A DNA stretch of 64,000 bases from Schmidtea polychroa (Eukaryota): positions 95,396,397 to 95,460,396 of the forward strand of contig CM097887.1 of NCBI GenBank assembly GCA_044892525.1. The letters are read 5' to 3'. The translations under genes were made by a program, and so were the position numbers. Of this stretch, positions 1-64,000 are shown one piece after another (the stretch's first letter is position 1; the number at the start of each line of letters is the position of its first letter). The notes beneath the pieces are model-generated. The model did no database searches. It worked only from the letters and a program-made list of their open reading frames with translations, and was not told the DNA's origin.

Positions 1-373
1 AGTCAGAATGAGGATGTTTAAGCACAGATGTGTTTTGAGATTATTTTGACTCAATAGTTATTGTCAATCGACCGAATAGTCCTTGGCTCTGATATTGTTT
101 TGTCATCAGACTCGTGTTCTGGAATATGCATTTCGATTATTGGTTCGTGTTTATGTCATCATTAGTTTTCTTTCAAAATTAGAGCAAGAATAATAACGAC
201 ACTCATCAGCAACCTAATATCTCATGAGCACTATCTAAAATAAACTTTTGCAAAGTGCATAACCCTGTTAACTATATGAAATATATTTATACAAATAATT
301 ATATATTAAAATCCATCTCAGGGTGAGGAACATCTAAATTATTAAATATATACAATAGAAATACAAGTATACA

Positions 374-1339
374 TCAATATTTGCTGATGCTATTGCTTGC
401 AGGCTTTAGTGAACTATTTACAAAATTCGAGAACTGATCTTTATCAATGTCTTCCAAAGTCTGAGTATTGTGATAATTCCACCGCCTGGCAGAATGTCTG
501 ATATTACTAATCGCACATTCTTTCAATAGAAATTTTAGCTCTTTATTATTCATACTTACTTTAGAGATTATTTCAGAAGTTTTCAAAGGAAAGGACCCTA
601 AAGCTCCAATATTACAAGTGTCAAGGTCGACTTTAAAGTCAGGGTTGACAGCCTGTATTGCATTATTTATAGAGTCATATTTCCTCAAATTATGTTTATC
701 AACTTGTTTAAAGTTAGTGACAGAGTCGCTCGGAAATTTCATATAAACTAAAATGATTGTTTTTTTGGACAAGTCAGTGATCATTAAATCCATTCGTTCT
801 CTTGGGTTTGGAACAAATAAACACATGTTATCTACGACGATAATAAGATGAGCTTTGATCTTCAGACGATATGAAATAAGTTTAAGACAATTTTCATGCC
901 TCTCAGAACTAAGAGTTTTTCGTACCTTACACGACTGAAGTACGTGTGACATTGTCTCATCTTCAGTGTGACATCGACGACAGAGTCTTTTTTCATCTTT
1001 TTTGTAAAGCTTTGCATTGATTGAAAGAGTGTTTGTGCGAGCACGGTGAATGAAGTTCTAAGAAAATTCAGACAGATCACCGTGAAAAATTGCTTTATTT
1101 ATTAGAGGTGAAAGTTTGATTGCTGATGCAATGATGTTGGAAGTGCTACCGTTCTCTCATTTTGTAAGGTAAGAGTCACAAAGTGCTATGTGCAAGACCT
1201 TAGACGTTGTTTGACGATGATCAGATTTCAAGATACATGTGCCACGCATTGCCGTTGTTATGTAGAGCGATGGCTCATTGTTTGTGATGATGAATGATAT
1301 GTTGATCTTGTGCGTTCTTTCGAAAAATGCAACTGCACT
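374..1339 (-). pseudogene. 3' fragment of an RLE-type (R2/NeSL/R5/Utopia-like) non-LTR retrotransposon ORF; representative copy, present in every unit
   Basis: Extending the 192-aa ORF upstream in the same frame gives SAVAFFERTHKINISF...YLTK*ENG...GDLSEFS*NFIHRARTNTL...CRRCHTEDETMSHVLQSC...RHENCLKLI...RERMDLMITD...ILVYMKFP...KYDSI...IGALGSFP. This is a C-X2-C-X8-H-X4-C zinc knuckle followed by a degenerate PD-(D/E)xK RLE domain and the GALG motif. There is no RT domain, and there are two in-frame stops (1157-1159, 1058-1060). Confidence 0.9.
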
Positions 1340-1361
1340 CCCTAACCCCTAACCTTAACCC
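1340..1361 (-). repeat. Telomere-like (TTAGGG-type) motif, one per unit
   Basis: Plus strand CCCTAACCCCTAACCTTAACCC, i.e. GGGTTAAGGTTAGGGGTTAGGG on minus, directly at the 5' truncation point of the LINE fragment. Confidence 0.8.
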
Positions 1362-1558
1362 AAATTTTGTGAATAATAATATCAATTATTATTTAATGCT
1401 TGTTTAATGGTTTTTTATCAATAGGTGAGAAAATACCATGAACCTTTATGTAAAAATCATTAACCGATTTTTATGAAAATTTCAATTTATAGCAAATAAA
1501 GTATACTGATTCGATCTGTATTAAAAATAACTGTTAAAAATTATTTTTTGAAATTATT

Positions 1559-1648
1559 AAAAAAAAATCGTCCATACTTGGATTTGAACCTCATACAAAA
1601 CGTCAAAATCAAAAATCTAAGAGTGAACAAACCACTTAACCACGTCAG
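1559..1648 (-). ncRNA. Degenerate tRNA-like / SINE-head Pol III cassette, one per unit; not a functional tRNA
   Basis: Minus strand has an A-box-like TGGTTAAGTGG (1642-1632), a B-box GGTTCAAATCC (1590-1580) 41 nt later, then T8-T9 (1567-1559). Acceptor and T stems do not pair well and an internal T5 run is present. Confidence 0.5.
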
Positions 1649-4600
1649 TAACTTTTATTAATAATAATAATAAATTTGACTTGTATTTGCATATGGAATA
1701 TCATGCCATTCGGATAAAATACAGCAACAAAAGAGTCAGAATGAGGATGTTTAAGCACAGATGTGTTTTGAGATTATTTTGACTCAATAGTTATTGTCAA
1801 TCGACCGAATAGTCCTTGGCTCTGATATTGTTTTGTCATCAGACTCGTGTTCTGGAATATGCATTTCGATTATTGGTTCGTGTTTATGTCATCATTAGTT
1901 TTCTTTCAAAATTAGAGCAAGAATAATAACGACACTCATCAGCAACCTAATATCTCATGAGCACTATCTAAAATAAACTTTTGCAAAGTGCATAACCCTG
2001 TTAACTATATGAAATATATTTATACAAATAATTATATATTAAAATCCATCTCAGGGTGAGGAACATCTAAATTATTAAATATATACAATAGAAATACAAG
2101 TATACATCAATATTTGCTGATGCTATTGCTTGCAGGCTTTAGTGAACTATTTACAAAATTCGAGAACTGATCTTTATCAATGTCTTCCAAAGTCTGAGTA
2201 TTGTGATAATTCCACCGCCTGGCAGAATGTCTGATATTACTAATCGCACATTCTTTCAATAGAAATTTTAGCTCTTTATTATTCATACTTACTTTAGAGA
2301 TTATTTCAGAAGTTTTCAAAGGAAAGGACCCTAAAGCTCCAATATTACAAGTGTCAAGGTCGACTTTAAAGTCAGGGTTGACAGCCTGTATTGCATTATT
2401 TATAGAGTCATATTTCCTCAAATTATGTTTATCAACTTGTTTAAAGTTAGTGACAGAGTCGCTCGGAAATTTCATATAAACTAAAATGATTGTTTTTTTG
2501 GACAAGTCAGTGATCATTAAATCCATTCGTTCTCTTGGGTTTGGAACAAATAAACACATGTTATCTACGACGATAATAAGATGAGCTTTGATCTTCAGAC
2601 GATATGAAATAAGTTTAAGACAATTTTCATGCCTCTCAGAACTAAGAGTTTTTCGTACCTTACACGACTGAAGTACGTGTGACATTGTCTCATCTTCAGT
2701 GTGACATCGACGACAGAGTCTTTTTTCATCTTTTTTGTAAAGCTTTGCATTGATTGAAAGAGTGTTTGTGCGAGCACGGTGAATGAAGTTCTAAGAAAAT
2801 TCAGACAGATCACCGTGAAAAATTGCTTTATTTATTAGAGGTGAAAGTTTGATTGCTGATGCAATGATGTTGGAAGTGCTACCGTTCTCTCATTTTGTAA
2901 GGTAAGAGTCACAAAGTGCTATGTGCAAGACCTTAGACGTTGTTTGACGATGATCAGATTTCAAGATACATGTGCCACGCATTGCCGTTGTTATGTAGAG
3001 CGATGGCTCATTGTTTGTGATGATGAATGATATGTTGATCTTGTGCGTTCTTTCGAAAAATGCAACTGCACTCCCTAACCCCTAACCTTAACCCAAATTT
3101 TGTGAATAATAATATCAATTATTATTTAATGTTTGTTTAATGGTTTTTTATCAATAGGTGAGAAAATACCATGAACCTTTATGTAAAAATCATTAACCGA
3201 TTTTTATGAAAATTTCAATTTATAGCAAATAAAGTATACTGATTCGATCTGTATTAAAAATAACTGTTAAAAATTATTTTTTGAAATTATTAAAAAAAAT
3301 CGTCCATACTTGGATTTGAACCTCATACAAAACGTCAAAATCAAAAATCTAAGAGTGAACAAACCACTTAACCACGTCAGTAACTTTTATTAATAATAAT
3401 AATAAATTTGACTTGTATTTGCATATGGAATATCATGCCATTCGGATAAAATACAGCAACAAAAGAGTCAGAATGAGGATGTTTAAGCACAGATGTGTTT
3501 TGAGATTATTTTGACTCAATAGTTATTGTCAATCGACCGAATAGTCCTTGGCTCTGATATTGTTTTGTCATCAGACTCGTGTTCTGGAATATGCATTTCG
3601 ATTATTGGTTCGTGTTTATGTCATCATTAGTTTTCTTTCAAAATTAGAGCAAGAATAATAACGACACTCATCAGCAACCTAATATCTCATGAGCACTATC
3701 TAAAATAAACTTTTGCAAAGTGCATAACCCTGTTAACTATATGAAATATATTTATACAAATAATTATATATTAAAATCCATCTCAGGGTGAGGAACATCT
3801 AAATTATTAAATATATACAATAGAAATACAAGTATACATCAATATTTGCTGATGCTATTGCTTGCAGGCTTTAGTGAACTATTTACAAAATTCGAGAACT
3901 GATCTTTATCAATGTCTTCCAAAGTCTGAGTATTGTGATAATTCCACCGCCTGGCAGAATGTCTGATATTACTAATCGCACATTCTTTCAATAGAAATTT
4001 TAGCTCTTTATTATTCATACTTACTTTAGAGATTATTTCAGAAGTTTTCAAAGGAAAGGACCCTAAAGCTCCAATATTACAAGTGTCAAGGTCGACTTTA
4101 AAGTCAGGGTTGACAGCCTGTATTGCATTATTTATAGAGTCATATTTCCTCAAATTATGTTTATCAACTTGTTTAAAGTTAGTGACAGAGTCGCTCGGAA
4201 ATTTCATATAAACTAAAATGATTGTTTTTTTGGACAAGTCAGTGATCATTAAATCCATTCGTTCTCTTGGGTTTGGAACAAATAAACACATGTTATCTAC
4301 GACGATAATAAGATGAGCTTTGATCTTCAGACGATATGAAATAAGTTTAAGACAATTTTCATGCCTCTCAGAACTAAGAGTTTTTCGTACCTTACACGAC
4401 TGAAGTACGTGTGACATTGTCTCATCTTCAGTGTGACATCGACGACAGAGTCTTTTTTCATCTTTTTTGTAAAGCTTTGCATTGATTGAAAGAGTGTTTG
4501 TGCGAGCACGGTGAATGAAGTTCTAAGAAAATTCAGACAGATCACCGTGAAAAATTGCTTTATTTATTAGAGGTGAAAGTTTGATTGCTGATGCAATGAT

Positions 4601-7600
4601 GTTGGAAGTGCTACCGTTCTCTCATTTTGTAAGGTAAGAGTCACAAAGTGCTATGTGCAAGACCTTAGACGTTGTTTGACGATGATCAGATTTCAAGATA
4701 CATGTGCCACGCATTGCCGTTGTTATGTAGAGCGATGGCTCATTGTTTGTGATGATGAATGATATGTTGATCTTGTGCGTTCTTTCGAAAAATGCAACTG
4801 CACTCCCTAACCCCTAACCTTAACCCAAATTTTGTGAATAATAATATCAATTATTATTTAATGCTTGTTTAATGGTTTTTTATCAATAGGTGAGAAAATA
4901 CCATGAACCTTTATGTAAAAATCATTAACCGATTTTTATGAAAATTTCAATTTATAGCAAATAAAGTATACTGATTCGATCTGTATTAAAAATAACTGTT
5001 AAAAATTATTTTTTGAAATTATTAAAAAAAAATCGTCCATACTTGGATTTGAACCTCATACAAAACGTCAAAATCAAAAATCTAAGAGTGAACAAACCAC
5101 TTAACCACGTCAGTAACTTTTATTAATAATAATAATAAATTTGACTTGTATTTGCATATGGAATATCATGCCATTCGGATAAAATACAGCAACAAAAGAG
5201 TCAGAATGAGGATGTTTAAGCACAGATGTGTTTTGAGATTATTTTGACTCAATAGTTATTGTCAATCGACCGAATAGTCCTTGGCTCTGATATTGTTTTG
5301 TCATCAGACTCGTGTTCTGGAATATGCATTTCGATTATTGGTTCGTGTTTATGTCATCATTAGTTTTCTTTCAAAATTAGAGCAAGAATAATAACGACAC
5401 TCATCAGCAACCTAATATCTCATGAGCACTATCTAAAATAAACTTTTGCAAAGTGCATAACCCTGTTAACTATATGAAATATATTTATACAAATAATTAT
5501 ATATTAAAATCCATCTCAGGGTGAGGAACATCTAAATTATTAAATATATACAATAGAAATACAAGTATACATCAATATTTGCTGATGCTATTGCTTGCAG
5601 GCTTTAGTGAACTATTTACAAAATTCGAGAACTGATCTTTATCAATGTCTTCCAAAGTCTGAGTATTGTGATAATTCCACCGCCTGGCAGAATGTCTGAT
5701 ATTACTAATCGCACATTCTTTCAGTAGAAATTTTAGCTCTTTATTATTCATACTTACTTTAGAGATTATTTCAGAAGTTTTCAAAGGAAAGGACCCTAAA
5801 GCTCCAATATTACAAGTGTCAAGGTCGACTTTAAAGTCAGGGTTGACAGCCTGTATTGCATTATTTATAGAGTCATATTTCCTCAAATTATGTTTATCAA
5901 CTTGTTTAAAGTTAGTGACAGAGTCGCTCGGAAATTTCATATAAACTAAAATGATTGTTTTTTTGGACAAGTCAGTGATCATTAAATCCATTCGTTCTCT
6001 TGGGTTTGGAACAAATAAACACATGTTATCTACGACGATAATAAGATGAGCTTTGATCTTCAGACGATATGAAATAAGTTTAAGACAATTTTCATGCCTC
6101 TCAGAACTAAGAGTTTTTCGTACCTTACACGACTGAAGTACGTGTGACATTGTCTCATCTTCAGTGTGACATCGACGACAGAGTCTTTTTTCATCTTTTT
6201 TGTAAAGCTTTGCATTGATTGAAAGAGTGTTTGTGCGAGCACGGTGAATGAAGTTCTAAGAAAATTCAGACAGATCACCGTGAAAAATTGCTTTATTTAT
6301 TAGAGGTGAAAGTTTGATTGCTGATGCAATGATGTTGGAAGTGCTACCGTTCTCTCATTTTGTAAGGTAAGAGTCACAAAGTGCTATGTGCAAGACCTTA
6401 GACGTTGTTTGACGATGATCAGATTTCAAGATACATGTGCCACGCATTGCCGTTGTTATGTAGAGCGATGGCTCATTGTTTGTGATGATGAATGATATGT
6501 TGATCTTGTGCGTTCTTTCGAAAAATGCAACTGCACTCCCTAACCCCTAACCTTAACCCAAATTTTCTGAATAATAATATCAATTATTATTTAATGCTTG
6601 TTTAATGGTTTTTTATCAATAGGTGAGAAAATACCATGAACCTTTATGTAAAAATCATTAACCGATTTTTATGAAAATTTCAATTTATAGCAAATAAAGT
6701 ATACTGATTCGATCTGTATTAAAAATAACTGTTAAAAATTATTTTTTGAAATTAATAAAAAAAAATCGTCCATACTTGGATTTGAACCTCATACAAAACG
6801 TCAAAATCAAAAATCTAAGAGTGAACAAACCACTTAACCACGTCAGTAACTTTTATTAATAATAATAATAAATTTGACTTGTATTTGCATATGGAATATC
6901 ATGCCATTCGGATAAAATACAGCAACAAAAGAGTCAGAATGAGGATGTTTAAGCACAGATGTGTTTTGAGATTATTTTGACTCAATAGTTATTGTCAATC
7001 GACCGAATAGTCCTTGGCTCTGATATTGTTTTGTCATCAGACTCGTGTTCTGGAATATGCATTTCGATTATTGGTTCGTGTTTATGTCATCATTAGTTTT
7101 CTTTCAAAATTAGAGCAAGAATAATAACGACACTCATCAGCAACCTAATATCTCATGAGCACTATCTAAAATAAACTTTTGCAAAGTGCATAACCCTGTT
7201 AACTATATGAAATATATTTATACAAATAATTATATATTAAAATCCATCTCAGGGTGAGGAACATCTAAATTATTAAATATATACAATAGAAATACAAGTA
7301 TACATCAATATTTGCTGATGCTATTGCTTGCAGGCTTTAGTGAACTATTTACAAAATTCGAGAACTGATCTTTATCAATGTCTTCCAAAGTCTGAGTATT
7401 GTGATAATTCCACCGCCTGGCAGAATGTCTGATATTACTAATCGCACATTCTTTCAATAGAAATTTTAGCTCTTTATTATTCATACTTACTTTAGAGATT
7501 ATTTCAGAAGTTTTCAAAGGAAAGGACCCTAAAGCTCCAATATTACAAGTGTCAAGGTCGACTTTAAAGTCAGGGTTGACAGCCTGTATTGCATTATTTA

Positions 7601-10600
7601 TAGAGTCATATTTCCTCAAATTATGTTTATCAACTTGTTTAAAGTTAGTGACAGAGTCGCTCGGAAATTTCATATAAACTAAAATGATTGTTTTTTTGGA
7701 CAAGTCAGTGATCATTAAATCCATTCGTTCTCTTGGGTTTGGAACAAATAAACACATGTTATCTACGACGATAATAAGATGAGCTTTGATCTTCAGACGA
7801 TATGAAATAAGTTTAAGACAATTTTCATGCCTCTCAGAACTAAGAGTTTTTCGTACCTTACACGACTGAAGTACGTGTGACATTGTCTCATCTTCAGTGT
7901 GACATCGACGACAGAGTCTTTTTTCATCTTTTTTGTAAAGCTTTGCATTGATTGAAAGAGTGTTTGTGCGAGCACGGTGAATGAAGTTCTAAGAAAATTC
8001 AGACAGATCACCGTGAAAAATTGCTTTATTTATTAGAGGTGAAAGTTTGATTGCTGATGCAATGATGTTGGAAGTGCTACCGTTCTCTCATTTTGTAAGG
8101 TAAGAGTCACAAAGTGCTATGTGCAAGACCTTAGACGTTGTTTGACGATGATCAGATTTCAAGATACATGTGCCACGCATTGCCGTTGTTATGTAGAGCG
8201 ATGGCTCATTGTTTGTGATGATGAATGATATGTTGATCTTGTGCGTTCTTTCGAAAAATGCAACTGCACTCCCTAACCCCTAACCTTAACCCAAATTTTG
8301 TGAATAATAATATCAATTATTATTTAATGCTTGTTTAATGGTTTTTTATCAATAGGTGAGAAAATACCATGAACCTTTATGTAAAAATCATTAACCGATT
8401 TTTATGAAAATTTCAATTTATAGCAAATAAAGTATACTGATTCGATCTGTATTAAAAATAACTGTTAAAAATTATTTTTTGAAATTATTAAAAAAAAATC
8501 GTCCATACTTGGATTTGAACCTCATACAAAACGTCAAAATCAAAAATCTAAGAGTGAACAAACCACTTAACCACGTCAGTAACTTTTATTAATAATAATA
8601 ATAAATTTGACTTGTATTTGCATATGGAATATCATGCCATTCGGATAAAATACAGCAACAAAAGAGTCAGAATGAGGATGTTTAAGCACAGATGTGTTTT
8701 GAGATTATTTTGACTCAATAGTTATTGTCAATCGACCGAATAGTCCTTGGCTCTGATATTGTTTTGTCATCAGACTCGTGTTCTGGAATATGCATTTCGA
8801 TTATTGGTTCGTGTTTATGTCATCATTAGTTTTCTTTCAAAATTAGAGCAAGAATAATAACGACACTCATCAGCAACCTAATATCTCATGAGCACTATCT
8901 AAAATAAACTTTTGCAAAGTGCATAACCCTGTTAACTATATGAAATATATTTATACAAATAATTATATATTAAAATCCATCTCAGGGTGAGGAACATCTA
9001 AATTATTAAATATATACAATAGAAATACAAGTATACATCAATATTTGCTGATGCTATTGCTTGCAGGCTTTAGTGAACTATTTACAAAATTCGAGAACTG
9101 ATCTTTATCAATGTCTTCCAAAGTCTGAGTATTGTGATAATTCCACCGCCTGGCAGAATGTCTGATATTACTAATCGCACATTCTTTCAATAGAAATTTT
9201 AGCTCTTTATTATTCATACTTACTTTAGAGATTATTTCAGAAGTTTTCAAAGGAAAGGACCCTAAAGCTCCAATATTACAAGTGTCAAGGTCGACTTTAA
9301 AGTCAGGGTTGACAGCCTGTATTGCATTATTTATAGAGTCATATTTCCTCAAATTATGTTTATCAACTTGTTTAAAGTTAGTGACAGAGTCGCTCGGAAA
9401 TTTCATATAAACTAAAATGATTGTTTTTTTGGACAAGTCAGTGATCATTAAATCCATTCGTTCTCTTGGGTTTGGAACAAATAAACACATGTTATCTACG
9501 ACGATAATAAGATGAGCTTTGATCTTCAGACGATATGAAATAAGTTTAAGACAATTTTCATGCCTCTCAGAACTAAGAGTTTTTCGTACCTTACACGACT
9601 GAAGTACGTGTGACATTGTCTCATCTTCAGTGTGACATCGACGACAGAGTCTTTTTTCATCTTTTTTGTAAAGCTTTGCATTGATTGAAAGAGTGTTTGT
9701 GCGAGCACGGTGAATGAAGTTCTAAGAAAATTCAGACAGATCACCGTGAAAAATTGCTTTATTTATTAGAGGTGAAAGTTTGATTGCTGATGCAATGATG
9801 TTGGAAGTGCTACCGTTCTCTCATTTTGTAAGGTAAGAGTCACAAAGTGCTATGTGCAAGACCTTAGACGTTGTTTGACGATGATCAGATTTCAAGATAC
9901 ATGTGCCACGCATTGCCGTTGTTATGTAGAGCGATGGCTCATTGTTTGTGATGATGAATGATATGTTGATCTTGTGCGTTCTTTCGAAAAATGCAACTGC
10001 ACTCCCTAACCCCTAACCTTAACCCAAATTTTGTGAATAATAATATCAATTATTATTTAATGCTTGTTTAATGGTTTTTTATCAATAGGTGAGAAAATAC
10101 CATGAACCTTTATGTAAAAATCATTAACCGATTTTTATGAAAATTTCAATTTATAGCAAATAAAGTATACTGATTCGATCTGTATTAAAAATAACTGTTA
10201 AAAATTATTTTTTGAAATTATTAAAAAAAAATCGTCCATACTTGGATTTGAACCTCATACAAAACGTCAAAATCAAAAATCTAAGAGTGAACAAACCACT
10301 TAACCACGTCAGTAACTTTTATTAATAATAATAATAAATTTGACTTGTATTTGCATATGGAATATCATGCCATTCGGATAAAATACAGCAACAAAAGAGT
10401 CAGAATGAGGATGTTTAAGCACAGATGTGTTTTGAGATTATTTTGACTCAATAGTTATTGTCAATCGACCGAATAGTCCTTGGCTCTGATATTGTTTTGT
10501 CATCAGACTCGTGTTCTGGAATATGCATTTCGATTATTGGTTCGTGTTTATGTCATCATTAGTTTTCTTTCAAAATTAGAGCAAGAATAATAACGACACT

Positions 10601-13600
10601 CATCAGCAACCTAATATCTCATGAGCACTATCTAAAATAAACTTTTGCAAAGTGCATAACCCTGTTAACTATATGAAATATATTTATACAAATAATTATA
10701 TATTAAAATCCATCTCAGGGTGAGGAACATCTAAATTATTAAATATATACAATAGAAATACAAGTATACATCAATATTTGCTGATGCTATTGCTTGCAGG
10801 CTTTAGTGAACTATTTACAAAATTCGAGAACTGATCTTTATCAATGTCTTCCAAAGTCTGAGTATTGTGATAATTCCACCGCCTGGCAGAATGTCTGATA
10901 TTACTAATCGCACATTCTTTCAATAGAAATTTTAGCTCTTTATTATTCATACTTACTTTAGAGATTATTTCAAAAGTTTTCAAAGGAAAGGACCCTAAAG
11001 CTCCAATATTACAAGTGTCAAGGTCGACTTTAAAGTCAGGGTTGACAGCCTGTATTGCATTATTTATAGAGTCATATTTCCTCAAATTATGTTTATCAAC
11101 TTGTTTAAAGTTAGTGACAGAGTCGCTCGGAAATTTCATATAAACTAAAATGATTGTTTTTTTGGACAAGTCAGTGATCATTAAATCCATTCGTTCTCTT
11201 GGGTTTGGAACAAATAAACACATGTTATCTACGACGATAATAAGATGAGCTTTGATCTTCAGACGATATGAAATAAGTTTAAGACAATTTTCATGCCTCT
11301 CAGAACTAAGAGTTTTTCGTACCTTACACGACTGAAGTACGTGTGACATTGTCTCATCTTCAGTGTGACATCGACGACAGAGTCTTTTTTCATCTTTTTT
11401 GTAAAGCTTTGCATTGATTGAAAGAGTGTTTGTGCGAGCACGGTGAATGAAGTTCTAAGAAAATTCAGACAGATCACCGTGAAAAATTGCTTTATTTATT
11501 AGAGGTGAAAGTTTGATTGCTGATGCAATGATGTTGGAAGTGCTACCGTTCTCTCATTTTGTAAGGTAAGAGTCACAAAGTGCTATGTGCAAGACCTTAG
11601 ACGTTGTTTGACGATGATCAGATTTCAAGATACATGTGCCACGCATTGCCGTTGTTATGTAGAGCGATGGCTCATTGTTTGTGATGATGAATGATATGTT
11701 GATCTTGTGCGTTCTTTCGAAAAATGCAACTGCACTCCCTAACCCCTAACCTTAACCCAAATTTTGTGAATAATAATATCAATTATTATTTAATGCTTGT
11801 TTAATGGTTTTTTATCAATAGGTGAGAAAATACCATGAACCTTTATGTAAAAATCATTAACCGATTTTTATGAAAATTTCAATTTATAGCAAATAAAGTA
11901 TACTGATTCGATCTGTATTAAAAATAACTGTTAAAAATTATTTTTTGAAATTATTAAAAAAAAATCGTCCATACTTGGATTTGAACCTCATACAAAACGT
12001 CAAAATCAAAAATCTAAGAGTGAACAAACCACTTAACCACGTCAGTAACTTTTATTAATAATAATAATAAATTTGACTTGTATTTGCATATGGAATATCA
12101 TGCCATTCGGATAAAATACAGCAACAAAAGAGTCAGAATGAGGATGTTTAAGCACAGATGTGTTTTGAGATTATTTTGACTCAATAGTTATTGTCAATCG
12201 ACCGAATAGTCCTTGGCTCTGATATTGTTTTGTCATCAGACTCGTGTTCTGGAATATGCATTTCGATTATTGGTTCGTGTTTATGTCATCATTAGTTTTC
12301 TTTCAAAATTAGAGCAAGAATAATAACGACACTCATCAGCAACCTAATATCTCATGAGCACTATCTAAAATAAACTTTTGCAAAGTGCATAACCCTGTTA
12401 ACTATATGAAATATATTTATACAAATAATTATATATTAAAATCCATCTCAGGGTGAGGAACATCTAAATTATTAAATATATACAATAGAAATACAAGTAT
12501 ACATCAATATTTGCTGATGCTATTGCTTGCAGGCTTTAGTGAACTATTTACAAAATTCGAGAACTGATCTTTATCAATGTCTTCCAAAGTCTGAGTATTG
12601 TGATAATTCCACCGCCTGGCAGAATGTCTGATATTACTAATCGCACATTCTTTCAATAGAAATTTTAGCTCTTTATTATTCATACTTACTTTAGAGATTA
12701 TTTCAAAAGTTTTCAAAGGAAAGGACCCTAAAGCTCCAATATTACAAGTGTCAAGGTCGACTTTAAAGTCAGGGTTGACAGCCTGTATTGCATTATTTAT
12801 AGAGTCATATTTCCTCAAATTATGTTTATCAACTTGTTTAAAGTTAGTGACAGAGTCGCTCGGAAATTTCATATAAACTAAAATGATTGTTTTTTTGGAC
12901 AAGTCAGTGATCATTAAATCCATTCGTTCTCTTGGGTTTGGAACAAATAAACACATGTTATCTACGACGATAATAAGATGAGCTTTGATCTTCAGACGAT
13001 ATGAAATAAGTTTAAGACAATTTTCATGCCTCTCAGAACTAAGAGTTTTTCGTACCTTACACGACTGAAGTACGTGTGACATTGTCTCATCTTCAGTGTG
13101 ACATCGACGACAGAGTCTTTTTTCATCTTTTTTGTAAAGCTTTGCATTGATTGAAAGAGTGTTTGTGCGAGCACGGTGAATGAAGTTCTAAGAAAATTCA
13201 GACAGATCACCGTGAAAAATTGCTTTATTTATTAGAGGTGAAAGTTTGATTGCTGATGCAATGATGTTGGAAGTGCTACCGTTCTCTCATTTTGTAAGGT
13301 AAGAGTCACAAAGTGCTATGTGCAAGACCTTAGACGTTGTTTGACGATGATCAGATTTCAAGATACATGTGCCACGCATTGCCGTTGTTATGTAGAGCGA
13401 TGGCTCATTGTTTGTGATGATGAATGATATGTTGATCTTGTGCGTTCTTTCGAAAAATGCAACTGCACTCCCTAACCCCTAACCTTAACCCAAATTTTCT
13501 GAATAATAATATCAATTATTATTTAATGCTTGTTTAATGGTTTTTTATCAATAGGTGAGAAAATACCATGAACCTTTATGTAAAAATCATTAACCGATTT

Positions 13601-16600
13601 TTATGAAAATTTCAATTTATAGCAAATAAAGTATACTGATTCGATCTGTATTAAAAATAACTGTTAAAAATTATTTTTTGAAATTATTAAAAAAAAATCG
13701 TCCATACTTGGATTTGAACCTCATACAAAACGTCAAAATCAAAAATCTAAGAGTGAACAAACCACTTAACCACGTCAGTAACTTTTATTAATAATAATAA
13801 TAAATTTGACTTGTATTTGCATATGGAATATCATGCCATTCGGATAAAATACAGCAACAAAAGAGTCAGAATGAGGATGTTTAAGCACAGATGTGTTTTG
13901 AGATTATTTTGACTCAATAGTTATTGTCAATCGACCGAATAGTCCTTGGCTCTGATATTGTTTTGTCATCAGACTCGTGTTCTGGAATATGCATTTCGAT
14001 TATTGGTTCGTGTTTATGTCATCATTAGTTTTCTTTCAAAATTAGAGCAAGAATAATAACGACACTCATCAGCAACCTAATATCTCATGAGCACTATCTA
14101 AAATAAACTTTTGCAAAGTGCATAACCCTGTTAACTATATGAAATATATTTATACAAATAATTATATATTAAAATCCATCTCAGGGTGAGGAACATCTAA
14201 ATTATTAAATATATACAATAGAAATACAAGTATACATCAATATTTGCTGATGCTATTGCTTGCAGGCTTTAGTGAACTATTTACAAAATTCGAGAACTGA
14301 TCTTTATCAATGTCTTCCAAAGTCTGAGTATTGTGATAATTCCACCGCCTGGCAGAATGTCTGATATTACTAATCGCACATTCTTTCAATAGAAATTTTA
14401 GCTCTTTATTATTCATACTTACTTTAGAGATTATTTCAGAAGTTTTCAAAGGAAAGGACCCTAAAGCTCCAATATTACAAGTGTCAAGGTCGACTTTAAA
14501 GTCAGGGTTGACAGCCTGTATTGCATTATTTATAGAGTCATATTTCCTCAAATTATGTTTATCAACTTGTTTAAAGTTAGTGACAGAGTCGCTCGGAAAT
14601 TTCATATAAACTAAAATGATTGTTTTTTTGGACAAGTCAGTGATCATTAAATCCATTCGTTCTCTTGGGTTTGGAACAAATAAACACATGTTATCTACGA
14701 CGATAATAAGATGAGCTTTGATCTTCAGACGATATGAAATAAGTTTAAGACAATTTTCATGCCTCTCAGAACTAAGAGTTTTTCGTACCTTACACGACTG
14801 AAGTACGTGTGACATTGTCTCATCTTCAGTGTGACATCGACGACAGAGTCTTTTTTCATCTTTTTTGTAAAGCTTTGCATTGATTGAAAGAGTGTTTGTG
14901 CGAGCACGGTGAATGAAGTTCTAAGAAAATTCAGACAGATCACCGTGAAAAATTGCTTTATTTATTAGAGGTGAAAGTTTGATTGCTGATGCAATGATGT
15001 TGGAAGTGCTACCGTTCTCTCATTTTGTAAGGTAAGAGTCACAAAGTGCTATGTGCAAGACCTTAGACGTTGTTTGACGATGATCAGATTTCAAGATACA
15101 TGTGCCACGCATTGCCGTTGTTATGTAGAGCGATGGCTCATTGTTTGTGATGATGAATGATATGTTGATCTTGTGCGTTCTTTCGAAAAATGCAACTGCA
15201 CTCCCTAACCCCTAACCTTAACCCAAATATTCTGAATAATAATATCAATTATTATTTAATGCTTGTTTAATGGTTTTTTATCAATAGGTGAGAAAATACC
15301 ATGAACCTTTATGTAAAAATCATTAACCGATTTTTATGAAAATTTCAATTTATAGCAAATAAAGTATACTGATTCGATCTGTATTAAAAATAACTGTTAA
15401 AAATTATTTTTTGAAATTAATAAAAAAAAATCGTCCATACTTGGATTTGAACCTCATACAAAACGTCAAAATCAAAAATCTAAGAGTGAACAAACCACTT
15501 AACCACGTCAGTAACTTTTATTAATAATAATAATAAATTTGACTTGTATTTGCATATGGAATATCATGCCATTCGGATAAAATACAGCAACAAAAGAGTC
15601 AGAATGAGGATGTTTAAGCACAGATGTGTTTTGAGATTATTTTGACTCAATAGTTATTGTCAATCGACCGAATAGTCCTTGGCTCTGATATTGTTTTGTC
15701 ATCAGACTCGTGTTCTGGAATATGCATTTCGATTATTGGTTCGTGTTTATGTCATCATTAGTTTTCTTTCAAAATTAGAGCAAGAATAATAACGACACTC
15801 ATCAGCAACCTAATATCTCATGAGCACTATCTAAAATAAACTTTTGCAAAGTGCATAACCCTGTTAACTATATGAAATATATTTATACAAATAATTATAT
15901 ATTAAAATCCATCTCAGGGTGAGGAACATCTAAATTATTAAATATATACAATAGAAATACAAGTATACATCAATATTTGCTGATGCTATTGCTTGCAGGC
16001 TTTAGTGAACTATTTACAAAATTCGAGAACTGATCTTTATCAATGTCTTCCAAAGTCTGAGTATTGTGATAACTCCACCGCCTGGCAGAATGTCTGATAT
16101 TACTAATCGCACATTCTTTCAATAGAAATTTTAGCTCTTTATTATTCATACTTACTTTAGAGATTATTTCAGAAGTTTTCAAAGGAAAGGACCCTAAAGC
16201 TCCAATATTACAAGTGTCAAGGTCGACTTTAAAGTCAGGGTTGACAGCCTGTATTGCATTATTTATAGAGTCATATTTCCTCAAATTATGTTTATCAACT
16301 TGTTTAAAGTTAGTGACAGAGTCGCTCGGAAATTTCATATAAACTAAAATGATTGTTTTTTTGGACAAGTCAGTGATCATTAAATCCATTCGTTCTCTTG
16401 GGTTTGGAACAAATAAACACATGTTATCTACGACGATAATAAGATGAGCTTTGATCTTCAGACGATATGAAATAAGTTTAAGACAATTTTCATGCCTCTC
16501 AGAACTAAGAGTTTTTCGTACCTTACACGACTGAAGTACGTGTGACATTGTCTCATCTTCAGTGTGACATCGACGACAGAGTCTTTTTTCATCTTTTTTG

Positions 16601-19600
16601 TAAAGCTTTGCATTGATTGAAAGAGTGTTTGTGCGAGCACGGTGAATGAAGTTCTAAGAAAATTCAGACAGATCACCGTGAAAAATTGCTTTATTTATTA
16701 GAGGTGAAAGTTTGATTGCTGATGCAATGATGTTGGAAGTGCTACCGTTCTCTCATTTTGTAAGGTAAGAGTCACAAAGTGCTATGTGCAAGACCTTAGA
16801 CGTTGTTTGACGATGATCAGATTTCAAGATACATGTGCCACGCATTGCCGTTGTTATGTAGAGCGATGGCTCATTGTTTATGATGATGAATGATATGTTG
16901 ATCTTGTGCGTTCTTTCGAAAAATGCAACTGCACTCCCTAACCCCTAACCTTAACCCAAATTTTGTGAATAATAATATCAATTATTATTTAATGCTTGTT
17001 TAATGGTTTTTTATCAATAGGTGAGAAAATACCATGAACCTTTATGTAAAAATCATTAACCGATTTTTATGAAAATTTCAATTTATAGCAAATAAAGTAT
17101 ACTGATTCGATCTGTATTAAAAATAACTGTTAAAAATTATTTTTTGAAATTATTAAAAAAAAATCGTCCATACTTGGATTTGAACCTCATACAAAACGTC
17201 AAAATCAAAAATCTAAGAGTGAACAAACCACTTAACCACGTCAGTAACTTTTATTAATAATAATAATAAATTTGACTTGTATTTGCATATGGAATATCAT
17301 GCCATTCGGATAAAATACAGCAACAAAAGAGTCAGAATGAGGATGTTTAAGCACAGATGTGTTTTGAGATTATTTTGACTCAATAGTTATTGTCAATCGA
17401 CCGAATAGTCCTTGGCTCTGATATTGTTTTGTCATCAGACTCGTGTTCTGGAATATGCATTTCGATTATTGGTTCGTGTTTATGTCATCATTAGTTTTCT
17501 TTCAAAATTAGAGCAAGAATAATAACGACACTCATCAGCAACCTAATATCTCATGAGCACTATCTAAAATAAACTTTTGCAAAGTGCATAACCCTGTTAA
17601 CTATATGAAATATATTTATACAAATAATTATATATTAAAATCCATCTCAGGGTGAGGAACATCTAAATTATTAAATATATACAATAGAAATACAAGTATA
17701 CATCAATATTTGCTGATGCTATTGCTTGCAGGCTTTAGTGAACTATTTAGAAAATTCGAGAACTGATCTTTATCAATGTCTTCCAAAGTCTGAGTATTGT
17801 GATAATTCCACCGCCTGGCAGAATGTCTGATATTACTAATCGCACATTCTTTCAATAGAAATTTTAGCTCTTTATTATTCATACTTACTTTAGAGATTAT
17901 TTCAGAAGTTTTCAAAGGAAAGGACCCTAAAGCTCCAATATTACAAGTGTCAAGGTCGACTTTAAAGTCAGGGTTGACAGCCTGTATTGCATTATTTATA
18001 GAGTCATATTTCCTCAAATTATGTTTATCAACTTGTTTAAAGTTAGTGACAGAGTCGCTCGGAAATTTCATATAAACTAAAATGATTGTTTTTTTGGACA
18101 AGTCAGTGATCATTAAATCCATTCGTTCTCTTGGGTTTGGAACAAATAAACACATGTTATCTACGACGATAATAAGATGAGCTTTGATCTTCAGACGATA
18201 TGAAATAAGTTTAAGACAATTTTCATGCCTCTCAGAACTAAGAGTTTTTCGTACCTTACACGACTGAAGTACGTGTGACATTGTCTCATCTTCAGTGTGA
18301 CATCGACGACAGAGTCTTTTTTCATCTTTTTTGTAAAGCTTTGCATTGATTGAAAGAGTGTTTGTGCGAGCACGGTGAATGAAGTTCTAAGAAAATTCAG
18401 ACAGATCACCGTGAAAAATTGCTTTATTTATTAGAGGTGAAAGTTTGATTGCTGATGCAATGATGTTGGAAGTGCTACCGTTCTCTCATTTTGTAAGGTA
18501 AGAGTCACAAAGTGCTATGTGCAAGACCTTAGACGTTGTTTGACGATGATCAGATTTCAAGATACATGTGCCACGCATTGCCGTTGTTATGTAGAGCGAT
18601 GGCTCATTGTTTGTGATGATGAATGATATGTTGATCTTGTGCGTTCTTTCGAAAAATGCAACTGCACTCCCTAACCCCTAACCTTAACCCAAATTTTGTG
18701 AATAATAATATCAATTATTATTTAATGCTTGTTTAATGGTTTTTTATCAATAGGTGAGAAAATACCATGAACCTTTATGTAAAAATCATTAACCGATTTT
18801 TATGAAAATTTCAATTTATAGCAAATAAAGTATACTGATTCGATCTGTATTAAAAATAACTGTTAAAAATTATTTTTTGAAATTATTAAAAAAAAATCGT
18901 CCATACTTGGATTTGAACCTCATACAAAACGTCAAAATCAAAAATCTAAGAGTGAACAAACCACTTAACCACGTCAGTAACTTTTATTAATAATAATAAT
19001 AAATTTGACTTGTATTTGCATATGGAATATCATGCCATTCGGATAAAATACAGCAACAAAAGAGTCAGAATGAGGATGTTTAAGCACAGATGTGTTTTGA
19101 GATTATTTTGACTCAATAGTTATTGTCAATCGACCGAATAGTCCTTGGCTCTGATATTGTTTTGTCATCAGACTCGTGTTCTGGAATATGCATTTCGATT
19201 ATTGGTTCGTGTTTATGTCATCATTAGTTTTCTTTCAAAATTAGAGCAAGAATAATAACGACACTCATCAGCAACCTAATATCTCATGAGCACTATCTAA
19301 AATAAACTTTTGCAAAGTGCATAACCCTGTTAACTATATGAAATATATTTATACAAATAATTATATATTAAAATCCATCTCAGGGTGAGGAACATCTAAA
19401 TTATTAAATATATACAATAGAAATACAAGTATACATCAATATTTGCTGATGCTATTGCTTGCAGGCTTTAGTGAACTATTTACAAAATTCGAGAACTGAT
19501 CTTTATCAATGTCTTCCAAAGTCTGAGTATTGTGATAATTCCACCGCCTGGCAGAATGTCTGATATTACTAATCGCACATTCTTTCAATAGAAATTTTAG

Positions 19601-22600
19601 CTCTTTATTATTCATACTTACTTTAGAGATTATTTCAGAAGTTTTCAAAGGAAAGGACCCTAAAGCTCCAATATTACAAGTGTCAAGGTCGACTTTAAAG
19701 TCAGGGTTGACAGCCTGTATTGCATTATTTATAGAGTCATATTTCCTCAAATTATGTTTATCAACTTGTTTAAAGTTAGTGACAGAGTCGCTCGGAAATT
19801 TCATATAAACTAAAATGATTGTTTTTTTGGACAAGTCAGTGATCATTAAATCCATTCGTTCTCTTGGGTTTGGAACAAATAAACACATGTTATCTACGAC
19901 GATAATAAGATGAGCTTTGATCTTCAGACGACATGGAATTAGTTTAAGACAATTTTCATGCCTCTCAGAACTAAAAGTTTTCTGTACCTTACACGACTGA
20001 AGTAAGATGTGACATTGTCTCATCTTCAGTGTGACATCGACGACAGAGTCTTTTTTCATCTTTTTTGTAAAGCTTTGCATTGATTGAAAGAGTGTTTTTG
20101 CGAGCACGGTGAATGAAGTTCTAAGAAAATTCAGACAGATCACCGTGAAAAATTGCTTTATTTATTAGAGGTGAAAGTTTGATTGCTGATGCAATGATGT
20201 TGGAAGTGCTACCGTTCTCTCATTTTGTAAGGTAAGAGTCACAAAGTGCTATGTGCAAGACCTTAGACGTTGTTTGACGATGATCAGATTTCAAGATACA
20301 TGTGCCACGCATTTCCGTTGTTATGTAGAGCGATGGCTCATGGTTTGTGATGATGAATGATATGTTGATCTTGTGCGTTCTTTCGAAAAATGCAACTGCA
20401 CTCCCTAACCCCTAACCTTAACCCAAATATTCTGAATAATAATATCAATTATTATTTAATGCTTGTTTAATGGTTTTTATCAATAGGTGAGAAAATACCA
20501 TGAACCTTTATGTAAAAATCATTAACCGATTTTTATGAAAATTTCAATTTATAGCAAATAAAGTATACTGATTCGATCTGTATTAAAAATAACTGTTAAA
20601 AATTATTTTTTGAAATTATTAAAAAAAAATCGTCCATACTTGGATTTGAACCTCATACAAAACGTCAAAATCAAAAATCTAAGAGTGAACAAACCACTTA
20701 ACCACGTCAGTAACTTTTATTAATAATAATAATAAATTTGACTTGTATTTGCATATGGAATATCATGCCATTCGGATAAAATACAGCAACAAAAGAGTCA
20801 GAATGAGGATGTTTAAGCACAGATGTGTTTTGAGATTATTTTGACTCAATAGTTATTGTCAATCGACCGAATAGTCCTTGGCTCTGATATTGTTTTGTCA
20901 TCAGACTCGTGTTCTGGAATATGCATTTCGATTATTGGTTCGTGTTTATGTCATCATTAGTTTTCTTTCAAAATTAGAGCAAGAATATTAACGACACTCA
21001 TCAGCAACCTAATATCTCATGAGCACTATCTAAAATAAACTTTTGCAAAGTGCATAAACCTGTTAACTATATGAAATATATTTATACAAATAATTATATA
21101 TTAAAATCCATCTCAGGGTGAGGAACATCTAAATTATTAAATATATACAATAGAAATACAAGTATACATCAATATTTGCTGATGCTATTGCTTGCAGGCT
21201 TTAGTGAACTATTTAGAAAATTCGAGAACTGATCTTTATCAATGTCTTCCAAAGTCTGAGTATTGTGATAATTCCACCGCCTGGCAGAATGTCTGATATT
21301 ACTAATCGCACATTCTTTCAATAGAAATTTTAGCTCTTTATTATTCATACTTACTTTAGAGATTATTTCAGAAGTTTTCAAAGGAAAGGACCCTAAAGCT
21401 CCAATATTACAAGTGTCAAGGTCGACTTTAAAGTCAGGGTTGACAGCCTGTATTGCATTATTTATAGAGTCATATTTCCTCAAATTATGTTTATCAACTT
21501 GTTTAAAGTTAGTGACAGAGTCGCTCGGAAATTTCATATAAACTAAAATGATTGTTTTTTTGGACAAGTCAGTGATCATTAAATCCATTCGTTCTCTTGG
21601 GTTTGGAACAAATAAACACATGTTATCTACGACGATAATAAGATGAGCTTTGATCTTCAGACGAAATGGAATTAGTTTAAGACAATTTTCATGCCTCTCA
21701 GAACTAAGAGTTTTTCGTACCTTACACGACTGAAGTACGTGTGACATTGTCTCATCTTCAGTGTGACATCGACGACAGAGTCTTTTTTCATCTTTTTTGT
21801 AAAGCTTTGCATTGATTGAAAGAGTGTTTGTGCGAGCACGGTGAATGAAGTTCTAAGAAAATTCAGACAGATCACCGTGAAAAATTGCTTTATTTATTAG
21901 AGGTGAAAGTTTGATTGCTGATGCAATGATGTTGGAAGTGCTACCGTTCTCTCATTTTGTAAGGTAAGAGTCACAAAGTGCTATGTGCAAGACCTTAGAC
22001 GTTGTTTGACGATGATCAGATTTCAAGATACATGTGCCACGCATTTCCGTTGTTATGTAGAGCGATGGCTCATGGTTTGTGATGATGAATGATATGTTGA
22101 TCTTGTGCGTTCTTTCGAAAAATGCAACTGCACTCCCTAACCCCTAACCTTAACCCAAATATTCTGAATAATAATATCAATTATTATTTAATGCTTGTTT
22201 AATGGTTTTTATCAATAGGTGAGAAAATACCATGAACCTTTATGTAAAAATCATTAACCGATTTTTATGAAAATTTCAATTTATAGCAAATAAAGTATAC
22301 TGATTCGATCTGTATTAAAAATAACTGTTAAAAATTATTTTTTGAAATTATTAAAAAAAAATCGTCCATACTTGGATTTGAACCTCATACAAAACGTCAA
22401 AATCAAAAATCTAAGAGTGAACAAACCACTTAACCACGTCAGTAACTTTTATTAATAATAATAATAAATTTGACTTGTATTTGCATATGGAATATCATGC
22501 CATTCGGATAAAATACAGCAACAAAAGAGTCAGAATGAGGATGTTTAAGCACAGATGTGTTTTGAGATTATTTTGACTCAATAGTTATTGTCAATCGACC

Positions 22601-25600
22601 GAATAGTCCTTGGCTCTGATATTGTTTTGTCATCAGACTCGTGTTCTGGAATATGCATTTCGATTATTGGTTCGTGTTTATGTCATCATTAGTTTTCTTT
22701 CAAAATTAGAGCAAGAATATTAACGACACTCATCAGCAACCTAATATCTCATGAGCACTATCTAAAATAAACTTTTGCAAAGTGCATAAACCTGTTAACT
22801 ATATGAAATATATTTATACAAATAATTATATATTAAAATCCATCTCAGGGTGAGGAACATCTAAATTATTAAATATATACAATAGAAATACAAGTATACA
22901 TCAATATTTGCTGATGCTATTGCTTGCAGGCTTTAGTGAACTATTTAGAAAATTCGAGAACTGATCTTTATCAATGTCTTCCAAAGTCTGAGTATTGTGA
23001 TAATTCCACCGCCTGGCAGAATGTCTGATATTACTAATCGCACATTCTTTCAATAGAAATTTTAGCTCTTTATTATTCATACTTACTTTAGAGATTATTT
23101 CAGAAGTTTTCAAAGGAAAGGACCCTAAAGCTCCAATATTACAAGTGTCAAGGTCGACTTTAAAGTCAGGGTTGACAGCCTGTATTGCATTATTTATAGA
23201 GTCATATTTCCTCAAATTATGTTTATCAACTTGTTTAAAGTTAGTGACAGAGTCGCTCGGAAATTTCATATAAACTAAAATGATTGTTTTTTTGGACAAG
23301 TCAGTGATCATTAAATCCATTCGTTCTCTTGGGTTTGGAACAAATAAACACATGTTATCTACGACGATAATAAGATGAGCTTTGATCTTCAGACGAAATG
23401 GAATTAGTTTAAGACAATTTTCATGCCTCTCAGAACTAAGAGTTTTTCGTACCTTACACGACTGAAGTACGTGTGACATTGTCTCATCTTCAGTGTGACA
23501 TCGACGACAGAGTCTTTTTTCATCTTTTTTGTAAAGCTTTGCATTGATTGAAAGAGTGTTTGTGCGAGCACGGTGAATGAAGTTCTAAGAAAATTCAGAC
23601 AGATCACCGTGAAAAATTGCTTTATTTATTAGAGGTGAAAGTTTGATTGCTGATGCAATGATGTTGGAAGTGCTACCGTTCTCTCATTTTGTAAGGTAAG
23701 AGTCACAAAGTGCTATGTGCAAGACCTTAGACGTTGTTTGACGATGATCAGATTTCAAGATACATGTGCCACGCATTTCCGTTGTTATGTAGAGCGATGG
23801 CTCATGGTTTGTGATGATGAATGATATGTTGATCTTGTGCGTTCTTTCGAAAAATGCAACTGCACTCCCTAACCCCTAACCTTAACCCAAATATTCTGAA
23901 TAATAATATCAATTATTATTTAATGCTTGTTTAATGGTTTTTATCAATAGGTGAGAAAATACCATGAACCTTTATGTAAAAATCATTAACCGATTTTTAT
24001 GAAAATTTCAATTTATAGCAAATAAAGTATACTGATTCGATCTGTATTAAAAATAACTGTTAAAAATTATTTTTTGAAATTATTAAAAAAAAATCGTCCA
24101 TACTTGGATTTGAACCTCATACAAAACGTCAAAATCAAAAATCTAAGAGTGAACAAACCACTTAACCACGTCAGTAACTTTTATTAATAATAATAATAAA
24201 TTTGACTTGTATTTGCATATGGAATATCATGCCATTCGGATAAAATACAGCAACAAAAGAGTCAGAATGAGGATGTTTAAGCACAGATGTGTTTTGAGAT
24301 TATTTTGACTCAATAGTTATTGTCAATCGACCGAATAGTCCTTGGCTCTGATATTGTTTTGTCATCAGACTCGTGTTCTGGAATATGCATTTCGATTATT
24401 GGTTCGTGTTTATGTCATCATTAGTTTTCTTTCAAAATTAGAGCAAGAATATTAACGACACTCATCAGCAACCTAATATCTCATGAGCACTATCTAAAAT
24501 AAACTTTTGCAAAGTGCATAAACCTGTTAACTATATGAAATATATTTATACAAATAATTATATATTAAAATCCATCTCAGGGTGAGGAACATCTAAATTA
24601 TTAAATATATACAATAGAAATACAAGTATACATCAATATTTGCTGATGCTATTGCTTGCAAGCTTTAGTGAACTATTTAGAAAATTCGAGAACTGATCTT
24701 TATCAATGTCTTCCAAAGTCTGAGTATTGTGATAATTCCACCGCCTGGCAGAATGTCTGATATTACTAATCGCACATTCTTTCAATAGAAATTTTAGCTC
24801 TTTATTATTCATACTTACTTTAGAGATTATTTCAGAAGTTTTCAAAGGAAAGGACCCTAAAGCTCCAATATTACAAGTGTCAAGGTCGACTTTAAAGTCA
24901 GGGTTGACAGCCTGTATTGCATTATTTATAGAGTCATATTTCCTCAAATTATGTTTATCAACTTGTTTAAAGTTAGTGACAGAGTCGCTCGGAAATTTCA
25001 TATAAACTAAAATGATTGTTTTTTTGGACAAGTCAGTGATCATTAAATCCATTCGTTCTCTTGGGTTTGGAACAAATAAACACATGTTATCTACGACGAT
25101 AATAAGATGAGCTTTGATCTTCAGACGAAATGGAATTAGTTTAAGACAATTTTCATGCCTCTCAGAACTAAGAGTTTTTCGTACCTTACACGACTGAAGT
25201 ACGTGTGACATTGTCTCATCTTCAGTGTGACATCGACGACAGAGTCTTTTTTCATCTTTTTTGTAAAGCTTTGCATTGATTGAAAGAGTGTTTGTGCGAG
25301 CACGGTGAATGAAGTTCTAAGAAAATTAAGACAGATCACCGTGAAAAATTGCTTTATTTATTAGAGGTGAAAGTTTGATTGCTGATGCAATGATGTTGGA
25401 AGTGCTACCGTTCTCTCATTTTGTAAGGTAAGAGTCACAAAGTGCTATGTGCAAGACCTTAGACGTTGTTTGACGATGATCAGATTTCAAGATACATGTG
25501 CCACGCATTTCCGTTGTTATGTAGAGCGATGGCTCATGGTTTGTGATGATGAATGATATGTTGATCTTGTGCGTTCTTTCGAAAAATGCAACTGCACTCC

Positions 25601-26550
25601 CTAACCCCTAACCTTAACCCAAATATTCTGAATAATAATATCAATTATTATTTAATGCTTGTTTAATGGTTTTTATCAATAGGTGAGAAAATACCATGAA
25701 CCTTTATGTAAAAATCATTAACCGATTTTTATGAAAATTTCAATTCATAGCAAATAAAGTATACTGATTCGATCTGTATTAAAAATAACTGTTAAAAATT
25801 ATTTTTTGAAATTATTAAAAAAAAATCGTCCATACTTGGATTTGAACCTCATACAAAACGTCAAAATCAAAAATCTAAGAGTGAACAAACCACTTAACCA
25901 CGTCAGTAACTTTTATTAATAATAATAATAAATTTGACTTCTATTTGCATATGGAATATCATGCCATTCGGATAAAATACAGCAACAAAAGAGTCAGAAT
26001 GAGGATGTTTAAGCACAGATATGTTTTGAGATTATTTTGACTCAATAGTTATTGTCAATCGACCGAATAGTCCTTGGCTCTGATATTGTTTTGTCATCAG
26101 ACTCGTGTTCTGGAATATGCATTTCGATTATTGGTTCGTGTTTATGTCATCATTAGTTTTCTTTCAAAATTAGAGCAAGAATAATAACGACACTCATCAG
26201 CAACCTAATATCTCATGAGCACTATCTAAAATAAACTTTTGCAAAGTGCATAACCCTGTTAACTATATGAAATATATTTATACAAATAATTATATATTAA
26301 AATCCATCTCAGGGTGAGGAACATCTAAATTATTAAATATATACAATAGAAATACAAGTATACATCAATATTTGCTGATGCTATTGCTTGCAGGCTTTAG
26401 TGAACTATTTACAAAATTCGAGAACTGATCTTTATCAATGTCTTCCAAAGTCTGAGTATTGTGATAATTCCACCGCCTGGCAGAATGTCTGATATTACTA
26501 ATCGCACATTCTTTCAATAGAAATTTTAGCTCTTTATTATTCATACTTAC

Positions 26551-29500
26551 TTAAGAGATTATTTCAGAAGTTTTCAAAGGAAAGGACCCTAAAGCTCCAA
26601 TATTACAAGTGTCAAGGTCGACTTTAAAGTCAGGGTTGACAGCCTGTATTGCATTATTTATAGAGTCATATTTCCTCAAATTATGTTTATCAACTTGTTT
26701 AAAGTTAGTGACAGAGTCGCTCGGAAATTTCATATAAACTAAAATGATTGTTTTTTTGGACAAGTCAGTGATCATTAAATCCATTCGTTCTCTTGGGTTT
26801 GGAACAAATAAACACATGTTATCTACGACGATAATAAGATGAGCTTTGATCTTCAGACGAAATGGAATTAGTTTAAGACAATTTTCATGCCTCTCAGAAC
26901 TAAGAGTTTTCCGTACCTTACACGACTGAAGTACGTGTGACATTGTCTCATCTTCAGTGTGACATCGACGACAGAGTCTTTTTTCATCTTTTTTGTAAAG
27001 CTTTGCATTGATTGAAAGAGTGTTTGTGCGAGCACGGTGAATGAAGTTCTAAGAAAATTCAGACAGATCACCGTGAAAAATTGCTTTATTTATTAGAGGT
27101 GAAAGTTTGATTGCTGATGCAATGATGTTGGAAGTGCTACCGTTCTCTCATTTTGTAAGGTAAGAGTCACAAAGTGCTATGTGCAAGACCTTAGACGTTG
27201 TTTGACGATGATCAGATTTCAAGATACATGTGCCACGCATTTCCGTTGTTATGTAGAGCGATGGCTCATGGTTTGTGATGATGAATGATATGTTGATCTT
27301 GTGCGTTCTTTCGAAAAATGCAACTGCACTCCCTAACCCCTAACCTTAACCCAAATATTCTGAATAATAATATCAATTATTATTTAATGCTTGTTTAATG
27401 GTTTTTATCAATAGGTGAGAAAATACCATGAACCTTTATGTAAAAATCATTAACCGATTTTTATGAAAATTTCAATTCATAGCAAATAAAGTATACTGAT
27501 TCGATCTGTATTAAAAATAACTGTTAAAAATTATTTTTTGAAATTATTAAAAAAAAATCGTCCATACTTGGATTTGAACCTCATACAAAACGTCAAAATC
27601 AAAAATCTAAGAGTGAACAAACCACTTAACCACGTCAGTAACTTTTATTAATAATAATAATAAATTTGACTTCTATTTGCATATGGAATATCATGCCATT
27701 CGGATAAAATACAGCAACAAAAGAGTCAGAATGAGGATGTTTAAGCACAGATATGTTTTGAGATTATTTTGACTCAATAGTTATTGTCAATCGACCGAAT
27801 AGTCCTTGGCTCTGATATTGTTTTGTCATCAGACTCGTGTTCTGGAATATGCATTTCGATTATTGGTTCGTGTTTATGTCATCATTAGTTTTCTTTCAAA
27901 ATTAGAGCAAGAATAATAACGACACTCATCAGCAACCTAATATCTCATGAGCACTATCTAAAATAAACTTTTGCAAAGTGCATAACCCTGTTAACTATAT
28001 GAAATATATTTATACAAATAATTATATATTAAAATCCATCTCAGGGTGAGGAACATCTAAATTATTAAATATATACAATAGAAATACAAGTATACATCAA
28101 TATTTGCTGATGCTATTGCTTGCAGGCTTTAGTGAACTATTTACAAAATTCGAGAACTGATCTTTATCAATGTCTTCCAAAGTCTGAGTATTGTGATAAT
28201 TCCACCGCCTGGCAGAATGTCTGATATTACTAATCGCACATTCTTTCAATAGAAATTTTAGCTCTTTATTATTCATACTTACTTAAGAGATTATTTCAGA
28301 AGTTTTCAAAGGAAAGGACCCTAAAGCTCCAATATTACAAGTGTCAAGGTCGACTTTAAAGTCAGGGTTGACAGCCTGTATTGCATTATTTATAGAGTCA
28401 TATTTCCTCAAATTATGTTTATCAACTTGTTTAAAGTTAGTGACAGAGTCGCTCGGAAATTTCATATAAACTAAAATGATTGTTTTTTTGGACAAGTCAG
28501 TGATCATTAAATCCATTCGTTCTCTTGGGTTTGGAACAAATAAACACATGTTATCTACGACGATAATAAGATGAGCTTTGATCTTCAGACGAAATGGAAT
28601 TAGTTTAAGACAATTTTCATGCCTCTCAGAACTAAGAGTTTTCCGTACCTTACACGACTGAAGTACGTGTGACATTGTCTCATCTTCAGTGTGACATCGA
28701 CGACAGAGTCTTTTTTCATCTTTTTTGTAAAGCTTTGCATTGATTGAAAGAGTGTTTGTGCGAGCACGGTGAATGAAGTTCTAAGAAAATTCAGACAGAT
28801 CACCGTGAAAAATTGCTTTATTTATTAGAGGTGAAAGTTTGATTGCTGATGCAATGATGTTGGAAGTGCTACCGTTCTCTCATTTTGTAAGGTAAGAGTC
28901 ACAAAGTGCTATGTGCAAGACCTTAGACGTTGTTTGACGATGATCAGATTTCAAGATACATGTGCCACGCATTTCCGTTGTTATGTAGAGCGATGGCTCA
29001 TGGTTTGTGATGATGAATGATATGTTGATCTTGTGCGTTCTTTCGAAAAATGCAACTGCACTCCCTAACCCCTAACCTTAACCCAAATATTCTGAATAAT
29101 AATATCAATTATTATTTAATGCTTGTTTAATGGTTTTTATCAATAGGTGAGAAAATACCATGAACCTTTATGTAAAAATCATTAACCGATTTTTATGAAA
29201 ATTTCAATTCATAGCAAATAAAGTATACTGATTCGATCTGTATTAAAAATAACTGTTAAAAATTATTTTTTGAAATTATTAAAAAAAAATCGTCCATACT
29301 TGGATTTGAACCTCATACAAAACGTCAAAATCAAAAATCTAAGAGTGAACAAACCACTTAACCACGTCAGTAACTTTTATTAATAATAATAATAAATTTG
29401 ACTTCTATTTGCATATGGAATATCATGCCATTCGGATAAAATACAGCAACAAAAGAGTCAGAATGAGGATGTTTAAGCACAGATATGTTTTGAGATTATT

Positions 29501-32500
29501 TTGACTCAATAGTTATTGTCAATCGACCGAATAGTCCTTGGCTCTGATATTGTTTTGTCATCAGACTCGTGTTCTGGAATATGCATTTCGATTATTGGTT
29601 CGTGTTTATGTCATCATTAGTTTTCTTTCAAAATTAGAGCAAGAATAATAACGACACTCATCAGCAACCTAATATCTCATGAGCACTATCTAAAATAAAC
29701 TTTTGCAAAGTGCATAACCCTGTTAACTATATGAAATATATTTATACAAATAATTATATATTAAAATCCATCTCAGGGTGAGGAACATCTAAATTATTAA
29801 ATATATACAATAGAAATACAAGTATACATCAATATTTGCTGATGCTATTGCTTGCAGGCTTTAGTGAACTATTTACAAAATTCGAGAACTGATCTTTATC
29901 AATGTCTTCCAAAGTCTGAGTATTGTGATAATTCCACCGCCTGGCAGAATGTCTGATATTACTAATCGCACATTCTTTCAATAGAAATTTTAGCTCTTTA
30001 TTATTCATACTTACTTAAGAGATTATTTCAGAAGTTTTCAAAGGAAAGGACCCTAAAGCTCCAATATTACAAGTGTCAAGGTCGACTTTAAAGTCAGGGT
30101 TGACAGCCTGTATTGCATTATTTATAGAGTCATATTTCCTCAAATTATGTTTATCAACTTGTTTAAAGTTAGTGACAGAGTCGCTCGGAAATTTCATATA
30201 AACTAAAATGATTGTTTTTTTGGACAAGTCAGTGATCATTAAATCCATTCGTTCTCTTGGGTTTGGAACAAATAAACACATGTTATCTACGACGATAATA
30301 AGATGAGCTTTGATCTTCAGACGAAATGGAATTAGTTTAAGACAATTTTCATGCCTCTCAGAACTAAGAGTTTTCCGTACCTTACACGACTGAAGTACGT
30401 GTGACATTGTCTCATCTTCAGTGTGACATCGACGACAGAGTCTTTTTTCATCTTTTTTGTAAAGCTTTGCATTGATTGAAAGAGTGTTTGTGCGAGCACG
30501 GTGAATGAAGTTCTAAGAAAATTCAGACAGATCACCGTGAAAAATTGCTTTATTTATTAGAGGTGAAAGTTTGATTGCTGATGCAATGATGTTGGAAGTG
30601 CTACCGTTCTCTCATTTTGTAAGGTAAGAGTCACAAAGTGCTATGTGCAAGACCTTAGACGTTGTTTGACGATGATCAGATTTCAAGATACATGTGCCAC
30701 GCATTTCCGTTGTTATGTAGAGCGATGGCTCATGGTTTGTGATGATGAATGATATGTTGATCTTGTGCGTTCTTTCGAAAAATGCAACTGCACTCCCTAA
30801 CCCCTAACCTTAACCCAAATATTCTGAATAATAATATCAATTATTATTTAATGCTTGTTTAATGGTTTTTATCAATAGGTGAGAAAATACCATGAACCTT
30901 TATGTAAAAATCATTAACCGATTTTTATGAAAATTTCAATTCATAGCAAATAAAGTATACTGATTCGATCTGTATTAAAAATAACTGTTAAAAATTATTT
31001 TTTGAAATTATTAAAAAAAAATCGTCCATACTTGGATTTGAACCTCATACAAAACGTCAAAATCAAAAATCTAAGAGTGAACAAACCACTTAACCACGTC
31101 AGTAACTTTTATTAATAATAATAATAAATTTGACTTCTATTTGCATATGGAATATCATGCCATTCGGATAAAATACAGCAACAAAAGAGTCAGAATGAGG
31201 ATGTTTAAGCACAGATATGTTTTGAGATTATTTTGACTCAATAGTTATTGTCAATCGACCGAATAGTCCTTGGCTCTGATATTGTTTTGTCATCAGACTC
31301 GTGTTCTGGAATATGCATTTCGATTATTGGTTCGTGTTTATGTCATCATTAGTTTTCTTTCAAAATTAGAGCAAGAATAATAACGACACTCATCAGCAAC
31401 CTAATATCTCATGAGCACTATCTAAAATAAACTTTTGCAAAGTGCATAACCCTGTTAACTATATGAAATATATTTATACAAATAATTATATATTAAAATC
31501 CATCTCAGGGTGAGGAACATCTAAATTATTAAATATATACAATAGAAATACAAGTATACATCAATATTTGCTGATGCTATTGCTTGCAGGCTTTAGTGAA
31601 CTATTTACAAAATTCGAGAACTGATCTTTATCAATGTCTTCCAAAGTCTGAGTATTGTGATAATTCCACCGCCTGGCAGAATGTCTGATATTACTAATCG
31701 CACATTCTTTCAATAGAAATTTTAGCTCTTTATTATTCATACTTACTTAAGAGATTATTTCAGAAGTTTTCAAAGGAAAGGACCCTAAAGCTCCAATATT
31801 ACAAGTGTCAAGGTCGACTTTAAAGTCAGGGTTGACAGCCTGTATTGCATTATTTATAGAGTCATATTTCCTCAAATTATGTTTATCAACTTGTTTAAAG
31901 TTAGTGACAGAGTCGCTCGGAAATTTCATATAAACTAAAATGATTGTTTTTTTGGACAAGTCAGTGATCATTAAATCCATTCGTTCTCTTGGGTTTGGAA
32001 CAAATAAACACATGTTATCTACGACGATAATAAGATGAGCTTTGATCTTCAGACGAAATGGAATTAGTTTAAGACAATTTTCATGCCTCTCAGAACTAAG
32101 AGTTTTCCGTACCTTACACGACTGAAGTACGTGTGACATTGTCTCATCTTCAGTGTGACATCGACGACAGAGTCTTTTTTCATCTTTTTTGTAAAGCTTT
32201 GCATTGATTGAAAGAGTGTTTGTGCGAGCACGGTGAATGAAGTTCTAAGAAAATTCAGACAGATCACCGTGAAAAATTGCTTTATTTATTAGAGGTGAAA
32301 GTTTGATTGCTGATGCAATGATGTTGGAAGTGCTACCGTTCTCTCATTTTGTAAGGTAAGAGTCACAAAGTGCTATGTGCAAGACCTTAGACGTTGTTTG
32401 ACGATGATCAGATTTCAAGATACATGTGCCACGCATTTCCGTTGTTATGTAGAGCGATGGCTCATGGTTTGTGATGATGAATGATATGTTGATCTTGTGC

Positions 32501-33871
32501 GTTCTTTCGAAAAATGCAACTGCACTCCCTAACCCCTAACCTTAACCCAAATATTCTGAATAATAATATCAATTATTATTTAATGCTTGTTTAATGGTTT
32601 TTATCAATAGGTGAGAAAATACCATGAACCTTTATGTAAAAATCATTAACCGATTTTTATGAAAATTTCAATTTATAGCAAATAAAGTATACTGATTCGA
32701 TCTGTATTAAAAATAACTGTTAAAAATTATTTTTTGAAATTATTAAAAAAAAATCGTCCATACTTGGATTTGAACCTCATACAAAACGTCAAAATCAAAA
32801 ATCTAAGAGTGAACAAACCACTTAACCACGTCAGTAACTTTTATTAATAATAATAATAAATTTGACTTGTATTTGCATATGGAATATCATGCCATTCGGA
32901 TAAAATACAGCAACAAAAGAGTCAGAATGAGGATGTTTAAGCACAGATGTGTTTTGAGATTATTTTGACTCAATAGTTATTGTCAATCGACCGAATAGTC
33001 CTTGGCTCTGATATTGTTTTGTCATCAGACTCGTGTTCTGGAATATGCATTTCGATTATTGGTTCGTGTTTATGTCATCATTAGTTTTCTTTCAAAATTA
33101 GAGCAAGAATAATAACGACACTCATCAGCAACCTAATATCTCATGAGCACTATCTAAAATAAACTTTTGCAAAGTGCATAACCCTGTTAACTATATGAAA
33201 TATATTTATACAAATAATTATATATTAAAATCCATCTCAGGGTGAGGAACATCTAAATTATTAAATATATACAATAGAAATACAAGTATACATCAATATT
33301 TGCTGATGCTATTGCTTGCAGGCTTTAGTGAACTATTTACAAAATTCGAGAACTGATCTTTATCAATGTCTTCCAAAGTCTGAGTATTGTGATAATTCCA
33401 CCGCCTGGCAGAATGTCTGATATTACTAATCGCACATTCTTTCAATAGAAATTTTAGCTCTTTATTATTCATACTTACTTAAGAGATTATTTCAGAAGTT
33501 TTCAAAGGAAAGGACCCTAAAGCTCCAATATTACAAGTGTCAAGGTCGACTTTAAAGTCAGGGTTGACAGCCTGTATTGCATTATTTATAGAGTCATATT
33601 TCCTCAAATTATGTTTATCAACTTGTTTAAAGTTAGTGACAGAGTCGCTCGGAAATTTCATATAAACTAAAATGATTGTTTTTTTGGACAAGTCAGTGAT
33701 CATTAAATCCATTCGTTCTCTTGGGTTTGGAACAAATAAACACATGTTATCTACGACGATAATAAGATGAGCTTTGATCTTCAGACGAAATGGAATTAGT
33801 TTAAGACAATTTTCATGCCTCTCAGAACTAAGAGTTTTCCGTACCTTACACGACTGAAGTACGTGTGACAT
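26551..33871 (-). pseudogene. Five consecutive units (16-20) whose RLE ORF is truncated to 130 aa
   Basis: Plus-strand CTTTAGAG to CTTAAGAG changes an AAA (Lys) codon to TAA. The ORF track shows 130-aa versions at 26551, 28283, 30015, 31747 and 33479. Confidence 0.9.
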
Positions 33872-36800
33872 TGTCTCATCTTCAGTGTGACATCGACGAC
33901 AGAGTCTTTTTTCATCTTTTTTGTAAAGCTTTGCATTGATTGAAAGAGTGTTTGTGCGAGCACGGTGAATGAAGTTCTAAGAAAATTAAGACAGATCACC
34001 GTGAAAAATTGCTTTATTTATTAGAGGTGAAAGTTTGATTGCTGATGCAATGATGTTGGAAGTGCTACCGTTCTCTCATTTTGTAAGGTAAGAGTCACAA
34101 AGTGCTATGTGCAAGACCTTAGACGTTGTTTGACGATGATCAGATTTCAAGATACATGTGCCACGCATTTCCGTTGTTATGTAGAGCGATGGCTCATGGT
34201 TTGTGATGATGAATGATATGTTGATCTTGTGCGTTCTTTCGAAAAATGCAACTGCACTCCCTAACCCCTAACCTTAACCCAAATATTCTGAATAATAATA
34301 TCAATTATTATTTAATGCTTGTTTAATGGTTTTTATCAATAGGTGAGAAAATACCATGAACCTTTATGTAAAAATCATTAACCGATTTTTATGAAAATTT
34401 CAATTTATAGCAAATAAAGTATACTGATTCGATCTGTATTAAAAATAACTGTTAAAAATTATTTTTTGAAATTATTAAAAAAAAATCGTCCATACTTGGA
34501 TTTGAACCTCATACAAAACGTCAAAATCAAAAATCTAAGAGTGAACAAACCACTTAACCACGTCAGTAACTTTTATTAATAATAATAATAAATTTGACTT
34601 GTATTTGCATATGGAATATCATGCCATTCGGATAAAATACAGCAACAAAAGAGTCAGAATGAGGATGTTTAAGCACAGATGTGTTTTGAGATTATTTTGA
34701 CTCAATAGTTATTGTCAATCGACCGAATAGTCCTTGGCTCTGATATTGTTTTGTCATCAGACTCGTGTTCTGGAATATGCATTTCGATTATTGGTTCGTG
34801 TTTATGTCATCATTAGTTTTCTTTCAAAATTAGAGCAAGAATAATAACGACACTCATCAGCAACCTAATATCTCATGAGCACTATCTAAAATAAACTTTT
34901 GCAAAGTGCATAACCCTGTTAACTATATGAAATATATTTATACAAATAATTATATATTAAAATCCATCTCAGGGTGAGGAACATCTAAATTATTAAATAT
35001 ATACAATAGAAATACAAGTATACATCAATATTTGCTGATGCTATTGCTTGCAGGCTTTAGTGAACTATTTACAAAATTCGAGAACTGATCTTTATCAATG
35101 TCTTCCAAAGTCTGAGTATTGTGATAATTCCACCGCCTGGCAGAATGTCTGATATTACTAATCGCACATTCTTTCAATAGAAATTTTAGCTCTTTATTAT
35201 TCATACTTACTTTAGAGATTATTTCAGAAGTTTTCAAAGGAAAGGACCCTAAAGCTCCAATATTACAAGTGTCAAGGTCGACTTTAAAGTCAGGGTTGAC
35301 AGCCTGTATTGCATTATTTATAGAGTCATATTTCCTCAAATTATGTTTATCAACTTGTTTAAAGTTAGTGACAGAGTCGCTCGGAAATTTCATATAAACT
35401 AAAATGATTGTTTTTTTGGACAAGTCAGTGATCATTAAATCCATTCGTTCTCTTGGGTTTGGAACAAATAAACACATGTTATCTACGACGATAATAAGAT
35501 GAGCTTTGATCTTCAGACGAAATGGAATTAGTTTAAGACAATTTTCATGCCTCTCAGAACTAAGAGTTTTCCGTACCTTACACGACTGAAGTACGTGTGA
35601 CATTGTCTCATCTTCAGTGTGACATCGACGACAGAGTCTTTTTTCATCTTTTTTGTAAAGCTTTGCATTGATTGAAAGAGTGTTTGTGCGAGCACGGTGA
35701 ATGAAGTTCTAAGAAAATTAAGACAGATCACCGTGAAAAATTGCTTTATTTATTAGAGGTGAAAGTTTGATTGCTGATGCAATGATGTTGGAAGTGCTAC
35801 CGTTCTCTCATTTTGTAAGGTAAGAGTCACAAAGTGCTATGTGCAAGACCTTAGACGTTGTTTGACGATGATCAGATTTCAAGATACATGTGCCACGCAT
35901 TGCCGTTGTTATGTAGAGCGATGGCTCATGGTTTGTGATGATGAATGATATGTTGATCTTGTGCGTTCTTTCGAAAAATGCAACTGCACTCCCTAACCCC
36001 TAACCTTAACCCAAATATTCTGAATAATAATATCAATTATTATTTAATGCTTGTTTAATGGTTTTTTATCAATAGGTGAGAAAATACCATGAACCTTTAT
36101 GTAAAAATCATTAACCGATTTTTATGAAAATTTCAATTTATAGCAAATAAAGTATACTGATTCGATCTGTATTAAAAATAACTGTTAAAAATTATTTTTT
36201 GAAATTATTAAAAAAAATCGTCCATATTTGGATTTGAACCTCATACAAAACGTCAAAATCAAAAATCTAAGAGTGAACAAACCACTTAACCACGTCAGTA
36301 ACTTTTATTAATAATAATAATAAATTTGACTTGTATTTGCATATGGAATATCATGCCATTCGGATAAAATACAGCAACAAAAGAGTCAGAATGAGGATGT
36401 TTAAGCACAGATGTGTTTTGAGATTATTTTGACTCAATAGTTATTGTCAATCGACCGAATAGTCCTTGGCTCTGATATTGTTTTGTCATCAGACTCGTGT
36501 TCTGGAATATGCATTTCGATTATTGGTTCGTGTTTATGTCATCATTAGTTTTCTTTCAAAATTAGAGCAAGAATAATAACGACACTCATCAGCAACCTAA
36601 TATCTCATGAGCACTATCTAAAATAAACTTTTGCAAAGTGCATAACCCTGTTAACTATATGAAATATATTTATACAAATAATTATATATTAAAATCCATC
36701 TCAGGGTGAGGAACATCTAAATTATTAAATATATACAATAGAAATACAAGTATACATCAATATTTGCTGATGCTATTGCTTGCAGGCTTTAGTGAACTAT

Positions 36801-39800
36801 TTAGAAAATTCGAGAACTGATCTTTATCAATGTCTTCCAAAGTCTGAGTATTGTGATAATTCCACCGCCTGGCAGAATGTCTGATATTACTAATCGCACA
36901 TTCTTTCAATAGAAATTTTAGCTCTTTATTATTCATACTTACTTTAGAGATTATTTCAGAAGTTTTCAAAGGAAAGGACCCTAAAGCTCCAATATTACAA
37001 GTGTCAAGGTCGACTTTAAAGTCAGGGTTGACAGCCTGTATTGCATTATTTATAGAGTCATATTTCCTCAAATTATGTTTATCAACTTGTTTAAAGTTAG
37101 TGACAGAGTCGCTCGGAAATTTCATATAAACTAAAATGATTGTTTTTTTGGACAAGTCAGTGATCATTAAATCCATTCGTTCTCTTGGGTTTGGAACAAA
37201 TAAACACATGTTATCTACGACGATAATAAGATGAGCTTTGATCTTCAGACGAAATGGAATTAGTTTAAGACAATTTTCATGCCTCTCAGAACTAAGAGTT
37301 TTCCGTACCTTACACGACTGAAGTACGTGTGACATTGTCTCATCTTCAGTGTGACATCGACGACAGAGTCTTTTTTCATCTTTTTTGTAAAGCTTTGCAT
37401 TGATTGAAAGAGTGTTTGTGCGAGCACGGTGAATGAAGTTCTAAGAAAATTAAGACAGATCACCGTGAAAAATTGCTTTATTTATTAGAGGTGAAAGTTT
37501 GATTGCTGATGCAATGATGTTGGAAGTGCTACCGTTCTCTCATTTTGTAAGGTAAGAGTCACAAAGTGCTATGTGCAAGACCTTAGACGTTGTTTGACGA
37601 TGATCAGATTTCAAGATACATGTGCCACGCATTTCCGTTGTTATGTAGAGCGATGGCTCATGGTTTGTGATGATGAATGATATGTTGATCTTGTGCGTTC
37701 TTTCGAAAAATGCAACTGCACTCCCTAACCCCTAACCTTAACCCAAATATTCTGAATAATAATATCAATTATTATTTAATGCTTGTTTAATGGTTTTTAT
37801 CAATAGGTGAGAAAATACCATGAACCTTTATGTAAAAATCATTAACCGATTTTTATGAAAATTTCAATTCATAGCAAATAAAGTATACTGATTTTATCTG
37901 TATTAAAAATAACTGTTAAAAATTATTTTTTGAAATTATTAAAAAAAAATCGTCCATACTTGGATTTGAACCTCATACAAAACGTCAAAATCAAAAATCT
38001 AAGAGTGAACAAACCACTTAACCACGTCAGTAACTTTTATTAATAATAATAATAAATTTGACTTCTATTTGCATATGGAATATCATGCCATTCGGATAAA
38101 ATACAGCAACAAAAGAGTCAGAATGAGGATGTTTAAGCACAGATATGTTTTGAGATTATTTTGACTCAATAGTTATTGTCAATCGACCGAATAGTCCTTG
38201 GCTCTGATATTGTTTTGTCATCAGACTCGTGTTCTGGAATATGCATTTCGATTATTGGTTCGTGTTTATGTCATCATTAGTTTTCTTTCAAAATTAGAGC
38301 AAGAATAATAACGACACTCATCAGCAACCTAATATCTCATGAGCACTATCTAAAATAAACTTTTGCAAAGTGCATAACCCTCTTAACTATATGAAATATA
38401 TTTATACAAATAATTATATATTAAAATCCATCTCAGGGTGAGGAACATCTAAATTATTAAATATATACAATAGAAATACAAGTATACATCAATATTTGCT
38501 GATGCTATTGCTTGCAGGCTTTAGTGAACTATTTAGAAAATTCGAGAACTGATCTTTATCAATGTCTTCCAAAGTCTGAGTATTGTGATAATTCCACCGC
38601 CTGGCAGAATGTCTGATATTACTAATCGCACATTCTTTCAATAGAAATTTTAGCTCTTTATTATTCATACTTACTTTAGAGATTATTTCAGAAGTTTTCA
38701 AAGGAAAGGACCCTAAAGCTCCAATATTACAAGTGTCAAGGTCGACTTTAAAGTCAGGGTTGACAGCCTGTATTGCATTATTTATAGAGTCATATTTCCT
38801 CAAATTATGTTTATCAACTTGTTTAAAGTTAGTGACAGAGTCGCTCGGAAATTTCATATAAACTAAAATGATTGTTTTTTTGGACAAGTCAGTGATCATT
38901 AAATCCATTCGTTCTCTTGGGTTTGGAACAAATAAACACATGTTATCTACGACGATAATAAGATGAGCTTTGATCTTCAGACGAAATGGAATTAGTTTAA
39001 GACAATTTTCATGCCTCTCAGAACTAAGAGTTTTCCGTACCTTACACGACTGAAGTACGTGTGACATTGTCTCATCTTCAGTGTGACATCGACGACAGAG
39101 TCTTTTTTCATCTTTTTTGTAAAGCTTTGCATTGATTGAAAGAGTGTTTGTGCGAGCACGGTGAATGAAGTTCTAAGAAAATTCAGACAGATCACCGTGA
39201 AAAATTGCTTTATTTATTAGAGGTGAAAGTTTGATTGCTGATGCAATGATGTTGGAAGTGCTACCGTTCTCTCATTTTGTAAGGTAAGAGTCACAAAGTG
39301 CTATGTGCAAGACCTTAGACGTTGTTTGACGATGATCAGATTTCAAGATACATGTGCCACGCATTTCCGTTGTTATGTAGAGCGATGGCTCATGGTTTGT
39401 GATGATGAATGATATGTTGATCTTGTGCGTTCTTTCGAAAAATGCAACTGCACTCCCTAACCCCTAACCTTAACCCAAATATTCTGAATAATAATATCAA
39501 TTATTATTTAATGCTTGTTTAATAGTTTTTATCAATAGGTGAGAAAATACCATGAACCTTTATGTAAAAATCATTAACCGATTTTTATGAAAATTTCAAT
39601 TTATAGCAAATAAAGTATACTGATTCGATCTGTATTAAAAATAACTGTTAAAAATTATTTTTTGAAATTATTAAAAAAAAATCGTCCATACTTGGATTTG
39701 AACCTCATACAAAACGTCAAAATCAAAAATCTAAGAGTGAACAAACCACTTAACCACGTCAGTAACTTTTATTAATAATAATAATAAATTTGACTTGTAT

Positions 39801-42800
39801 TTGCATATGGAATATCATGCCATTCGGATAAAATACAGCAACAAAAGAGTCAGAATGAGGATGTTTAAGCACAGATGTGTTTTGAGATTATTTTGACTCA
39901 ATAGTTATTGTCAATCGACCGAATAGTCCTTGGCTCTGATATTGTTTTGTCATCAGACTCGTGTTCTGGAATATGCATTTCGATTATTGGTTCGTGTTTA
40001 TGTCATCATTAGTTTTCTTTCAAAATTAGAGCAAGAATAATAACGACACTCATCAGCAACCTAATATCTCATGAGCACTATCTAAAATAAACTTTTGCAA
40101 AGTGCATAACCCTGTTAACTATATGAAATATATTTATACAAATAATTATATATTAAAATCCATCTCAGGGTGAGGAACATCTAAATTATTAAATATATAC
40201 AATAGAAATACAAGTATACATCAATATTTGCTGATGCTATTGCTTGCAGGCTTTAGTGAACTATTTACAAAATTCGAGAACTGATCTTTATCAATGTCTT
40301 CCAAAGTCTGAGTATTGTGATAATTCCACCGCCTGGCAGAATGTCTGATATTACTAATCGCACATTCTTTCAATAGAAATTTTAGCTCTTTATTATTCAT
40401 ACTTACTTTAGAGATTATTTCAGAAGTTTTCAAAGGAAAGGACCCTAAAGCTCCAATATTACAAGTGTCAAGGTCGACTTTAAAGTCAGGGTTGACAGCC
40501 TGTATTGCATTATTTATAGAGTCATATTTCCTCAAATTATGTTTATCAACTTGTTTAAAGTTAGTGACAGAGTCGCTCGGAAATTTCATATAAACTAAAA
40601 TGATTGTTTTTTTGGACAAGTCAGTGATCATTAAATCCATTCGTTCTCTTGGGTTTGGAACAAATAAACACATGTTATCTACGACGATAATAAGATGAGC
40701 TTTGATCTTCAGACGAAATGGAATTAGTTTAAGACAATTTTCATGCCTCTCAGAACTAAGAGTTTTCCGTACCTTACACGACTGAAGTACGTGTGACATT
40801 GTCTCATCTTCAGTGTGACATCGACGACAGAGTCTTTTTTCATCTTTTTTGTAAAGCTTTGCATTGATTGAAAGAGTGTTTGTGCGAGCACGGTGAATGA
40901 AGTTCTAAGAAAATTAAGACAGATCACCGTGAAAAATTGCTTTATTTATTAGAGGTGAAAGTTTGATTGCTGATGCAATGATGTTGGAAGTGCTACCGTT
41001 CTCTCATTTTGTAAGGTAAGAGTCACAAAGTGCTATGTGCAAGACCTTAGACGTTGTTTGACGATGATCAGATTTCAAGATACATGTGCCACGCATTGCC
41101 GTTGTTATGTAGAGCGATGGCTCATGGTTTGTGATGATGAATGATATGTTGATCTTGTGCGTTCTTTCGAAAAATGCAACTGCACTCCCTAACCCCTAAC
41201 CTTAACCCAAATATTCTGAATAATAATATCAATTATTATTTAATGCTTGTTTAATGGTTTTTTATCAATAGGTGAGAAAATACCATGAACCTTTATGTAA
41301 AAATCATTAACCGATTTTTATGAAAATTTCAATTTATAGCAAATAAAGTATACTGATTCGATCTGTATTAAAAATAACTGTTAAAAATTATTTTTTGAAA
41401 TTATTAAAAAAAATCGTCCATATTTGGATTTGAACCTCATACAAAACGTCAAAATCAAAAATCTAAGAGTGAACAAACCACTTAACCACGTCAGTAACTT
41501 TTATTAATAATAATAATAAATTTGACTTGTATTTGCATATGGAATATCATGCCATTCGGATAAAATACAGCAACAAAAGAGTCAGAATGAGGATGTTTAA
41601 GCACAGATGTGTTTTGAGATTATTTTGACTCAATAGTTATTGTCAATCGACCGAATAGTCCTTGGCTCTGATATTGTTTTGTCATCAGACTCGTGTTCTG
41701 GAATATGCATTTCGATTATTGGTTCGTGTTTATGTCATCATTAGTTTTCTTTCAAAATTAGAGCAAGAATAATAACGACACTCATCAGCAACCTAATATC
41801 TCATGAGCACTATCTAAAATAAACTTTTGCAAAGTGCATAACCCTGTTAACTATATGAAATATATTTATACAAATAATTATATATTAAAATCCATCTCAG
41901 GGTGAGGAACATCTAAATTATTAAATATATACAATAGAAATACAAGTATACATCAATATTTGCTGATGCTATTGCTTGCAGGCTTTAGTGAACTATTTAG
42001 AAAATTCGAGAACTGATCTTTATCAATGTCTTCCAAAGTCTGAGTATTGTGATAATTCCACCGCCTGGCAGAATGTCTGATATTACTAATCGCACATTCT
42101 TTCAATAGAAATTTTAGCTCTTTATTATTCATACTTACTTTAGAGATTATTTCAGAAGTTTTCAAAGGAAAGGACCCTAAAGCTCCAATATTACAAGTGT
42201 CAAGGTCGACTTTAAAGTCAGGGTTGACAGCCTGTATTGCATTATTTATAGAGTCATATTTCCTCAAATTATGTTTATCAACTTGTTTAAAGTTAGTGAC
42301 AGAGTCGCTCGGAAATTTCATATAAACTAAAATGATTGTTTTTTTGGACAAGTCAGTGATCATTAAATCCATTCGTTCTCTTGGGTTTGGAACAAATAAA
42401 CACATGTTATCTACGACGATAATAAGATGAGCTTTGATCTTCAGACGAAATGGAATTAGTTTAAGACAATTTTCATGCCTCTCAGAACTAAGAGTTTTCC
42501 GTACCTTACACGACTGAAGTACGTGTGACATTGTCTCATCTTCAGTGTGACATCGACGACAGAGTCTTTTTTCATCTTTTTTGTAAAGCTTTGCATTGAT
42601 TGAAAGAGTGTTTGTGCGAGCACGGTGAATGAAGTTCTAAGAAAATTAAGACAGATCACCGTGAAAAATTGCTTTATTTATTAGAGGTGAAAGTTTGATT
42701 GCTGATGCAATGATGTTGGAAGTGCTACCGTTCTCTCATTTTGTAAGGTAAGAGTCACAAAGTGCTATGTGCAAGACCTTAGACGTTGTTTGACGATGAT

Positions 42801-45800
42801 CAGATTTCAAGATACATGTGCCACGCATTGCCGTTGTTATGTAGAGCGATGGCTCATGGTTTGTGATGATGAATGATATGTTGATCTTGTGCGTTCTTTC
42901 GAAAAATGCAACTGCACTCCCTAACCCCTAACCTTAACCCAAATATTCTGAATAATAATATCAATTATTATTTAATGCTTGTTTAATGGTTTTTTATCAA
43001 TAGGTGAGAAAATACCATGAACCTTTATGTAAAAATCATTAACCGATTTTTATGAAAATTTCAATTTATAGCAAATAAAGTATACTGATTCGATCTGTAT
43101 TAAAAATAACTGTTAAAAATTATTTTTTGAAATTATTAAAAAAAATCGTCCATATTTGGATTTGAACCTCATACAAAACGTCAAAATCAAAAATCTAAGA
43201 GTGAACAAACCACTTAACCACGTCAGTAACTTTTATTAATAATAATAATAAATTTGACTTGTATTTGCATATGGAATATCATGCCATTCGGATAAAATAC
43301 AGCAACAAAAGAGTCAGAATGAGGATGTTTAAGCACAGATGTGTTTTGAGATTATTTTGACTCAATAGTTATTGTCAATCGACCGAATAGTCCTTGGCTC
43401 TGATATTGTTTTGTCATCAGACTCGTGTTCTGGAATATGCATTTCGATTATTGGTTCGTGTTTATGTCATCATTAGTTTTCTTTCAAAATTAGAGCAAGA
43501 ATAATAACGACACTCATCAGCAACCTAATATCTCATGAGCACTATCTAAAATAAACTTTTGCAAAGTGCATAACCCTGTTAACTATATGAAATATATTTA
43601 TACAAATAATTATATATTAAAATCCATCTCAGGGTGAGGAACATCTAAATTATTAAATATATACAATAGAAATACAAGTATACATCAATATTTGCTGATG
43701 CTATTGCTTGCAGGCTTTAGTGAACTATTTAGAAAATTCGAGAACTGATCTTTATCAATGTCTTCCAAAGTCTGAGTATTGTGATAATTCCACCGCCTGG
43801 CAGAATGTCTGATATTACTAATCGCACATTCTTTCAATAGAAATTTTAGCTCTTTATTATTCATACTTACTTTAGAGATTATTTCAGAAGTTTTCAAAGG
43901 AAAGGACCCTAAAGCTCCAATATTACAAGTGTCAAGGTCGACTTTAAAGTCAGGGTTGACAGCCTGTATTGCATTATTTATAGAGTCATATTTCCTCAAA
44001 TTATGTTTATCAACTTGTTTAAAGTTAGTGACAGAGTCGCTCGGAAATTTCATATAAACTAAAATGATTGTTTTTTTGGACAAGTCAGTGATCATTAAAT
44101 CCATTCGTTCTCTTGGGTTTGGAACAAATAAACACATGTTATCTACGACGATAATAAGATGAGCTTTGATCTTCAGACGAAATGGAATTAGTTTAAGACA
44201 ATTTTCATGCCTCTCAGAACTAAGAGTTTTCCGTACCTTACACGACTGAAGTACGTGTGACATTGTCTCATCTTCAGTGTGACATCGACGACAGAGTCTT
44301 TTTTCATCTTTTTTGTAAAGCTTTGCATTGATTGAAAGAGTGTTTGTGCGAGCACGGTGAATGAAGTTCTAAGAAAATTAAGACAGATCACCGTGAAAAA
44401 TTGCTTTATTTATTAGAGGTGAAAGTTTGATTGCTGATGCAATGATGTTGGAAGTGCTACCGTTCTCTCATTTTGTAAGGTAAGAGTCACAAAGTGCTAT
44501 GTGCAAGACCTTAGACGTTGTTTGACGATGATCAGATTTCAAGATACATGTGCCACGCATTGCCGTTGTTATGTAGAGCGATGGCTCATGGTTTGTGATG
44601 ATGAATGATATGTTGATCTTGTGCGTTCTTTCGAAAAATGCAACTGCACTCCCTAACCCCTAACCTTAACCCAAATATTCTGAATAATAATATCAATTAT
44701 TATTTAATGCTTGTTTAATGGTTTTTTATCAATAGGTGAGAAAATACCATGAACCTTTATGTAAAAATCATTAACCGATTTTTATGAAAATTTCAATTTA
44801 TAGCAAATAAAGTATACTGATTCGATCTGTATTAAAAATAACTGTTAAAAATTATTTTTTGAAATTATTAAAAAAAATCGTCCATATTTGGATTTGAACC
44901 TCATACAAAACGTCAAAATCAAAAATCTAAGAGTGAACAAACCACTTAACCACGTCAGTAACTTTTATTAATAATAATAATAAATTTGACTTGTATTTGC
45001 ATATGGAATATCATGCCATTCGGATAAAATACAGCAACAAAAGAGTCAGAATGAGGATGTTTAAGCACAGATGTGTTTTGAGATTATTTTGACTCAATAG
45101 TTATTGTCAATCGACCGAATAGTCCTTGGCTCTGATATTGTTTTGTCATCAGACTCGTGTTCTGGAATATGCATTTCGATTATTGGTTCGTGTTTATGTC
45201 ATCATTAGTTTTCTTTCAAAATTAGAGCAAGAATAATAACGACACTCATCAGCAACCTAATATCTCATGAGCACTATCTAAAATAAACTTTTGCAAAGTG
45301 CATAACCCTGTTAACTATATGAAATATATTTATACAAATAATTATATATTAAAATCCATCTCAGGGTGAGGAACATCTAAATTATTAAATATATACAATA
45401 GAAATACAAGTATACATCAATATTTGCTGATGCTATTGCTTGCAGGCTTTAGTGAACTATTTAGAAAATTCGAGAACTGATCTTTATCAATGTCTTCCAA
45501 AGTCTGAGTATTGTGATAATTCCACCGCCTGGCAGAATGTCTGATATTACTAATCGCACATTCTTTCAATAGAAATTTTAGCTCTTTATTATTCATACTT
45601 ACTTTAGAGATTATTTCAGAAGTTTTCAAAGGAAAGGACCCTAAAGCTCCAATATTACAAGTGTCAAGGTCGACTTTAAAGTCAGGGTTGACAGCCTGTA
45701 TTGCATTATTTATAGAGTCATATTTCCTCAAATTATGTTTATCAACTTGTTTAAAGTTAGTGACAGAGTCGCTCGGAAATTTCATATAAACTAAAATGAT

Positions 45801-48800
45801 TGTTTTTTTGGACAAGTCAGTGATCATTAAATCCATTCGTTCTCTTGGGTTTGGAACAAATAAACACATGTTATCTACGACGATAATAAGATGAGCTTTG
45901 ATCTTCAGACGAAATGGAATTAGTTTAAGACAATTTTCATGCCTCTCAGAACTAAGAGTTTTCCGTACCTTACACGACTGAAGTACGTGTGACATTGTCT
46001 CATCTTCAGTGTGACATCGACGACAGAGTCTTTTTTCATCTTTTTTGTAAAGCTTTGCATTGATTGAAAGAGTGTTTGTGCGAGCACGGTGAATGAAGTT
46101 CTAAGAAAATTAAGACAGATCACCGTGAAAAATTGCTTTATTTATTAGAGGTGAAAGTTTGATTGCTGATGCAATGATGTTGGAAGTGCTACCGTTCTCT
46201 CATTTTGTAAGGTAAGAGTCACAAAGTGCTATGTGCAAGACCTTAGACGTTGTTTGACGATGATCAGATTTCAAGATACATGTGCCACGCATTTCCGTTG
46301 TTATGTAGAGCGATGGCTCATGGTTTGTGATGATGAATGATATGTTGATCTTGTGCGTTCTTTCGAAAAATGCAACTGCACTCCCTAACCCCTAACCTTA
46401 ACCCAAATATTCTGAATAATAATATCAATTATTATTTAATGCTTGTTTAATGGTTTTTATCAATAGGTGAGAAAATACCATGAACCTTTATGTAAAAATC
46501 ATTAACCGATTTTTATGAAAATTTCAATTCATAGCAAATAAAGTATACTGATTTTATCTGTATTAAAAATAACTGTTAAAAATTATTTTTTGAAATTATT
46601 AAAAAAAAATCGTCCATACTTGGATTTGAACCTCATACAAAACGTCAAAATCAAAAATCTAAGAGTGAACAAACCACTTAACCACGTCAGTAACTTTTAT
46701 TAATAATAATAATAAATTTGACTTCTATTTGCATATGGAATATCATGCCATTCGGATAAAATACAGCAACAAAAGAGTCAGAATGAGGATGTTTAAGCAC
46801 AGATATGTTTTGAGATTATTTTGACTCAATAGTTATTGTCAATCGACCGAATAGTCCTTGGCTCTGATATTGTTTTGTCATCAGACTCGTGTTCTGGAAT
46901 ATGCATTTCGATTATTGGTTCGTGTTTATGTCATCATTAGTTTTCTTTCAAAATTAGAGCAAGAATAATAACGACACTCATCAGCAACCTAATATCTCAT
47001 GAGCACTATCTAAAATAAACTTTTGCAAAGTGCATAACCCTCTTAACTATATGAAATATATTTATACAAATAATTATATATTAAAATCCATCTCAGGGTG
47101 AGGAACATCTAAATTATTAAATATATACAATAGAAATACAAGTATACATCAATATTTGCTGATGCTATTGCTTGCAGGCTTTAGTGAACTATTTAGAAAA
47201 TTCGAGAACTGATCTTTATCAATGTCTTCCAAAGTCTGAGTATTGTGATAATTCCACCGCCTGGCAGAATGTCTGATATTACTAATCGCACATTCTTTCA
47301 ATAGAAATTTTAGCTCTTTATTATTCATACTTACTTTAGAGATTATTTCAGAAGTTTTCAAAGGAAAGGACCCTAAAGCTCCAATATTACAAGTGTCAAG
47401 GTCGACTTTAAAGTCAGGGTTGACAGCCTGTATTGCATTATTTATAGAGTCATATTTCCTCAAATTATGTTTATCAACTTGTTTAAAGTTAGTGACAGAG
47501 TCGCTCGGAAATTTCATATAAACTAAAATGATTGTTTTTTTGGACAAGTCAGTGATCATTAAATCCATTCGTTCTCTTGGGTTTGGAACAAATAAACACA
47601 TGTTATCTACGACGATAATAAGATGAGCTTTGATCTTCAGACGAAATGGAATTAGTTTAAGACAATTTTCATGCCTCTCAGAACTAAGAGTTTTCCGTAC
47701 CTTACACGACTGAAGTACGTGTGACATTGTCTCATCTTCAGTGTGACATCGACGACAGAGTCTTTTTTCATCTTTTTTGTAAAGCTTTGCATTGATTGAA
47801 AGAGTGTTTGTGCGAGCACGGTGAATGAAGTTCTAAGAAAATTCAGACAGATCACCGTGAAAAATTGCTTTATTTATTAGAGGTGAAAGTTTGATTGCTG
47901 ATGCAATGATGTTGGAAGTGCTACCGTTCTCTCATTTTGTAAGGTAAGAGTCACAAAGTGCTATGTGCAAGACCTTAGACGTTGTTTGACGATGATCAGA
48001 TTTCAAGATACATGTGCCACGCATTTCCGTTGTTATGTAGAGCGATGGCTCATGGTTTGTGATGATGAATGATATGTTGATCTTGTGCGTTCTTTCGAAA
48101 AATGCAACTGCACTCCCTAACCCCTAACCTTAACCCAAATATTCTGAATAATAATATCAATTATTATTTAATGCTTGTTTAATGGTTTTTTATCAATAGG
48201 TGAGAAAATACCATGAACCTTTATGTAAAAATCATTAACCGATTTTTATGAAAATTTCAATTCATAGCAAAAAAAGTATACTGATTCGATCTGTATTAAA
48301 AATAACTGTTAAAAATTATTTTTTGAAATTATTAAAAAAAATCGTCCATACTTGGATTTGAACCTCATACAAAACGTCAAAATCAAAAATCTAAGAGTGA
48401 ACAAACCACTTAACCACGTCAGTAACTTTTATTAATAATAATAATAAATTTGACTTGTATTTGCATATGGAATATCATGCCATTCGGATAAAATACAGCA
48501 ACAAAAGAGTCAGAATGAGGATGTTTAAGCACAGATGTGTTTTGAGATTATTTTGACTCAATAGTTATTGTCAATCGACCGAATAGTCCTTGGCTCTGAT
48601 ATTGTTTTGTCATCAGACTCGTGTTCTGGAATATGCATTTCGATTATTGGTTCGTGTTTATGTCATCATTAGTTTTCTTTCAAAATTAGAGCAAGAATAA
48701 TAACGACACTCATCAGCAACCTAATATCTCATGAGCACTATCTAAAATAAACTTTATCAAAGTGCATAAACCTGGTAACTATATGAAATATATTTATACA

Positions 48801-49496
48801 AATAATTATATATTAAAATCCATCTCAGGGTGAGGAACATCTAAATTATTAAATATATACAATAGAAATACAAGTATACATCAATATTTGCTGATGCTAT
48901 TGCTTGCAGGCTTTAGTAAACTATTTACAAAATTTGAGAACTGATCTTTATCAATGTCTTCCAAAGTCTGAGTATTGTGATAATTCCACCGCCTGGCAGA
49001 ATGTCTGATATTACTAATCGCACATTCTTTCAATAGAAATTTTAGCTCTTTATTATTCATACTTACTTTAGAGATTATTTCAGTTGTTTTCAAAGGAAAG
49101 GACCCTAAAGCTCCAATATTACAAGTGTCAAGGTCGACTTTAAAGTCAGGGTTGACAGCCTGTATTGCATTATTTATACAGTCATATTTCCTCAAATTAT
49201 GTTTATCAACTTGTTTAAAGTTAGTGACAGAGTCGCTCGGAAATTTCATATAAACTAAAATGATTGTTTTTTTGGACAAGTCAGTGATCATTAAATCCAT
49301 TCGTTCTCTTGGGTTTGGAACAAATAAACACATGTTATCTACGACGATAATAAGATGAGCTTTGATCTTCAGACGATATGAAATAAGTTTAAGACAATTT
49401 TCATGCCTCTCAGAACTAAGAGTTTTTCGTACCTTACACGACTGAAGTACGTGTGACATTGTCTCATCTTCAGTGTGACATCGACGACAGAGTCTT

Positions 49497-49737
49497 AGTA
49501 GTGGATATAAGACTTACACCCGCACACCTACCATGACCCAAAGAACTACCAATACCCTTAGTTTATAGTAAAAAAGACCTCTTTGCCTTTCAATTTTATT
49601 CATCTTTTTCATTTTTTTCAAAAACATACCCCTAGCATTTCATCCATTAAACCCTAAAAATATAGGGAAAAATGGAGAAGAAATGGTGGCGCAATAATTG
49701 CATGAAGGTGGCGGGTGTGAGTCTTATATCCACTACT
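49497..49737. repeat. 241-bp segment bounded by 33/32-bp inverted repeats with Polinton-type AGTAGT...ACTACT ends
   Basis: Left arm AGTAGTGGATATAAGACTTACACCCGCACACCT (49497-49529). Right arm AGGTGGCGGGTGTGAGTCTTATATCCACTACT (49706-49737) is its reverse complement with 1 substitution and 1 indel; the terminal 18 bp are perfect. Confidence 0.9.
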
Positions 49738-49750
49738 TATCTTTATCGTT

Positions 49751-49814
49751 TTGGCAAATCACCAGTTTGGCAAGCAGCCAGTTTGGCAAGCTGCCTGAAT
49801 TGGTAAATCGCTGT
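49751..49814 (+). promoter_or_regulatory. Four degenerate 16-17 bp direct repeats resembling NFI/CTF sites (TTGGC-N5-GCCAA) upstream of pPolB
   Basis: TTGGCAAATCACCAG (49751), TTGGCAAGCAGCCAG (49767), TTGGCAAGCTGCCTG (49783), TTGGTAAATCGCTGT (49800). The repeats are seen directly; the factor assignment is inference. Confidence 0.4.
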
Positions 49815-49919
49815 TTGATGGATTATAAACAAATAAAAAATTTAAAATTTAAAACCAAAAATATAAAAATTTTAAAAATTTAAAAAACAGAGTATCCAAT
49901 AAAAATTTTTTTTTAATAA

Positions 49920-52900
49920 ATGAATGATTATAATTGCGAGGTTTGTCAAAAAATTTTTAAAAACAGAACAGCTCTACTATCTCATCAAAAATCAAAAGCA
50001 CATTTATTAAAAACAAATAGACTTGATAATTCAAACTCAAAAATCTGTACTAAATGCAAAGTAAGATATTTACATTCAGGATATGATAAACATTTTTCAA
50101 GTTGTATTGGGGTTTCTAAAATTAGAGAAAAATTTGAATGTCCCATATGCAAATCAAAATTTAATATAAAATCTAATTATTTAAAACATGTAAAATCATG
50201 TGCTATAAAAAATAAACAACCAATACCTAAAAGAGATTCTGATTCTGAGTCTGATTCTGATGTTGAACCTGAACATATTGAAAAAGAAAATTATAATTGG
50301 GATAACTTCAATCACACAGATGTATTTGGAGGTCAAATGTTTGCCTCCACAATCGCAGAGTATATAAGAGCAAATAAACAAAACATAAAAAATTCAATGG
50401 ACAATGCTATAAGAGTTTTTGGTCAATCAAGATTCAACATTATAAAATATAAAGTTAGAATCGCCACAAAATATTGGAGAGGAGAAGGAGCAGATACTTC
50501 CCCTTTAGATTCCATTGTTGAATCGACTTTTAAATATTTATTCTCAACAAAAGCAATAAATAAAACCATCAATGATTTATGCAAAGAGATGGGAGAACAA
50601 CAAGAACAAATAGAACAAGAATTGGGAGAATCAAATTTAAGATTCCATTCTTTCCAATCTATAGAAATTGAATATTGGAGAGCAGCACCCCCAAATCCAA
50701 AATCTTATATCCGTACACCATTCCCTTCTAATTATGTTATAAATGTACAGAATGGTGATAATAAATGTTTCCAATGGGCAATACTTGCTCACTTACATCC
50801 TCAAGCAAGGAATGCTCAAAGGGTTTCCAAATATAAAGAATATGAAAATGAATTAATATATCCAGAAGGATTTGAACACCCGATGAAAATTGAATACATT
50901 CCAAAATTTGAAGAATTAAATAATCTTAAACTTAATATTTATGAAAATGTTCCATCTAAGGGTGTTTTAAAACATATTGTTCCAATTTATATTTCAAATA
51001 AAGAATTATCAGAACAAGATAAAAATAGAGAAATAGATCTTTTAATATTAGAAGAATTTAATAAAGTTGATCTAAGAGATAGCAATCAAGGTTATGTTTA
51101 TAATGAAGAGGATGAAGAGGCAGGCCAAGATTTAAATCTTCATGAGGAGGAAGAAGATCCTGGATTATTTGAGTCGGCACTAGATGAAGAGGAATTGCAA
51201 GCGGGAATAGATGAGAAGGACCTACCAGACTTAGAAAGAAATCAACATTATGTTTTAATAAAAAACTTTCAAAGTTTTATGCGCTCAAAAAATCTAGCTA
51301 GAGGTGGAACAACTTGTAAAAGATGTTTACATTATTCCACAACAAAAAATGCTATAATTAAACATGAAAGATTATGTGAGAAGAACAAACCTTCTTTAAT
51401 TAAAATGCCCACAAACAAAGACATGCATTTTAAAAATTATTCAAATTTATTAGAATCATTAGGTGTAATAATAGGAGACTTTGAAGTAATAAATATAGAA
51501 CATGATTTAGAAAAAGAATATTTAAAAATAATAGAAAAACATAATTTATTAGATTCTTGGAGAGAGTTTGTTGGAAGGCAGGAGGGCAAAGGTCCAGTAT
51601 GGCAGAGCATGAAAAACTTTCTGTGGGAAAATAGAAAATCTTATACAATAAGAACCGCTAAACAAATACCTTCAGCTTATAAACTATTTTTTAAAAGTAA
51701 TTATCCTGAACTCATAGAATCTAAAGAATATTCATATAGAGGAACTTCTTCTGAAGATGCTTTAAACCATTTTGTCAATAGTATAAATCACCTAGAACAC
51801 GAATTATTTATAATATTAAAAACAGATTATAAAATAAATTTCTCAGATGAACAATGGGAAGAATATGAAAATGCTTCAAATTGTTGGATGTGTAAACAAC
51901 CATTCGTGAGCTCTAGGAATCCAACCTCTAGGAATCCTGAGTCTTTGAATCCTGAGTCTTTGAATCCTGAGTTTTTGAATCCTGAGTCTTTGAATCCTGA
52001 GTCTTTGAATCCTGAGTCTTTGAATCCTGAGTCTTTGAATCCTGAGTCTTTGAATCCTGAGTCTTTGAATCCTGAGTCTTTGAATCCTGAGTCTTCGGAT
52101 GTAGAATCTTTAGACCCCGAGTCTTCTAACATAGAACCTTTGGATATTAGACCTTCAGACGTTGAGTCTTTGAATCCTGAGTCTTATACCAGGATTATTG
52201 AAGAAGAACATTCAGATAAAGTTCCTGATCATGATCATTTTAAAAGTGAAAATAATTATCGAGGAGCAGCCCATAAAAAATGCAATCTTAATTGTCACAC
52301 TCCTAAATTTATACCTGTTATATTTCATAATCTTTTTGGGTATGATTTGCATTTATTTATAAAGGCTCTAGCTGTAAATGCTAAAAACTCTTTCAAGGTT
52401 ATCGGCTTAACAAAAGAAAAATATAAATGTGTGCAATATGGTTGTTTAAAATTTATAGACTCGTTAAACTTTCTTCAAATGTCTCTAGATGCAATAGCTA
52501 AAACAATGAAACCAGAAGATTTTAAATATACAACAGAGCATGTTTTGTAAAAAAATAATATTCCTCCAGAAGAATATTCTACATGCCTAGCAAAAGGAGT
52601 ATATCCATATGATTACATGAATTCATTTGAAAGATATAATGAAACAAAATTACCAGAGGAAGAAGTATTCTATTCAAAACTACAACTATCAAATATTACA
52701 GATCAAGAATATTCTCGAGCAAATAAAATGTGGGAATTATTCAACTGTAAAAACCTTGGAGAATATACTGACATGTATTTATCCCTTGATGTTTATATTT
52801 TAGCCGACTGTTTTGAAATCTTCTGTAATACCTTTGAATTAAAACCATATAATTATATAACACTGCCAGCTCTAGCTTGGGATATAATGTTATATAATAA

Positions 52901-54787
52901 ATAGATTTCTGGGGATTCTGATAAGAATAAAAAAATAGAATTAATAAAAGATGCTGACATGTTTAATCTATTTAAACAAAATATTAGAGGAGGTATTTCT
53001 TCTGTAATGGGGGATAGAGAAATAACCACAAATAATTCCATAACTCTTATTAGAAAATATTTTAAAGATACTGATGCAGACTATATTAAAATAGAAACTC
53101 CAGAAGATTCTAAATTAATAATGGAGGGTTTAACCGATCCATTTGAAATACTTTATGTCGATGCAAATGCTCTATATGGGGGTAAAATGAGTGAATATTT
53201 ACCAACTGATGAGTTCTCCTGGGTTGATATTCCTAAAGAAACAGATAAACTAAATGCTCTTATAAAAAAATACTTTTAACCCCTAAAGATTCTGATATCG
53301 GATATGCTATAGAATGTGATCTCGAGTACCCAGATAGAATAAAATCTAGAACTAGATTTCTTCCCTATGCAGCAATAAAAAGAATGATAAATCTAGAAGA
53401 ACTTTCACCTTGGCAAATTTTAAAACTTATAGCAATCACAATAAAACTTTTATGTGACCAAACTGATAGAGAATATTATCTCTGTCATTATAGACTCCTT
53501 CAATTTTATCTTTCTCACGGAATGCGTTTGAAGAAGATTCATAATATTATAAAATTCAAACAAGCACCATATATGAAAAACTTCATAGCGGGAAATATCG
53601 AGAAAAGAAATGAAGCAAAAAAAGTTGGAAATATCTATCTAGATGTGATTTATAAACTTTTAAATAATGCAGTCTTTGGCAAGACTATGGAAAATGTTGA
53701 CAAATACACACGAATAGAACTCCTAACAAATACTCAAAAGGATTTTAATAGATATAATCGAATGCTTGGAAAACCAACATTTAAGAATGCTGAAGTATTC
53801 TCAAAGAATCTAGTTGCAATTGAAATAAAAAATAATGAAAAAACTTATAATAAACCAATCTCTATGGGTTTTGCAATCTTAGAGCTTTCTAAATTACAAA
53901 TGTATGAAGCCTATTATGATGTTTTTACTCCTCATTTTGGAGATCGAGTATGCTTATGTGCAATGGATACAGATAGTTTCTTTTTAAAAATACATGGTAA
54001 AGATGTGAAAAAAGAAATAGCTGAAAATCCTACACTTTCAAAACTAATAAATTCATCTGGAGAATTATTTGCCTTCAAAGATGAAAAACCAAATAAGATA
54101 ATATTAGATGCAGTATTTATTAGATCTAAACAATATTCTCTTGAAGAGATGGAAAAACCAAAAACAGAAAAGCAAACAATTAAAATCATGTATAAAAATC
54201 CAATAACTAAAGAAACAGAAGAAATGGATTATACATTTGAACGACCAATAATAACAAATGGAAAAACTTTTAAAGATAATAAATGTAAAGGGATACAGAG
54301 AGCAGTATCTAAGAATATCACTCATCAAGATTATAAAAATTGTCTAAAAGAAAACCATCAAGATAAAATAGAAGAGGGTCATCAACTTAAATCTGAGAAG
54401 CATAATATGTATCTACAAGAATCGGCTAAGATATCATTATCTAATTATGATGACAAAAGATTCATCTTAACCGATATGAAAACAACTCTCCCAATTGGAA
54501 ATGATTTAATTCCAATAATAAAAAATTTGGATAAAATAAATGAATTTTATAACTTAAAAATTACCGATCTGGATATTTATAAAGTCGAGATTATTTATCC
54601 AGAGGTCCTACCACAATTTGATTATCTTGATAATAAACCTCTATATCCTCAAGTTAAAAACTCAATCTCTATAGAGGAAAAATGTTTCAACACTGAAGAA
54701 GAATATATAAAAAATCTAACTGATGAAGAATTTAATTATAATAAAAATCAGTTAAGTAGACTTTCAGTGACTTTCAGTCATGACTGA
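49920..54787 (+). pseudogene. polB: Protein-primed family B DNA polymerase of Polinton/Maverick type, disrupted
   Basis: N-terminal C2H2-like fingers (CEVC..H..H; CPIC..H..C) and NVQNGDNKCFQWAIL. Exonuclease motifs DFE, FHNLFGYD and YLSLDVYILAD, plus KGVYPYDY. Polymerase motifs YVDANALYG, KLLNNAVFGK, MDTDS and KCKGI. In-frame stops at 52548-52550 and 52902-52904, and a frameshift near 53277-53280. Confidence 0.95.
51939..52088 (+). repeat. In-frame 15-bp minisatellite (GAGTCTTTGAATCCT)x10 encoding ESLNP, with degenerate flanking copies to ~52195
   Basis: Ten consecutive units, one with a C>T variant giving EFLNP. They lie between CWMC and DHDH..YRGAAHKKCN of the endonuclease-VII-like insert in pPolB. 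Confidence 0.97.
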
Positions 54788-54873
54788 ATCTATTGTTTTT
54801 TAGATTTAAAAATGAGTAATCCAATCCTGACTAATGAAGATTTAAAAATAATATATGAAAATATAAAATCATA

Positions 54874-55176
54874 TTATAACGATTCAAAAGTTATTTTATC
54901 TAAAACATTATTTAATGATTTAATTAATGAATTTCTTCGATTTAAAAATAATAGTATACAGATCTCAAGAATATTTCTTATTAAGATTTTTATTATCGTT
55001 TGTCTCATAGTAGAATCCGAAGTACCTAAAATTTTACAAATTTGAGATTGAGTAAAATTAGGATTCTCACTTAAAATCTTAGTAAACTCTAAAGCTTTTT
55101 CTTTTAATAAAAACATGTTTAATTTAGAAGTATCAACTATAGCAACTTGATCTACTTTTTTTAAAAATACATCCAT
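54874..55176 (-). CDS. Small Maverick ORF with a helix-turn-helix-like segment; C-terminus possibly frameshifted
   Basis: ENPNFTQSQICKILGTSDSTMRQ has HTH-type spacing, and the ORF is convergent with pPolB and tightly packed against the next ORF. Confidence 0.5.
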   Translation of the reverse strand: MDVFLKKVDQVAIVDTSKLNMFLLKEKALEFTKILSENPNFTQSQICKILGTSDSTMRQTIIKILIRNILEICILLFLNRRNSLIKSLNNVLDKITFESL

Positions 55177-55177
55177 T

Positions 55178-55516
55178 TTATAAGTAAGAATTCTTTAACC
55201 ATTTTTCTCGAGATGTTTTTTTATTACTTATAACATTAGCCACCATGCCCTCCCTTTTTAATCTTATAACCTCATTCTTTATATCTTGTATTATTTGATT
55301 TGATTTCATTATTTCTTCGTCTGTCAGGATTCCATCTTCCAAAGCTTTTAATTGAAATAAAAATAATTTAGAGATTCCTAATTCTATTGATAAACAAACT
55401 TCTCTATATAAACTTTTCTTTTTAGAAGTATAAGATAATGAAACTATTTCAGTTAAGAAACCATCAGCTACAGAAATACTTCCAAGTATTACAGGTGCAA
55501 GAGTAACAACTGGTAA
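55178..55516 (-). pseudogene. C-terminal part of a conserved Polinton/adintovirus small protein (resembles the 'gasderminX'-type family); N-terminus lost
   Basis: A hydrophobic segment (LPVVTLAPVILGSISV) followed by KALEDGILTDEE, resembling the ALxDGxIsxEEF motif of that family from recall, not from a search. It is cut at the deletion junction. Confidence 0.5.
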
Positions 55517-56840
55517 AGATTTCAAGATACATGTGCCACGCATTTCCGTTGTTATGTAGAGCGATGGCTCATGGTTTGTGATGATGAATGATATGTTGAT
55601 CGTGTGCGTTCTTTCGAAAAATGCAACTGCACTCCCTAACCCCTAACCTTAACCCAAATATTCTGAATAATAATATCAATTATTATTTAATGCTTGTTTA
55701 ATGGTTTTTTATCAATAGGTGAGAAAATACCATGAACCTTTATGTAAAAATCATTAACCGATTTTTATGAAAATTTCAATTTATAGCAAATAAAGTATAC
55801 TGATTCGATCTGTATTAAAAATAACTGTTAAAAATTATTTTTTGAAATTATAACAAAAAAGTCGTCCATACTTGGATTTGAACCTCATACAAAACGTCAC
55901 AATCAAAAATCTAAGAGTGAACAAACCACTTAACCACGTCAGTAACTTTTATTAATAATAATAATAAATTTGACTTGTATTTGCATATGGAATATCATGC
56001 CATTCGGATAAAATACAGCAACATAAGAGTCAGAATGAGGATGTTTAAGCACAGATGTGTTTTGAGATTATTTTGACTCAATAGTTATTGTCAATCGACC
56101 GAATAGTCCTTGGCTTTGATATTGTTTTGTCATCAGACTCGTGTTCTGGCATATGCATTTCGATTATTGGTTCGTGTTTATGTCATCATTAGTTTTCTTT
56201 CAAAATTAGAGCAAGAATAATAACGACACTCATCAGCAACCTAATATCTCATGAGCACTATCTAAAATAAACTTTTGCAAAGTGCATAACCCTGTTAACT
56301 ATATGAAATATATTTATACAAATAATTATATATTAAAATCCATCTCAGGGTGAGGAACATCTAAATTATTAAATATATACAATAGAAATAAAAGTATACA
56401 TCAATATTTGCTGATGCTATTGCTTGCAGGCTTTAGTGAACTATTTAGAAAATTCGAGAACTGATCTTTATCAATGTCTTCCAAAGTCTGAGTATTGTGA
56501 TAATTCCACCGCCTGGCAGAATGTCTGATATTACTAATCGCACATTCTTTCAATAGAAATTTTAGCTCTTTATTATTAATACTTACTTTAGACATTATTT
56601 CAGAAGTTTTCAAATGAAAGGACCCTAAACTTCAATAATACAATTGTCAAGGTCGACTTTAAAGTCAGGTTTGACAGCCTGTATTGCATTATTTAAAGAA
56701 TCATATTTCCCCAAATTATGTTTATCAACTTGTTTAAAGTTAGTGACAGAGTCGCTCGGAAATTTCATATAAACTAAAATGATTGTTTTTTTGGACAAGT
56801 CAGTGATCATTAAATCCATTCGTTCCCTTGGGTTTGGAAC
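55517..56840. repeat. Divergent continuation of the satellite (unit position ~1223 to ~817 of the next unit)
   Basis: Resumes at AGATTTCAAGATACATG. The RLE frame is broken into 70-aa and 64-aa pieces by private substitutions and a 1-bp deletion near 56630. Confidence 0.95.
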
Positions 56841-57350
56841 GGTTGGGCTAAATTTCGAAGGTGATGAAAGTAGATCGAAGGTGAGAAAAAGAACCCCTCA
56901 AAATAAATGAAATAGGATAAACATAATTCTATCCAAAATCGTGGTAAAACGAAGAAAAACCTAATATATTGTATTAAAAGACATAGAAATAAATAATAAA
57001 ATAATAAAATCCCTAAAAGAAAGAATAGGATAGGAAATAAGATATCTGTTACGGATAACTAATAAAAGAACAAATAACGTAATAAAATTTAAAGAAATAA
57101 ATAAAAATTAAAGGAACAGGAGATAAAAAATAAAACAACCCCTTAGCAAAATTTATAAGGTAAAATTAAACAAAAAACTACATTAAAAAGAAACAACAAA
57201 AATTCCATAAGAAAATAAGGAAAAAATTAACTAACATTAAGAGAATAATAAAATAATAATAAAAATAAAATAGGACAAATAAAATTTATTTTAAAAACAA
57301 TAAAAAATACAAAACAACAATTAATAATAAAAATACACTCTAACTGCGTC

Positions 57351-57376
57351 CTGATTGGACGAAAACAACTATATAA
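57351..57376 (+). promoter_or_regulatory. CCAAT box (ATTGG) plus TATA box, LTR-U3-like promoter
   Basis: CTGATTGGAC (57351-57360) is followed by TATATAA (57370-57376) at the end of a long A-rich tract inside the insert. Confidence 0.45.
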
Positions 57377-59880
57377 GGAACATATAAAATAAGTCGATCA
57401 CGACTTTAACAAAAATCCTACAGTTTTAGACGACTTGAACAAAATTCATACAGACCTACCGAAGAAATACCGACAGCAACTTCAACCGGACAGCCACTAC
57501 GACTAGCAATACTAGAGATTGACCTAAGAGAATTAATTTATTTCGAAAATCATTTTCGCAAACATTCGATCTAATTTCATCACATACAAGAAATCACAGT
57601 ACGGTTCGAAATTTATTATGCTTATGTTTGATATTTATTAGTATGTTTATTTTGAAAAGTTTTTACTAAATAAGACATTTGGAACAAATAAATTTTATTA
57701 ATCGGAAAAAGCTTCTTCTTCATGGTACTGGCGACGGTGCCACCTGGGAGCTTCGGGTATGATGCTGACAAACTGAAATTATGCCGATGATGATTGAATG
57801 ACATCGAGGAATTGCAAAGATATGAAGAATGCCAAAAGTGTCGCAGGATCGGATGTATAGAACCATGATGGAAATTGACGAAATTGCGTTTGATAAGATA
57901 ATTGAAATGCGAATGATAATGATCGCATAGCACGAGAGGCATCATACTCGGAACCCAAATGACATGGTCGCCAGGTAATTTTTCATTTATTTGGTTATGA
58001 TGTTTTTTTTTATATATGTTGCTTTTTATTGAGTTGGGGTAGAATGAGTCGATTTGTCCCTCGTGACGGTGCAAGAGTGGTGGGCAGCGATGCTTGTGAC
58101 TTTGGGTGTGTTATGAGGAGTGGAGAAACTCCGAGATGAGTTGCAGGAGTGGAATATAACAGCGTTAATCCATTGAGTGCGATTGGCAGATTTTTTCTTG
58201 ATAAATTCCATTGCCAGCTTATAAATTTTCAGTAACTTCGAAGACAGTATCGAGTTAAATAAATTCCATGAAGAGTATGCTTAGCACATCGCCCAGAGAG
58301 AGCATCTAATTTCGGCATTTTTTGATAGGAAGTACAGATTCGAGTGGTTTTCATACAGGGCATAGCCATTAAAGAGTTTTCAGGAATATCATCAATTTCC
58401 AACATCTGCGCGTATCTTCCACAATTTTGTAGAGAAAAACATAATGTTTCAGAGTTTATAGTAAAAAGCATAGGATTTCGGGTATGTTAGCGTCTGAACC
58501 CATACATTTATCTTTCTGAATGTTTAAAACCTGACTTCGAAATCGATTTGTTGATTTAAGGCTATCTCTGATAAGAATTTCAATCTAAACAGGACATCAA
58601 AATTGCCGATAATCGACATAAATAGTTACCCGAAATAACGATGAAGCTGCTGCACCTCGACGTCGACGATATTCTCTTCAGGTTCACATAGTCCCAAAAA
58701 TTTCCGGCAAATTATAAATAAACAGCTGTCACTGTCTAGTAGAAATCACACACACCTGAATCACCGATTTGTCTACATCTGGGTATAGATAAGGATACTG
58801 CCACATACTAACGATGAATTCCAACCATGTAGCACTCGAACGCCAATATAAATCTCCCGGAGAAAAATGAATAAACAAAAGTCGATATCTCATTTTTGTT
58901 TAGGCGATAAGAAAATCTCTCGTTAAAACAGGTCGTATTACTAACATTCCATTTGTCGCTTTGGCTGAACAGTGAGGGATTATGCAATACAGGGAAATCA
59001 TATCAGTACACACAGATAAGAACGACGTCAAAGATTTCGCAAGCACTATAACTGGAAATATTTCTACAAATTACAATTCAAGTCGAACAAATAAGTAAAT
59101 AATCATACACTAATAAAAAATTGGCTTTAGATATTCCTTATTCCCGGTTTTATGCGAAAATTAGCTAGCGTCATATACCCTCAGGGAATGCACAGTATTG
59201 ATAACATATTTCGATAAAACAAAATAACAATAATATGTTTCTCATCATGTTCGGATAAAGACACTTTTCGTGATTTACATAATTTTACGCGCACAATTTA
59301 CGACACTTAAAGCGAAAAGTTTTGGGTCCTCAACAGTCGGATCATTGATGTATCTCCCATGAGCTTGCATAAGCTCGGCTACTGGTAAAATAGCGTTTAT
59401 AGGAATATACAAATTTTCCTAGGTATGACATTTAAAGTTCTATAGATTTAAATTTTCAAAAAATAACAATGTGGACCCTCATTTTCGATCAAAACTCTCC
59501 CGTTCCCTTCTTGATCCAGCTATCACCGAATAGGGGGAAAAGTGGTTTTCCTGGTTTTTATTTTATTAAATTAGCTACTGGGACAAGTTTTCGTCGTGAC
59601 TATGACCACAGGGTAGAAGAATGAGAAGACTAAATTTTTCCGAATGTAATAAACGGATATCTGTAATTTACCCATACCAGTTCTGATATGCGATTAAATT
59701 TTGACCGATGATTTGAGCGGATAAACGTGGTGTATGAATTGAGTTGAATGAATGTGGGTTGCTTGAGAAACGCATTGACCTGTACGAAGGCACGTGGTTC
59801 TCCCCGCCACAGATGAAAGAGGAGCGTACCAAAGTATTGCGTTTGGAGCACTGCCGTGACAGTCTCCTCGAAGAAAGTAG

Positions 59881-60414
59881 ATGCAGCGGCTAACCATCAA
59901 AGCCCAATCAGAGGCACTACATAAAGTGTATACCGACACTGAAGTCGCAAAGCGTGTTCGGGAGTACCCAATTCAGGACGGGACCAACGTCTTCCCTGTT
60001 CATCACCAGGCGTATGGGGCCGCAACATCTTCAACTAGCTGTCAGGGGCACGGGTCTCAATTGCCGCTTTTTCTTCAGCCAATTCTTTTGGGCTCTATGC
60101 CAACAATGAGTGGTCCGTCGGGCCATATACCAGCTGCAACCCTTCTTCCTCAGAATGTTTAGCTCCCTATCGAAGCTACATCGTCGATTCGGAAGCGTAA
60201 ACGGCCTACGCGATCCGAGAAAAACCAAAAGCGCCGAAACGCAATCGCTGCATTGGAAGCGTCTTTATCAGTCACCCACTCAACAATCAAAGAAATTACG
60301 GCTACTCACTCCGTGCCAACGAAGGAAATATTTCGAATAGTTCCAGCCGGCGGGGCAAAGTTTATCAAGGACTGCCGACTACCAGTAGACATCGACGAGA
60401 TGCTGGCCGAGTGA
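59881..60414 (+). pseudogene. Possible decayed ~177-codon ORF of unknown function inside the 4.1-kb insert
   Basis: The 93-aa ORF continues in frame past a single TAG (60160-60162) for 83 more codons (LPIEATSSIRKRKRPTRSEKNQKRRNAIAALEAS...VDIDEMLAE*). The region is locally GC-richer. Confidence 0.35.
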
Positions 60415-60940
60415 GAAGTCTTCCCATAGTTCGGGAATCAAAAGACCGTTATTTGATTTCCGTCGACCCATTGCGATTAACAATATACTTTATCTGTGTG
60501 CTATTTTAACTCTTTGTGTATATCTCGCTTGCCTGTACCATTTGCCTAGTTAATTATAATATAACCCCTATTTGTGTTTAGTCTATTGGTTTGAGATAGT
60601 TATGTAGTACGTATTGGTTTGGTGATTGTCTGACAGCGCAATATTCTAGTAAGGTCGTCCCATTGGACCACGGTCGTACCAAATTGTATGTATGAATGCG
60701 GTTAAGTCCTTCTAGGGCACCTTTGAACCCGAACAGCGAGTTTGCTAAGAGTAGTCCTAAGGTAGAGGCTCACCTGTTAGTAAATTCCGACCCATGTGCG
60801 CAGAACCAACGTGTCACATCGCCGCGGGCACACATGAGGGAAATCAGCTAAGGTCATCTTGGGTATTCCGGGAATCACACACTGAGCAGACAGGGACGGT
60901 TGTATTTTATGTTAATTTTCTTCCTCCCGAGTATCCAACA

Positions 60941-61987
60941 GAACAAATAAACACATGTTATCTACGACAATAATAAGATGAGCTTTGATCTTCAGACGAT
61001 ATGGAATTAGTTTAAGACAATTTTCATGCCTCTCAGAACTAAGTGTTTTTCGGACCTTACACGACTGAAGTACGTGTGACATTGTCTCATCTTCAGTGTG
61101 ACATCGACGACAGAGTCTTTTTTCATCTTTTTTGTAAAGCTTTGCATTGATTGAAAGAGTGTTTGTGCGAGCACGGTGAATGAAGTTCTAAGAAAATTCA
61201 GACAGATTACCGTGAAAAATTGCTTTATTTATTAGAGGTGAAAGTTTGATTGCTGATGCAATGATGTTGGAAGTGCTACCGTTCTCCCATTTTGTAAGGT
61301 AAGAGTCACAAAGTGCTATGTGCAAGACCTTAGACGTTGTTTGACGATGATCAGATTTCAAGATACATGTGCCACGCATTGCCGTTGTTATGTAGAGCGA
61401 TGGCTCATGGTTTGTGACAATGAATGATATGTTGATCTTGTGCGTTCTTTCGAAAAATGCAACTGCACTCCCTAACCCCTAACCTTAACCCAAATATTCT
61501 GAATAATAATATCAATTATTATTTAATGCTTGTTTAATAGTTTTTTTATCAATAGGTGAGAAAATACCATGAACCTTTATGTAAAAATCATTAACCGATT
61601 TTTATGAAAATTTCAATTTATAGCAAATAAAGTATACTGATTCGATCTGTATTAAAAATAACTGTTAAAAATTATTTTTTGAAATTATTAAAAAAAGTCG
61701 TCCATACTTGGATTTGAACCTCATACAAAACGTCAAAATCAAAAATCTAAGAGTGAACAAAACACTTGACCACGTCAGTAACTTTTATTAATAATAATAA
61801 TAAATTTGACTTGTATTTACATACGGAATATGCTCTACATTGAAAATGCCATTCGGAAAAAATACAGTAACATAAAAGTCAGAATGAGAATTTTTAAGCA
61901 CAGATGTGTTTTGAGATTATTTCGACTCAATAGTTATTGTCAATCGACCGAATAGTCCTTGGCTCTGATATTGTTTTGTCATCAGAC
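60941..61987. repeat. Terminal, most divergent satellite segment (unit position ~814 through ~111 of the next unit)
   Basis: Colinear with the unit until ...GTCATCAGAC at 61987. It carries private alleles, including an intact Trp codon at 61287-61289 and extra bases near 61830. Confidence 0.95.
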
Positions 61988-62129
61988 CCGTATTTTCTTA
62001 TATTTTAAAATTATTCGCAGCAAAATTCTTAAATTATTGCTTTTTTGTTTCAAATAAAAAATGCTGCTTCCATTAAATCATCTCTTTTTTACTTTCAAAA
62101 AACCTAAGTGGGGCCAAATACTTGGAAAT

Positions 62130-63978
62130 ACGGAATTTAGCTAGAATCAACGAGAAAATTTCAAAATTATAATGACTAATAAATTTCCATCGTCGTTCAA
62201 AGGAAACAAAGATCCATCATACGACAATTGGCAACATCAACTTACGTCAGATTCTCAACAAAGATCTATGCTTCAAGAGAAATAAAAACATTTAAAAGTA
62301 TATTTTATTAAATCTTATTAGAAGTATGTACGTAAAAACTCATCGGGAACAAAAGAGTCAAGACATCTTTTTGAAAACGTATTTCAATAACCACCTAAAA
62401 TAATTGATCTACGAGATACAAAGACAAGCTTTCATGACAGCAGAAGCACATTATTCCTTTCGATTTTACAAAAAAATCAAACACCTTTTGAGAAAAAAAG
62501 AGTTCAAGACAGGCCTTGTTACGAACAATGAAACATTGGATGGAAACGAAAGCTTTACAGTGAATAGAGAAAACAAAGAATTGGTAACCCACCTCACAAT
62601 ATTTATATCTGAAGGTGAAAAAAGATTACTTTTACTAGTACTAAAGTTCAGCATAAACAGAGAAATAGATGAAGCAGCCATCCTCAATTTCACAACAGCT
62701 CTTTGTCGCATTGCGTACCAGATCAAATGGAACAATACAATTCCCATTGAAAATAACGAAGAAAAGCTCCTAGTATACATAAACACAGATAAACTCTATC
62801 AACCAAAACCTGCTGCAAAATTATATTTAACACTTTCAAAGGTTTTCCACAAAATCAAGGAGATATTTGAGAAGGAAAAAAGAAAACCATATCTCTCAAA
62901 CCTAACGAAAGATGAACAAGCAATATTAAAATCCCGTTAAAAAGAAACCATACGTTTACCTACCAAGTCAGAAAAATATCTATAAACAAGTTAAAGGTCT
63001 GCCTATGGATAACCTCGAACAACAGACACTGAGGACCATACAACCCATCGGTTTCTATTCAAGATATGTATATGATATCTTTATCACGACCAAAAGCAGA
63101 AAAGAAGAGGTGGAAATGTTCGATACATTCAATGCGTCTCACCGATATATTAAGTTTTAAATCGAATATTCGAAAGAAGATGGATCCCTCAATTTATTGG
63201 ATTTAAGAATTAAAATAGAAACAAAAACTCCAACATATGGGTTCTACAGAAAACCAGCTCGCAAAGAAATATTTATGCACCAAAGATCAGCGCTTCTATA
63301 CTTACAGAAAGTATATGTCATAAAAAATTAGAAACAAAGGATAGCCTATCGATGCATTGAAGAAAACGAGAACTTTAAACAGCAATCGAATTTCAATAAA
63401 ATCCTACACAGAAAGAATATCAAGGTGAGGACATTGAAAGAATGAATTTTACCCAAAAAAAGATCTAGGGAATTAACACAAAAGAAGAAATGTTTCTATC
63501 TTAATATTCCATTCATCGACTTTAAGATCCTGAAAGAACTTAAACGCACCGGTCTTCCAATTCGGATAGCACATAAATCTTGGAAATTGAGAAAAGCTCT
63601 GGCAAACAACACAAATAGAGAAAACAACTGCACAATTGAAAACTGCCAGACACCGAAACATATGTGCTTTAGAAAAAACATCGTCTTTTGCATCACGTGC
63701 AATGTATGCAAGGAAATATACATTGGAAGTCTAATCAGGACCTTCGACCAAAGAGTTAAAGAACATCTAGATTCTGGTGGGAAATCCTCGATGAGCAGAC
63801 ATCTCCAATAATGTCAATCAACAAAGGAAAGAAAAAATATTTCAATCGAAATTGTACCCAATGGAAATCCAAAAAAAATGTGAGATTCAAAGAATCTATT
63901 CTCATTATAAACCGACGGCCAAAAATCAACACTAAAGAAGAAATCAATGAAATCATCAATTTGATCTGTTGTCATTGA
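62130..63978 (+). mobile_element. Decayed, internally deleted Penelope-like retroelement (RT plus GIY-YIG endonuclease)
   Basis: N-terminal ISEGEKRLLLLVLKF and SNLTKDEQAILKS; RT remnants YKQVKGLPM, RYVYDIF (YVDD mutated, 63065-63076), FNASHRYIKF, LNLLDL and FYRKP; GIY-YIG region NIVFCITCNVCKEIYIGSLIRTFDQRVKEH. Multiple stops and frameshifts. Confidence 0.9.
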
Positions 63979-64000
63979 CCTTGAGAATAACTGATAATAT

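Follow-up and report, generated by a model that had tools for sequence, protein, structure and literature searches.

A probable single-insertion origin for a 1.73-kb LINE-derived macrosatellite in Schmidtea polychroa

How a piece of a dead retrotransposon, a telomere-like motif and a tRNA-like sequence came to be repeated together over tens of kilobases is the question raised by the 64,000-nucleotide stretch of Schmidtea polychroa DNA analyzed here (the window). A reading made from the letters alone (the sequence-only reading) had described a macrosatellite of at least 49 kb with 28 or more near-identical 1.73-kb units, and this array proved real: positions 1-49496 of the window comprise 28 complete units, each 1,732-1,733 bp long, and part of a 29th, and the array extends 28.3 kb past the left window edge for a total of 77.8 assembled kb (C3:95368122-95445892), with 44 full and two partial units as counted from the assembly. 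Tandem Repeats Finder missed the 1,732-bp array because its longest period is 500. Among 21 sequencing runs listed, 8 contain part of the stretch (4 of them at least half of its words, all from one study) and no RNA run is among the containing ones; these matches carry no weight in what follows. The units stand head to tail with target sequence in each junction, as in an array of the R1 type, and their modules follow one another on the minus strand in the order that had been described (Table 1). Each unit is composed of a 1.43-kb dead LINE tail, a 19-nt TTAGGG-like filler and a 285-bp target. On balance, we think it likely that the array is a macrosatellite derived from one retrotransposition event, with a truncated insertion, a target duplication of ~285 bp and growth by unequal exchange; it is probably neutral, which is our default assumption.

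Table 1. Positions of the array, its edges and the parts of one example unit (coordinates within the window)
Feature	Position	Strand	Remarks
Homogeneous array	1..49496	-	28 full units and one partial; continues 28.3 kb leftward
Example unit: 5'-truncated LINE tail	1645..3072	-	last 1,438 bp of 7,991-bp parent, ~13% diverged
LINE 3' UTR	1645..2106	-	reaches the element's exact 3' end
ORF2 remnant, 321 codons	2107..3072	-	in-frame stops near 2890 and 2790
Second catalytic Asp to Tyr in ORF2 remnant	near 2476	-	
CCHC knuckle in ORF2 remnant	from ~2715	-	
TTAGGG-like filler, 19 nt	3073..3091	-	at LINE 5' junction, after target-derived GGG
Example unit: 285-bp target cassette (putative target-site duplication)	3092..3376	-	foldback-element inverted repeat; LINE 3' junction just before 3376
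Oligo-T after B box, Pol III terminator-like	3293..3299	-	
B-box-like motif	3312..3322	-	
A-box-like motif	3364..3374	-	two bases past LINE 3' junction; same register as parent junctions in tRNA-Leu, -Gln and -Arg genes
Polinton-derived segment closing the homogeneous array	49497..55516	+	AGTAGT terminus in 241-bp hairpin; broken type-B DNA polymerase gene
Relic unit	55517..56840	-	~98% identical
LTR-type insertion inside relic unit, 4.1 kb	56841..60940	.	flanked by a 4-bp duplication
Relic unit, outermost	60941..61994	-	~96% identical
Penelope-like flank	61995..64000	+	weak GIY-YIG match; also bounds the sister 1.2-kb array

The assignment of the tail to an RLE LINE held up: it contains CCHC and RH motifs, it is 87% identical to an intact LINE of the same genome, and its homologues carry RT and Ulp1 domains. 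The tail keeps the C-terminal 321 codons of ORF2 alone, without RT, and no intact ORF with RT and a catalytic PD-(D/E) was found in the unit itself. Both in-frame stops and the Asp-to-Tyr change recur in 43 of 47 translated junctions, the remaining four being partial or frameshifted. Codon changes private to the satellite comprise 21 synonymous, 40 non-synonymous and 2 stops, as against 29:24 when two parents are compared. Divergence from the nearest donors is about equal in the two main parts of the unit, at 12.5-13.3% for the LINE part and 11.4% for the cassette.

Genome searches for a full-length parent and its insertion target, which the sequence-only reading had proposed as a check, recovered both an intact parent and the target donor. 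The parent is ~8 kb long with two ORFs (Ulp1 protease, RT, CCHC, RLE), and copies with an intact 1,551-aa ORF2 are present; copies from the tRNA-Gln and tRNA-Ala arrays are 99.86% identical over 7,993 bp. Its ORF2 matches RVT_1 (E 8e-26) and aligns across RT and RLE with solved R2 proteins, while the Ulp1-like domain was called as Peptidase_C48 (23.7 bits vs. a cut-off of 20.7) and is also carried by close homologues. We consider the parent a LIN25_SM-like element of the NeSL/R5-LIN type, a likeness that was judged by eye from 3' ends; the 120 homologues listed for the parent include no named R5/LIN protein.

Within Pol III A boxes, the parent 3' end abuts a short motif, (C/G)(A/G)TGG. This motif follows 65 of 70 exact parent 3' ends, a pattern of target-specific insertion into multicopy RNA genes, and parent-related copies lie in five tRNA isoacceptor arrays (Leu-TAA, Leu-TAG, Gln, Ala and Arg, identified from the retrieved loci alone). 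The other five ends adjoin a tRNA look-alike, with Polinton-like polymerase matches near two of them. Two of these five look-alike insertions, both at non-tandem sites, lie between target duplications, of 208 bp in one case and 532 bp in the other, which have 1 and 0 mismatches to their own 3' flank vs. 4-5 and 10-13 to the four other loci; upstream, the two loci match each other at 488 of 500 positions. At the remaining three look-alike insertions a long duplication is absent, and one of the three has target sequence missing. Independent parent insertions also vary at their 5' ends. Two sets of candidates were set aside during this search: among eight 3'-end matches with two or three mismatches, C1:120.95, C3:103.32 and C4:62.18 lack the parent body and are thus not parent ends, and an inverted pair (L119/L120) considered as the two ends of one element is instead an inverted duplication.

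What the LINE had entered was addressed through the 285-bp cassette, which had been called tRNA-like. As sequence motifs, its A box, B box and oligo-T are indeed arranged as in a Pol III gene, but the likeness goes no further: ARAGORN finds no tRNA gene in it (and at a lowered threshold returns inconsistent calls on both strands), Rfam gives no tRNA match even at E<=10, and its folding z-score is 0.42 vs. -3.20 for a real tRNA-Gln. The donor is an A/B-box unit that forms part of the inverted repeats of a foldback element, one that lacks genes but has Polinton-type ends (AG...CT). The end matches of this element number 170 (84 forward and 86 reverse), with a 2-kb inverted arm and a 6-bp target duplication in 8 of 8 end pairs. 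One donor element read end to end contains no Polinton genes (polB, integrase, capsid), its reading frames being confined to microsatellite. We rejected the idea that the cassette is a tRNA gene or a tRNA-derived SINE, since the shared sequence runs to the inverted-repeat ends with their 6-bp duplications and there is no cloverleaf. Judged by sequence, then, the LINE entered no tRNA gene, nor any other RNA gene of the host, but an A/B-box unit belonging to a foldback transposon. The description of the unit as three unrelated modules needs correcting: cassette and AT spacer together form a 285-bp stretch of one donor element, and the TTAGGG-like patch is filler.

The 19-nt filler is absent from both the parent LINE and the foldback donor. 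A TTAGGG doublet arose once in 20 simulated Mb, or 9e-5 per unit, so that the telomere-like character of the patch is beyond chance, although it is neither a target nor a third module and belongs to the 5' junction. Telomere-targeting retrotransposons of the SART/TRAS type have telomeric repeats at their 3' junctions, and a parent of this kind was rejected because no parent 3' junction read adjoins TTAGGG; at other parent 5' junctions the motif was seen in 0 of 9. Short interstitial telomeric insertions are described as a few TTAGGG units at breaks exposing G residues in register (PMC7215372), whereas the break here is a retrotransposon 5' junction and the patch is a 19-nt imperfect one from a single event.

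The variation among units and the surroundings of the array bear on how it grew. Pairs of the 28 window units differ by a mean of 9.3 alignment columns (maximum 17), and distinct units number 19 of 28 in the window and 29 of 44 in the 77.8-kb array, with variants that are nested and position-dependent. Differences climb with distance, from 4.2 between neighbors to 14.3 at 30 units apart, and identical units are neighbors or form short blocks at most 7 units apart. Two diverged relic units lie beyond the homogeneous array. A sister array of ~440 kb with ~1.2-kb units lies 4 Mb away (C3:90.96-91.40 Mb), has a common junction with the 1,732-bp array and is 6-8% diverged from it. The two arrays also have in common an outer flank and its junction, which indicates duplication of the locus and not separate insertions of circles. 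The central part of a 145-Mb contig holds three related arrays in a span of 17 Mb. A ~360-bp satellite of cassette sequence occurs on the same contig. Genome-wide, the LINE-target junction gives 410 matches, all on one strand with 0 forward (places being those of the first 100 matches listed), a number that agrees with two arrays and, among the matches listed, is accounted for by a single contig; no dispersed retroposed copies of the chimeric unit appear among them. The truncation point is identical in every unit inspected. These observations bear out the suggestion that a truncated LINE was multiplied together with its target, as a single unit and at the DNA level.

We propose that an old 5'-truncated LINE copy landed at the A box of the Pol III-like unit in a foldback inverted repeat, and that the top strand would have been cut ~285 bp downstream, duplicating the target on both sides. 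Before the free top-strand end, which terminated in GGG, was joined to the cDNA, 19 nt of telomere-like repeat may have been added to it by telomerase or from telomeric RNA, a step to which we give about an even chance. The two 285-bp direct repeats would then have acted like LTRs, with out-of-register exchange yielding a unit in which the LINE tail is accompanied by a single copy of the target. As the shared flank suggests, the locus would have been duplicated, with one copy becoming the 1,732-bp array and the other losing 522 bp to become the ~440-kb array. Both arrays show a pattern of local homogenization, for which unequal exchange or gene conversion may be responsible, and their edges are eroded by other transposons. 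We infer the 285-bp duplication rather than see it, because the founder flanks are gone at both ends of both arrays. Since the truncation point and filler are common to all units inspected, a single insertion flanked by a ~285-bp repeat is enough to account for them, and a double-insertion origin is disfavored by the variation in 5' ends seen among separate parent insertions. This suggests that a single insertion can seed a satellite.

A long duplication would be unneeded if the founder had entered a tandem run of cassettes, whether in the 360-bp satellite or among the sub-repeats of a foldback element, with deletion of some of the repeat sequence. We regard this as rather unlikely. The satellite does share the contig, some foldback copies do carry tandem sub-repeats of the cassette head, and target sequence can go missing at the parent's 5' junction; yet these sub-repeats span ~125 bp of the head only, not 285 bp, and those stretches of the 360-bp array that were searched contain no LINE match. 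The cassette moreover groups with dispersed foldback copies (nearest 11.4%, range 11-16%, branch support 96/85) and stands 15-18% from the 360-bp units without grouping with them, which disfavors that satellite, itself devoid of tRNAs by ARAGORN, Rfam or folding, as the founding target. Slightly less probable again is an origin through a 1.73-kb circle, released by recombination between the target copies, multiplied by rolling-circle replication and then re-integrated. Such a circle should give exactly the observed unit, and the junction matches do have a single orientation, but the increase of divergence with distance, the confinement of identical units to near neighbors and the shared outer flank all argue against this route. 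The amplification had been put down to recombination or a rolling circle, and the variant pattern favors unequal exchange within that pair and disfavors a single rolling-circle burst.

It is also improbable, in our estimate, that the arrays are retained because they supply piRNAs that target the active parent family or serve as (peri)centromeric chromatin, even though ~410 tail copies are 87% identical to a family with intact, near-identical members and the related arrays cluster in mid-contig. Pol III terminates at oligo-T, and the oligo-T right behind the B box should halt it before the LINE part, which argues against Pol III making sense LINE RNA; silencing requires antisense RNA, and at 13% divergence few 30-nt guides would find perfect matches. 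The junction count, explained by one contig among the matches listed, is likewise unlike that of a centromeric satellite present on every chromosome. It is very improbable that a few copies were inflated by an assembly artefact: copy number comes from the assembly, but most units are distinct with nested variants, transposon-split relic units stand at the edge, and the sister array has diverged.

Close precedents are LIN25_SM and the Drosophila R1 array, whose element encodes an APE endonuclease. R9Av of Adineta vaga, which is rDNA-specific, reportedly makes target duplications of a fixed 126 bp, whereas those of the parent vary in length and reach 532 bp. LIN25_SM, an RLE element of the R5/LIN lineage of the NeSL clade, is described as tRNA-Glu-specific, with copies also figured in Polinton tRNA look-alikes and one other tRNA gene (Kojima and Jurka 2015, PMC4640811). 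By eye, its 3' end as figured there looks much like that of the parent, and its junctions with tRNA genes fall within about one base of the parent's pre-A-box position; 5' junctions are not figured, and the parent family differs in occupying Leu-TAA, Leu-TAG, Gln, Ala and Arg arrays, in its 208- and 532-bp duplications and in its macrosatellites. The X-linked R1 array of Drosophila melanogaster is described as a site-specific non-LTR element repeated head to tail with target in every junction, grown by unequal exchange to 0.5-1.3 Mb with later deletions and insertions (McGurk and Barbash, 10.1101/158386). Its units lie 33 nt apart, which that account explains by double insertion, in contrast with the one insertion needed here. 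Satellite monomers with a LINE 3' end or ORF2 fragment include the common cetacean satellite, PROsat and chicken HinfI, whose founding junctions are left untraced in the passages of the review concerned (PMC9659126), unlike the present case, where parent, target donor and both junctions are identifiable. The literature searched, which lay outside Repbase and most subscription papers, yielded no description of the 1,732-bp unit or of long LIN duplications. The array is likely junk, but with an unusually complete history: a single assembly contains the parent, the donor of the target and both junctions, as well as two descendant arrays that evolved differently.

More tentatively, the LINE family could seek Pol III genes generally, through the 5-nt A-box motif and Pol III chromatin or TFIIIC, and move between tRNA isotype arrays and Polinton look-alikes; its second-strand cut might be uncoupled and fall 100-500 bp away, so that many insertions would make LTR-like repeats and could become satellites without a second insertion, with telomerase able to cap an exposed end. 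If the long duplications hold, they would show a way in which one LINE insertion can give rise to a satellite. They would also provide a natural example of an R2-like protein whose second-strand cut is relaxed and whose Pol III target is broad, and this bears on the formation of 5' junctions during target-primed reverse transcription. Within the tRNA arrays, apparent duplications of 114, 147 and 176 bp are indistinguishable from deletions, and a full-length LINE-114 bp-LINE tandem is found in a tRNA-Leu array.

A k-mer scan recovered a period of 1,732-1,733 bp over the first 49.5 kb of the window, where 28 full units and a partial 29th differ from one another at a mean of 9.3 columns (19 of the 28 being distinct), and in the genome assembly the array extends further still, which bears out the earlier claim of a tandem array of near-identical ~1.73-kb units spanning at least 49 kb. 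The junction private to this array has 47 matches in the genome, all 47 of them at the array itself, and two relic units (identity ~98% and ~96%) lie beyond it. Its left end adjoins sequence that, judged by eye, resembles an LTR element, and its right end joins a segment of Polinton origin whose type-B polymerase is broken.

Within each unit, 1.43 kb on the minus strand corresponds to the 3'-terminal 1,438 bp of an element 7,991 bp long from the same genome (hereafter the parent), at ~13% divergence. This part is devoid of RT, and 43 of the 47 translated junctions carry two stops as well as a tyrosine aligned with the second catalytic aspartate, changes of a kind that abolish cleavage according to the passages on R2 in PMC4838377. 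The unit does contain the dead, 5'-truncated RLE LINE tail proposed by the sequence-only reading. The satellite's own codon changes number 21 synonymous and 40 non-synonymous, plus two stops (29:24 when two parents are compared); they fit decay of the LINE part, although some of them may predate insertion. In all three copies checked (L025, L021 and L028), the parent encodes a 900-970-aa ORF1 followed in frame by a 1,551-aa ORF2, with one TGA between them; ORF2 combines Ulp1 protease and RT domains and can be aligned to solved R2 proteins.

The 3' end of the parent has 85 matches at three or fewer mismatches, 70 of them exact, with a (C/G/A)(A/G)TGG motif directly following 65 of these 70. At the loci fetched, exact-3'-end copies sit in tandem arrays of tRNA-Leu(TAA), -Gln(TTG), -Ala(AGC) and -Leu(TAG), and a tRNA-Arg(ACG) holds a copy with a 2-mismatch 3' end. 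Since the junction falls after gene base 5 in tRNA-Leu, -Gln and -Arg and within the D arm in tRNA-Ala, the motif counts for more than position. The remaining five exact ends join a tRNA look-alike, with Polinton-like polymerase matches near two of the five, and the flank of one 1-mismatch copy is not tRNA sequence. Copies in the Gln and Ala arrays, on different contigs, are 99.86% identical; copies inside one tRNA array have a 5' junction in common and may therefore be one event. The parent acts like LIN25_SM, which, in the portions of PMC4640811 that describe it, has a very similar 3' end (compared by eye) and junctions of the same kind, Polinton look-alikes included, a likeness drawn from the 3' end and junctions, which suggests a planarian-like host. 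Long tandem tRNA arrays of a single isotype were also seen on several contigs of the assembly.

The 285-bp cassette contains an A box, a B box and oligo-T, and a tRNA-gene search, Rfam and folding found no tRNA fold in it, so that its earlier description as tRNA-like holds for the boxes and not for the fold. Its B-box 24-mer has 2,087 matches (control 1), and the cassette recurs in a ~360-bp satellite as well as at 20/20 dispersed loci picked by cassette motifs, nine of which have a common terminus 760-1,410 bp past the B box. Because this terminus (170 matches) often occurs as inverted pairs, with 6-bp duplications in 8/8 pairs, and the one element read whole has no genes, the cassette donor can be identified as a foldback element whose ends are of Polinton type. 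A tree of 33 rows unites the array cassettes in a single group (99/98) and places it with the dispersed copies (96/85), separate from the 360-bp satellite.

Searching with the generic junction gave 410 matches that share a single strand (0 for the control), more than the 1,732-bp array's own because a sister array of 1,200-1,206-bp units exists ~4 Mb away on the same contig. Sister-array units were present in 11/11 stretches sampled at 91.08-91.37 Mb and in 0/5 beyond 91.40 Mb. The sister array has the identical truncation point, an internal deletion of 522 bp, and divergences from the 1,732-bp array of 7.9% in the LINE part and 6.4% in the cassette. As the two arrays have both the truncation point and an outer Penelope-like flank in common, they descend from one locus.

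The main interest of this system lies in long target duplications and broad Pol III targeting by the parent. At two of five look-alike insertions (C3:44.67 Mb and C3:58.41 Mb), the 208 bp and 532 bp after the 3' end, respectively, are repeated ahead of the 5' end. The upstream copies differ from their own 3' flanks by 1 and 0 mismatches, compared with 4-5 and 10-13 from other loci, and the two loci agree with each other upstream of the duplication, a pattern that favours duplication in place. At the other three insertions no long duplication is seen, and at one of them target sequence is missing. Apparent duplications of 114, 147 and 176 bp in tRNA arrays are ambiguous, and one full-length LINE-114 bp-LINE tandem lies in such an array. 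Additionally, the 5' junctions at two loci (L140, C3:58.41 Mb, and L099, C2:38.27 Mb) lie in or beside an adjacent A-box-like unit, as would be expected if Pol III units were favoured by the second cut too.

We consider it fairly probable that the array began with a single truncated LINE copy inserted at the A box of the foldback element, that this insertion would have left a ~285-bp target duplication, and that the two ~285-bp copies would then have served as LTR-like substrates for array expansion. The Drosophila R1 array works alike in the sections of 10.1101/158386 that treat it, although the array here does not fit the origin by double insertion that explains R1.

Between the GGG-ending cassette and the truncated LINE lie 19 bases found in neither donor, whose TTAGGG doublet would arise by chance at 9e-5 per unit. 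TTAGGG runs are abundant in the assembly, with short interstitial ones at many internal sites on several contigs, and the filler is similar in orientation and register to telomeric insertions at repaired breaks, as these are presented in part of PMC7215372. Non-templated addition by the RT, an alternative source of junction bases in the relevant portion of PMC2718515, could also have supplied it. None of nine other parent 5' junctions carries a TTAGGG filler, which makes it a one-off. A telomerase step at the founder's 5' junction is proposed at about even odds.

Differences between units average 4.2 for neighbours, 14.3 at 30 units apart and 11.0 at 40, and identical units are neighbours or members of short blocks. 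Such distance dependence and local identity fit amplification by unequal exchange together with gene conversion; a single rolling-circle burst, and likewise an assembly error, would hardly produce differences that grow with spacing or identical units confined to short range. Of the recombinational or rolling-circle amplification suggested earlier, the recombinational part therefore agrees with the variant pattern and a single rolling-circle burst agrees poorly. The array itself is probably neutral, a centromeric or small-RNA role for it being conjectural. Private changes in one unit (unit 12) cluster in a manner resembling a conversion tract.

Coordinates of the arrays and of accompanying features (window positions, contigs C2 and C3 of the assembly, or positions within fetched loci)
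Feature	Location	Details
1,732-bp array, window part	window, ending at 49496	28 full units and partial 29th
1,732-bp array, assembled extent	C3:95368122-95445892	77.8 kb; 44 full and 2 partial units
Unit 12	window 19063-20795	private changes within ~75 bp at border of two haplotype blocks
Polinton-derived segment	window 49497-55516	terminal AGTAGT inverted again at 49711-49737; 241-bp hairpin, flanks match 4/6 bases
Type-B polymerase gene	within window 49497-55516	split into four frames; N-terminal zinc fingers
15-bp repeat in polymerase gene	window 51932-52095	11 copies
4.1-kb insertion	window 56841-60940	4-bp duplication; 6-bp ends nearly inverted; long reading frame absent; probable LTR element, decayed or non-autonomous
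Sister array	C3:90.96 to 91.40 Mb
Lone 1.2-kb-type unit (L069)	C3:90.90 Mb	second cassette broken at position 176, then short TTAGGG-like patch
~360-bp cassette satellite (L071-L077, L096, L097)	C3:78.68-78.83 Mb	higher-order structure; three insertions of ~5.2 kb that share one unit position, with LTR-element-like frames in the one examined
Parent ORF1, 960 aa	L025:1864-4743	only a Vmethyltransf match below threshold (E 4.6e-4, 19.8 bits vs 27), otherwise unexplained
TGA between parent ORFs	L025:4744-4746	readthrough candidate
Different RLE LINE fragment	L132:1978-2320	68% to parent; joined to foldback cassette within ~10 bp of where the array's cassette ends
Sister LINE family (76%) 3' end	L133:1074-1257	inserted in microsatellite part of foldback arm
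Two internally deleted parent copies (L150)	C2:162.14 Mb	joined to tRNA-Leu, 3,035 bp apart; possibly another small satellite of the parent family

Follow-up and report, generated by a model that had tools for sequence, protein, structure and literature searches.

Two Polinton-type ends lie 241 bp apart in front of a dead, truncated Polinton in Schmidtea polychroa

Whereas the two end orientations of a Polinton (Maverick) lie 13 to 25 kb apart, at this locus of Schmidtea polychroa they are separated by only 241 bp and stand directly in front of a protein-primed PolB (pPolB) gene. How did such a pair of ends arise, and was it ever mobile as a unit? The window, by which we mean the whole 64-kb stretch of contig CM097887.1 that was analyzed, allows the anatomy of the region, both of its junctions and the decay of its coding sequence to be read directly, and the closely spaced pair of Polinton-type ends fronting a dead, truncated Polinton proved to be a genuine and unusual structure. 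Its parts and their neighbors are as follows.

47765..49496, + strand: final complete unit of the 1732-bp tandem array, which holds 28 full units and, from base 1, a partial one; ends in AGTCTT at the left junction
49491..49496, + strand: left flank AGTCTT, derived from the satellite, candidate host target site of the outer end (flank comparison)
49497..49535, + strand: outer (left) arm, starting with (AGT)2 (end-anchored alignment)
49536..49700, no strand: non-coding core, C-rich to about 49656 and then G-rich (composition, folding, Rfam)
49701..49737, − strand: inner (right) arm, an inverted copy of the terminus, ending in (ACT)2 (BLASTN, end-anchored alignment)
49738..49743, + strand: right flank TATCTT, putative surviving copy of the mini-element's own target site
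49738..49919, + strand: upstream region of pPolB, with a 16-bp repeat of 2.9 copies at 49750-49795 and TATAAA at 49824
49920..54787, + strand: broken pPolB gene with an N-terminal C2H2 finger (Pfam zf-met, 8e-08; DNA_pol_B_2, 3.7e-07)
54874..55176, − strand: small ORF of 100 aa with weak, sub-cut-off HTH-like Pfam hints only (ORF list, Pfam)
55178..55516, − strand: 5'-truncated ORF, homologue of an ORF that is convergent with pPolB in the related locus L030 (39/75 identical, E 4e-23)
55517..56840, + strand: satellite resuming at unit position 234, with unit positions 1-233 missing and no TIR at the junction

AGTAGT opens the 241-bp structure at 49497 and ACTACT closes it at 49737; within the 64 kb, ACTACT occurs once and AGTAGT twice. 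A preliminary description had proposed a 33-bp arm beginning with AGTAGT, a 32-bp inverted arm ending in ACTACT and a core that is first C-rich and then G-rich, and each of these elements was recovered. BLASTN paired 49497-49529 with 49737-49706 over 33 columns at 93.9% identity, and an alignment anchored at the two ends gave arms of 39 and 37 nt, with 35 matches in 39 columns, 2 mismatches and 2 one-base gaps. The ungapped part of the arms is 27 nt long with one mismatch (26/27), while the best 27-nt match of this type in 2000 shuffles of the neighboring 327 bp reached 18/27, and the inverted repeat at 49497/49737 ranks top in the window. Identity between the arms is 26/27 at the tips, fades by base 39 and is absent further in. 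Base counts change from C42/G13 at 49497-49656 to C9/G24 at 49657-49737, and each half is C-rich when read inward from its own tip.

The same description had spoken of a terminal hairpin, which holds for the arms and not for the core. The 241 bp folded with z-scores of -8.8 and -8.1 on the two strands (0 of 200 shuffles were equally stable), and the arm stem has an energy of -45.5 kcal/mol. When the 165-nt core was folded alone, it did no better than shuffled sequence (z -0.92; 41/200 as good), and the z-scores below -8 on both strands therefore come wholly from the arms. Aligned with its own reverse complement, the core gave a score that was matched by 109 of 300 shuffles, indicating no self-complementarity through the center. 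Because the core does not pair with itself, the structure is a panhandle and not a hairpin telomere. An inner stem at 49638-49683 was considered as the center of a fold-back and rejected as not significant. Comparison of the 241 bp with Rfam returned no match up to E 1, and neither an ATG/GTG/TTG-initiated ORF of 100 aa nor a stop-to-stop frame of 60 aa wholly inside the unit was found.

We then turned to the junctions. Bases 1-49496 of the window are the 1732-bp tandem array, and the left arm begins to the base where the last unit breaks off: in the other 28 array copies and in a monomer at 61102 the site continues with TTTTCATC, and the last unit is cut there. AGTAGT at 49497, at this exact break in the satellite, is a Polinton end motif of the (AGT)2 or (AG)3 type. 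The flanks AGTCTT and TATCTT match at only 4/6 bases, as had been described; a match of at least 4/6 is found in 6.1% of 10210 hexamers of the window, and 0.5% agree in the last four bases. These flanks are not a TSD. They could stem from two separate target sites or from a junction at TCTT. The idea that the right flank is diverged satellite was rejected, since 12% of 1813 random 35-mers aligned at least as well, and the earlier statement that this flank is not satellite thus stands.

The start of the pPolB gene lies 423 bp inside the outer end and 182 bp beyond the inner arm. Premature stops end its frames at 52550 and 52904, and the frame changes near 53250-53270. Its match to PF03175 lies above the cut-off (E 3.7e-07), and the broken gene is collinear with the intact protein P0001 (31-51% identity over its length). 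An in-frame 15-bp repeat of 10.9 copies at 51932-52095 (NPESL, 98% matched) is absent from P0001 and from a second protein, P0002. Pfam returned no OTU domain in the pPolB fragment and no retroviral-type integrase, capsid, ATPase or protease in seven frames from 49920-55543, and the truncated ORF at 55178-55516 found no usable match in the protein atlas. No copy of the arm was detected at the right junction near 55516. The Maverick is a truncated fossil of about 6 kb. It has lost its right part with the right TIR, and both the outer TSD and 233 bp of satellite are missing as well, for which a single deletion would be the simplest account. Because the right side was lost together with 233 bp of satellite, the missing TSD of the outer element carries no information.

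The polymerase piece matched 595 longer proteins; among the 120 listed, from which identities were taken, P0001 and P0002 are the best, at 50-51% identity in the polymerase domain, and the others reach at most 45%. With an alignment query we assembled 101 pPolB-related loci, comprising 21 from viral contigs and the best 80 of 421 from metagenomes; a single-protein query of viral contigs yielded 11 candidates, none of which was accepted as a related locus. Only L030 and L031 are about 50% identical to the fragment, the other 99 loci lying at 27-38%. In L030, the closest relative among the loci compared, pPolB lies 183 bp from the contig start and is accompanied by the convergent ORF that it has in common with our fragment. 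These similarities place the fragment among the Polintons. The link to this group made in the preliminary description is upheld by the (AGT)2//(ACT)2 motif, by the position of pPolB 423 bp from the end and by the convergent ORF of L030.

The layouts of the two closest loci differ: pPolB is near the contig start in L030, whereas in L031 (49% identity) it is internal, and upstream of it lie a double-jelly-roll capsid gene (E 3e-28) and a weak, adenain-like and thus protease-like match. A separate observation concerns two relatives with 31% identity in pPolB, L102 and L105, in which the center of a large near-perfect palindrome is some hundreds of bases upstream of the pPolB region (1-117 in L102; 1-322 and 915-1015, interrupted by about 590 bp, in L105). 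No AGTAGT end was seen in either, and the palindromes may reflect head-to-head dimerization or a different lineage with hairpin ends.

One reading of the two closely spaced ends is that they form an intrinsic self-folding terminus. The family's TIR would then be at least 241 bp long and repeat its own first 38 bp in inverted orientation, and during protein-primed replication the 3' end of the displaced strand would pair with the copy 241 nt away, rebuilding a duplex origin locally without the far end. We regard both the structure and this mechanism as possible, though rather unlikely. A self-folding terminus provides the simplest account of the left junction, which would need one integration, and the stem is stable at -45.5 kcal/mol. 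The 423 bp from terminus to ATG also fall within the TIR sizes of vertebrate Mavericks (46-1447 bp, mean 402, the shortest being 46 bp, in the accessible part of PMC8097293). There is, in addition, an analogy with the archetypal Streptomyces telomere, whose terminal 13 nt pair with an internal palindrome in the "Rabbit Ears" fold (PMC5449611, accessible part); in both cases the terminal bases of a terminal-protein-capped replicon would pair with an internal complementary stretch. This is analogy and not homology: as far as that text goes, the Streptomyces telomere pairs 13 bp within 84 nt, packs palindromes and has its ends patched by Tap/Tpg, whereas here 27-38 bp pair over 241 nt around an unstructured core. 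A further point in favor is that half or more of the words of 49400-51900 were present in 10 of the 24 sequencing runs listed, from 5 studies (maximum 0.72), which shows that this segment occurs in other samples, although word sharing is silent on how the 241 bp are joined to it. Eight of the 24 runs had word shares of 0.05-0.15 and were not counted as evidence, and none of the runs listed that hold the segment is an RNA run.

Several observations speak against such a terminus. The inner copy stops exactly at a perfect (ACT)2. Pairing alone would not require this motif, and the integrase would find in it a second end to act on. None of the 101 related loci, most of them distant, shows the arrangement, and 42 of them have at least 450 bp upstream of pPolB; a pair of AGTAGT or AGAGAG ends within 1.5 kb was found in 0/101, a negative that is weak, as only L019 has a clear (AGT)n end and 99 of the loci are 27-38% identical. 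Neither L030 nor L031 includes a recognizable terminus, and their upstream regions gave only short matches to the 241 bp. In L031 the internal pPolB has no such repeat upstream, and we found no report of a Polinton with such an end in the literature covered. The broader claim that the lineage has a terminal inverted copy fixed in each end, with which it would rebuild its duplex origin locally and from which it could shed a 241-bp two-ended mini-replicon, is less probable again.

The divergence of the arms was compared with the decay of the fragment. From 2 premature stops in 4842 coding nt, with 6.0% of substitutions being stop-making, we estimated a decay of about 0.7% per site (0.08-2.5%). 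The arms differ at 4/39 columns, against about 0.5 expected had they been identical at insertion (P = 0.002; 0.12 if decay is set to its upper 95% bound), in a test that counts indels as substitutions and uses an inner alignment edge picked after viewing. This suggests that the arms differ beyond what the decay of the fragment predicts, and both were therefore probably once working ends, the inner ACTACT presumably being a real element end. Three of the four differences fall beyond base 27, and the combination of conserved tips and fading insides points to two ends under functional constraint of their own rather than to a recent copy-back.

A copy-back or template switch during protein-primed replication, in which the polymerase would have turned on the nascent end and the product would have been joined to the pPolB region and integrated, does account for an inverted copy that ends precisely on the terminal base. 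However, its arms should start out identical, a second switch would be required to regain the pPolB region, and the G-rich 40 bp inside the inner arm are not a copy of the left end with which they were compared. We consider this origin very improbable. Among the three options that the preliminary description had left side by side, a recent copy-back, with its 4/39 differences where about 0.5 are expected, fits worst, and a MITE-like non-autonomous Polinton fits best.

Our preferred, still tentative, explanation takes the 241 bp to be a non-autonomous mini-Polinton that inserted into a larger Polinton at its left end and took the place of this end through recombination. Here we infer the mobility of the unit, its helper and the order of events. 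The 241 bp would be a complete, gene-less end pair made of a left end of about 160 bp and a right end of about 80 bp, and the integrase of a full-size helper, perhaps together with its pPolB, would move this miniature in trans by reading the outer 27-38 bp. The larger Polinton, a member of the same family as the miniature or of a sister family, would have received it upstream of pPolB, within its left end region, and TATCTT would have remained to the right of the insertion. The left end of the miniature would then have substituted that of the larger element, either through recombination of the similar left ends or through an integrase that used the outer end. The composite would have come to sit in the 1732-bp array after AGTCTT, and a later deletion would have taken everything past 55516, so that the right TIR was lost along with the outer TSD and 233 bp of the array.

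The exact (AGT)2//(ACT)2 on both arms and the 26/27 match of their tips argue for a mini-Polinton. Tip identity that fades inward is expected of ends under selection on their tips, halves that are C-rich inward are suggestive of two termini, and the unequal flanks, together with an outer end that meets the satellite to the base, are compatible with what a replaced left end leaves. Against it, a perfect 6-bp TSD around the 241 bp is absent (AGTCTT versus TATCTT, 4/6), a second copy was not found in the window, in metagenome contigs or in prokaryote genomes, and two events have to precede the final deletion in this model. A young deletion derivative of a long-TIR element would keep about 80 bp of perfect repeat instead of 38 imperfect bases, and the unit would therefore have to be old or belong to a short-TIR family.

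The search for copies was made with the arm itself. It matched twice within the window, both times in the 241-bp unit, and a 22-nt arm gave 0 matches in metagenome contigs and 0 in prokaryote genomes. Eight stretches in viral contigs that matched a 17-nt arm were attributed to chance, as they share 2-8 of 23 bases beyond the pattern and have no translated similarity to the fragment. The sole match in viral contigs to a paired-end pattern, L110, was likewise rejected, because no Polinton genes were apparent around its position in a 168-kb contig.

The inward divergence of the arms would also be produced by a one-off chimera, in which one Polinton received a second, sister-family Polinton as a nested insertion in its left end, and a deletion fused this left end to the last 80 bp of the second element. 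TATCTT would then be the target site of the nested element, and the 241 bp would never have been mobile as a unit. The arms do diverge after 38 bp while both remain C-rich inward, as the ends of sister families would, and the fragment already carries one large deletion, at 55516. On the other hand, the chimera requires a nested insertion as well as a deletion that spared just 80 bp, and the sister family was not seen. We judge the chimera improbable.

A length of 241 bp with imperfect TIRs of 27-38 bp is ordinary MITE anatomy. An unrelated cut-and-paste MITE that happens to end in AGTAGT beside a Polinton fragment would fit this anatomy in size and TIRs, but the exact Maverick end motif 423 bp from the start of pPolB would then be a coincidence. 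An assembly error fares no better: fold-back artefacts of reads are long perfect palindromes, unlike the short imperfect arms around a unique core found here. Taken together, these two possibilities are the most improbable that we weighed.

Non-autonomous Polintons as such are already known. In the Repbase names of Polintons, N stands for non-autonomous. Such names include Polinton-1N1_DR (PMC9341505) and Polinton-N1A_NV (PMC11296320), the latter with a capsid gene; polB-less Polintons of insects are still mobile (10.1101/2025.02.07.637071), and non-autonomous Polinton copies were not found in a lizard genome (PMC3014272), each according to the accessible part of the source. Like non-autonomous Polintons, the 241 bp have kept their ends and lost their genes, and movement in trans is assumed. 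They differ from the known ones, which in the sources as accessible are kilobases long or carry genes, a comparison made apart from the sizes of Repbase entries. They resemble MITEs in being short and non-coding with imperfect short TIRs; unlike the MITEs of cut-and-paste transposons, they have Polinton-type ends, and it is high copy number and TSDs that define a MITE family. With no TSD around it, the unit is not classed here as a MITE family, yet it most likely works like one.

For the end motif, TIR sizes and 6-bp TSD of Polintons we relied on the accessible parts of PMC8097293 and PMC10748475, and in the former (AGT)2//(ACT)2 is the commonest end motif of vertebrate Mavericks. The locus is like Polintons/Mavericks (Polintoviricetes; adintoviruses; pfam03175-type pPolB) in sharing this motif and in having pPolB near an end. 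Unlike them, the 6-kb fragment is without integrase, capsid, ATPase and protease genes, the right TIR and a TSD; its pPolB begins with a C2H2 finger, and OTU is not matched by Pfam. Neither a MITE-sized Polinton nor a self-inverted end appears in the accessible text of PMC6431247, PMC8504770, PMC8502044, PMC12220804, PMC10558129 and PMC5499653. Titles and opening lines of abstracts revealed no gene-less Polinton of about 240 bp, in a scope outside which most subscription papers, Repbase and supplements fall.

The literature covered, as far as its text is accessible, holds no definition of the cis signals on which the integrase and pPolB of Polintons depend. Should copies of the 241 bp prove to be dispersed and flanked by 6-bp TSDs, these signals would be limited to at most about 27-38 bp per end, and Polintons would breed MITE-sized parasites. 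If every member of the family had such an end, the rebuilding of the origin would differ from the long panhandle of the adenovirus style, and a truly fixed inverted terminus would be a new Polinton end architecture and a natural source of defective mini-genomes. If the structure is unique to this locus, it would be ordinary debris of a repeat-rich region.

The window contains some further features of note. The 1732-bp units are about 99% alike and carry an ORF that is 192 aa long in 23/29 units, five others having 130 aa and one 235 aa. This ORF has a zinc-knuckle-like match to zf-RVT (E 0.03), and we take it to resemble the zinc-knuckle and, presumably, endonuclease end of a non-LTR retrotransposon. 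In the last satellite unit, 48115-48136 is a short, degenerate run of CCCTAA that resembles the TTAGGG telomere repeat and recurs near 55640 and 61475 in detached pieces of satellite; the array may thus have originated in association with a telomere. The detached pieces are 97.5-98.3% (55517-56840) and 95.5-96.1% (60941-61994) identical to the 28 array units, and they have therefore dropped out of the homogenization of the array. Finally, the broken remains at 62404-63811 include a GIY-YIG match (E 0.0013) and presumably belong to a Penelope-like retroelement.
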